DNA of 58,879 nucleotides, filler included, from Sphacelaria rigidula (GCA_964200075.2; 7 parts of 7 records of this genome joined end to end with filler, not necessarily neighbours in it); one strand, 5' to 3'; counted from the first letter of the whole stretch, positions 1 to 58,879 are shown. The notes: generated by a model not told the origin, from the sequence alone. Numbers and translations: made by a program.

Positions 1-101
1 GCTAAGATTGCTCGGCCCGAAGCCTACTGATTATCTTGCATTTGGATGAATGCCTACAATGAGTTGATTTATTATCTGGTATCGCCACTTCCAGAGAGGA
101 C

Positions 102-212
102 GGGGGATGGGGCGGGAATTGTACTCATGATCTTGCATGCCATAGTCATAAGACCATTGACCTCGCATCCCCACAAAGCTGGGACGGAGCACGCCGGGTT
201 CTCGCCGGATCA
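102..212 (-). mobile_element. Poly(C)-tailed mini-element, subfamily A
   Basis: Same ~105-bp core at 8130-8248(-), 16853-16911(+), 42875-42980(+), 49989-50096(-), 50406-50454(+). Confidence 0.85.
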
Positions 213-1132
213 GGCTCGCACTCAATCACCAAGCGCGAAGCGCCGGGACGTCCTCGAAGAGTCGCATGAAGGATGAGCTGCATCCTGCTAGTTTTGTTCG
301 GTACGAAGCGTACTGATTTTCTTGCATTTGGATAACAGAGCCTCCAATGCTGCTTCATTTTCTTGTATCACCATTACCAGAGACAGCTACGGCGTACATA
401 CTGCATCATAGGTGCCTTACCATTCAAACACTACGTAGTATGATCACTCATTTTGCGCGGAGCTGAGGTTCTCCCACCCCCCACAAAATGATTTTACAAA
501 GTCATTGCCAACCGACTCAAACCCCGTAGGGGGGAAGGGGGGTGCGGGTGGGGTAACGCTTCAGATCAACACGTGTGTGCTTGCTGTTGCCAAAGCGAGG
601 GGTACTCCGAGACACAAAATCTCTGCACGACAAGCAGAGAAAACTTCAAGATGCGAAAAAGCACCCAAACAAAGTACAGGATTTGGAGCGCTTGCCCATA
701 CTGTGCTGCACGCAAATATTGAAGTTGGGGACTATTATGGGGAAGCGAGCGTGTTTCTGGTGGGGTTGCCCTCATAGTCCTTTGACCTTGCGACCCCCCT
801 CAGGATGCACGACGATGACTGCTGTTGTGGGGAGTTTGAAAATTTGGTTTAGAATCGTTCTCGATGATGGGGGGGAGGGGGGGTGAGTAGTGGTCGTTTT
901 TGTCTAATTTTTGCGCGTTCTCCATGCAGGTATTGTTTCCCATTTTACGTAGTTTGAAAGCGTGAACGGCTTTTACCCCAACTTGTTGTTCGTTTCCACT
1001 TACCAATTGGAAACGCGGATACCCCCCCACAGACTCAGTCGTAACCGCCGCTCGTTCCATTCCCATTGGGTTATGGACAGCGTTCAATACTGCAAAAACT
1101 GTGACTGCACTGCATGTAGATGATGATTCTGC

Positions 1133-1302
1133 CATACCCTGGACAATAGAATACACGGTCGAAAAACGCACTGCGTACAGTATGGAATCTATTGTCTATT
1201 GCCTGCGTACAGTATGGAATGTATTGTCTATTGCAATAGACAATAGATTCCATACTGTACGCAGTGCGTTTTTCGACCGTGTATTCTATTGTCCAGGGTA
1301 TG
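1133..1302. mobile_element. Foldback MITE, hAT-type
   Basis: Perfect ~70-bp inverted arms starting CATACCCTGGACAATA, perfect 8-bp TSD GATTCTGC (1125-1132 / 1303-1310), internal 32-bp tandem duplication. Confidence 0.92.
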
Positions 1303-3230
1303 GATTCTGCTAATCTTGGGGGTTATCATGATAGTTATCGAGATGCTTTTCCTGGTGGCATGGCACCGTGTGATGAGATTGTGGAATGTAGGGCGTGGAC
1401 CCAAGCACTGTGTATTGCAGCTTTCCCTTTGTACAAGTGGACAATGGGGGGGGGCAAAGTGGATTTAAAATTTAAAAAGCACCCCCATCGTTAGCAACGG
1501 CCATCTGCAATCCTCCAAATTTGGTCGCTGAGAGGAGGGTTGGGAAAAGCGAAAGGATTTGTATGACGTTCCTGTACACGGAGGACTAGCCGGGACTATT
1601 TCGCGGCCAAGCCGCATGCTACCATTTCGCAAGCGGCAACGAGTCTGCTTAAGCAAATAAAGGAAAGGATACACTGATGTGCCGGTCATTGCTACCCACC
1701 CCCCGATTGATTTCCGAGGGGATTGCACCGAATAAAACATGGGCTACAGGTCAACACCGTGCCCTCCCCTACTTCGACCGCAATAGGGTACGGCAGTGCT
1801 GTACTTGAGCGTGCAACATAACGCAACTGTCAGAGGAATTACAGTTCCGACACAAGGCCTTGTGCTTGGAGTGACATAATAACATCTTCCGGTAAAAGAC
1901 GCCGTACAAGATCACTGAAAGAAATGAGATGTTCAAACATACCTCCCAACAGCACGCCAGAAGCCATGAAATGTTCGAAAGCGTAAAAGCGTTGATCATA
2001 TGCCGTACATCCAAGCGCAACTACAAGAAGAAAAAACAAAACGGGTTGTGTACCCCTCGCCCCCCTTCTCTAGTCCTGATTATTATGTCGTTCATTTTCG
2101 GTGAAACGCCGAAAATTCTTTGCGGCTTCATTCTTCTCGTTCTCGTTGAAACTGCAACGAACCTGTACACTCCGTGCTACACCTTGACATGCAGCAAAAT
2201 ATATCCTTTAAAACTCTTGACGGTTTCGTCTTGCACTGTTTTCCTTACGCGGCGAGAATTGGAGCGGATTGATTATCAGTTACTGCCTAGTAGCTTCCCC
2301 TTTCCTGACTCTGCAAAGCCCCAATTCTCACCCATAGCACCTGAACGTGCGTGGTCGAGCGTTTTCATCGACACACGAGGCAGATAGGGTCACCCTTGGG
2401 GGCGTCGGGAATACAGAAACTTTAGGAACCGACAACGAACCCCAAACCATGCACACAACGCCGTGCAATCTACCTGCGTCCGCGAGTGCTGCTATTAATA
2501 ACCACAAGGACGTCTGGGCTCCCTATCGTGGTAGTGGTATAAAAGATATACTCGGGCACCTACGCGCGATATTATCAGAAAATGAGGGGAAAAAAAGAGA
2601 AACGGAAGCGTAATCGGAAATTTTTAATGTCAAGCTAAGACCATGAATAAATAAGGAGGAATAGTTCTGAAGTTTCTCGGAAGCTAGGGATATAGATCCA
2701 TACTTGTATTGAATCGCGTGGCTTCGAAACGTACTTCAGCGATCTGTCGCTCACGTCAGGCGACGCTGGTTTTGCACCAAATCTCGGCAAAATAGAACAA
2801 CCAAAAATGCGCAATTATAAATGGCAAGAGTAAAAAAAGTAAGAAGAGTAAAAACAAAGATCATCGAAATGTCGCTTTGGCTGTGCGCAGCAGCTCCGAT
2901 CCCTTGCATCCGCTGATGAACCAAAGTTCAAGGGTATCTGAAGGCATGCTCGCGCAAGGCGCTTGGATTTCATTCTAAGCAAAGCTACACAAGAAGAAAA
3001 AAAGGGCTCAGGGATTTGAAGCCGTGCTGACCTTTTTTGCTTTTTTTTTCGTCACACTTTCAACCCCGTCTGTTCCTCGCCTTTCGATTTCGTGCTGCGC
3101 GGTGGGTTGGACGGCGGCTGTGGAAGGCCGATAGTGGTCAGGTAGAGGTACGCTTCGGACAGAACATGAGACAATATGAGACATAATGAGGTACAAGGTA
3201 AACGTAGTAGTTTTTGGTGAGTACACTCAC

Positions 3231-3431
3231 GTCATTGTCCGACTGAGTAGGGTACTCTGCGAGGCCCTTGTTTCCCGTGGTGCCGTTCGGGCCTGAATCA
3301 TGCGCTCTTTTCGCGAAAATTGGTGGACATGATCTGCACGGACTGTGGACGCCGTGCCATTGGCGTCGGGGTTGATTTTTGAGTGGTTTGGGCCTAGTGC
3401 GGACAGCTCCAATTTGCGCGTTTACCTGTGC
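3231..3431 (-). CDS. Probable further exon of the RING-finger gene (AQVNAQIG...PTQSDND)
   Basis: acgcag| acceptor, strong |gtgagt donor, 201 bp open in phase 0-0; no recognisable domain. Confidence 0.45.
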
Positions 3432-3989
3432 CTGCGTTTGGGCTGAAAAGGTGGCGATGTATTCCCGTTTGTCTTTTGCCTTATTAATACTGTTTTTTCC
3501 GCACATTAGCCCCATCTGTCGAACCCACATGAACATAGACACAGGCTCGCCTTTCCAGTACCATCCCAGCCATTCCTTGCGTGAGATGGGGCGCTCATTG
3601 CTCCTTTTGAGACACCGAAAGCAAAGGGAAAAAAACACAAAATAACACACTATAAGAGAGAGAGACGTAAGGAAAGAGAAGGAGACAGAAGACCTCCCCC
3701 CTCTCCCTCGAAGTTGGTCGTTGTGTAGTAAAACGAACTAATCAAATCTGCCAATAAATATATAAAAGGATGATAGAATAAAACGAGAGTGAAAAAATAT
3801 CGTTAAGGAGCTAAAATTGACACCAAGCAACAAATAAAACCCTCACTATTCCGTCCTCTCTGGTTTCAGATGTATATGATTTTTATTCAGACCATCGGGA
3901 GCGCAGAATAATCATCCAGGAGTCAAGCACAACCACTGACTGGTTCTACAGTTTTTTTATTCGTTATTGTTTATTTATTTTTGTCGCAC

Positions 3990-4140
3990 TTTGAATCCCT
4001 CCCCTTCCTTGGAATGAGTCCATGGTCTCAAGGGATCAACCTATCTCTCCCTCCGGCACACGCCTTGCATTTTGGTCACGCGGATTGGATCATGACTATC
4101 AGCACTCTCGCACCGCGTCAACTCACGTCGAACAAACGCA
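3990..4140. repeat. Unclassified dispersed repeat; copies at ~6705-6765, 19542-19669, 45385-45530
   Basis: Shared GTGGT.TCAAGGGAT.AACC.ATCTCTC...ACGCCTTGCATTTT.GTC.CGCGGATTGGAT. Confidence 0.75.
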
Positions 4141-4393
4141 GTCGCAGTCGACTACTTCAGGGTTACGCAATCCGTTTTTGAGGCTCTCCACTATAGGAGC
4201 CTGTCCAAAACTCTGGGCCTTGATGTGCACCCTAAGAAACCGTTTGGAAAAAAAAGTGCACCCCTACCGTAGAAGCGCTCCACTGCACTTTTTTACAAAG
4301 CGCTAACGGTTCTAAAACCACCTCCACGCACCTCACTCTTTCACGTATTGAAGCACACAGCTAACAACGAGCGACAAGCACTGGCCGACTCAC

Positions 4394-4546
4394 CTCCGCT
4401 AGTTTCTTCCTTTCATTCCTTTCGTGTGCCGCGAGTTCCTCCCCGCTGAGGGTCTTGATGATGGTGGAGAAGGGTTTCCTGCACTGTGGGCATGAATTCT
4501 CCATCTTACTCCATCGGTGCAAGCAGTTGAAACAAAACACGTGTCC
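4394..4546 (-). CDS. RING-finger (C3HC4) protein, exon with second half of RING (GHVFCFNCLHRWSKMENSCPQCRKPF...KKLAE)
   Basis: ccttag| acceptor, |gtgagt donor, 153 bp; joined exons give C-x2-C...C-x-H-x2-C-x2-C...W...C-x2-C. Confidence 0.9.
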
Positions 4547-5817
4547 CTAAGGAACGGTAACGATACACGCAGTATACAGCAACAACAGCATTAAAAAAAA
4601 ACGAAAAAAGGATGACACAGGAAGCAGAGCGGAAAAAGCACGTAGAGAAGAGGGCACGACCAAGAGCGGAATCAAACGTACATCAAAGGAAAACCAAACA
4701 AAACGAAAAATAGGCATGTAGAAGGAGAACATCCGAGCAGTACATACATGGATACGAGGCGAACAGAATAAATCGTGGACCGACGAAGTGTGAGGACAAA
4801 ACAAGGAGAACTACTACGAGTAAACGAACCAGAATAAATCGTGGACTGTAGCAGGAAAAAAAAAAACACACACACACACACAGTCGGCCCTGAAACGGCA
4901 CAGAGGCAACAGCGGAGAACGATGACGTTTATTGTGTCAATTTGTTTCAGGCGAAGGCAACAAAATACCAAAAACGACGGCATAAGAAAAAGGAACACAT
5001 CAAGAACGTGAGTGGGAGCGTCGCTGTGTCGCACCAGTGCTGTGCTAGGCCTTGCTCCATCGTCGTGGTTTTGCAGTCAATCGAAGACGTCCAACACGTT
5101 GTCTCGGGACGGTCGTTTTTTCGTGTCACGATTAAGTACGTCATGGTTCGATAGTAAAGCAAACAAAACAAAAAAAGCGAACGAAGAGAGAAATGTGTGC
5201 ATCACAACATCTATTTATTCCGGAAATCCATTTTGAATATTTCGTCAATATTTATTCCATGTTTAGCTGTTGGTTGGTTTGCTAGTCGGTCGTTTTGATT
5301 CCATATGGTCTCGAGGGAAGTAAATATTTAATTCACGTCAACTATTTGTTTGAAAGAAGAGGAGGGGAGAAAAAGAAAAAGAAAAAAAAGTGCAACCGAC
5401 TGATGAATGAAAACTAGCACCAAAAAAGGAGGGGGAAGGAAAGAAGGAGACAACAACAAAAAACACACAAAAAAGTACCACGCGACCACAAACAAGAGCC
5501 TTTGTTTCAAACAAATGTTTTCAAGATAGCCCAAATAGATACAAAAGTACAAACAAAACGAAAAAAAAAGACAACAAAATACCCCCGACATACCGGGACA
5601 AACTCAAACGTACGTGTACGCGGCAAGTACAAGCTTTCCTACATTATGACATCATCGTGTGAACCCACTACGTGACGGTGCTCGCCGGTTGTACGTTATA
5701 TTTGTCGTTTTGGATTTTTTCTCATGTCTCACGATTATGTCATCGTGCCTGTTTTGTTTTTTCCGTGCACTCGATCACTTAATCATACGAAAGTCACGCG
5801 TCCCTGATGCAACTTAC

Positions 5818-5949
5818 ACATTTGATAATCCCACGGCCTTCATCAGGCAGAGGGTTTTGGCACACGGGGCAAGGCTCGTCCTCCTCCTCCTCCTGCTCTT
5901 CCTCTTTCTGGCATTTTTCTCGCTTTCTCGCGACGTAGTCCTTAGTCTC
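5818..5949 (-). CDS. RING-finger (C3HC4) E3 ligase-like protein, exon with first half of RING (ETKDYVARK...EPCPVCQNPLPDEGRGIIKC)
   Basis: aacag| acceptor, |gtaagt donor, 132 bp phase 0-0; splices in frame to the exon completing the RING. Confidence 0.88.
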
Positions 5950-5973
5950 CTGTTTTTTTGCCGGCGGACATTA

Positions 5974-6322
5974 GGGTGGTGCTGAGACAGCCCCCCCCCC
6001 GCGTAGAAAAATGCTCCGTCTCGAAAGGGATGCGTAGTCAATGATCAACCGACTAAGGCAAGCGACAAGAGAGTACGCCCCTCCACCCCCAGAAACGTTG
6101 CTGGTTGGAGGAAGCAAAATCTACATTTGAACGAAAATGACACAGGTTGAGCACACCAAGGAAGCTGGGAACTCCAGTGCTTGGGATCGTTTTCGCCGAT
6201 GTCGCTCACATGAAGGACTTCATGAAGTCTGAAACCAGCTACTGTACCATACAGTACATGGGCATTTTGTTCGTGACAAGGTCTGGGGCTGGTTTTGGAG
6301 GGGAGAAATCGCGGTTTCACTC
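5974..6322. mobile_element. Sola-like MITE family 2, degenerate, in RING gene intron
   Basis: Interior matches 15010-15140; right TIR ...AATCGCGGTTTCACTC; flanks ATTA / GTTA. Confidence 0.6.
6012..6090 (+). mobile_element. Poly(C)-tailed mini-element, subfamily B, nested in the C run of a MITE
   Basis: TGCTCCGTCTCGAAAGGGATGCG...GACTAAGGCAAGC...GAGTACGCCCC; other copies 18711-18765(+), 25077-25178(-), 31702-31772(-), 55014-55050(+). Confidence 0.8.
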
Positions 6323-7871
6323 GTTAGCAGCACATAGAGGGGCACACATGCGGCCATGCAGTCGTGGGGTTAGATGGGACAGAAGGTTCGTGAAATGGAG
6401 GATACGTTTCTAGGGGAGGATCAGAGCTTTTTCGCGCAATTGTTTCAGAGGCAATGACTCCTGGTTGAGGTTTTTTACAACGGAACCTTCGTGCGTGGTC
6501 AAGAAGAAAAGACATTGGACAGACATCGGGTACTGTAAGCTATTACCGAGGCGTGAGGCGAGCGGCATAAAAAAAATAAAGGTAGCGTAAGATGCAAGAG
6601 CTTTGCCTTATGAACCATGGCGACATAAACAATGACCTGATACCAAAGCACATTTTTTACTTTATTCTTCATTTTTATTTGTTTTTTACTTGTCCGACCT
6701 TGAAGCCCTTCCCTTCCTCGGGACGAGCCCGTGGTTCGAAGGGATCAACCCATCTCTCACCGATCCATGTTGTCAACCTGATCGCACTCTACAGGCGGCC
6801 ATTCAACTTCCGCTGTGAAAGCCCTCAATCGGTCGCTATTTACTCTAAAATTGAGGGAAATCTCTGATCCTCCATTTTTAAAACATGTCCTTCAACTCAC
6901 GATCATGCTATTTGGGGTGGTCGCGTGCAAAAGGGTACACACGCAAGGATAAACACGCTTGTGCACCGCATGTGTACTATACTCCGGTATGGCGTGTAAT
7001 ACTATACTCCACGGGGTGTGTGTGTGTCCTACTCCAGTGAGTAAGCATCATATCCCAGAATGTACGTGTGTGTCATACTCCAGCGTGTATGTGTTATTCT
7101 CCAGCGTGTTTGTATCTCTGTCTTCGTAAGTGTGTGTGTGAATACATACTTCCAATTTTATTTTATTTTTTCCTGCTGTCTTCTTTTTCCTTTCTCCTCT
7201 TCCTAGTCTACTTACTTACTCTGTTGCTCTGTGCCATTTCCTCTCTGTTTTTCTTGTTTTTTCTTCAGCTAGCGAATTTTTCAGTCTTGTTTCGTCTCGG
7301 GTACGTGTATCATGTGGCCACAGCTGAATCCCTGGGGGGTCAGTTAGACTACGACAATCAATCAATCGACCGATCGATCAATCGACCGATCAATGTTATT
7401 GTGGTGAATGAATGTATCGGAGCGCACGTGGGGACAGAGAGGTCTACATGTATCCGACAAAACACGACGAAGCACGCGCGGGCGTGGGTGTTTGTGTGTG
7501 TATTGCCGGGTGCGGTGGCACCCAAAACAACTATCAATACAGAGAGTGGCCGGGGAATGGGGATGGGGGATAGGTGTGCTTTCCAGTCACAATTTAGGAT
7601 CCCAACGATACGCATACATGTATCTTGCTCTTTCATTGTTTCTTCTTGCTTCTACGCGGGCTTTGCTTGAGCGAGTGTCTACGTGCCTTAACCTCCGGGA
7701 TGGGGTGTGCCTAGCTTGCGACCGCGGCTGGATTCGTATACTACAATACAATATATCGGACAATCAATCAATCAATCAAAGAAGCAACCGATCAACCATT
7801 GATTCAACGATAAACTGTTTGTTCTCCACTCTACCCTACTTTCACTGCTGCATTGCACAAACGCGCAGTAC

Positions 7872-8041
7872 CTGTCCATCTTCCCCACTAGGCTCGCCAG
7901 CACCCTCGGCTTCCTCCACACCGCCAACGTCGCCCTCTATTTCCACGTCGGTATCACTGTCATTGCGTTTAGGCTCTTCCACCGCGTCGTTGTCTCCTAA
8001 ACCATCGCCCTCGGTGTCCTCCTCTCGACCGGCAACACCAT
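7872..8041 (-). CDS. RING-finger (C3HC4) protein, upstream acidic exon (DGVAGREEDTEGDG...EPSGEDGQ)
   Basis: cag| acceptor and |gtactg donor, open frame, ends in phase 0 compatible with exon 5949-5818. Confidence 0.7.
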
Positions 8042-8129
8042 CTGCTCCGTATTTTCGGGGCGGTAATCATTTTTCCGCACGTATACGTTGAATGGCGAAC
8101 GCACCCATGCAGATAGACAACAGGGAACG

Positions 8130-8275
8130 AGGGGGAGGGGGGGGGGGGGAAGGGGGGTACTCATGTTCTTGCATGCCACAGTCATGTGACCATTGGCCTC
8201 TCATCCCTACAAAGCTGGGACGGCGCACGCCGGGTGTTCGCCGGACCAGGGTCGGGGGGGGGGGGGGGGGGGGGA
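8130..8275 (-). mobile_element. Poly(C)-tailed mini-element, subfamily A, with G runs on both sides
   Basis: GTACTCATG..CTTGCATGCCA..GTCAT..GACCATTG.CCTC.CATCCCTACAAAGC.GGGACGG.GCACGCCGGG..TTCGCCGGACCA core. Confidence 0.85.
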
Positions 8276-8326
8276 CTCTTTTTTTTTTTGCCTTGGGTGG
8301 GGGGCCCTTTGACCTTGCCTCCCTTT

Positions 8327-8426
8327 NNNNNNNNNNNNNNNNNNNNNNNNNNNNNNNNNNNNNNNNNNNNTTAATTAATTAANNNNNNNNNNNNNNNNNN
8401 NNNNNNNNNNNNNNNNNNNNNNNNNN
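8327..8426. other. Artificial contig linker (N44-TTAATTAATTAA-N44); same linker at 16753-16852, 25179-25278, 33605-33704, 42030-42129, 50455-50554
   Basis: Identical 100-bp spacer with six-frame stop core repeated six times; intervening segments are 8326 or 8325 bp in descending order. Confidence 0.98.
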
Positions 8427-8559
8427 CTCCGGGTTCTCATCCTCAATCAAAAGCACCATCCTCAACATAGATGATTGGCTGTTTTCAAGTGAAAAAAAGT
8501 ATGCATAATACAGAGAGACTGAATCTCGCGGTCTAAGGGTTATCGCAAGAAAGGGGGCT

Positions 8560-8860
8560 AGGCAGATGTTGACGCCTTGGAATGGCTCGCTCTACTCGTT
8601 CAAACGTTGCGGCCGTTCCCGGGCAACTTTCCGTTTCCCGCCACCCGCACCTTTGTTTTTGGCCAAACCAGGTCAAATACGGACTTTCAGTATAAAACGG
8701 TCAGGTGATCGAAATAACCCCCTGTTTTTTTATCGCTTGCCCGCTTTTAATTGGAAATCTGTGTTTGACCAAGATTGAAAGTGCAGCCGGCGGGAAATAC
8801 AAAGTTACCCTGGAACGGGTAGAGTTAGTCATTCCCAGGCCTTAATATTGCCCAGTCCAC
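8560..8860. repeat. Degenerate foldback; arm-related sequence again at 16510-16640
   Basis: CCGTTCC(C/A)GGG(C/T)AACTTT..TTTCCCGCC at 8613 inverted to end at 8818, with outer arms also complementary. Confidence 0.65.
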
Positions 8861-10516
8861 TTCTAAGAAGACGGAGAAGGGCCAAAAACGCAGTTTTAAA
8901 ACAGGAATTATGAACGCCCCGCCCCCCCCCCTTACAGTAGGTCACAGTCGGTACTATTTCGTAACTTTTCGCTTGGTTTCGAGTGAAACAAAAACGCAGT
9001 GGACCTACAGGCTCGGGCGTGTATTCATGATTGACAACATGACTACTTGATTTTAGAATTGAGTAAGTTCCAAGAAAATCCATGGTTTGGGGCAGGTGAG
9101 CAGGGGACCCAGCTCGTCCAGAAAGTGTTTTTGTCGAAATCATGTTTCCTTGTCCGGGGGTCTCGTACGTCTTGGCTCGGGGTTAGCGTTAGGATTGTTA
9201 CTTCGAAAAAAAACCTCAGGTCGCCTCCAGAAACGACTTGATCCACATTTCGAAGTGTAGCGTAGATCCACTCGTCCTTCATTCGTATTCGAGCCCGAAC
9301 TCCTTGGATTCTTTGTGGTCGAAAAGATATGTCGAAACTCGAGGGGTTCCAGATGTATTCGTCCGTAAAACTGCTGTGAAATATGAAATATACCGGAAAT
9401 AAGATTTAGAGATACCCCTTCACAGACAGTGACCAACGTGTTTTTACCTTTTTTTGTACCATAGTATCGACAAATGAGCGTGCATCGCCTCTTTTCGTCC
9501 AAATGATCGAAACCATCTGCCTCTGTTTTGAGGTACATGTGCCCTACCCTTTGATTGACTTCAAGCACAACTTTCGGGCCAAAAGGGGTCGGGAGCGGGG
9601 GGCCGGGGGGTGTCTAGCCTGCGCTCAGTAGGGCTGCTAGGGGGTGCTGACCGTTCTATGCTGAGGAGAGTATTCATCTCATTAATCCGCAGCGAACGGA
9701 AAAGGAGGTTGGCCTCCGATTGTGAAAAGACGAAGACATCGAGCTTTACCCTGCACCATAGAAGTTGCCCATATGCAAAATAGTGAGAAATATGGGCACT
9801 CGATACCGCCCCACATTTCATCGTTAGTGCACCCATTTTAGCTGGCCTCCGATCAATCATATTAGGACACCTCATCCCTCAACAAGTTACTCTTCATGCA
9901 AAGAAAAAACGTAATTTCGAACAAGAAAGATGAATGAAACAAAATCGTGGTCGCTATCATGAGACCAAATATGCCGAGCCTTCTCGTAGTTACCGCGTCC
10001 TTCCGTGGGTTCCTCCTCAACACAAAATTTCGCTTTTCGGGCCGTTCGCGGCAGACACCGAGGGCGGGTGCTGCCGCAAGGTGCCCGGTCCGCGTTCGCT
10101 GGCGGGACCAAGGGTAAAAATGAAGCGTGTTTCTTGTACACGGCGAGACTTTCCAGGTTCCGGGTGTCGTGGGCAGGGATATGAAGGATGATTACAAACC
10201 TCCACGAGTATTCGAGGAAGCACCAAATTTTGCATCATCAACCACAAGTCATCAAATCTTTGTCCACGAACGCTCGTAGGGTCATGGACGAGAAGACTAA
10301 ATAACTCATCGTGGAGGACGACAAAAATCCGGATAATCGAGCGGGTGCGGGCGAAGAAGGCAGCTGTCGGTTGTTGAAGAGGTTTATGAGTAGACGGAAG
10401 TCTTCGATATCCAATCAAAGTTCAACAAACCAGCTCGTACAGCATAAAACACCCATGCAGACCTCGTAAACAAGAAGGTGCTGTGTTGATTGTGCGTTCC
10501 TTCTTCTTTCACGTAC

Positions 10517-10663
10517 CTTCCCGCCCGGTCCCGGCTTGTGAGCGCCAGGCTTGTGTTGCTTCTTCTCCTCTTCTTTCTTTTTCTTTTTCTTCTCCTCGTC
10601 GTCCGAGTCACCGCCGAAATGCATGCCGAGGAATCTGCTCTTGTCCTTGGTGTCCTCATCTTT
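10517..10663 (-). CDS. Exon of a small hydrophilic, dehydrin/LEA-like protein (KDEDTKDKSRFLGMHFGGDSDDEEKKKKKKEEEKKQHKPGAHKPGPGGK)
   Basis: tttccag| acceptor, aag|gtacgt donor, 147 bp phase 0-0, highly charged open frame; functional label is inference. Confidence 0.7.
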
Positions 10664-10954
10664 CTGGAAATAAATGAAAGTGGTGCGAGTGTGGCACGTT
10701 TGTGGGCGGTGGGGGTCAGAAGCTACCAGGGTGCTCGTGACCTATTTTGACCAAAGTACAACACGGAACAGCAGGATAGTCGTTGCCCGCATTGTCAAAG
10801 CTACGCGGTGGTACGCTTTCACCTCGCCCTCCTCCCTCGACGAAAACACGAACCAGCATTTTGTGCCCGCAGAATTATATCCGTTGCATGTGCATGCCAT
10901 GATGCATCAATCGTGAACAGTTACTACGGAACACGGTATTTTTCGGCAGAGCAC

Positions 10955-11140
10955 AGTGCGGACATTAAAAGGCAGCACTGCAGCTGGCAGCATAGTACAG
11001 AGAGTTATAGGCAGCGCTACAGCACACCTTTGTACGGACAGTTATAGGCAGCGCTACAGCGCATTTCGGACAGTTATTGGCTGCGGTAGGCGTCTTGGAA
11101 GCTGGATTGCATAACACGGACAATTATTGACGGCGCTGGG
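10955..11140. repeat. Minisatellite (ACAGTTATAGGCAGCGCTACAGC)
   Basis: Four to five degenerate units. Confidence 0.65.
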
Positions 11141-12106
11141 CGCTCGGAGGCGGGATTCGCGTTGGCCGATTCCCTCCCATTTTGATTCAATCAAAACCTA
11201 CCGCATATCTGCGGTAGACCAACGACACGAGCGGACAAATGCACGCCAGTACGTCTCAGGCATTGAACAACACCAGGACCGAGGCTCACCGAGAATAAAA
11301 ATGTAGGCAGCCTTCGGAAGCACGTGCAAGTACTAGGCTGTCTTACGCGCATTCAGCTGTACGCTGTTCCTACAGTTTGGTTGGGTTGCAGAGCGGACAC
11401 TTCGCAGAAAATAGAGCCGGTAGTACGCACAGAAAGTGAACATGTAAGCGGAGCAAATGCTGCAAGAATGATTTCCTCGATCGAGAGATTCGACCCGGAT
11501 GGCCATGATCACTGGAGTGAACATGCCACACATGGGTGCAAGACAGCACCAAAAAAGTACAGCAAGCCATCTACTGCATTCCGACATGTTGCTTCTTCAA
11601 GCAGCTTCGAGCCCCACGGAAATCGATGAGAGCCGAGCCTGCGGCAGCGGATCTGTAACAACAGGATTACTCGCACTGTTGCACGGACAGTAGTACAGCG
11701 CTCACACACAGTTAATACTGTACAACAACCATGCTATGTAGCGTTGAGCCAGACGTCAGACAAGATCTTTACTCATTGTAGCGACACACATCTTGTGAGC
11801 CGGACTGCACATCGCACTACGAAGGACGCAGCATCTTGAGAACACCTGCTTGACTCACCGAAGTAAGCAGTCAGCAATGCAGTATATAGATGTCGCACAG
11901 AGGTCCACACGCTCAGCGACAACATTACAGGATTCCCACATGCAAACCATATGCACGACCCGCCAAGCAACAACAGACACCCTGTGGACGGAGGGATCGA
12001 CTCTGCTGGAACAACGTACGGATGAACGACCAAATGCGCACGGACACATCCATGATGCCAACCTGAACCTTCTCTACCTACTGCTTCAGCTGTCACAATA
12101 GCTTAC

Positions 12107-12124
12107 CTGTCCTGGTCCAGGCAT
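12107..12124 (-). CDS. Putative first coding mini-exon (MPGPGQ) of a small Lys/Glu-rich protein
   Basis: gccATG CCT GGA CCA GGA CAG|gtaagc; phase 0 matches exon 10663-10517, which also contains PGPG. Confidence 0.5.
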
Positions 12125-14127
12125 GGCTACTTGAAAGCTTTGCAGGTGGAGGAAGACTGGAATGGAGCTGCTGTTTTTGCAATGCTCGTCGAAGTGGAGT
12201 AATGAGGAGTTGTGTTGTGCGGGGGTGGGTGGAAAGGCGGGGGTGCGGGGTTGGCGCGTGGCTGTTGCGAGGATTCCAGATTCACGCGGCTTTTCCTATA
12301 TTTTTTTCCCTGTGAACATAAAAGGCCTGCATGCATACATAAACGTACGGTAAGAAGACCCGCTCTATCTGTCCACTATAGTCAAGATATTCGAATCTCA
12401 GGGGTTCATGTATGGAAAAAAAATCGAAGAATAATTTCAAATCCATCCGGTTGCACTCGACGATCCATTGGGTTGCAGTTGGTCAGCGGTATGTTTGTAG
12501 ATGATGTAGAGCAGTCAATGCAGCCCGGTATTGGAAACGGGCATCTACAGGAAACCGGGGATCGAGACGGGCAGCAGTACAGTAATTAATTATCACGATA
12601 AACCAATCACGGGGAGGGGGGGGGGGGGGCAAGAACTTCAATGGGTGGCTAATGGGCGCATTTGGTTTGGGAATCAGAATAAAAGGGAATATTGAACACN
12701 NNNNNNNNNGAGGAAATGAAGAACCGCAGGCACGGGCGACGCGTGAGTGAGACGGGAAGTTGTATTTTACTTTATGTTAACGGGGAAGGGGGGGGGGGGG
12801 GGGGGGGGGCAAGAACTTCAATGGGTGGCTAATGGGCACATTTGGTTTGGCATTCAGAATAATATGGAATATTGCACACTTGAGTCAACGATCCGAATAA
12901 TACTTCTGTTCTATGCGGGATAGAACATCGATACTGTATACAAATCAATTTCAAATCCAGTTTTTCACCGGTTCAACCGGGCCAATCTAACCGTATCTTT
13001 CTTCTACGCCGCTCATGTTGGCTGACTGTTGTGTGCATCCTTCTCGTTGGATCCGTCGACAGTGCAGCCAGTAGAGCACGGAGGTAGTAGTGATGAGATA
13101 TTTCACACCTGTCCGTGAGCGTGTCAAATGTGAAGTAGACCGACGAATTGAGTGCGGTAGAAGTAGCAGCGACGTCTCATGTGAGATCGTCCTTGCTCGA
13201 CCAAGGGCGGTGGGGTAGGCATGTATGAGGCTGACAGGACCTCCAACAGGTAGATACACCTGCCGTGAAAGGTTGTGACATACACAAAATCTGCATGTCA
13301 CAAGCTTTGCCCCCCGTCCAGCCGGTGAGGTGCGGACTGGTGTTTTACTGTGGGACGCATATCTGCAATGCAATCTCGGTTGGCACAGTCACCTCCCAGT
13401 CTTGTAGTTTGCTATTCGGTACTGGCTAAGCTGTTATTCTGTCAACACTCCTACATTTTCCATGTTGGACGTGTCTCCCGGTTGTAGGAGGAGAAGCACT
13501 CCACGGAAGTGCCTCTCTGACTATCCGGGGTGGTTGGTAATCATCTGTTGATGACTCGAAAGCGGTGTCGTTTTTTTGTCGCCAAAAAAGGAAAACGAGA
13601 AGACAGTCAGTATTGGGAGTTCCTTTGATTTATCCTTCGCGAAGTACTTGAAGACGCCACCAGGTGACTCATCCTGGCGATCATAGGGTCAACCTTTAAT
13701 AGCCAGGGGTAATAAACTATGGCCGAATCGCCATCATTTTCCCGTGAAAAGAGCCGAAGACCCAGATCGACGACCCACCCTGCATGGCTGTCGAGGGGTG
13801 AAACGTACGTATAATATTGAGTCACCCCGATTGGCGCAATTTGCCAGTGCCCCCATGTCGTTACCTCGAGCTTGCCGGGGGAAGTGAAGGAGACGGGCAT
13901 GACCAGCTCGTTGAGGCGTACATGTACTATTTATAATGATACACCATTACCCTCACAGGCATGGTACTTCCTTCATACCTCCCTGAAAAACTTGAGTGTT
14001 TCGACATGTATCCACCGCACCGGTCCATTGTACTTCTTGCACTTCAGTTGCATGATGTATTTATTACATACTCAACAGCGTAGAGAGCTACTGTATAACA
14101 GACACAACCAAAACGGGTTTTCCGTGG

Positions 14128-14380
14128 GAGTCATGCTACTTTAAAGGGGGGGGGGGGGGTATTCCACGAAAAAATGGGCTCATATGTGCGTCAAACGACC
14201 GAAAACGCTTGTGATGCCCTTGCATTTGGGTAAAAGCGCTGTCAAGCAGTATGAATGAGCGCTATTTATTGAGAGCAAGTGCGTTCGAACAACCGTTGGC
14301 TGCTTTCAACGACGAATGAAGTGGACTTTGGTAAAAGAAAACGACCCAATTCCCCCCCCCCCCCCACCGTAGCATGACTC
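14128..14380. mobile_element. Sola-like MITE family 1
   Basis: TIR GAGTCATGCTAC..., perfect 4-bp TSD GTGG; copies at 19285-19541 and 54765-55067. Confidence 0.85.
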
Positions 14381-14933
14381 GTGGGTCAGACCACCGGCGG
14401 CAAAAGCAGGGCACCAGAAGACAAGAAGAGCACCACACACATGGTGGGGAGTACCGTGCAGTTTTATATCAACTATAATGAGTGCGCTCTGTGATCCTAC
14501 CAACTCACTGGTTGTGCGGGAAAAACAAACGGGATCGCCCGCAACCAGCGTGCGCGGCCCTCCAGAGGCAAACAGAAGCCTCCGGAGGCGTTTAATCCCT
14601 CTCGAGGAAGCGAAAAAATCTCCTCTGGAGGGCAGCGCACCCCTGTGGAGGCGTTTAATTCCTCTGGAAGCTAAAAAATTCACCCACCTGGAGGAATTTT
14701 GGGGGTAGCCAAATGGCCGCGTGTGTTACTTTTTGTCAAGCTTGTTGTCCCTCATCAGTGTACTCCTGCGTACCCTATCACCTCCCTTCTCCTTCCTTTT
14801 CAGCATCCTGTTTTTTTTATTGTTTGAACGCCCCAACCAAGAGAGTTGCTTAATATCACGGCCTTGGTCACTTCGAAGACAAAATCGGCGATAATATTTT
14901 TGTCTTTCGTTCGCCCCGTCCTTGTTTTGAGGC

Positions 14934-15216
14934 GAGCGATGCCGCGATAGTCCCCCACAGAAAAATGGCTGGTTCGAGGAGGCAAAATGTACACGTTAAC
15001 CAAAATGACAGAAGCCGAGCGCACCAAGCAGCCGGGAACTCTCACGACAAGGAACCGCTGGGAACTCTCATGTTTGGGATTTTTTTAGCCAATATGTCGC
15101 ATATATGCGAGGCTTCATGAAGTCTGAAACCAGCCATCATGCACTACATAACCGTTCGCTTCGTGGCATTTTTTTTGGGCTTGCTTGGAGGAGGGGGGTC
15201 TGTCGCGGCATCACTG
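14934..15216. mobile_element. Sola-like MITE family 2 (reverse orientation)
   Basis: TIR GAGCGATGCCGCGATAGTCCCC; flanks AGGC / ATGC. Confidence 0.7.
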
Positions 15217-15719
15217 ATGCATAATATATATGGTGTCGTGGGCCCCTCCAGCTGCGTTCTTTGCATGGTACTGCCTTCCACTTGGCTGGGTGCATCTCGT
15301 GCAGAGTATGTTGTGTTGTTGGTTGCAAGAAACGAAGATGATCGTTGCCAACATTGTGCCAAAACCTTCTGCGAATTTCTTCAGAAATAATAAGCACGTT
15401 GTTCAGATGGCATTCCTTCTCCTGGTGCTACCGACGGGATTGCTTGGTCTGCCTCACTGGACTCCAAACGTGCATCTAACATGGGGTTTTGCGCATCGCG
15501 GACGGATTGTGTTTCGAGGATTAATCTTAGGAACCTCGCAGGAACCGAAAGGATATTGAAAAACAAACAAACAAAAAAACTCTCCGGTCGTCATGTGTGG
15601 CCTTGCTCATCCTACAAAACAAATCCACCATCCGTCGTGGTAGTTTGTTCAAACCCGTCCGTGTTTGTTCCGAACAGTCGACCAACTTTCATTGCCATAA
15701 AAAACGTTCGTTCCCATTA

Positions 15720-15981
15720 GTGATGCTACGGTAGGGGTGCACAAATACTTTCTGAGGTTAGAATTGTTGAGGGAGCCCTTGATCTCTTGAAAAACATAAC
15801 TTATGAGAATATGTAAAAGTACGCCAGGATTACTTCTTCAGTGTGCTGGGGATGTTCCGAGTGAATTTGCAAACGGGGATGGCCTGATCCATAATCTTGT
15901 GCATCTAATAAAATCGTTAGGAGCCCCTGAACTAGAAGACAAGATTTCGCGAGAAAAGTGCACCCTACCGTAGCATTGCTC
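15720..15981. mobile_element. Sola-like MITE family 3; related element at 44946-45226 and TIR remnant near 4257-4281
   Basis: TIR (GA)G(T/C)(G/A)ATGCTACGGTAGGG(G)TGCAC, ATTA flanks. Confidence 0.7.
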
Positions 15982-17506
15982 ATTAATCGGAATCCCGCCC
16001 TGTTGTTGTTGTTGTTGTTGTTGTTGTTGTCGTTGTTGTTGTTGACTCTTCATATATTTTTACAAATAGTTGCTGACGACTTTGTTTTTGAGGATGAGCG
16101 AGGCTACATGTACATGTCACAGCCAGAGAGTACAATATTGGATTTTTTCCCCCAAACGAAGATAGTTCGACGCATGCGGAGGTTTCCAAGGCTGCTCCTC
16201 AAGAACAAATATATCCGCGCAATTCGTGAAATCTCCTGTTGTCTCCTGCCTGCCGGTGATCTGACAGACTGGGACGCCTCCTTCCTCACGACTTTCATAC
16301 GGGGGGTCAGTTGGTTGAACAACTGATTGATTGATGTCGAGCATTAACTGCGCAAAAAGTATACTTCGTATCCACCTATATAGGTGGATCCTTATTTCCA
16401 CCGTGACCTTTTATCATGACCGATCCCGCGTTGTTTTTTTTCATTCGAGAGCCCACATTTTTTTCATCAGCTGCCCGTTAGGCTACTTCTTATGTATCGA
16501 AAAAAAAAACTTGTTGAAAAGTGTATTTTTGGCCCTTCTCCGTCGTTTTTCCCGCGCACAGAGAACGATCAATAGGCGGCTGTTGACACCTTGGGATGAC
16601 TTGCTCTACTCGCTAAGACGGTTCCAGAGCGCCTTTGCGCTAATCGTAAGTCACAGTTTCGTTTCTGGTCAGACTTGCATTTTGTAGCCAAAATACACCA
16701 AGGCGTAGTTGATGTAGCATGTAGGATCCTGGATGATGACCAGGGGACAAGGNNNNNNNNNNNNNNNNNNNNNNNNNNNNNNNNNNNNNNNNNNNNTTAA
16801 TTAATTAANNNNNNNNNNNNNNNNNNNNNNNNNNNNNNNNNNNNNNNNNNNNAGGGATGCGAGGTCAATGGTCAGATGACTATGGGATGCATGATCATGA
16901 GTACACCCCCCTATATATTGTAGTATGACTCTTCCCTCGATTCCACTGGTATCAGTTGGACCAGTACACCGCCGGGCGCGGCGTGTATACCCCAGTAAAT
17001 CTCGGGTACCACGGAGAACCCAACCCTGATCACCTACCATTGTAATCCTTGCCAGCGGACCCCGTGAGGGTTAGGTTGTTGATCGATTTCATAGATGCGA
17101 TTGACTGTCGCGAACCAACGGATCCAGCACGACTGCGGCCAGGGCCGTAAAGGCAGACGTATCAGTGTTAGATTACTGCTACACCATGCGATACTCGTTT
17201 GTCGAGTACTCTCGAGCACGCACATGGATCACCTCAGTATAGTACTTATTCACATAAGTCCTCTTTCTCATTAATGGCGTTTTTTTCTCTTTTTTCCACG
17301 TGTCTATTCTCCCGAACCGTTTCCAAGAGAGTCAGCCATGGAAGGTTCGCGTTTTTTGCTACCCAGCTTCTTTTTTCGAGGATGCCCATGATAGAAGTGT
17401 GCCCCGATTCGAAGATGGTGTGTGCGTACGTTAGAGCTTGGGTTTCGCGCGGAAGTGCTCGGACTGTACCTCGCGTACATAGGCTTTTACGAGCAAGAGA
17501 ACCCCG

Positions 17507-17717
17507 CAGGAGCAGGTCGAGTAGAGTATATATACTCAATTGCGGGGTATTTTGAAAGTCGTACGTAAAGTACACAAATTGGGGGTTGGGTTTCAGGGAT
17601 TGCTTTCCAGTGTTTTTTTGGGGTACGACTCCAAACAGTCTACCCATATTTTGAGTACTTCAAGTACGTCTTTCAAAATACCCCGCAATTGAGTATACTT
17701 TACTCGATCCGCCCTTG
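17507..17717. mobile_element. MITE with ~50-bp TIRs, hAT-type
   Basis: TIR includes TACTCAATTGCGGGGTATTTTGAAAG; flanks GAACCCCG / GAACCCAC; second copy 45850-46066. Confidence 0.8.
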
Positions 17718-18574
17718 GAACCCACACCATTATCCCTACCGGAACACCCCACTCCTTCGATCTCCGTTATTTCAGGCCAAAACAAAATCTCCGACATTGG
17801 TCGAAGATCACCCCCACCGCACCTGCGGGGGTGACCTACTTGCTGCACCTGGATACTTGTGAGGTGATCTGGTCGTTTCGTCCCTGTCTTTTAGAAGGCT
17901 TGAGGTGAAAAGGCGCTGTAGGTCAACCCCGCAACTCAGCCGACGCTCAGTTTGTGTTTTCGTTATCACATGACTTCGGTCGTTTCTGACCGACGATCGG
18001 CCCTGAGTCGGAGAATAAAGTCTTGACCGTTTGAGCGCGCACGGATGGGCGCCTGAGTCTTACAGTCATGTTCCAATCTCGAAGTAAACGTGATGCCCAT
18101 TCAACAGATGGGCCCAGCCCGGGTGATCAAGCGAAACCGACTTTAGTGAACGTTAGTCCACAGATCCGGTTGTATCCAGCAGATTCATTGCCTGATTCAA
18201 TTGTATCCCCCCCGTCCCCCGTTCCCCCTAATGCACCATGTTTTGACTCGCACAGAAATCGGGGGTAAGTCACCAATTGTGAGCGATATTGCCTCCCTTT
18301 GGTATAAATGGAGCTCGTATGCAGCAGGAGGTGACGTAGGTGAGGTCCGCTACTGAGGAATACGACAGTGCATTGAGCCTTGATTTTCGAAAAATAAATA
18401 AATAAATTGACCACACAGAAGGGGAACTAACTTGATGGTCGCACGCATATTTCCTACGTAGTGCTCAAGGATACGAACAAAGTTTAGTTTTTCCATTAGT
18501 TCGACAATAAGCGTTGGCACAATAATATGTCTCTGCTTGGCGGGCTGCGTCTATTGTACTACCTGTCAAGAGCA

Positions 18575-18879
18575 CCCCCCTCCCCCTCCCCCCCCCCTCG
18601 TGAATGATTTCTCACCGACAACTGTGAGTCAACGATTTCCAAAAAAAGTTTTTTTTCTCCGTCATGTTTTTTCTTAGTTTTCTCTGTCTGTTCTACCTTT
18701 TTGTTTCCTAGTGGTCAATGGTCGCACGACTAAGGCAAGCAACAAATGAGTACCCCCCTCCCCCCTCGTGAATGATTTCTCACCGTCAACTGTGAGCCAA
18801 CGATTTCCAAAAAGCATTTTTTTTTTCTCTTATATGTATGTCCTCAGTCTACTCTGTCTGTTCCACCATTCCGTTTCCT
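18575..18879 (+). repeat. ~130-bp direct duplication (18575-18709 / 18753-18879) around a 5'-truncated subfamily B element (18711-18752)
   Basis: Both copies begin at a C run followed by TCGTGAATGATTTCTCACCG. Confidence 0.85.
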
Positions 18880-19284
18880 TCACTTCGGCGAATATTTACA
18901 TTTTTTTCTACCTCGGGTAGGTAGGTCTATCGTGTGACCACTGCTGGATCTCTAGGGGATCAATTACGGTACGACGAACAACCAACCAAACAATCAATCG
19001 ATCGATCAGTGGCCACCGCGTGTCGGGTTTAAACGTTTTACTGATGGGGAAAGCAAACTGTGCGGGAATAAGCCTGCAAGCATTGAAATGAGTCCCGTGT
19101 CTTCAAGTCAGATTTTATCATGATTCCAAAAAATCAATGGTTTATTGTCAGGTCCCTCCACAGCGGACTGCGTCTACATCGTGCTCCACACGGCACATCG
19201 ACTCCGTTCAAGCCAAAATGGGGCCGTGTAGTAATTAATCGTCAAGATCGGCACTTCGTTTTTACACACTTTTCGACCCCGCCC

Positions 19285-19541
19285 GAGTCATGCTACGATA
19301 CTGTAGAGGGGGAGTTGTTCAATTCCGCGAAAAAAGGGGCTCAAAGGTGCTTCAGACGACCTAACACACTCGCGGTGCGCTTGTAGATGGGTAAAAGCGG
19401 TGTCAAGCAGTTTGAGAGAGCGTTATTTATCCGAAGCAAGCGCGTTCGAACAACCGTTGCTGCCATCAACTACGATCACAGGTAGAATTTCGCCGAAGAA
19501 AATGCCCCAAAATACCCCCCCTCCCTATCGTAGCATGACTT
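19285..19541. mobile_element. Sola-like MITE family 1
   Basis: TIR GAGTCATGCTACGATA, 4-bp TSD GCCC. Confidence 0.85.
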
Positions 19542-19669
19542 GCCCCTTCCGCTGGACAATTCCGTGGTCTCAAGCGATCGTCCACCCATCTCTCCTCGGG
19601 TAGACGCCGTTTACTTGAGTATCGCGGATATAACCACCATTTCCTCAGCGCGTCGACTCTCTTCTAAAT

Positions 19670-19918
19670 ACACTTCCCACGATAGCCCCTCCCAAAAACC
19701 AGCCCAAAACTGTCTCGAAGAAAATGGTGGTACACCGCCTGATATTTGGTTTTGGGCTGCAGGAAGCGCCTCATTGTGGACGACATTGGCGGAAATGAAC
19801 CCAAGTATGGAAAGTCTCAGCTGCTCGTTGTGCTCGGCGTTTTTTTTGTCGATTTACGGGTGAATTTCGCATCCCCAAACCAGCCACCTTCTAGGAAGGG
19901 GCCATCGAAGAAAGTGTC
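19670..19918. mobile_element. Sola-like MITE family 2
   Basis: ACACTTCCCACGATAGCCCC ... GGGGCCATCGAAGAAAGTGTC, TSD AAAT. Confidence 0.8.
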
Positions 19919-20161
19919 AAATGGGGCCTTTTTGTTACTTCACGTCTTTCCGTTTTCGACGGCTCAAATCCGATGCTTCGCGGGACAACCCACATGCATC
20001 TGGTGAGGATCGTGCGCCGCATTCTCCCGGCACGCTGAAAAAAAAAACGAAAAAGAATCGGACGCGGCCGAGGACCTGCACGACAATGTCTCACCTGTCT
20101 CGTGGCGCGGAGGATGCATAGACTCACGTATGGGCACATCGAAAACCCGTATGCAACATGC

Positions 20162-20167
<6 letters not shown>

Positions 20168-20233
<66 letters not shown>
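20168..20233. repeat. (GA)n microsatellite
   Basis: Direct inspection. Confidence 0.95.
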
Positions 20234-20236
<3 letters not shown>

Positions 20237-20649
20237 GGTTGTCTATTCACTACTCTTGTACTAATCAAAGCGGAAACAAAACACCGCAAGTGTTTTGAAA
20301 CGATAATTATAAAAAAAATAACAGCAAGAGGGACAAAAGTTACCTTGTGCTCATGTCGTAAATGGCATTCTGCTGGTAGTTTTTCCACGCGTACTGGATC
20401 TCCATGGCTGCAAAACCGTACACGGCGTAGCGGAGATAACGGTATTTATACCTGGTGAACGGGGGGAAAGATGGCAAGGGGATCACGCCAGGGGTCAGGT
20501 ACCTTTCATGAAATGATTACGAGATTCTGATGTATTTGAGAAGGCATTTCGTTGTGAAGGAGGACGATTTTTTATTCTATCGATCTTGCGTGGTTGTTGG
20601 AAACCCTGGAGGATGATCGATAGCTCCTCCTCGCTCCCCCTCCCGACGC

Positions 20650-22700
20650 GTGCAATTCGAAAAAGAAAATAACGCGTGGGCAGAGGAAGATGTAGAGACG
20701 TCAAAACAGGAGGATAGAGGCTCCAAAGAATTGCAGAGAGACTTCACCAGAGATGAAGTAAACGAGTGTGTAGCTACACTCAAGAGCAGAAAGGCAGCAC
20801 GGGCAGGCGAAGTAGTGAATGGATTTCTGAAGTGCGGGGGAGAGGGAATGATTACCATGATGGCTATCTTGTATAACTGAATCTGGGAAAACGAGTACAT
20901 ACCCAAGAGGTGGAGAGGAGGAGTCGTCGTCAATCTTTTCAAAAAAGGAGAAAAGGCTGACCCAGGACACTATAGAGGGATAACGCTACTAGGCACGATA
21001 GGGAAACCATTCTGTAAGATTCTGAACGATAGAGAAGGAACGATGCTAGAAAGGAAGACAAAATCAGCGAGAGGCAAGCAGGATTTGGACCCAACCGTAG
21101 TCGCGTAGACCATGTGTACGCACTAGGCGAGATTATTCAGGGTAGGAAAGACACCGGGTTGACAACGTACTGTTTCTTTCTGGACGTGCGGAAGGCTTAT
21201 GACACAGTATGGAGGAATGGGCTGTGGAAACAGTTGTGGGATCAGAGGAAAGACGTGGAGAATGGTGAAGAAGATGACAGAATGTGCCAACAGTGCCATG
21301 ATGCTGGACGGGGAAATATCGAAATATTTTTTGTTTTTGCGAGGAGTTGCACAAAGATGTACGTCATCACCTACGTTACTCATGGTATTTATTAATGACA
21401 TGATAATAGCAACATAAGCAGTAAAGGAAGGAGTCAAGGTGGCCGAAGATACGGTGTCAGTATCGATGTTCGCGGATGATTTCGTGGGGATACTAGAAAC
21501 ACCAGAAGTATTGCAGACACAGATAGACAGGGCGCTAGAAGACACAGGGAAATGGAGAGTGACAGCGTACGTAAAAACACGCGCGGTTCTTGTATGTAAC
21601 GAAGATAAGAACAATCCGGTAGCGTTCAGATGGAAGTGAGAAGAAGAGAATCTACCGATCGTAGACCAGTTTGCATACCTTGGCGTAGAGATGAAAATTA
21701 ATTATTTTTGGGACAGACACAAAAATAAAGTAATAAAAAGAAGTAAGGTACAGATAGGAAGGATGGGCGTTGTCCTCAGAGACTCGCACCTTGATACTAG
21801 GAGTAAGAGATGCATCCTGATGGACGTGACTGTACCAAAGCTGGAATATGCAGGAGAAGTATGGGAGGGGAACGTTGAGGTTGGTGGAGAAGTTGGAAAC
21901 AGTACAGATGGTAGCAGCTAAGAAGATACTTGGATGCTCGGAAACGACAAGTAATACAGCATTGAGAGCAGAGTTGGGAATGTACCCACTTAGAACAAAA
22001 CAGACGCATGATAAAATTGACATGGTAATATAGCATAAATAACACGCAGAGAAAGATATCGCCAGTCATAACTGATAGGGCTGTATGGAAAAAAATGGCG
22101 AAATGGCAAGCTGGAACACGGTGGGATAGAGAAGTCGAAAAAGCATGGAAGGAGATGGGAGGGAACCAAGACGGAATACTGTCAATAGGTGAAGGTAGGG
22201 GGTACAAGGCAAAAGTAAGAGGCATGCTAGAAATAAGGGGAAAAGAAACGCGTAGACGCAAAGTAGACGAGGAAGAACACCTGAACATATGCGGCGGGTT
22301 GAGAGAGGGGATAGGGATGAAAACATATCTGCATTGCCCGATGGAAGCAGCGAAAAAAATGAACCTGTGATTCCGGGTGGGGGACTTGGACTTGCCAGAA
22401 AGAAGAAAGAGATATACCTGCAGTCGAGAGGAGGAGAAAGTAAATGCACAGGATTGCCCCTCTGGCAAAGTAATAGAGAGCAGAACTCATATAGTGGCAG
22501 ATTGTGAACTATAAAAGGAGAAATGAGACGTGCTCGAGGGGGAAATGCGGGACATGGACGAAGGCGGCACTAAATCATTCGATGCAATAGACAGTAGGGA
22601 GAAACCGATGACCATAGTAGAAGATAAATGGTGGCCACAAACGGCGAAACAGGACGGGGATAAGATATGTAAAAAGGTTTTGGTGTAACGTATGGAAGAA
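20650..22700 (+). pseudogene. Reverse transcriptase (LINE ORF2) pseudogene
   Basis: ORF fragments 20650-20880, 21114-21417, 21439-21639, 21691-22033 and 22095-22370 join into one RT with several stops and frameshifts. Confidence 0.9.
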
Positions 22701-23226
22701 ACGTAATGAGCACCGACATCTTGGAGGTATCTCTATCAGGAGTAAGAACGGTGCTCTGTCTCGGACCCCCGCGCTCTTTTCACCACCCATACCGACGCCC
22801 CAGGTAGCTCTCCCAGCAAAGGCGGTTGCAGAACGATCCACGGATCAGAATTACAGAAACTTATACAGGTTCCCCCGGGGGAAATGTTCATCGACCAAAG
22901 CTGTCCCCTGTCTTCTCTTCAGTTGCGCCTGCGTTCTCCTCTCACTTACTTCTTATCTTATTTCCTTTGCTCTTTACTTTCCTCTGTTTTCCTTGTTTGT
23001 GTCAGGTCGGCCATTTCTTTCTGTGCTTTCCTTCCGTTGCACTTTTTTTTTTTTTACATCTTAGTCTACTACGTCGTTTTGTTCGACTTTTTTTTTTCTG
23101 TTCCTTCTTTTCTTCAGCGAGTGTTTCAGTTTTTTCCCTTGGGGACGTCTATTATGAGACCACGGCTGGACCTTTGGGGGGTCAGTTGAAGTGCGACAAC
23201 CAACCAATCAATCGATCAATCAATCT
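20650..23226 (+). mobile_element. 5'-truncated, decayed non-LTR retrotransposon (LINE; RTEX/L2-like layout) with pyrimidine-rich 3'UTR and (CAAT)n tail
   Basis: RT motifs across stops/frameshifts: KKGEKADPGHYRGITLL, RQAGF, FFLDVRKAYDTVWR, GVAQ..SSPTL, MFADD, YLGVE; C-terminal ESRTHIVADC; ends CAATCAATC. Confidence 0.93.
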
Positions 23227-24758
23227 ATGTACTGTTCGAGGTTTGATTCGTGAATCTTTTCAAGATTTCTTAGTAAAGAAATACGGGTATGTACCGGTCG
23301 GTGTATTCAAGCTTGGGAATGTGCGTTGTAACGACTTCATGAGCGAACCGTTGAAGGTGAGCAAAGTCGAGTGATCAGGCAACTAACACGGATAAAAATT
23401 ACGCATAACGCGTCCGCGATGGATCAAAATGAGACATTCGCACGACAATGCTCACAGGCAGTATTCTGGTGAGAGCTCGAGTGCGAATAGCTGAGCTTCA
23501 TTTCAGCTAGACATTCGGCAGTCTCGACGAGCACGACCGGAAAAAACCGGGCGCAGCACTCTCGCTATACATCCGAAGTAGATACTGCAGTGTTACTGGA
23601 TAGTATTTTGCCACATACGCTCACCTGCTGTATTAACACCATAGCCTGAGCAATGATTGCTACTATGTACTACGCAGAAGACCAGGACTTAACAATCAAG
23701 CTAACTTGCCCAAATAGTACTGGAGGTGACCCAGATTCTCGGTGAAAACCGAATGAGCGATTCTTGCGGGTGGCCTTGCAATTCTGTGTACATGTCATTT
23801 TCCAAAAATACTACTTGCTTGTGGTTTTCACACTGGAAAGGGCCCGTGGTAATTGTGGCGAACTTCAAGAGGGCGGCGGGTCGGCGGGGAGAGGGGGTGT
23901 TGAAGTCCCGCCATTTTTTCGTGGAGAGCGAGGGAAGCAGCAAAAACAAGGGGTGGCGCACATGATACAAGGCAGAGACAAGTAGCCCAAACAAGAGATT
24001 CCCAACGGAGTATAAACTTCGTTATGCTGGCAGTATTGGGTGAACATCGTTCAGTAAACTCTTGATGAAGGGAGGGGTGGGCATCTGCGGGGAAGATGGG
24101 GGGGAAGGGGAAGGCGGGAGGTAGTGATAGCGGGAAAATTGGATGCTATAAACGACCCCAGAGCAGGACGTGTAATACCCGGTTCAAGGTCAGGTTCGCT
24201 TCTGCCACCGAGCGATCAAGAACTTGCTGGAAATGGTTGAGGTGTCATATGGCCGACTCATTTCAGTTTCAGCGAGATGGCTGTGCCCGACAAAACACCT
24301 GAAATCATTTTCATGTTGAATCATGCACAAAAAAAGACATGAAAACGTCTTTCATGCATCTTCCACTACCAATGACACATACGTTGCGCGTGACAATGAC
24401 CTGTTCGATCCCATGATTAACTGTACCGGTGCTCGAAGGCGTTGTACTTTCATGCGTCCCCCCAACCCCCTCCCGAAGTATATGTATAAACATATATATC
24501 GCTCTACCAAACGCCAACGCGGGTTTTCTGTGCAGTTCACACGCAAGTCGACCGTGACGTCAACGTAAAACAAACTTGGTGATAGATCGTCCTCGATGAA
24601 CTCTGAAAATAAACTACCGCCTTTTAAGGGTGACGACATCCTTACATAATCGGGGTGTTTTTACGCAATGTGCCCGACTTAAACACAATGAACGAGTTTC
24701 CCAACCAGCACAGCACAGCACAGCACGAAACACATTGAAAAAAAAAAACAAGACCCAC

Positions 24759-25002
24759 CGAGCACAGATCATGCGCCACCAGGCCTGTATCCTCGCGCAG
24801 CACCATTCAGAGTATCCTCCCCCAGCCCCACCTTCACCCGCTCCCCGTCCCCCTCCCGAAAACCGTCGGAGGTACCTGTCCAGCTGGCGGCCAGTCCTGC
24901 TGTGTCCACGCCCGCCGCTGCCGCGCCTCTTCTCTGTCCCCTCTATTCGTCGCTGATGAGCACCATGGTCGTCCACGTCTCCGGCACGGATGCGCTCGGT
25001 TG
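24759..25002 (-). CDS. Internal exon of an IQ-motif (calmodulin-binding) protein (...GYSEWCCARIQAWWRMICAR)
   Basis: caaag| acceptor and |gtgggt donor around a GC-rich open frame with an IQxxWR motif. Confidence 0.55.
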
Positions 25003-25076
25003 CTTTGTTGTTCGTGTTGAGGATCTTTCGATCGCGGGTTGCGAAGCCGCGGAAGTGGCGTTGTATCTAATTCGGC

Positions 25077-25178
25077 GGGGGGGGGGAAGGGGGAGGAGGG
25101 GGGGGCGTTCTCATGTGTTGCTTGCCTTAGTCGTGTGACCATTGACCACGAATCCCTTTCGAGACGGAGCAGGGGGGG
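25077..25178 (-). mobile_element. Poly(C)-tailed mini-element, subfamily B
   Basis: Core between G runs at contig end. Confidence 0.8.
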
Positions 25179-25571
25179 NNNNNNNNNNNNNNNNNNNNNN
25201 NNNNNNNNNNNNNNNNNNNNNNTTAATTAATTAANNNNNNNNNNNNNNNNNNNNNNNNNNNNNNNNNNNNNNNNNNNNTTAAAATTATAATTTTTATTTT
25301 CGTTTTGGGTTAATTTTTTTTTTTTTAAATTGAATAATACCTTTCTGACCCCCCCCCCCCCCCCCCCCTAGTTTTTTTTTCCGAAATTTGTCATGATTTT
25401 ATTTTTGTCGACTTCGCTGCAAGAAATTGATCAACAAAGATTGTTTTGATTATTTTCTGTTAATTTTGTTGCAAGAAATTGATTTATAAACACTGACAAA
25501 ATCGAAAAGTCTGGTGGGCTTTGCGTGGTTCTTATATCTGATTCTACTCATTTTGCCCGTTCTGTCCCAAT

Positions 25572-25777
25572 TGTAATGCGTGAGAGGAATGCGTCCTTAG
25601 GGTACCGCGTCATAGTTCGAAACACCTCACGATCGACGCTTTTCGAAACCAATCAGCCAGTCCCTGCAGGGACCACGCCCCCGACCCTAACCCCGCAACA
25701 CTAACCCCAACCATAACCATAGGGGTGTCCAAATTCCGATGCGGTCCTCTAAGCACCCGGTCCTCTCACGCATTACA
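25572..25777. mobile_element. TG...CA TIR element with CCCTAACC-like interior
   Basis: Perfect 17-bp TIR TGTAATGCGTGAGAGGA extending imperfectly to ~40 bp; 5-bp flanks CCAAT / CCGAT. Confidence 0.75.
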
Positions 25778-26844
25778 CCGATAAACTCAGATGCCGGAGG
25801 ACATTTTCCGAAAAAATTCCTGATTTTTTTCCCAATAATTTTGTTGCAAGACATTGATCAGTAAGCACTGACAAAAATCTAAAGGTCTGGTGGGCTTTGC
25901 GGGGTTTATATAAAATTCGCTTCTGCTCCTTGCCCTCTCTGTCCCGATGCCCTCAAGTCTCCATGCCAAGGATCTCTGTTCACGGCCGCTGACCGCATCC
26001 GCCAGCGCTTCGGCAGTAAACCAGGGGACAGATGGCTGGGTGCCCCCCCCCCCCCCCCCCCCCCAAAAACTCAAATTTTCGATCTTGGAGCCTTCATGTC
26101 CAGATTTGTTTTTAGGCTGCCCCCTGCTTGAGCTAAAAGAAGACGAATCAAGATGAACTTTATGCGCGCATGCGGAACTAAAGCCTGAATAAGCCACGCA
26201 TCTTGAATCTGACGGCCCGGCTTTATATAGCCCATGATATGGTGCATATCTTGTCCGAACGCAACTGTCACCGGTAACTTCCGAGTCGATGAACCTGACG
26301 ACCCGGCGGAAGCCAATGTTCATCTTGGTCCCCTGCCTGTGCTTATTTCTCAATTGCTTTCGTTGAGGACGGCGGATTGGTCGGGGGACTACTTTGAGGG
26401 GCGGAGTTCAACACCCCAGTCCTCTTTGGCGACGTGTGTGATCGGAGCGCTCTTTTTCACAATATGTGCTACGATCTGAATGTATCGGGCCGTCACCGAG
26501 CACATCCCGCGCCCAGCAAAAAATTCACTCATCTTTGTTTGCAGATTTCGAGGTTGAGCTTGGGAAGCACTTGAAAAAAAGTCCAACCCGTCACGTGTCA
26601 GCGGCGTGGAGGTGTATGCAGCGTCTGAATGGGGAGAGCATCGCTAGAACTCACGATTTCTCCATGTTGAGGACGTAGAAATTATATAGTCAAGTGTCTC
26701 CAAGGAAACGAATAAAAGCGTTTTATGGTCGGACTCCTTTTTTCATTTTTCGCCATGACCTTCAAACCTCCACCCGTGCAAGACCCGTGGCGCTGATACG
26801 TACGGCACTGCTGCCACGAGCGTCAGCCGTGGCTCACCACTGGC

Positions 26845-26851
26845 TATTATT

Positions 26852-26922
<71 letters not shown>

Positions 26923-27030
26923 CATCCTCATTTTTATCATCCTCATTTTTATCATTATTATTATAGTAGTATTACTATTGCTTTTATTATCACTATTCTA
27001 ATGAATTATCATCATTATCATCATTATCAT
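26845..27030. repeat. (ATT)n/(ATC)n microsatellite
   Basis: Direct inspection. Confidence 0.95.
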
Positions 27031-29852
27031 CAACAGCTGTATGTGTAGCGTAATTGTCTCTCTGCTCCATACTTTACTTAGTACACACGTGACGTATAAA
27101 TGCATACTCGATCCAAGTAGAAAATGATGTATTTCGGAACAGTTTTCCGATGTGTGCACAAAGTTGAACAAACTTGACCTTTTGCGTCCCTCGCTGGACA
27201 GAACTAGTCCGAGTTTACCGGGGTGATATTTTAGCTGCGCCTATGAGATATGCTGGTGGATTCTTCTGTGGCCTCCCGCCGTAAAAATGGTTGCCGTCGG
27301 TCTCTTCTGTTCCCACATTTTCCTTCTTTGTCGGGGCTTGAAATAATGAGGGGTCTGGTCCGGTGACAGAAGGGGAGGGTTCCCAAAGGGTTAAAACGAC
27401 GATAGCCGTGATATTGCATATGTACATCATATCATTCTTCAAACCGCTTTCCTACACGCAGGTGTCCTTTTATGACGCACGATAGCGCAGCGTTCCACCG
27501 CACCACGGCGCACCAGGTATTAATAGCAGTGTTTGATTCTTCCGTTTCTCTGCGATAAACCGCACTCCCTCGCCACTCTCTAGGAACTTGTCCTTTCTCC
27601 GCACTTTCTCGTTTTCCCTCGCGGAATTTGCCCTTCCTCGGCGGAATTTACTCTGGGACCAGTGGTTTCCCTAGCCGATTGCTTCCCCTTCGTGCCAGGG
27701 AGCTGCTCACCAGAATCTCACCTTTCCCTACTCTGAATGAACGCAACCTGTTTCCACGGCACCCTTCATTTCTGTCTCCTGGGAATATCACACGCGGAAG
27801 GTCCGACACCACTTGAATCTCGCGTTCTACTACTCGGCATCAACGCAACCTGTTTCCGCAGACACACTTCACTTCTCTCTCCTCCTGGGAAAATACCGCG
27901 CGGAAACTCCGACATCAATGACGTGCCGTAGCCGTTTGACGTTTTCATCGTGGAAATTGAGACGAGGGAATCCGGTAGCGGTTTGCCTCTCCTTCGTACT
28001 AGTGACGACCACCTGTTTGGCCCGTGAATGAGGGCCTTAGCGACCAAAACTCCGGGGCGACACAGAAAAAAATGAATGAGGAATATCGAAGACGTATCGA
28101 AGACGTCATAGACTGGTCGAACCTGTGCCGAACCTATGCCGAACAGAAAGAACGCTCCCTCCTACGTTACCTAGGTGAAGTATACGATAGCTGTGCTTTT
28201 TTCATCACATATTTCTTGAGACAGGAAGCAAACCGGCCTGTGGCACTACACAGCCCCCCGCACACGCACTACACCTACTCAGTGTGGCGACGGAGTTGCT
28301 CAATTCGCCACAGCGGATCCGAAAAGCCCCAGAACGTTGAAGGAAACGCGTTTTTTAGTACATTTTGTCTTTGGCGCAGCGGTTTGCGAAGTGCTGCGGG
28401 CTCCGCGGCACGCGTCACGGAAACCTGCTGCAACACTCAATAGTTATGGTGTGTGGGAAGCGCACGCATCAAATCGCAGTCCTATCCTCTGCTTCGTTGC
28501 CGCGAAAAATGCGTTGAAACATAGGCACAACATAGTGCAACAAGAGGGACACAACACCAACATGAGCAGCAGCTTCTATCCTCCTCTTGTTGTAACCCTG
28601 TGTACAGGTGTACAGCAAGGTCAGTCACAGTTGTTGTAGAATGTACTAAAGTAATAGTACACTTTGTATGAGCGCCGTCGTCATTTCGAGTGACGCGTGT
28701 ACTTGCGATTGATACTGATTGGCTCATTTAGGTTTCATTTCTTCTGCATTCAACTGACTGTGTAGTTGGTCTGTTCATTTTCCCGATATATAGTGCCCAA
28801 AATCGGACCCCATTCACGGGGCATAACTGTTCACCAGTGAATCAATCTCACGCTTCACTTCTCGGAATTCAGCGCAACCTGTTACCCCGGCACCTCCCGG
28901 AAATTTCCGCATCATTTTTACTTGAAACAGGCCTTGAAATGATTCAGATTAATCAAGAGCCGGTCAAAGGGATCAATTTCGTTTTCATCCCTTCTTTCCA
29001 TAATAGCCGAATATTTGATTGACCCAATTACGCTCTAACTCTAACCTTAACCATAACCCGACATAAGGCAGATCGTGAATACTTAGGCATCGAGGGTGTT
29101 CCACGGCTCTTGTAGTCACCGGATGCTTTGTTCTACGATGCCGATCCAAACCCGTCGACCGCCGGAGGTGACCATCTGTAGAATCGGCCTCATTTTCAGG
29201 CCATTTACGGATGAAGGTGGTGCTGATTTCACGAATGAAAGGATGCAGTCAACAAATGGACACCTCCGGCGGTTAGAGGCTATACTTCATAATCAGCCCC
29301 TTTCTTCACAATATCCGCATATTGTACAGACTAATCCAACTGCACCTCAACACTAACCCCAGCGGTAACCCGAAAAATCGTCTCAAATGTGCTTCCTTTT
29401 TTACTCTGTTCTGCTGCTGCAGTTGCTGCTACTTCTCTACCGCCCATGCAATCTTTTCCAGCACCTCATTCTTATTACCAAACATTGACTCCAACCATTC
29501 GGTAATCAGCCCTCCAGATTTGTGCAAGGTCGTAACCCGTTGCCCGCGAGCATGGGTCATCTCTGGAATCAGCATCAGTTTGACATGAAAGATCACCTCA
29601 TGACCAGATGACCTAGGATAAACAACGTACTCAGCTAATGAGCAGCTACGGCGTTTTCTTCGAAGTATGACCTGTGCCGCTATGCAACGCACGCAATTAT
29701 CACCTGTTCGCGCGAGTCTCACACAAATCATCATTCCTCATTGAATTCCGAACAGATTTGTGCAAGGTCACGCACAGCTCAGGTGATGAGCAAATACGGC
29801 TCGAACTGCGTGTTTTTGTTTTTCGCGGGGGCAATGATTTTCCGAGGTTCAC

Positions 29853-30367
29853 CTTTGATGGTGTTGGGTTGTTTATCAAGTGTAAAGTCTTTGCATGTGT
29901 CCCTGTGAACGGGACACGTATGTTCCTCTTTGGACTACAAACGGGGAAAAAAATCATAATTGCAATTGGCATCATTTTCAAAAGTAAATCGCCACGCACA
30001 TGCTCAGCTGGTGAGCAGCTACGGCTTCTTCTCGAAACTATGACCTTTGCCGTTACGCAACGCTCACAGCTATCACCAGTGCTCATGTATCTTGGCTGTC
30101 GATCCACTGGTCGTGGCAGCGAAGCCGCCGAAACTCTTCTTCATATGTATGTAAACATAAATACTACGGAGCACGCAGCATGGCTCATACCTCTTGATGC
30201 AGTCGTCCCTCTGTCCTTGCATCCGCTTCCCATTTCTTGACAAGTCGATCCGCTTTTCCCTGAGGATTTCTCTTCCACTCTCTGGCCCACTCGGCCCAAC
30301 TCTGTCCGTCGTCAGTCACGTCCGGCAGTAGCCCCGGTGTAACCGTTGCGCTGGGTTCGGTGGAGCC
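29853..30367 (-). CDS. Tentative multi-exon gene or pseudogene of unknown function (candidate exons 30367-30191, 30095-30045, 29934-29853)
   Basis: Phase-compatible AG/GT-bounded segments give ...SWAEWAREWKRNPQGKADRLVKKWEADAR...LHQE|PRYMSTGDSCERCVTAK|SKEEHTCPVHRDTC...; some donors weak, introns short. Confidence 0.35.
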
Positions 30368-31972
30368 CTGTCATGAATCCCAAGTTAGGGGGGCAATCTC
30401 GCTTCAAGCCCTTCACGGCAGGGACAACTACTGTACAACTGATGTATAGTTGCGCTACAACTACTGATCAGTTGCTCTACGGCTGATAACCAGTTGCCCT
30501 ACAACTAATAACTAGCTGATATACAACTTAATAATCAGTCGCCCGACAGCCAATAACGAGTTGCCGTTGAACAAGTCTCGGATGAAAGTGTGATGGCATC
30601 TTTTCCGAGGGTTCGGTCGGAGAGTGTGACGGCAGGTATTGCAAGGGGTCGGTCGGAACCAGTCATCGCTGGTTCGAGTCACCACATCTATGATCTCTGA
30701 GGTCTGAGGTCTGATTGCTAGAAAAAGAGGGAAAAGTTGATCGCGGGTCCAAAAGTCTCCACGTGGGCATATTTTGGCGCTATTCCACGCGTCTGGGGTG
30801 CGCATAACTGGGGCAACGCTGAAAACAAAATGCAGGATGAATTCATGCTGTACGAATCAGATTTACTAAACGCAAGTAATTTTCAGACCAAACACTACTT
30901 GTCCGATCCTTGGTCTACTCGTCTGTACACAACTCCTGGATAGATATCCCTAGGATAACTGTAGATAAGCTCTCGGGACCAAAATATCAGGCCTGAAAAT
31001 GCCTGAATAAAAATTTTAGGGGTAAACTCTGTAGATAAAACTCTCGGGGTGTGAATGAAAAAACAAGATGAGACCAAAACGCCATCTGTATATTGTACAA
31101 ACTCTCGGATGCAAAAAACAACTAAGCCAACTACGTCAGTCGTCGAGCGAAAAAGGCGCCTAGGCAAAAAATTTACTGAAAGTTGTACTCAATTGCCATA
31201 TTGATAGCTGTTCAGGGCGTGAAACCCTTCGACTTCCACGCCATACCCGGTTTTCGAGCAGGCCCACGTATGTACGTGCACAATTTCAATCTCTTTTACG
31301 AACTAAAATTTCAATATTTTCCTGTCCGGGAGGGCCTTGCAGTGAAGATCCGAAAGATTCGACGCCACACGGTCGACGCATTCTCACCCCTTCCTCCACT
31401 TTCCACTCGCCCTCCAGACCCATGCCCGCGGATTCGCCCCGTTGCGATTCTGATGGTCCCGCGTTCGCCGCTGCCGCCGCATCTTCCGCTGCAATATCGT
31501 CATTTTCCACAGCTCGAGGCACTCGTATCCTGCAGTGAGATATGAGATCGTGACCATGGGCAATGTTAGTACAATCGAGAGGCCTCTCTCCAGCTTGCCG
31601 ACTTGTACGCTAAGGTCCAACGCCCTTCGGAGGCAGGTGGAGTACTCACGAACGACAAATACAGTAATGATGATGTTCACAAGGCAGTGGGCGCCTACGA
31701 CGGGGGCGTACTCATTCGTTGCTTACCCTGGTCGTCCAACCTTTCACCATGCATCCCTTTTGAGACGGAGCAACAGGGGAAGGTGGAGATAGACCTTTGC
31801 TCTTGATGCTTTCGCACAATGAGCATAAAATATGCATTCTTGTTTTGCGGTCTTGCACACTAAAATCAAGTGATTGTAACGCCTCGGCGGGGCTTCCGCT
31901 TCAAAATGACCCCTTTTTGAACTAGACACATACTGTATGTATGTATATATATATATATATATATTTTTTTTT

Positions 31973-32200
31973 AGGTCGGCCATTTCTTTCTGTGCTTTGC
32001 TTGTGTTGACTTTTTTACTACTTTTTCTTTGATGCGACTTGGTCTGCCAGGTCGTTCTGTTCGACTTTTTGTTTTCTCGTGTTCCTTCTTTTCTTCAAAG
32101 CGTGTTTCTGTTTCGTTTTTGTTGGACACGTCCATTATGAGACCACGACTGGACCCCTGGGGGGTCAGTTAAAATGCGACAATCAATCAATCAATCAATC
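31973..32200 (+). mobile_element. Short 3'-end copy of the (CAAT)n-tailed LINE; related 3' ends near 7250-7393, 7650-7810, 18900-19008, 48130-48248, 50250-50345
   Basis: Closely matches 23003-23226 (GGTCGGCCATTTCTTTCTGTGC...GAGACCACG.CTGGACC..TGGGGGGTCAGTT.AA.TGCGACAATCAATC). Confidence 0.85.
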
Positions 32201-32342
32201 CATAATTGTTCAGGGAAAAAACGCATAAAGCGCGAAGGTCTAGATGAAGATACACGGTGAGGCTGTTGGATAGCCTGACGGCACTTGGGGATCGTTAACT
32301 TCGCGGGAGTATTTTGCTCACGTGTGGATCAGGAAGATCATT

Positions 32343-32720
32343 CAAGGTCTCCTTCTGCAGGGTACGGATATGTTCAGTAGGGTAGGAGATTTCCTCCAGA
32401 ACTTACAGAGCTGTCAGATATCGGTATGGCAGTCTCACAGAACTTACACGACTGTCGGGTACCGGTATGGAAGACTGCAGAACTTACAGAACATGTCGGG
32501 TACGGTATAGGGGTTGTATAGAAACCCTTGCCCGCAACCGGGTATTTCTACAACGGTATACCCGAACCCCGGGAAAGGGCTAAAATTTCGTACGAATCTC
32601 ACAGGAACGTCGGGTACCGGTATGACGGGCTTCCAGAACTCACAGAACTGTCGGGTACCGGCAACACTCAGGTAGATAGCTCGGGTATACCAAAAATCGC
32701 ATCTACAGAACACGACCTTG
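32343..32720. mobile_element. Non-autonomous TIR element with internal ~38-bp repeats (CAGAACTTACAGAACTGTCGGGTACCGGTATG)
   Basis: CAAGGTC...TTCTG / CAGAA...GACCTTG ends; nearby flanks GAAGATCA / GAAGATTA (left copy offset by 2 nt). Confidence 0.65.
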
Positions 32721-35700
32721 GAAGATTACAATGTCAATATTTGATATTATGCACGTTTCCCGTACGCCTCAGACTTCTCGCTGAAGAATATTAGCTGCTG
32801 GATATGGGTGATCGACCAGTACATTCTTCTCTTTTTCGGCACACTATTAACCCTTTTGGGACCGGATCCCCACTACTACAGGGTTGACCCTGTGTTGGTG
32901 AAATAACGAAAAACAAGTCTTCGAGCGACCAGCCCAATCACGGCGAGGCGAAAATTATCGACCAGACCCGAATGACCAGCGCGGAGATTGTTGTCGAGTG
33001 TGATGCCACTGCAAAGATCGTGTGGGGGCCCCTATCCCTGGCCCAGATTAGCCCCTACAGGTTTCCAAGTGTAGGGTGGTCGCAGCTTGGTTTTATGCTA
33101 TTACTTGCACTCAGTATACCGTCCCCGAGTTTTTCCGGAGTGTTTTTTGGGTGCCATTTCTATCCTGAAACGTCGTAATTTACACTGACACAGGGTGGAC
33201 CGGAAAAACCGGCAAGGAGTTTACATGCCACAATGTGGTCATTTTCACAAGGCACAAAATCCGGGTGGCTGTGGAAAGACAAAAGGAGCTACCGTAACGA
33301 ATTATGTGTATCCCTCTACCGATGACTTGCAGTGTGCAGTCCACATGTATGTAGTGGACGGGGATGACAAAGCTGTATATAGGCAGCTGATTTCGGTAGC
33401 TGAGAATTGCCCAGAACGTACAAGGGAGTATGCAGCGGCAGCTGCTGCTTCAGTCGGAGAGGCTTACTACACTGTACTGTACTGTACAATATTGTTGTAT
33501 GCATGCGCGCCGCAACGCTGATACCCTTCGAAGAGAATTTGCCGCATGCAACAAGGGGGAAAATGGCGGCCCACCCCGGCCACAAAGGGCTGTGTGGCAA
33601 GGTGNNNNNNNNNNNNNNNNNNNNNNNNNNNNNNNNNNNNNNNNNNNNTTAATTAATTAANNNNNNNNNNNNNNNNNNNNNNNNNNNNNNNNNNNNNNNN
33701 NNNNCCGAGTGGTCTCGAGTTGTAGAGGAGGGAGCTAGTTCGTATACGACAGCTTGGATCGAAGCACGTCAAGCTACGGAGTTGTTTGCTGTACTTCCTC
33801 TAGAGATCCCCCACTGCCGACCGAGGATCTCTAAAAAGTAACCGGTAGTCCATTCGGGCAGTACACTCGCTGCTGCTTTTCTCCGAACAGCTGTAGTAGT
33901 CGTATATGAGGGTGTCTGGGGTTGTTCTTGTTTCTTTTTGTTTCTGAGCTGAACCCCCAACATGGTGGCCATACTACTCTCCTTGTGTCACCTGTCTTTC
34001 CCTGGTTCTTGTCCTTTATTATCTTCTCTCTTCCTTTCTTTCGGTGTACACTTCTGACAGATCTGGCGTTTGTTGTTTGTTTGTTTTTCCTTTCTTTCTC
34101 TTCTCTCCCCCTCGAACTCGGGGGAGTCACTTCTCACCGGTTTTCGTGGCGTCGCTCTTCTTATTTTTTTTCTTTATTTTGGTGATGTGTCTGGTAAGGC
34201 ATAGCAGGGACAGTATTGGAAAGGCGAGCCTACATCTGTGACCACAGGTTTGCGAGATCGGACTGATGTGCGGAAATAATAATAATTATTATATAGGGAC
34301 TACTTTCGCGGATAGGGGGAGCTGGTACCACATATTCGTACCGCTTGATACAGTGCAACCACACAACTTGCGGGACTTTTGCAATGACCGGCTAAATCAT
34401 ACTCGAGAGGTTAGCTTGTGCACAGATCCTGCACGAATCAGGTGTCGACTCTTCGTGATTATTTATCTTGATGTGTAACCGATTCCAGAACAAGCGGAAC
34501 TGGGGCATGCCACGCCATGCAGCAGAGTACCCACATCGGAAGCACATCCTGTACGTGCGTATAGGGGAAGGTGAGCAAATGACATCGAGCGCGCATCCTT
34601 CGGGCCAACATACACTGCACAAAATACAAGTACAGCGTACACGGCACTTTATAGAGGTCAATGGAAACATGAAGGGCGACTCTGCCGTCGGTAGTGGCTT
34701 GCGACGTGCCACTGAATTCGGCCACGAAGTTTCAAAACACTCGCGGTTGCGAACGGTGGACAAGCATATGCCATGCGCATCTCAGCGAAAAGCACGGCGG
34801 GCTTAGATTTGCAATAGGTGATGGGAAATACGGTGCTATTTACAAGAAGGCAGCCATTTCCTCGACGGCCAGGTTCCTAGCTGAACGGCAGTTGGACTGT
34901 CCCTTGGGTTTGCATTTGTCGTTTTGGGTGGAACGATGACACCGACATTGAAACCGGGGGGGATGAGGGGATGTGGCTCGAGAGGACCGTGCCACGCATG
35001 TGCTGCATGGCATAGTTCTTCGTGCCCAAGCGACGGTCAGGTAAATCGGCTCTGGCGCGTGATGACCTCCATGGGCTGTGATTGTGCCAGCAGTACATGC
35101 AGTCATGCATCTACGGGGGTTTCACGAGCCGTGCGCTACTCAGAGATGCACGAAGGGAAGAAACGTGCACCAACCCTACCGTGGCAAAGTGCTGCCAGAC
35201 CGCTAAAAGGCCAACCATTTACACAAGATACATTGGCTGACGCTATCCGCCCATGCCCAACTGGCGTGCATCCACGCTTACAAAGACTGTCTTCTGAATA
35301 CTTGCGCGACTGTTAACGAATGAGAACCCAGAACATTTCGAATGAGCGATGAATGTGTTGACCTTTTGACTGCGAAGCTACCACTTCCCATGAGTCCAAA
35401 TACGCCACAAAGTGAGATTTTGTGACTCGATGTTAATATCAATATTTGAACGCTTCTCAGATAAATTTCATGAAGTCGCCCCTCACTCGAGGGGTAGAGC
35501 GCTTGACACAAAATCGTGGGTGCACCGATGCACACCAAAACAGGTGATACGCGTAGGTGGACCACACGGACGGGTTAGTTCGTTCCGAGAGTGGGTACCA
35601 TGTGCGGCAAGATTTCGCGGACCGCAGCGTGCTGGCTTGTTGCGGAATCGAGAACGACTGCCCACTAGAACAAAGAGGATGAAGGTAGAAGCTGGAGTGC

Positions 35701-36139
35701 ACCCCAAGCTGCGGTGCTATTCCTGTGCAGCATGAACAACGTTGGAGTGCCCCCGTAGAAGCGCGAGCAAGAGTTTCCAAGCTTAACGGCCGGATGGCGA
35801 TGCTCTTGTAATACAGGCCGTAGATTACGCAGTACCAACACTGGTACTTTGAATGTTGTACCAGCGGTACAGTGTTGTCGAACATTTATCTGGGATAGAC
35901 TTTCGGCTCTGTTTGGCAACATGTCGGTATCGAGAATACGACACATTGCTACACACCGCTGCATCGCGACACGTTGTATATCACCCCCTGAATAACACTC
36001 CCCGGTGAACAAGACCCAAGGATCTTACACCACAACTGCGTTGTTGCACTGTTGCAGTGTACTGTGTGATCCCTGAGACCCTATAGTACCTTTGTATCGT
36101 GCGTAGGTTTCATTCCGTGCACCATGTGGAGAATCTTAC

Positions 36140-36304
36140 CGTTTCCGGTGCACAAGATCCAATACCGACAGGACGAGACCCAAGCATAGACTTGCCCGGC
36201 GTTGGGGTCCCCGCCATGGATAACGCAGCAGAGGAAGACTGTCGTTGTCCGGTCCTGCCGCCGCTGCCCCGGATAGAGGGCAACCTTGGTGTCGCCACGA
36301 ACGC
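36140..36304 (-). CDS. fabH: Plastid KAS III exon 2: transit peptide plus start of mature enzyme (AFVATPRLPSIR...MLGSRPVGIGSCAPET)
   Basis: aaatag| acceptor, |gtaaga donor, 165 bp phase 0-0; GSRPVGIGSCAPE matches the FabH N-terminal motif; later exons not found in this contig. Confidence 0.75.
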
Positions 36305-36643
36305 CTATTTTGTTCATCGTAGGAGGCGGAGGGTGGGTGGAGGGTGTGTGTGTGGGGTCGAAGTGACGATTGATTCCTGGTCAAGGCTTCACTTCGTAGA
36401 CCTCCAAGTAACTATACTGTGATGAAGAATGGTGAGTGTGTTTATGCTAGACTGTACAGGTACTGTGCAAGCAAAATATGGCAGCAAGGAAGAAGGACTT
36501 CTGGTTAATGACATATGCAGGTGGTTTGTTCTTACAAGCGGCTCACACAAGTGCCGCTGCAGAGCCGGCGAACGCCCGTCCTGGGAATGGATTTGGGCGC
36601 GCAGACTTTATTCGATTGCTCATACTTACAGTGCACACGTGCC

Positions 36644-36991
36644 GGGCGCCCCGGTGGCTCAGTTGGTAACCTCGAAACCTTGTGACGGTTGGGTCGTGGG
36701 TTCCAATCTTGGAGCGATCTGGGATTTTTATCACACCATGCCCAACAGTGGAGAGCAACTATGTCGTGAGTACACAAAATTCGACCTAACGGTCGACAAG
36801 TGAAAGGGACTGCGGAACCCCTCTCGCGACAAAAAACAAAGGCAATCATCGTAGAAGGAAGGTGGAGTACTGAAAACAAACAAAAAATAAAAAACTCTTG
36901 TGTTGACCTTCCTCCTGTGTGACCCCGGCTGGTGCGCCCTCATATACCGAAAGGTGTAGACCGGCGTCCAGAATAGATGGGATGGCAACAC
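36644..36991 (+). mobile_element. tRNA-derived SINE inside fabH intron 1
   Basis: A box TGGCTCAGTTGG, B-box-like GGTTCCAATC; body and 3' end shared with 48407-48785; degenerate flanking repeat cttacagtgcacacgtg / cttgaagtgcacagtg. Confidence 0.85.
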
Positions 36992-38569
36992 TTGAAGTGC
37001 ACAGTGTAGTGCACAGTGTAGTGCTGTGTACTACTTCGTATTGTACAATTTTCAGATATGACAAAGAAATAGGCACAGGGCGCACAGATGGGGGTAAAAA
37101 TATGAGTGTCGACTTTTTCGACCAATCAGAACCTTTCAATATACCAAGATGCGGTGACATGTCTCCAATCAGATTAGAGGAACGAGTGGCACATGAGCGG
37201 CAAAATGGCTTTGATGGCCCTCACATTGCGCCGCTGCGAGATAGACAACTACGACGATTAATCCCGGAGGACACAGCAGCCCCGTGCTAGCTCAGTTTGT
37301 TTGCTGCAACCTGCACGCACCAGCCGCGCGCGTCTTCCTCGATTACAGCACCCGACTGCAATTGAAGTACCACAGAAGACGCAACGGACAGCTACACAGC
37401 CATGGCGTGATTCTTTTAACTTCGTGTAGACAGGACACCCCAATTTTGTACAGATCGAAACACGGTATACAGCAGTCAGCTGTTCAGGCGCTCTCCAGCG
37501 CACATCACACCACGTTCGCCGTAGAGTGTTCAAATCCACGGCAGCAAACGAGAACCACAGGATAGAAATGATGGGTTCTTACTCGTTTGAGGGAAGAAAA
37601 AACAGCCGACAAACATGTTGTTTTCCATAGTGAGGTACTCGTGTGCGCAGACAGCACTGCGTGCCCATCAGCATAATTTTCTGTAGAGACGCACACTGAA
37701 AATAAACCAGCTCACGCAAATCCCAGCGAAGACCAAACCGCCTTCGCAAAGGTCTGAACATACCTCAGCGCAGGGACGGATACAGCACATGAGAGAGGAC
37801 GTCAGTGTGGCTGTGCTGCAACACAGTGAAACAGGACGTGCCCCCATGTGATAGTTCTCCCCTGATCTTGGACGGGCCCTCAAGTTTTTCCGAGTGTCGA
37901 TTTTTGAATGCTCGGCCATAGTCGCGCTTTGGGGGAAAATCTTTAATCTTTCAATTTCGAGTTACCCGTATCTGTGGGGGGCGTCTAAAAAAATACCCTG
38001 CACCTTCGTGATCCTGGGCCGAAACATATACGCGCAGGGACTCGCTTGCGGAGGCGAGTTCTTCTCGCGGACGTACAAAGTCAGCCGTGGCCGTTTATTT
38101 TAATAGTTTCCAAGGAAGTTGACCGCGTGCTACGTTTCTTTCTTTCTCTGTTCACTGTGAGCGGTTGTCAGGGTTGCATGTGAGACGCTCACCATAATAG
38201 CGACCGACTACTACATGCTACACGCGATGATCATACAGTACAGGTCGAAGCAAACAGCAAAAACGGAGAGGGAAATAGAAGGAAAAATCTGCCCAGTGGA
38301 GCATGCAAGCGCCAGGTGCAGCAGGCTGATAACGGCACGCTACCAGAACTCGTACTATCCACAGAAGCACACGAATACGCACTTACGCACCCACCCACCA
38401 AAAAGTGCTGCACCACCAGTGCAATGTCGCACAACCATTAACAAAGACAACAATATTACTGCCGCCTTCTCACCCTCGCTCTCTCGCTTGACCCAGTCGA
38501 TCGATCGGTTGATACTGTACTCTATATATTGCAGGACGTAGTTTTTCGAATCCAAAGGTGCGCACGAAC

Positions 38570-38647
38570 CTCGGCAACGACGAGAAGGAACACCAACCGT
38601 GCAGTTAGCTGTACCCCGAAACAGACGCTCGCAGTCACGGACGCCAT
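38570..38647 (-). CDS. fabH: Plastid 3-oxoacyl-ACP synthase III (KAS III), exon 1: signal peptide MASVTASVCFGVQLTARLVFLLVVAE
   Basis: ATG, hydrophobic stretch, gag|gttcgt donor; splicing to the next exon creates AEA-FV (ASAFAP-type cleavage site). Confidence 0.72.
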
Positions 38648-41064
38648 GATTTTCTCTCCCTCTGGCCGCCTCGATGTGTACCCTGTTCCCCCCCCCGAAA
38701 TCAGCCCACTTGCTTTGCCTGGTGCTCCTGTCCTGAAGCTATCATAATGGAAAATAACCCATGGTGTTCTGATTCTTCGCTCTTCCCGAGCCGCACACAC
38801 TAGACACGGACAGCAGGGGCAGCCGCTCTACTGCATTGTGCTACCCTTGTGGATCAAAGAAGTAGGACCAAGAGAAGGAAATCAACGTGATTTCAGCAAC
38901 GTAGGGGTTGCGCTGTCTGTTCGTGAGCGTTTTAGGTGAGAGACTGGTTGTTCTATGACATTCTATGACGAGTTGGCCCGATATGAAACCTACAGGCATT
39001 ACGTGTCCTCCTTGTGTAGCTGTACGGCTGTTGGTGGCGAAGCAGCACAGCAGTCATCTTGCAAAGGTTTGCACTTCAGTTCTCACAGGGAATAAAATGC
39101 AGTCAAAATCTTGATGTACCACCATCAAATTAGGCGTCATACGTATGGGTTCCGATCTGCCTCGCAGTAATGGGGTAGAGTCCTTTTGGTCAATGATGAA
39201 TCTCTGTTCGACACGGCATGTCTTCGTCGAGAACTGCAGCCCAGCTCTCGAAGATGCAAACATACGGTTTGCCCCGCCCGTCCACCAAAACCCCGGGGGG
39301 ATGCAACCCGAATTGCCCTAGATGGGCGGACTTCGGAGATGTAATGGATGCACTTGCTTCGATTGCTTCGTGCCAACCTGGCCAATGCACTATACAGTCG
39401 CTGTCCCGCACAATTTGTGCACAGTAAAAACATGCGCCACCATGTCCCGCTTGGTTAGTGTGGTGCCGAGCCACGCCCTTGATGGAAAATCTTCGTCGAG
39501 AATGACCTGCACGCCGTACGGGATAGTCAGTTGTATGTAGTGTCTGTACAACGACAGAGCCTGTTTTGTAGTCGCTAGCATGCTTCACGCGCATGGTCAT
39601 TTATCCCGCAGTGCAGCACTCGGTACTTTCTCGACCATCCTCTTGCATGTAGCCAATATCTTCTCCGCGTTTGTAACCTCGGCACTACGTACCGCACATG
39701 AGCACCGTAGGAGTAAAGTAACACCAGTTATCGTGTGGACAAATCCCCAATCTCTGCAAAATCGGGGTGAACCAGATTTGCGGAGGCAAACTTGCAGGGG
39801 CCTCACTGTCACACCTCTTTGCTGACATAGCTCTGCACATGGAGGGTCGTTTTTCTGACGGTGTGGGGTGTCGCTCGTAAATAAAGCCGAAGAACAGGCA
39901 GGCGGTGACCCATTCTTCAAGTATAGTACAGTGTCCGGAGGTACCCCAGGGCAGTACAGTGTAGGGCACTCCATCATCACAATAGATGGTAGTACTATGG
40001 GAAAATATGATGAAGTATTGCGACTAAAAAGTCTGGGAACTCGTACAGTACAGTTGCAGTACATAACCCTAGAAGTACCGGAACAAGAGGATAGCGCAGC
40101 ATCGTTCGTTATGGCTGTGCATACGGCAGTGCAGTACACCATATTACAATCGCCGCAGCGTACGGCATCGCTTTTTCCGTTCAATCTTCAACCAACTCCC
40201 TGACCGTTGTCGCATGGTACGGAGTTACACCTCTTGTTACTTAACACTACTGTAGATTCGTGTGTTGAACCCCTTGCGCGCTGCCTGTGCAACGAAACTT
40301 CTCAAAAGACGGCTAGCGCAGGTAGGCACGGTTGTCTGTGGTCTGTGCTGTCACGAGACTGTGCCGCTGCGTTTCGAAAAAATCAAACGCCTCTTGTCAT
40401 ATCACCATACGTCACTGTACGTACGTCACCTTGGTAAACATCGGAGTGATCTCAAATTTACCCGAACTGCACGCAGGTCTAAGTAAATTCGCGTGTGAAT
40501 CGAGAAATCCCAATCTGGGCCGCCCCAGTTTTGGCCATATACAGGCTGAGGCTGGGCCGCCCCAAAAGCGGACTTTCCTTCAGCCGGTTCTAACTGGCGA
40601 TGCATCGCGAGTTGTGCCTACTCTGACACATCGTCGTAATCTGCAAATCAACGCACGTCTCTTCACGTAGCACTGCGATCTGACGTGTTCCCTTCAGACA
40701 AAATACCAAACTGTACTCGTCGTCAGCTGCGGAGTGTAGAGAGTTGAGGGCGACATGTGCGACGGAATTAGGGGAATATAACGGCTGAAATGGCATTTTT
40801 GGTTACAATCGGTTGTGTCGCAGCCGCAAAGTGATGGTGCTGCACAAGTTGTGGTTGTACAACAGTGCATGTCGTACTGTAGGTGCGCATTGTCTGAGAT
40901 AGCACGCGGACGAGGCCTCCAGCGCGTCAAGGCGTCTGGTGGTAGTGTGGGAACTGGTGAGCGGCGGGTGAACAAAGCTTATGGAGAAAGTCAAAGTTCC
41001 GATTGAGGTTGTTGTACTCTGGAAGCAAGTTAACCCCTTCTCAACGGGAAGGCGCGGTTGCGCT

Positions 41065-41720
41065 GGTCAATTTTGAGTCGTTTTGCATGCAAATTTGACA
41101 CGATGTGCGTGAAGTATGTGCGAAGCCTCTACACGTATCGTTTCCCATTCATTTTCTTTTTTCCCCTCATGAGTTATTGGTGGTCGGAAATTCGGAATAT
41201 TTATTTTCGGTACAAAATCTTCGACAATTCATTGAGGAAAACATCAAGGAGGGACAACAGGGTCTTCACAATATACCTCATGCACATCCTGTCGAATTTC
41301 GTGGAAAAATACTTGAAATTAAACAGCACAACCGCGTTTCATTCTTTCGCGGCTGGTCCACCTCCACACAGAAACCGGTCTTCGACACGAACACGCGATT
41401 ATGCCTCTCAATTTTGGCTCGTTTCCTATGAATGTTTAACACGATGTACAAGACGTATGTGCGAAGACCCCATCATATTTCCCCTATATTTTTGTTTTCC
41501 GTAGGTTATTGGCGACTAAGCATTTCAGAACATTTTTTTGGAACTAAATTGTGAAAAACTCGCGAAAAAATGGGGGAGAGATATGATGGGGTCTTTGCAC
41601 ATTCGTCCCTTGTTCGTCCCGTACATCGAGTCAAAATTCATGGAAAACGACCAAAAATTGAGCAGCATAATCGCGTGTTCGCATTCCTGTTCGCGTCTTT
41701 GGCGGCCCAGCATTCGAGCA
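41065..41720. repeat. Diverged tandem duplication, ~345-bp unit, following a TTAACCCCTT piggyBac-like end at ~41029
   Basis: TCAATTTTG..TCGTTT...ACACGATGT and CAGCA.AA.CGCGT.T..CATTC...TTCGCG occur twice. Confidence 0.65.
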
Positions 41721-41980
41721 CCCATAATGGGCGAAATACAAATCTGACTGGTCCCAATCTGCCCACAGATCCACATTTCTATCAACATACTGTAGAAGCT
41801 TGTCTAAACTACCTAACCGCGCGTGCACGGACGAAGCAATACTGCGGGCTCACCTTCTTGGCACGATGTGTTTGTTTGCAACATACGACGCCTCACAAAT
41901 GCACGAGAATCTGGCAAGCACGTTACTTGACCTGGAGTGTGTATGCGTGTGTGTTGCCATCCCGTCTCTGGACGCCAGTC

Positions 41981-42029
41981 CGGTCGCCCCGGTGGCTTAG
42001 TTGGTAACCTCGTAACCTTCTGATGGTTG
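41981..42029 (+). mobile_element. tRNA-SINE head cut by contig end
   Basis: CGGTCGCCCCGGTGGCTTAGTTGGTAACCTCG matches the heads of the other two copies. Confidence 0.8.
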
Positions 42030-42874
42030 NNNNNNNNNNNNNNNNNNNNNNNNNNNNNNNNNNNNNNNNNNNNTTAATTAATTAANNNNNNNNNNNNNNN
42101 NNNNNNNNNNNNNNNNNNNNNNNNNNNNNCAGGTTAAATCCGTTTCTGGGCTGGCCCAGCTCGTATTAATCCACGGTATGGTTGCATGTACGTGACCCAG
42201 GCGCAGGAGAAATATGTACATCCTGTTGATGTTCTCTCTTTTTTTTTCCTTCATTTTTATTATGAACCATTAGCATGAAAAATAGAGGAAAATTATTTCC
42301 TGATTTTTTTTCTGTTTATTTCAGTGTACTTACTGCCGGGCACACCCACGATTAGGTGGGCCACCTATGATTTCTTGCCTCATTCAATATACTTTACAAA
42401 GTCTCGAACACCCCACTTTTGAATACATGATCAGTATGAGTGAAAAGACGTGGGTGACGTTACATTTTGCCGGGGGGGTGCATGGTTGACAGGGGAGGGG
42501 GAAATAGCCATCCCCGACGGGTGTTATCTACCGTATCGAGGGGCTGCTACATGCCGTTTTGCCTCATTGTAGACTAATGCCGATAACTTTGAATGTAGTG
42601 GAGGTAGCGTTGGAACGATAGTATGTATTCAAGTACTGATATGCGGAAAAAAGTGGGAAAATGCCCCATCCCGGGGACAAAATCAGCATATCCCCCCTCC
42701 CCCCGACCACGCTCCGCCAGGGGGTGAGACCATCCATTTTGGCCTGAAACCTGCGAACGATGATGCTCTTGGAGACGGGGAGTGCATCACGAAACGCTTA
42801 CACTCTACCCTGATGGTTTATGAGCCCATCTGCTCCCACCCAGGGATGGAGTGGTCTCTACCCCCCACCCCCCC

Positions 42875-42980
42875 TGGTCCGGCGAAAACCTGGCGTGCTC
42901 CGTCCCGGCTTTGTAGACATGCGAGGTCAGTGTTCCTATGACTACGGGATGCAAGATCATCAATACACCTCCCACCCCCC
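42875..42980 (+). mobile_element. Poly(C)-tailed mini-element, subfamily A
   Basis: Core flanked by ccccccaccccc / ctcccacccccc duplication. Confidence 0.8.
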
Positions 42981-43099
42981 AAGCATATTCAGGGGTTATT
43001 ATAAGTCGTTTTGGCCAGTATCGTTCGAAGAACGATGGTCACGGAGATTCCAAAGTTGTCGCTACAACTGATATGCCCAAACCTTTTTGATTGATGATG

Positions 43100-43590
43100 A
43101 GTACCACCTTTTATGGGGACAGGCCTGTACTTGTGCAAACCTGGGGATTCCAGCATGTCCGCAAGCTATATCCTCTCGCGGGTTGTGTCGCGGACCCCAG
43201 TCTGTTCGGCAATGTGTTTCGGCTAGGTGTGAGAAAACCACATCAATTCTACGATTCTCTGGACGTTGACTTTTGGTATGTCACCCTTTTGCTCGAATTC
43301 AGGCACTCCCGAATATGCGTGTACAAAGAATAGATTTGGGCCGCGGGTCTGTTTTTTTTTACACGCAGAGTCTGAAGTGTCTCGATTCGAGCAAAAAGGT
43401 TGACATACGAACGGTCAACGCTCACATCATTGGCGAATTTATGTCGTTTTCTCGAAGCTAGCCGAGAAACATTGCCCAACGGATTGTGGTCCGATTGCTC
43501 AATCCGTGGGAGGAAATCGCCTACAGGCATTTGCTGAAATTCGTACAGTTGTACAAGTGCAGATTTGTCCCCATAAAAGGTGGTCCAATA
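43100..43590. repeat. Imperfect inverted repeat with ~240-bp arms
   Basis: ACCACCTTTTATGGGGACA at ~43103 and its complement at ~43566-43584; similarity continues to centre near 43340. Confidence 0.8.
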
Positions 43591-43594
43591 CTTC

Positions 43595-44400
43595 ATCCCC
43601 CGGACACTCGGGATGAAATAATTTCATCCCCTGCCCAAACGTGTAGGGGGAAATACATCTACCGTTTCGGCCCGTAACGCACTAACGACGATACCTGTCG
43701 GGTCTGGAAGGTGTCAACATAACCATTGCACCCTACCCTCTCGGACGATGGCAACCCCTCACCTTAACACCCCGGGGATACTTTCGCCTTATCCTCTTTT
43801 CGAACACGCTTAGGCGGGATGTTATCTGGCATTCTAGCCAGTAGCGTACGAAGGAACATGTCCCTGGGGACGGGAGAGGTATCACAACAACGGCTGTGCC
43901 CTAACGAATTCGTTCATGATAACACCCCGTCCTTCACGCCCCAGGAAGGGCATAGTTTCATCCCCTCTTCAAATACGTTTAGGGGAATGTTATCTAGTGT
44001 TTTGGTCCACAACATACGCGGATGGCGATTCCTGTCGGGACCGGAAAGGCACCACCGAACACTTACATCCTACCCTGTTGATCTATGATAACCCCTCACC
44101 CTAACACCTCGGGGATGACATAGTTAAACCCCCTCTTCGGAAACACTCATGAGGGTTCTATCTCGCGTTTTCGCCGAAGCGTACGAGGAAAAATGCCCCT
44201 GGGGATGGATGGTAGAGGTACCACGATAATTGCTATGCCCTACTTGTTTCATTTATGATGAACCTCCACGTCTCTCACCCCGGGAATGAAAACATTCCAT
44301 CCTCTGCGTACCTACGCTTTGGGGGTGCTATCTATCGTTTCTTGGCCTGTATACTACGAATCACTTTACCCCCAGGCACGGGAGATCTATCACTAGAATG
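43595..44400. repeat. Diverged tandem array, ~168-bp unit, about 4.8 copies, alternating A/B
   Basis: Recurring CCCCGGGGAT...ATCCCCTCTTC...ACG.TTAGGGG..TG.TATCT at ~43600, 43770, 43938, 44105, 44278. Confidence 0.78.
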
Positions 44401-45849
44401 CCAGCTGCTGATGAAAATTTGGCCAGGCGAATAATTGTCTACATTCCGCCACACTTCTCCGGGTATGGATCGGAAATGTTCCAAGACCCGTCGGTTGTAG
44501 CTGCTGGAACCCTCATCTGACGTTTGGATGGGCCGACGTGACCCAATTATCATGAAAGTTAGGTCTACTCCCACTCACTTGATGCTGTCAAATCGATTCC
44601 CGCGGTGGGGGTTTTGAACGACTAATATCAACACGTCGGATTTGACGCATCGCTTGTACAAAATGGCCATTAACCACTTTTGGTGAGAATTTTCACCTCG
44701 GCTGCGGAATCTCCACTGAATCTCCAGTGGGACTATACTTTTTTTTTTCGTTTCAATTAAAAAATTTCCGGCGCATGACACTGGCCTACATGACCACGGA
44801 TCGATCGGCCCTGCGTCTGTTGTCTCACCACTTTGATATATTTCATTCCCCCCCCTTTTCTCGAGTTTCTTTTAGCGAGTGTTTTGCCGCTGATTTGGCT
44901 TGGGGACGTTCTATTATCTTGTCACCACGGTTGGATGATTCGTATGAGCAATGCTACGGTAGGGGTTGCACTTGGTGTTTCCGGGTCTCTTTTTTGTAGG
45001 AGACCAAATATATGGGGCTTACTTTGCAAACCTAACCCTCCGGGGACCGGGCTCCCAGAAACATACATGGTGTTTGCACGCAGGAGACTTTTCGTGAACC
45101 GGCATCATTCTCAGTCTTTTTCAAGTAGAAATGATTCCGATTATCAAAATGACCCGTCTGACACCCCGAGCAGCTCCAAGAAACGTTTTCGCTAAAAAAA
45201 ACGCAACCCCGACCGTCGCATTTCTCGCAGCGGATCACCGGATGTGTGACAGAGTCAATCGACCATCAAGCAACCACAAACCCTGACCCGATCGGGCACA
45301 CCGAGAACCGTTGGGCAAGAGGGGTACCGAGGATGCTTCAGCCAAGCGTTTTGTTTCTCCCTTTTTTCTGTTACACTTTCTGACCCCCTGTTGTTCCTCG
45401 AGACGGGTCCGCGGTGGTTCCCAAGGGATGAACCCATCTCTCCCGCGGTAGACGCCTTGCATTTTCGTCTCGCGGATTGGATGATGACCATCCGCAGTCC
45501 CGCACCGTGTCGACTCTCGTCGAAACAAACTCCGCCAACCATTCTCCCTTGTTGCTGTAATAATGACATCCTCGCGCTCTCAAGGGCGGGAATCAGATAC
45601 TGTACCTGAAGGTACTTGTGAAGGGGAAAAAAGAAAAAAGAAAAAAACGCGATATGTCGGGAATCGATCCCGCGTTTTTTTCATCCTAATCGTGCCACTT
45701 GTGCCATCAGACAGACCACCGTGGCAAGGGGCGCAGTATGTGTTGGCAGAGATCATGAGAGAAAAAAAGCGTCCTGCGCACGCTGGCAAGCAAGCAAACA
45801 CTCAGGATTGTCAGCCCCCCCCCCCAAAAAAAAAAAAACTTCAAATGTG

Positions 45850-46066
45850 CAAGGGCAGGTCGAGTAGAGAATACTCAATTGCGGGGTATTGTGAAAGACG
45901 TACTTGAGGTATTCGAATTAGGGTAGAGTCTTCGTAGGAGTCGTACTCCCCCCCCAAAAAACTGGAAAGCGATCTCTAAAACGCTTCCCCCCACCGAATT
46001 TGTCTACTTCAAGTGCGACTTTCAAAATACCCCGCAATCGAGTATACTCTGCTTGACCTGCCCTTG
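45850..46066. mobile_element. MITE with ~50-bp TIRs, hAT-type
   Basis: CAAGGGCAGGTC...GACCTGCCCTTG; 8-bp flanks CAAATGTG / CAGATGTG. Confidence 0.85.
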
Positions 46067-46314
46067 CAGATGTGATAGTCGACACTCATACCAAGCATTC
46101 GTTCCGCTGTGAGATTGTGGCGATGAGTTGGCGTGGACTCTACCGGTTGAGTACCTCGTGTTGGTTTTGGACTACTCTGTCTCTACGCTTCCGCATTTGT
46201 ACGCACACATTTACGCCGTAATTTTGACCCCCACCCCTCCCTCGAGACGAAGCCATAATGTCAGGGGGGATTGAAATTAATATGCCCCTCTCTTGATCCC
46301 GACTTGAAATATTT

Positions 46315-46481
46315 CACACCTTGGACGATATATGGTCAATGGTTGCAATAGACAAGAAACGTACCGCATAAAGTACAGTCCTATTGCGACTATTGTGAGC
46401 CGGCAATAGTTGCAATAGACCTGTACTTTATGCAGTGCACTCGTCTATTGCATCTATTGACCACATATTGTCCAGGGTGTG
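46315..46481. mobile_element. Foldback MITE related to 1133-1302, hAT-type
   Basis: TIR CACACC(T/C)TGGAC(G/A)ATA; 8-bp flanks AAATATTT / AACTATTT. Confidence 0.8.
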
Positions 46482-48073
46482 AACTATTTCTGTCGCGGTT
46501 TTGGACCAGCACTCCCGCACCGCGTTGACTCCGGTCGGAATTTTATTTGCCACTTCCTTTCCTCGCGCTTTTATCTACGCATAAGGTATTCTGCTCAAGA
46601 AGGCCACCGTACCCGTCGGAAGTCGAGTCTACAATCTTCCGCCCTAGCGGACCGCTGATGTACTTCTCCAGTCACTTAGACGGCCGGGGCACGACGGTAT
46701 ACTGTGCCGTACTGACCATATCAAAAGTGTAGGATGTTTGTCATTGTTTGATGTGACAACATCATCGCGAAATATTCCGGGGATAGTTATGCCTTTAGAC
46801 GGTAGGCAAGCGCAAGCCCGATCGTACTTCGAGCATTATCCGTCAGTGTACAACAGTGCTGCGTGTATTGAATGTATTTGCATATGTAGTACTTTTGTAG
46901 CCGATAGGGGCGAACTGTCGATGTCGATGGTGATCCCCGGTACAGTACAATTTGTACTCCATAACTTTGACACATGGAATGTCGATGATTTCGGTACCGA
47001 GGGAGAGATCCCAGCATATTGTGGTTGGGTCAACAGTCCGGTTTGAACGCACTGTACTGGGACCCCGCGCTATTCTGGTACAGTGCAATTACTTGATATT
47101 AGTATAGCAGATCGGACTTTTGACGTGTGATTCACACCGCGCTCTGTTGGAACCCCGCACTTCAGAGGACCGACCACACTGTGGTGGGACCCCCTCCCCC
47201 CCCATGTGCCGATCCATGACCTACAAAAGATTTACCTCATTCCCTGTTCTGGAGGTCCTTACGGGCACGCCGTGAGTGTTGTGGTCTACAAGCTAGGGCT
47301 GGGCGGGATGAGTGAGTGGGTGATGCTCATTTTCTCTCGTGAGCGATCGCGGCTGATATGAACCGTTGCGGTGACGAACACATGCGTTTTCCTGGCGGCA
47401 CGAGTGGCAGTACATAGTGGTGATCATCGGCTGAGCAGCCATGACTCGACTTTAAAAACAGGCAGATATACCTATGCTTCTGTAGCCACACTTCCACGGA
47501 CGGGACGTGAGGAGACGAGCATACGATGCAGAACAATCCCAAGCTGTCACAATGGCGCTGTGGATCCCGCCAGTTTTTACCTGGCACGTGGACTGGCTGC
47601 TTTGGAGGGTGCGTTGAGATGGAGTAGGTAAAAAACTCTAGCGTGTGGTCTGATACTTCCACGACAAATAAAATGAGTACCACTGTTCGTTCGTTCAATG
47701 GCTCTGAGACCAGAGAGGGGAACAGAGAGAAATCAACGGAACTGCTCATCAGGTATTTACCGCGAGAGCATTTTATGGTCGTTTTTCGCCGCCGAAAATC
47801 TGGCTAACCTGGCATGTACAGTGGTTGTGTCTGGGTGATGCTCAACTGCATCCAGGTCGAAGCTATCGTTTTTGACGTATACGTTGATATGTAGGCTGTA
47901 TCTTCTTAAATGTGGTTCTCGAGACCCCGTGCTAAATCGTGGTCCGATGAGTTTTTATTTTGTTTTTGCTCGTCCCCTCTTCTCTTTCCTTTCCTTCCGT
48001 CTACTTTTTTTTTTTGACTACCCATTGGCAGTGTGCTCTACTTGTTCTCTCTCCTTTTACATTGTCCATATTT

Positions 48074-48121
<48 letters not shown>

Positions 48122-48406
48122 GCGCGCGCGTGTCTGTAGCAGGTGTCTCCGACCATATACCATGGTTATGTCTATTAGCTCCCGACCACTTGAGAGTTCG
48201 TGACGGATCACCTACTATGCGACAGTGAATCAAATGATCGATCAATTCAAATACACTTCGTATATATCTCAGTGCCGTTCATGCGGTGGGGGAGAGTCGA
48301 TCATTTGGCACGATATTTCTCGAGTTTATCCATCAATATACGCTTGTTTTCTCCCAGTGTGTCATATTCCACTGACACTCTCCTGTTTTTTATCCCTCCT
48401 ACTGAA

Positions 48407-48785
48407 CCGGTCGCCCCGGTGCCTCAGTTGGTAAGCTCGAAACCTTTTGGCGGTTGGGTCGTGGGTTCAAATCTCGGTGCAGGAACACCACCTGGGATTT
48501 TTTCTCACAAAATGCCCAACAATAGAGAGCGATTATGTCACACCAACACAAAACTCGACGTAATGGTTGACGAGAGAGAGGGATTGCTGAACCCCTCCCG
48601 CGATAAAAAATGAAGGCAAGCACCGCCGAAGGAAGGTGGAGAACCAAAATAAACAAGAAAGGGAAAAACTCCTGTGTTGACCTCCCTCCTGTGTGACCCC
48701 GGCTGGTGCGCCCACATATACCGAAAGGTGTAGACCGGCGTCCTGAATAGATGGGACGACAGCACACACAACACACACAGCACAC
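48407..48785 (+). mobile_element. tRNA-derived SINE with (CA)n tail
   Basis: A and B boxes (GGTTCAAATC), ACTGAA duplicated at 48401-48406 and 48786-48791. Confidence 0.85.
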
Positions 48786-48877
48786 ACTGAATGATGCTTT
48801 GCACTCACGTGTTGTTATCATCCGTCTGAGCACGGGATGAATAAATGATCGGCACCCCCCGAATCACAAATGAACAG

Positions 48878-49072
48878 GCAATTCGTTTGCGAGAAGTGGA
48901 GGGTGTGCGAGAGATAACTCTGCTCGGTCAAAACGTCAACAGCTACCACGACAAGTCGGAGCCGTCTGCTCGAGCCTTCCCGCAGGCAGGCTACTCCGCA
49001 TCACTCGGCTTCGGCAATAAGTACAGTTCCAGGGGCGGCGCGGGGGCCTACTTTGCCGAGTTGCTGCGCGAG
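48878..49072 (+). CDS. CDK5RAP1: tRNA methylthiotransferase (MiaB-like radical SAM), exon with EITLLGQNVNSY
   Basis: aacag| acceptor, gag|gtttgt donor, 195 bp; GVREITLLGQNVNSYHD and FAELL motifs. Confidence 0.93.
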
Positions 49073-49158
49073 GTTTGTTTTTTCGCTCTTCGTGCCTGTC
49101 GTGTTTTGTTGTCTCTGCCTCTGGCTGTTCTCTCCACCCCGTCTTTGATTTGCGATAT

Positions 49159-49350
<192 letters not shown>

Positions 49351-49379
49351 TGTTCCGTGGTGTTATTCGGCGTATGCAG

Positions 49380-49529
49380 GTGGCTTCTGCCGTTCCCGAT
49401 GTGCGGGTAAGGTTCACGTCGCCGCACCCGAAAGACTTTCCCGACCAAGTGCTGGAGGCAGTGGCCACGTATCCCAATATCTGCAAGCAACTGCACCTTC
49501 CAGCGCAAAGCGGGAACAGCGACGTGCTG
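49380..49529 (+). CDS. CDK5RAP1: tRNA methylthiotransferase (MiaB-like), exon [50 protein letters not shown]
   Basis: tgcag| acceptor, |gtaaac donor, 150 bp in frame with previous exon; [10 protein letters not shown] and HLPAQSG signature motifs. Confidence 0.95.
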
Positions 49530-49988
49530 GTAAACTATATGCGATCAAGGCTGAAGTTTACCGTTGTAGTAGTAATAGTAATAGTAATACTAGTAGTCGT
49601 GGTGGCATTGTATGGTTGTTGTAATTTTTTTTTCTCTTAACAGGCGCGGGCTTGCTTACCTTTTAATCGCCAGGGTAGGTAGGTCACGTGGGTCTTGCAT
49701 TCGGTAGTCGAGCAAAAAATAATGCCGATTAAAAGTTGCCCATTTTGGCGGTCAAAGGGTTGTTGACGCTTTCACTGCGGGACCCTCTCGGAAAGAATAC
49801 CACGTGGTACTTCGTAACATCTTGAATAAAAAAAAATAGGTCAAATTGCTGTGATCCTCTTGAAGACCTCGTGGATGAGAATTCTTGCCCCAGCATTGTC
49901 GTTCGCATATAGCTGAGCCGCAACCTACTGCCACGCCTTATTTTTCATTGGACGGCCTTCTATCCTTAAGCCATGCAGCACCGGTGAA

Positions 49989-50096
49989 GGGGAGGGGGAG
50001 GGGTGTACTCATGATCATGCATGTCATAGTCATAAGACCATTGACCTCGCATCCCTACAAAGCCGGGACGGAGCATGCCGGGTTTTCGCCGGACCA
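49989..50096 (-). mobile_element. Poly(C)-tailed mini-element, subfamily A
   Basis: Near-identical to 102-212; adjacent G-rich run. Confidence 0.85.
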
Positions 50097-51369
50097 TGGA
50101 CCTTCCTTCTTTTTGTTTCTTCATAAATTGTTTCCGGAACCGATACTAGTTTTACCTTGGCGTGTTACTTGTTCTCCTTTCCTTTCCCTTTACTTATTTT
50201 CGGTTCACTGTGTTCTGTATGTATTTTGCCTCTCCTCCTTGTTGAGCGCCATTTCGCTGGTGTTTCCGGGTGGTGTTGCCTTGGTACGTGTATCATGTGA
50301 GCACAGCTAGATTGCTTGGAGATCCGTTAGTGTACAGCGATCGATGGCATGCCCATTCGCATGAACAGCGGGGTGTTGAGCACATGGCGTTAGTCCGTGA
50401 GTAAGCCCCCCCCCGGCGAGAACCCGGCGTGCTCCGTCCCGGCTTTGTAGGGGCNNNNNNNNNNNNNNNNNNNNNNNNNNNNNNNNNNNNNNNNNNNNTT
50501 AATTAATTAANNNNNNNNNNNNNNNNNNNNNNNNNNNNNNNNNNNNNNNNNNNNGGGTTTACCTAGGGGAATTCGTCATATCCTGGCCTTAAATCTCAAC
50601 TTTCTTAATAATCCCTGAGTTTTTCCTTATCCCTGAGTTCTGATTTGTGTTTTCGAAACTCTCTATTGAGTCGAAGCGATGCATACAATATTGCTGCCAT
50701 AATATATATATTGAAAATAAACCCTGCAACAGTATATTGTTTTCCCAACATGCACACGTAGACAGATAGCACCCTGTGGGGCACGTCCACAAGGTCTAGG
50801 GAAACTGTGCCGTGTTTGCCGCGGGGATTTGGCTGTAGGGTTATTTTTCGCGCCACACAGTACACTTCACAGGGTTTCGTCACCCTGAGTGCTGTTCATT
50901 GTTGTAAATATGCTGTACAGCCTTTATAGCGCACATGCAATATACTTCATACAGCATGGGCATGTTACGGTCAGAAACAAAAGGTGGAGAAGTTGCAGTG
51001 GTGGGAATTGCACTTACAATTTCGAGTCCGAAAGTTCAACCAGGTGTACATTGACCTACCCGATTTGATGTTGACAACGATATGTATCTTGTGCTTCTAA
51101 TAACTATCGAGCAAAAACCTCCATAAACGAAATCATGGTGAAGTGATTTTTTCTAATTATTTAGTTTCTGTCGATAGACACTGGACCGCGGGGTTTTCAT
51201 GAGCTATGTGCATTCATATGCCAGGTATATTCCGTCATTACAGCATCTTTACCGCGCCTGTGGCGGAAGCGTCGCTTCGAAGCACAGGCGTGTGGACATA
51301 CACTCGCAAGCAGTGTGTGGGATCTCTATTCAACAGAAGCTGTTGAGACTTCATCATTTAGCCCAATGG

Positions 51370-51845
51370 GTATATGAACTAAGGGGCAAGAAGATTAATC
51401 ACTTTCAACATTTGTTTCTGCGTGTCGGATCCCACGCAGGTAACGGTGCAATATGCGGGATATGCCCAGCTGACGCTGTTCGCAATGAATCTCTTTTTGC
51501 CCAATTTTCGGATGAATTGGAGAGCAAAGTGGAGATTTATTTCGAGCTTCTTCTGCTTTCCAAATTCCAAATCTGCCGGTGTGCATGGGATTTGTGCAGC
51601 AGAAAAAGCTGTTCGAAATAGATAACGTTTTGCTCAATTTAAGTGGACGAATAAAAATGATCTATTTTGAACAGGTTCTTCTGCTGTTCTGAATAAATCC
51701 TTTTTTGCCCAAATGAATTGGGCAAGAAGAGAATCTGTTTTGAATAGCTTCTCCTGCTGTCCGAGATAAATTCCGTGTTGACCTATTTATTTGGGCAAAA
51801 AAAGGACTTATCTCGGACAGCAGGAAAAGCTATTCAAAATAATTA
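51370..51845. repeat. Array of short direct and inverted motifs (TTTTTGCCCAA / TTGGGCAA, AAAGCT.TTC.AAA), TE subterminal-like
   Basis: Motifs recur in both orientations; outer inverted match 50753-50800 vs 52030-52078. Confidence 0.5.
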
Positions 51846-52649
51846 AATTTACAGATTTTGTACCAAAACAAATCGAATATTTCCAAAAACAAAAATGAAA
51901 TTTTCAAAATTGGGAGGGTCTCTCCACAGGGTTACGTGCAGGGTTTCGACAAAAACGCTATGCGAAATGCTAGTAGAGGTACTAGGGTTTGCAACTGCAA
52001 TGCAGGGTTTCTCACAAAAGACTGTGAAGAACCTTGTGCAGCACGTCCGAGAGGGTGCTATCTGTCCACGTGTGTGTATTGCAGACGCCCATCGCATAGC
52101 TATTGTGCAGCCAATAGCTCTATATTTGAAACGCTCGCGGAGGACATATAGACCGCTTCTGGACTCAGAACAAGATCACAAGACTGCTCCAAGGGCTTCC
52201 TCCCTCACTAGGGCTTGGAGACTTCAAGGCAGATGTTGTTAACATGACACAGTCTTCGTTATCGGAAGTATCTTGCTGCACCTCCGTGGACACATACAAT
52301 GTCAAGCAGTCATGGAAATACTCCAGAGAATATACCATGACCTAATGCCACAACATAAACCTCACATCCACATCTCCTGCACCAACCTGCAGCTCATCAT
52401 GTACCTTTACGTGTACTAGAGGTGGACTACTCTACAGCACCCCCAAAACTCCGCCCGACCGCCGAAAAACGTTCGCTCTGTTCCGTACAAGCTCACGAAT
52501 CTGGCTCACGCCGCTCTCCGATATGCCGTTATCCGCGGCGGCTTGTACCGTCTCCTCCGGCGCAACAAGCTTTTGTTCCGGGGATATGCTTATCGCCAGA
52601 CTTCTTGACAACAACCGCTCGACTGAGGAGTTAACGGGCTCCGCCTGCC

Positions 52650-53204
52650 CTATGGTTGCTGTAAAGCGTCAACCGCCATACTGACACGCCGACAGTCCGT
52701 AAAATCAGGCGTGTTTACACCTCGCACCGAAGTGTTTCTTGCACGTGCACAGGCACCTAAACTACTGCACACTTCAATGCCCAGCGCGCCCAGCATAGGA
52801 CTCCCCATGATTATCACATCATCTGTACCCGGCATGACCGCATATGAAGATAGGTCCAGCACTACCGATCTCCAGCTGGTGTGTAAAGCGGTTCGGACAG
52901 GGCAAGGTTTCTGCATCACGCGCTCAACATTGCCGATAGCTAGTTTCACCAGCTGTCCGTGAACCGTCGGTGTGACTACTCGAACATCTGGAACCATAGC
53001 TTGCAATTTCGCCGCTACACCCACTGACATGGTCGTAGTTCCAGATCCCGAGTCTAAAATGGCCTTGACCGGGCAAACACCCTGTGCCCCTGCACTCGGT
53101 ACAGACAAGTCGGCGAGACACCACATTTCCTCTTTTTCTACGCGTAAACCCTCAGATTGAAAAACGGATACCTCGCCCGGTTTAAGCGATCTCCACGACG
53201 ACAC
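52650..53204 (-). pseudogene. Retroviral-type aspartic protease (VKAILDSGSGTTTMS...DVIIMGSPML)
   Basis: D-S-G catalytic motif and downstream hydrophobic-G motif following gag. Confidence 0.82.
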
Positions 53205-53216
53205 CGCCTCAAATGT

Positions 53217-54354
53217 TCAGCGCGGGACTGTTGCCTCCGATACAGTCTGCTGTACGCCACGAGTAGAAACGACCGGTTCTGGCGGCAGCATCACCCCACT
53301 GCTGGGAGCACCCCCTCCATCGATTGACAATACAGCCCTTGTAGGGTCAGGACTCTTGCCCCCTCCTCGAGGCACCTGTCCAGGGCCCTGCGACAGCTGC
53401 CGTTGTTGCTGCGTGTCGCCGGCCTTCGACTGTCCACCTACAGCATGTTGTGGAGCAGCAGCTTGGCTTTGCTGCTTGCAATCGTTCACGAAGTGGCCCT
53501 TGTCTTCACATGAGAAACAACCTGCACAGCTTGGGCCCGGTTTCCGAGATTTCTCTGAACTGGCTGTCTCACTGCCAGTGATCGCCGTTTTTCCACCATT
53601 CGGTTCGAGCTTTGACCCGGAGATCCAGCTGCCGCTCTTCGGTTTCAGCTGCGGCTGGTCACGGCGCTGTTTATCAGCTGCTTCCACCGCCCTCCATGCC
53701 TCTGCTGCTTTCCGAGCCGTATCATACACGAGCCTAGGGTCCTCTTCTCCTCCCCCTCATGTGTAACATGTTGAACACTTTTGTCTTAAATTTCAGGGGG
53801 GACATGCCGGCGAGCAGTTCCCGCGTAATATTTTGAATGGATCCTGCTTCGAACATCTCGTCCTCGCGGAACGCGCGCTCGATGCTCGCAATTTCAGCAA
53901 AAACCTCCTCTAGGGCACCCCACCGTCCCGTGATTCTACCCATGGCAGTCGGCTCGTTGCCAGCGGCCAACGCCTTCCGCACACCAGCTGCAGCAGCTGA
54001 AGGAAAGACGTATGTATCAATCCAACATTTTGCATGTCGGCCTAGTGCCTCCTTCAGATATTCATCATCGAGTATCGATCCGTCAAATATTGTACGTGAC
54101 AGACAAGCGCGAATGTGCTTCGGCACAAGCTCTGTCACGGATAATAGAGCGGCCTGTACTGTACGCCGCTAATTGCTCAATTGTACAGTTTCTTTGTCAT
54201 TCTTATGCTTTTGAGAAAACCGTCTCGATGCATCTCCACTGAAATGACGTCCGTACTCCGGTGCTTTTAGCGATCCACTTGGCGTAAGTTCAGTAAATTT
54301 AAACGTCACCTCATCGCCTGCATCGCTCACACCACCTTTCCTGTGCGCTGCCAT
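53217..54354 (-). pseudogene. Gag with CX2CX4HX4C zinc knuckle (CFSCEDKGHFVNDC), disrupted
   Basis: ORF fragments 54354-54169, 54138-53734, 53729-53217 separated by a stop and a frameshift. Confidence 0.8.
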
Positions 54355-54764
54355 TCGTCCTTAGCTGCAGGGCAATGCTTCCAGCCAACGTATCCGCCCC
54401 TCCGTTGTTCAACGAGCTGCCTAGCGTTACAGACTGCACACCTGTCTGTGTACAATGCAAAAATAGTTTTGCAGAAAATCTCCGCAGCTGAAAACAAATC
54501 CCTAGAAACCAGCGGGTTCCCTGAAAAAAGATGTCTATTATATATAGATACCTCCTGGACTCAGAACAAGATCACAAGACTGCTCCAAGGGCTTCCTCTC
54601 TCACTAGGGCTTGGAGACTTCAAGACAGATGTTATTCACAAAACACAGTCTTCGTTATCGGAATTAACCTGCTGCACCTTCGTGGACACCTACAATGTCA
54701 AACAGTCATAGCCATACTCCAGAGAATATCCCATGACCTAATACCATAACGTGAAACTCATATC

Positions 54765-55067
54765 GAGTCATCCTACGATAGGGGGGGAGGGGGATATTTT
54801 GGGCCACTTCTTGCACGAAATTCCAAGACAAATCGCCGCTGAAATCAGCAACGGTTGATCGAACGAGCGTATTATAGATAAATAACGCTCACTTGTACCG
54901 ATTGACACCGTTTTGAACCAAATACAAGCGCATCGCGAGTGCGGCAGGTCATCTGACACACTTATCAGCCTTTTTTTCGTGCAATCAATTCCCCTCCCCC
55001 CCCTATCGTAGGACAAGGCAAGCAACAAATGAGTACGCCCCCCCCCACCCCTATCGTAGGATGACTC
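54765..55067. mobile_element. Sola-like MITE family 1 inserted in one LTR
   Basis: TIR GAGTCATCCTACGATAGGGG, TSD TATC; absent from the partner LTR. Confidence 0.92.
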
Positions 55068-55441
55068 TATCCACATTCCCTGCACCAACATGCAGCTCAT
55101 CATGCACCTATACCTGTACTGGGGGGGTGCTATTCTACAGACTATATCGAGCGTTTTCTTCATCTGGTGATATATCTTTCAATGGTGCCCGCGAACATGA
55201 AACTGCCCACCATACTGATTCCTACACACTTTCCAATATGCATATTGAATCACCAACATATATATATATATATTGCTACACCAATATGTATTGTGATGGT
55301 CGGCTCCCTCGTGTATTGTTCGCCCAATATAAAGTGGACGCATTGACGCACGGCATATTGGGGCGGCAATATATATTGGCGCTTCGGGTGTTGAGTACAT
55401 TGAATCGTCAATATATATTGACCTCGTGTGGCAGCCAATAA

Positions 55442-55900
55442 CAACATATTCGTGAGATTCAGAGCGTAATATCGGATTCAGAGTGAATGCTCTAGCGTTC
55501 CTCACACGCAACTCTTTTTTTGTTGTTGCTTGAGCACACGTTCTGTGCATGCGGCTACCGTAAAGTACCCCATTCGAGGAATTCGGCGGTCTGGTTGGTG
55601 AGATACCGCACAAAACATTTTTACGCCTGGGGGGGGGCATTTCGGCCTAGAACTGCTTCAGGCACTAATCGGTTTTCCCTGAAAGAGGGGATCTTTTGTT
55701 GCAATGTACTGACTACGTCGTTGCGATCAAGTGATGTGTCAAATTGATCGTGTAGGTGACAGCTTTTATTGAAGCCACCGCTTCACCAGCTGGGCGCATT
55801 AATCCTCGAACTGTGGCGATGTCAAAATCGACGGGAAAGTCCATTGTTTCGGGTCTCACTCTGAATCCGATGTTACACTCTGAATCTCACGAATATAGTG
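55442..55900. mobile_element. TIR element with ~45-bp TIRs, right end CACTA-like
   Basis: ATATTCGTGAGATTCAGAG.GTAA.ATCGGATTCAGAGTG inverted at both ends; TSD not evident. Confidence 0.6.
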
Positions 55901-56260
55901 TTCAATATGTTACTCGACGAGTATTTATTGGTGCCTTACCGCACCAACATATTACTCGGCCAAATATATATTGAGGTGACGTGTGTCGTGATATATTATT
56001 CGGTCGATATGTATTCCATGTCGCGAGCCTTGACATATTGATGACACAATATATGTCGACTTGTCTCTTGTGCCATCATATTGCTCGCCCAATATATATT
56101 GACCACCCGACGCGTCGACATGTTGAGTGAGCGATACATGTTGCACATTGTTTTGTCCAGGGTGTGAAATATATAGGCTCGAATTGCGCTGTTACATTAC
56201 AGTAGTAGTGGGCGGTCTAAATATTCATTTTGAGGCATTTCGTGATTTCTTCGTGATTGG

Positions 56261-56816
56261 CAGGGGATATACACGCTACATGTTCATGTTCACGTTACGT
56301 TCATCACGTGAAAAAAATTGCCGTTCACGTTACGTGACGTGTGTCACGTAAAAAATATATAACTTACGTTAACGTTACATTTGAAAAATTGACGTAACGT
56401 TCACGTTACGTTCATCACGTAAAACAATTTCAACGTTCACGTTACGTTCCGGCCAAAACGTAACGTGAACGTGACGTGTAATGCTATGGCACGTGTAACG
56501 CGTATAGCCTTGACTATACATGTACACGTTCACGTTCACGTTCACGTTCACGTTCACGTTACGTTCAACACGTGAAAACAATTTTACGTTCACGTTACGC
56601 GACGTGTGTCACGTAAGAAAAATATAACGTTTCCTTAACGTTATATTTGAAAAGTTTACGTTACGTTTACGTTACGTTCATCACGTTGAAAAATTCAAAC
56701 GTTACGTCAACGTTACATTCGAAAAGTTGATGTTACGTTTACGTTACGTTAATCACGTTCAATTTAACGTGAACGTTACGTGTAACGCTGTGGCACGTGT
56801 AACGTGTATATCCCTG
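56261..56816. mobile_element. hAT-type MITE dimer built from CACGTTACGTT repeats; partial, interrupted copy at 58120-58572
   Basis: CAGGG(G)ATATACACG ... CGTGTATATCCCTG; 8-bp flanks GTGATTGG / GTAATTGG; internal end-like junction near 56511. Confidence 0.8.
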
Positions 56817-57729
56817 GTAATTGGCGATTTTCTTGGACTCTTTTCGCTTGCCATCGCTTATCACATTGGGGATCTGAAGATATTTTTATCTTCTCCACAT
56901 TCCAAGAAACAAGCATAATCTGCTCTCAATATTGAGTGACGTACGGGCTGATCGGTCATCGAGGGTCCTGCGACGTTTCAGCCCACATTCTTACTCTTCG
57001 GTATTTTCGGTCGATCGAGCCGATCCCGATCATATTTTTGAAAAATTCTAGAGTTTCATTTTTTCAAAATTCTACGTACTCATTGCACTAGAGCCGAAAA
57101 ATTGTGTTTCACGGTCAATAACACCCTCCTGATGAACCGGGTATTCACTCGTTTCGCTCGATAACCCCAACTAGCACTGACTTGGGCACTTCGTTTCGAG
57201 GACGATCTCTTTATTGTACTAAAATCTATCGACGCTAGCAATTTCGAGTTCTATCGAACAGTAGTACGCGAGGGAAACCCCTAAACCCGCTGAAGAGTCA
57301 GACCGGCCACTACTGTAGACAGAATAGCAGAGGTTTGGACAGTAACAGTCAAGCCACCTCGCGATGTGCAGCGAAGAAGAAAACGTCGGATGGTTTTCCG
57401 GGGCGCTTCACTTGGCCATAACAAAATCAAAAATAGCCTCGTTTGCACGCAGAGAGCTGGAGGAAAACTGGGTAAGCTTGGGACCATGAGAGCGGTGGCG
57501 ATCGAGATCAAACCTCATCGCTCATCACTTCATGGAACAAAATTCCAAGTCTGTAGACGTACGCCCAACGAAGCTATATCCTCCGGTTCAACTACTACTG
57601 CAGCTGACGCGGTAGCCTTGCCAGCTCTTAGCAGATCTATTGCAATCCTACACACAAGATATCCTTCAACTTATGTGGCCTGGGTACTCTGCTGGAGTGT
57701 CTTTCAGGGACAAATCATGGCAACACGCC

Positions 57730-57840
57730 CACTCACTCAGACAAGTAGCCTATACATTACGATAAATAAAAACTCACTCAGACAAGTAGCATATAAAAAA
57801 ACTCACTCAGACAGGTAGCCTATACATTACGACAAATAAG
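57730..57840. repeat. Minisatellite (ACTCACTCAGACAAGTAGC...) x3
   Basis: Three tandem copies visible. Confidence 0.8.
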
Positions 57841-58149
57841 GTACTCCGTAAAAACGATACATGGTTCGTGATTTCCTTGATCCGTCATAACTTGTGCCGC
57901 TCATCTTTGCTGCGACGACTTCATCATCTAGATTATCAACACCCCCTCATGAATGAGGTATCGTTGTCAAAGAAAGCTAGTGTACTCAACACAGTAAGTG
58001 TAGTAAGCAATGCAGTCAGACGAAACAAAATTTATTAATCTGTTGTACCATTCATCAGTCGTACTGTGCTTTCATTTTTCTACAAGCGCCAGTGCGAACT
58101 GGTTAGGCCTGAAATTTTCCAGGGGTATACACGTTACACGTTCACGTTC

Positions 58150-58411
58150 GACAGTTTGAACGATATTCCCCCCTCCCCCCCCCAAAAAAAAAAATCCAAA
58201 ATGTGTTTTAAAAAAAAAGATCACAGAGCGCCTTGTGTTTGGGTTCAGGCAGTATGAAGCGCCTCATATGGGCGACATTGGCGACAACGAACCCAAGCGT
58301 GGGAATTCCCAGCTGGTCGTTGTGCTCGGTTTTTTCCATTTCTATTTCGTCAAGATTGTGCCTCCTCAAACCAAGCACGTTTTGGGGGAAGGGGCTATCA
58401 TGGAAAGTGTC
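58150..58411. mobile_element. Sola-like MITE family 2 inserted in a CACGTT-repeat element
   Basis: TIR GACACTTTCCA(C/T)GATAGCCCC, TSD GTTC; same interior at 19670-19918, 14934-15216, 5974-6322. Confidence 0.82.
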
Positions 58412-58879
58412 GTTCGTTCACGTTACGTTCATCACGTAAAGGTTTTTTAACGTTCACGTTACGTTACGTGTGGAACGTTAAAACAACTTAACGTTACGTT
58501 ACGTTTCACTTGAAGGTATAACGTTACGTTCATCACGTGAAAAAAAAGTTAACGTGACGTTTCGGCCAAAACACTAGTTGTTAGGAGGGACGGAACTGGT
58601 GGGGGTGATGTCGGCCACCTGACGGTTTTTCATGCTTCAAAGTTCATCCAGCGCACTTGCTCTCCACATTTTTGCATAAATAGAGAGGTATCTCAAACTC
58701 GGCGTCCCGGTATCCTGGTATGATTTGGCTCTCCCCATCCCGGAACCAATGTAAGGATATCTCCGAAAACCGTTGGAGTTATGTCAAACTGGGTTCCTGC
58801 ATTACTTTCACTTGAAAAATAAATAACAGCCAATTTTAAATTTTGGGGTTCATACAAAATATGGGGTTGAAGTGGCATT

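Follow-up and report, generated by a model that had tools for sequence, protein, structure and literature searches.

Short repeats at C/G homopolymer runs in Sphacelaria rigidula: probable truncated ends of an AP-endonuclease LINE and its presumed non-coding mini partner

Two related subfamilies of short repeats lie next to C/G homopolymer runs in the genome of Sphacelaria rigidula. [quoted passage not shown]

The window, i.e., the whole stretch of DNA analysed (58,879 nt with filler), is composed of seven chunks of 8,326 b separated by N spacers. It harbors eleven copies, found where the first-pass annotation had placed them and all mutually related by blastn (best E-values reach 1e-36). Pairs are 80-92% identical in subfamily A and 74-85% in subfamily B. 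An nhmmer profile search recovers the ten copies with a 3' module and no further ones in the window; the eleventh, 50406-50454, consists of the 5' part only. Copies had been reported in every contig but the fifth. Two chunks, 2 (8427-16752) and 5 (33705-42029), are in fact devoid of them by both blastn and nhmmer. The copies and associated features are the following:

102-242, minus strand: A copy with its 3' module at 121-191, head at 192-212, and C-rich tract at 102-120 (blastn; nhmmer E 3.3e-19)
213-242, minus strand: probable 5' extension of the 102-212 copy, equal to the loose-end consensus common to many genomic copies
6012-6090, plus strand: B copy that covers the final 65 nt of the LINE ORF and continues with G and a C-rich tract; a C10 run is found 11 nt upstream of it
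8130-8274, minus strand: A copy (8157-8248) flanked on each side, in element orientation, by a C-rich tract (plus-strand G runs at 8131-8156 and 8254-8274)
16853-16911, plus strand: A copy, 5' part lost at the chunk edge, followed by C6 and the terminus of a MITE-like repeat, X
18575-18709, plus strand: long target-site duplication around the 18711 insert, upstream copy, with a C-rich run at its start
18711-18752, plus strand: B copy, 5'-truncated, 42 nt
18753-18879, plus strand: downstream copy of the same duplication
20640-22763, plus strand: LINE fragment, degenerate and 5'-truncated (RT and C-terminal region), 81% identical in nucleotides over 2,119 nt to metagenome locus L003
25077-25178, minus strand: B copy (25107-25171), bounded at its 3' end by a 29-nt C-rich tract and upstream by at least C7, beyond which lies the chunk edge
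31702-31772, minus strand: B copy, then G and C5
42861-42980, plus strand: A copy (42875-42967) with flanks CCCCCCACCCCCCC and CCTCCCACCCCCC
49989-50099, minus strand: A copy with a C-rich tract at its 3' side (49989-50005 on the plus strand)
50406-50454, plus strand: A copy that begins 6 nt internal to the usual 5' end, with C9 in front of it; 3' part lost at the chunk edge
54991-55013, plus strand: upstream target-site duplication of the 55014 insert, a C run and TATCGTAGGA (E 8e-5)
55014-55037, plus strand: B copy, 5'-truncated, 24 nt, in a terminus of repeat X
55038-55061, plus strand: downstream target-site duplication of the 55014 insert

Three of these copies (16853-16911, 50406-50454, and 25077-25178) touch chunk edges, and their shortening is therefore an artefact. 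Genuine short 5'-truncated copies are limited to 18711-18765 and 55014-55050. Among the three cut at chunk edges, 50406-50454 has lost its 3' end rather than the 5' one.

The identity of subfamily B is revealed by metagenome contigs, in which a scan with the shared 3' motif returned three loci. In all three, the B sequence forms the last ~65 nt of a long ORF (1,253-1,426 aa) possessing an AP-endonuclease and a reverse transcriptase (RT) domain, and is followed by C8-C11. The stop codon of this ORF, the only long one of the element, is the TGA within ...AAATGAGTACG-(C)n, so that the ORF extends to at most 5 nt from the LINE 3' end (...AAA TGA GTACG). In the window, the last 18-19 aa of this ORF match the B copies 6012 and 25077 in frame by tblastn, with 79-84% over the last 19 aa in the case of 6012-6090. 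The first-pass annotation had seen no ORF in the repeats and had named an ordinary LINE 3' end as an outcome that would refute its reading. For B, the former statement is wrong and the latter outcome has come true. The full-length LINE with a B 3' end is observed in metagenome contigs only; the L003 contig stops short of the LINE 5' flank, and no full-length copy has a readable duplication.

The 1,426-aa ORF of L003 harbors, according to Pfam, an RVT_1 domain (1.1e-30, residues 807-1056) and, N-terminal to it, an Exo_endo_phos domain (6.7e-13, residues 235-461). This order is visible in the metagenome loci, the window copy being truncated before the endonuclease. A Cys/His motif, CxCx8Hx4C, is found at the C-terminus of the ORF translations of the loci. 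Among solved structures in the PDB, human L1 ORF2p is the best relative (3e-22), and R2 is also among the best. These matches, together with RVT_1, support an RT of the non-LTR type; the outcome of the ESM Atlas and PDB comparisons is otherwise generic (endonuclease-RT / L1 ORF2p) and provides no clade placement. The nearest named homologues are Ectocarpus proteins, with 59-66% identity. With lengths of 24, 42, and 65 nt and of 2.1 kb, a common 3' side, variable 5' truncation, duplications, and neither LTRs nor TIRs, the inserts display the hallmark of non-LTR elements.

The link drawn earlier to Penelope-like elements (PLEs) of the Chlamys clade finds no support in these data. A non-autonomous retroposon moved by such an element (GIY-YIG and RT) targeting (C)n would account for several features. 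For Chlamys, an insertion bias toward (C)n/(CA)n has been reported, as have non-autonomous partners (PMC8557442), Chlamys-9/N4 insertions in Chlamydomonas lie at (C)n with a median of 128 bp after 5' truncation (PMC9977147), Chlamys PLEs are present in Ectocarpus (PMC12477816), and head-to-tail copies occur in the contigs. However, in the element ending with the module, the AP endonuclease precedes the RT on the N-terminal side, and the Pfam domains of the 1,426-aa ORF are RVT_1, Exo_endo_phos, and Exo_endo_phos_2, with no GIY-YIG match. B is in frame with that very ORF, by which a Chlamys origin is already contradicted for this subfamily, and the C-rich spacers between tandem copies are those expected from repeated insertion into flanking C runs. 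A Chlamys-driven origin is thus very improbable. An AP-type endonuclease and an RT without GIY-YIG make the element ending in the B module a LINE and, since B is the end of its ORF, the homology identifies the B copies as 5'-truncated ends of this APE-type LINE. The proposed non-autonomous nature is supported for A; B represents ends of an autonomous LINE.

Two further properties of the B end deserve mention. In 16 of the 20 top homologues listed, down to ~40% identity, the module-core peptide, ...G(C/R)VVNG..., lies at most ~10 residues from the C-terminus, a conserved position that would fit a conserved 3' recognition element. Besides, three of the five B copies begin at the identical base (TGCTCC...), which random truncation does not predict; this recurrent start could reflect a separate 70-nt B mini-element or a hotspot.

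A copy of the autonomous partner, said to lie outside the window, is present within it as the 2.1-kb fragment at 20640-22763, which displays a 62% aa match (20650-22764) to the LINE protein in tblastn. The fragment contains 30-51 stops in each frame. Pfam analysis of the 10 longest of the 59 stop-to-stop frames of at least 130 aa in the window yields neither RT nor endonuclease: being broken by frameshifts, the LINE copy was missed in this frame search and surfaced by tblastn only. A C-rich tract lies directly upstream of it. Its 3' end stops ~60 nt before the normal end and is followed by GACCCCCGCGC, making it an exception to the fixed 3' end. Since these last ~60 nt are absent, the B end is not seen attached to the LINE in this genome.

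Subfamily A is composed of a non-coding, LINE-type 3' module behind an unrelated head. The module is 78-84% identical to the LINE 3' end over 50-80 nt, and differs from the LINE frame by a 5-nt indel and a TAG. A hairpin is predicted in the 3' module; compensatory pairs amount to 0/14, which leaves it without support beyond conservation. The head resembles neither the LINE nor the three metagenome loci, from which repeat X is also absent. ARAGORN finds 0 genes in the window, and Rfam yields no hit at gathering score for the whole window or, with a threshold of E<=1, for 60-330; no hammerhead, tRNA, 5S, or 7SL was detected. No tRNA-, 5S-, or 7SL-like head was found in the window copies, nor a Pol III box, whose absence the first-pass annotation had noticed. 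An A-specific 25-mer has 0 matches in genome contigs and 0 in the viral contigs scanned.

The ~105-bp unit assigned to A is not clearly the full element. Many genomic copies, as well as 102-212, extend beyond its 5' limit by at least 18-30 nt, and the true length of A could exceed the earlier estimate. This extension, together with the recurrent 5' end of B (three of the five copies), a feature possible in true LINE fragments, would also suit a different origin, in which A would represent the terminal 3' UTR of another autonomous LINE lineage, nearly always heavily 5'-truncated. Three observations make this unlikely: in the largest groups of contigs, the consensus past the A 5' end gives way to a C run within 0-30 nt; four of the five A copies with a visible 5' end in the window start at TGGTCC/TGATCC; and the head is unlike the LINE and the three loci, with no tblastn match to the LINE protein upstream of 102-212. 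A is presumably a short non-coding derivative, made of a ~20-50 nt unrelated head and the ~70-nt LINE 3' module, and would be copied in trans by the LINE protein.

The abundance of A was assessed by aligning the contigs of four runs on the 1,155-nt stretch 49300-50454, which holds two A copies. Between 9,467 and 54,928 contigs per run pile on this stretch, and the summed depth at the two A copies is 10^5-10^6 times that of the flanks, these depth ratios not being copy numbers. A is very abundant in the genome, which fits a short non-autonomous LINE partner. The loose-end consensus beyond each end of A is a G/C run, and many head-to-tail A joints with 9-34-nt C-rich spacers are found in the contigs. 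The filled form of the insert 49989-50096 is observed in runs X1, X3, and X4 (one or the other end covered, with few or no differences), X5 covering it poorly; none of the 15 joints listed out of 64 skips exactly the insert in the four runs over 49300-50454, and no empty allele was found among them.

The preference for C/G homopolymer runs is supported by both ends of the inserts. Taking at least 5 C in the 8 nt following the 3' end as a C tract, in ten window copies and three metagenome loci, 12 of the 13 observable 3' ends run into one, against a window background of 3.4% (binomial P ~3.5e-17). The exception is 102-212, in which the C-rich tract begins 4 nt later. At the other side, 5/11 observable 5' ends directly adjoin a C tract (8130, 42875, 50406, 25077, and the LINE fragment). 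Two further 5' ends display duplications of unique sequence starting with a C run, of 23 nt and of 135 vs 127 nt, respectively; the latter, around the 18711 insert, is 82.7% identical over 127 nt (E 2.6e-23 for the first 54 nt). The length of the C tract differs between the two copies of a duplication. Four insert-free copies of repeat X exhibit a single Cn-TATCGTAG(C/G)ATGACTC, and in the filled copy Cn-TATCGTAGGA is doubled around the 24-nt insert.

The fixed 3' end, the 5' truncation, and the target-site duplications uphold the proposal of retroposition by TPRT. A DNA transposon or MITE, or chance similarity, has a negligible probability: small size and high copy number would be compatible with it, yet TIRs are absent, as noted earlier (2-3/14 terminal positions match), the duplication length varies from inside the C run to ~130 nt with one end fixed, B is homologous to the LINE ORF, and blast E-values are as low as given above.

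The poly(C) tail originally ascribed to the element is, in contrast, mainly pre-existing target: for the most part, the C tract opens the target duplication and is not encoded by the element. This follows from the two duplications starting with a C run and from the four uninterrupted paralogous sites with a single C run. If the tracts were tails made by the element, RNA-templated or RT-added, the association would reflect tails and not targeting. Three observations point that way: 49989-50096 has a 3' tract with neither upstream C run nor duplication found; tract lengths in paired duplication copies are unequal; and 102-212, whose flanking duplication scores 101 vs 21.8 +/- 4.1 in shuffles, has an upstream duplication copy without C tract, so that some C tracts may come from the element or transcript. 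Nevertheless, the C run on both sides in two duplications, its presence in the paralogues of the 55014 site, and the 5' ends adjoining a C tract render a general tail origin quite unlikely.

Under integration at pre-existing C/G runs, the bottom strand would be nicked inside or at the end of the G run, whose 3' end would prime cDNA synthesis at ...GUACG. Priming would probably be aided by pairing with C residues from read-through transcripts of the donor's downstream C run. The top strand would then be cut at a variable distance downstream: a cut within the run would result in an insertion with C on both sides, and a cut farther off would duplicate a segment of 23 to at least 130 nt, with the C run at its start.

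APE-type LINEs targeting microsatellites have been documented, namely Waldo (ACAY)n, Mino (AC)n, Kibi (TC)n, and Koshi (TTC)n (PMC3812793). As in these, an AP-endonuclease LINE inserts here by TPRT into a simple repeat adjoining its 3' end, a comparison by enzyme type and target and not by clade relation. In contrast with them, the target is mononucleotide (C)n/(G)n, not in the list given in PMC3812793, the duplications are long, reaching ~130 nt, and variable, and the host is an alga, with Ectocarpus homologues nearest. With Chlamys-9_cRei/Chlamys-N4_cRei, the present family has in common the (C)n target, very short 5'-truncated inserts, tandem copies, and non-autonomous partners with the same 3' end (PMC8557442, PMC9977147), while Chlamys PLEs possess an N-terminal GIY-YIG and an RT in place of an AP endonuclease and RT. 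The common target looks like convergence rather than membership, and a (C)n bias does not define a family.

As for SINEs, A has its 3' part in common with a partner LINE, and no tRNA, 5S, or 7SL head with Pol III promoter was found in it. Other classical LINE/SINE pairs have a common 3' tail; unlike in such pairs, the part common to A and the LINE is LINE coding sequence, not 3' UTR. In Ectocarpus, RTEX-N1_Ec32 shares its 3' tail with RTEX-1/2_Ec32 and forms such a LINE/SINE pair (PMC12477816). Like RTEX-N1_Ec32, A is short, abundant, and non-coding, with a LINE 3' end behind an unrelated head, although it is merely ~100-120 nt long as compared to ~600 bp. The same 2025 survey of Ectocarpus TEs, the only relevant find of the literature search for brown algae, mentions Chlamys PLEs and "very short abundant non-autonomous" LINE families, and the first-pass remark that such a family was not known from brown algae is thus partly outdated. 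A (C)n-targeting LINE was not found in the literature searched; the family may already stand in the supplementary library and family notes of PMC12477816.

As a target, the (C)n run is new; the element is of a familiar kind, and the mechanism is not a new one. A short and very abundant repeat in this alga is traced to the tails of a LINE and to a mini element depending on that LINE, rather than to an orphan retroposon of the Penelope type. Repeat annotation will need this identification, because ~100-nt copies easily escape notice or are misclassified. Mononucleotide (C)n joins the simple repeats targeted by AP-endonuclease LINEs, and two unrelated classes of retroelements, this LINE and Chlamys PLEs, would have converged on one homopolymer target. 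Tentatively, and with clear doubt, this might be a LINE/mini-SINE pair without precedent in its specificity for (C)n homopolymers, and one that makes its own targets, with the target common to Chlamys PLEs by convergence: each insertion would duplicate the C run and read-through transcripts would carry it, so that the family would seed new C runs. If true, self-made targets would yield the head-to-tail arrays in the contigs and would help explain the common G/C homopolymers of this genome, in which 24 pure G/C runs of at least 8 are counted in 58 kb, for ~1 expected by a rough base-composition estimate, not tool-computed. If each insertion duplicates its target, the family could drive G/C homopolymer abundance and would be a source of intron-size and structural variation.

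The seven chunks of the window (8,326 b each, joined by N44-TTAATTAATTAA-N44 spacers) do not form a single locus. They harbor two related subfamilies of short repeats, A (~105 bp) and B (~75 bp), which have in common a ~70-nt 3' part (the "module"), preceded in A by a specific 5' part (the "head"). All 11 stretches listed in the first-pass annotation are recovered by blastn with five copies against the window (E-values down to 1e-36), and an nhmmer profile of the module finds 10 module-bearing copies there and no others at E<0.01. Pairs of A copies are 80-92% identical, and pairs of B copies 74-85%. Copies are located in chunks 1, 3, 4, 6, and 7; their reported presence in every contig save the fifth is slightly off, since chunk 2 is, like chunk 5, devoid of them. 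Three copies abut a chunk edge: 16853-16911 begins with the very first base of chunk 3, 25077-25178 reaches the final base of that chunk, and 50406-50454 the final base of chunk 6. Their shortening, taken for biological truncation, is therefore a sampling artefact. As first described, A and B copies have no terminal inverted repeats. Neither tRNA genes nor Rfam matches were found in the window.

In the original orientation, where the 3' end reads ...CATGAGTAC(A/G), at least five C are found within the next 8 nt at 12 of the 13 observable 3' ends (10 in the window and three in related loci). Only 3.4% of window positions display such a C content (P ~3.5e-17 for 12/13), and in the one exception, copy 102-212, the C-rich tract begins after another 4 nt. 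Both the family of repeats and its association with C tracts are real. G/C homopolymers are frequent, with 24 pure runs of at least 8 nt in 58 kb.

When metagenome contigs were scanned for the conserved 3' motif, three loci matched, all of which possess a long conserved sequence upstream of B and of a C8-C11 run. This sequence is an ORF of 1,426 residues in locus L003, and of 1,253 residues in locus L001, where the frame runs off the contig. According to Pfam, it harbors an AP-type endonuclease domain (Exo_endo_phos, 6.7e-13, residues 235-461) N-terminal to a reverse transcriptase domain (RVT_1, 1.1e-30, residues 807-1056); a GIY-YIG domain was not found in it. Its best relative of solved structure is human L1 ORF2p (3e-22), followed by R2 proteins, and among named homologues, unnamed proteins of Ectocarpus sp. 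come closest (59-66% identity). The stop codon of this LINE is the TGA within ...AAC AAA TGA GTACG, leaving a 3' UTR of 5 nt. B, originally described as a mini-retroposon, is in fact the last ~65 nt of the LINE coding sequence, and the last 18-19 LINE residues match B copies 6012 and 25077 in tblastn. The core of the repeat (GGATGCGTGGTCAATGGT) encodes the G(C/R)VVNG peptide, and among the 20 top homologues listed, down to ~40% identity, 16 have their C-terminus at most ~10 residues past it. The conservation of this peptide fits a 3' element that may also be selected at the RNA level; against this, RNAalifold detected compensatory changes at 0 of the 14 pairs predicted in the module. A boundary at TGCTCC is common to three of the five B copies and to the head/module junction of A.

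An autonomous partner had been reported as absent from the window, which is contradicted by a 2.1-kb copy of the LINE, revealed by the same tblastn search at ~20640-22763 and sharing 81% DNA and 62% protein identity with L003. This copy is broken, with 30-51 stops in every frame. It stops 60 nt before the usual end, with GACCCCCGCGC next to it, and no B end joined to a full LINE was seen in this genome.

The module of A is 78-84% identical to the LINE over 50-80 nt, from which it differs by TCGAAA changed to CCGGCTTTGTA, by one extra base near the end, and by a TAG in the LINE frame. The A head (TGGTCCGGCGAAAACCCGGCG...) is unrelated to the LINE. Among the window copies whose 5' end is visible, four of five begin with TGGTCC/TGATCC, and the remaining one 6 nt further in. 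Contigs of four sequencing runs were placed on 49300-50454 (1,155 nt), yielding 9,467 to 54,928 contigs per run that pile up at the two A copies, a depth that does not equal copy number, the unique flanks being covered by single contigs. The distinct contig numbers, together with six A copies in 58 kb, point to an abundance on the order of 10^4 copies. In the loose-end consensus of these contigs, a long homopolymer run extends beyond the A 3' end. Beyond the 5' end, the largest contig groups display a C run, AGCC, and then TGGT, and others a C run, GCTGATTGAGTGCGAGCC, and then TGGT. A third kind continues at least 30 nt past the A 5' end with the same sequence as window positions 213-242, beside copy 102-212; hence the ~105-bp unit stands as the commonest form of A, and is not necessarily the full element. 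A is read as a non-autonomous partner of the LINE; the alternative, that A copies are 3' ends derived from another LINE lineage, is unlikely. Many contigs link copies of this partner head-to-tail via a C-rich spacer of 9-34 nt. Directly upstream of copy 50406, a stretch of GTGAGTAAG and C9 (50396-50414) looks like the final 9 nt of the element with the C tract; it may represent a tandem copy with extreme truncation.

Several insertions involve another repeat, X (~255 bp), found at the following positions.

Positions of repeat X
14128-14385, window
19285-19545, window
54766-54985, window
~54930-55075, window
16906-16935, window, additional stretch
about 75-104, + strand of L003, just downstream of the LINE

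X occurs in inverted pairs (14146-/14352+ and 54781-/54991+) and looks MITE-like, as each of its termini reads Cn-TATCGTAG(C/G)ATGACTC. Its subterminal C runs carry three insertions of the LINE family: 55014, 16853, and the LINE in L003. The 24-nt insert 55014-55037 sits at an X terminus, between CCCCTCCCCCCCCTATCGTAGGA and CCCCCCCCCACCCCTATCGTAGGA; four X copies without insert each have this terminal motif only once, and serve as paralogous empty sites. Insert 18711-18752 (42 nt) lies between the two copies of a duplication, 18575-18709 (135 nt) and 18753-18879 (127 nt), both starting with a C run and 96% identical over the first 54 nt (83% overall). Five further 5' ends directly adjoin a C tract (8130, 42875, 50406, 25077, and the 2.1-kb LINE copy). 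Copy 102-212 is located between diverged duplication copies, 8-97 and 294-383 (alignment score of 101, against 21.8 +/- 4.1 for shuffles), the upstream one having no C tract and the downstream one being cut by the chunk start. For copy 49989-50096, no duplication was detected in the flanks, and no empty allele was seen among the contigs of the four runs on 49300-50454.

Other repeats are present in the window. Two 89-nt copies, 12611-12699 and 12791-12879 (92% identical, 180 nt apart, with an N10 gap at 12700-12709), start with a run of 19-22 G on the + strand, and read ...CCATTGAAGTTCTTG and then a C run on the opposite strand. They could be another C-run-associated retroposon tail, in tandem, or a duplicate next to the gap that the assembly failed to collapse. 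A ~215-bp element (17506-17717 and 45849-46066), whose termini read GCAGGTCGAGTAGAG...CTCTACTCGACCTGC and which matches itself in both orientations, is a putative second MITE-like family; C11A13 precedes its copy at 45849. C runs directly followed by A runs are found at 45815-45838 (C11A13), 58168-58194 (C6TC9A11), 26043-26069 (C22A5), and 45948-45961 (C8A6). Unrelated dispersed repeats pair 36642-36991 with 48407-48765 (82% identity over 360 nt) and 52146-52368 with 54542-54764 (88% over 223 nt), and 49160-49262 is a repetitive stretch.

The family had been likened to Chlamys-clade Penelope-like elements (PLEs), for which published work describes an insertion bias to (C)n/(CA)n and non-autonomous partners (PMC8557442), a median length of 128 bp for Chlamys-9/N4 insertions at (C)n (PMC9977147), and an occurrence in Ectocarpus (PMC12477816, Table 1). 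The analogy holds for behaviour; membership is rejected on the enzyme, an AP-type endonuclease with a reverse transcriptase and no GIY-YIG. Closest in kind are sequence-specific AP-endonuclease LINEs that target a simple repeat, the target being here (C)n; the targets named in a review are ACAY, AC, TC, TTC, and TAA, mononucleotide C not being among these (PMC3812793). This LINE is paired here with a short element sharing its tail, a combination described in Ectocarpus for RTEX-N1_Ec32 (PMC12477816). Section 7 of the same survey speaks of LINE families that are "very short abundant non-autonomous". The literature searches brought up no LINE described as targeting (C)n; the Ectocarpus TE library of that survey may nevertheless already contain the present family or one closely related to it (PMC12477816).

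The insertions display a duplication-element-duplication geometry, each duplication opening with a homopolymer. The same geometry is known for L1 at A-rich targets, and from this likeness we infer an integration in three steps. The bottom strand would be nicked at a G run; the 3' end of this run would then prime on ...GUACG, most likely on C residues acquired by read-through into the C run that lies downstream of the donor copy; and the second strand would be cut at a highly variable distance. The family consists of a LINE and its mini partner, which integrate at (C)n runs through ordinary target-primed reverse transcription.
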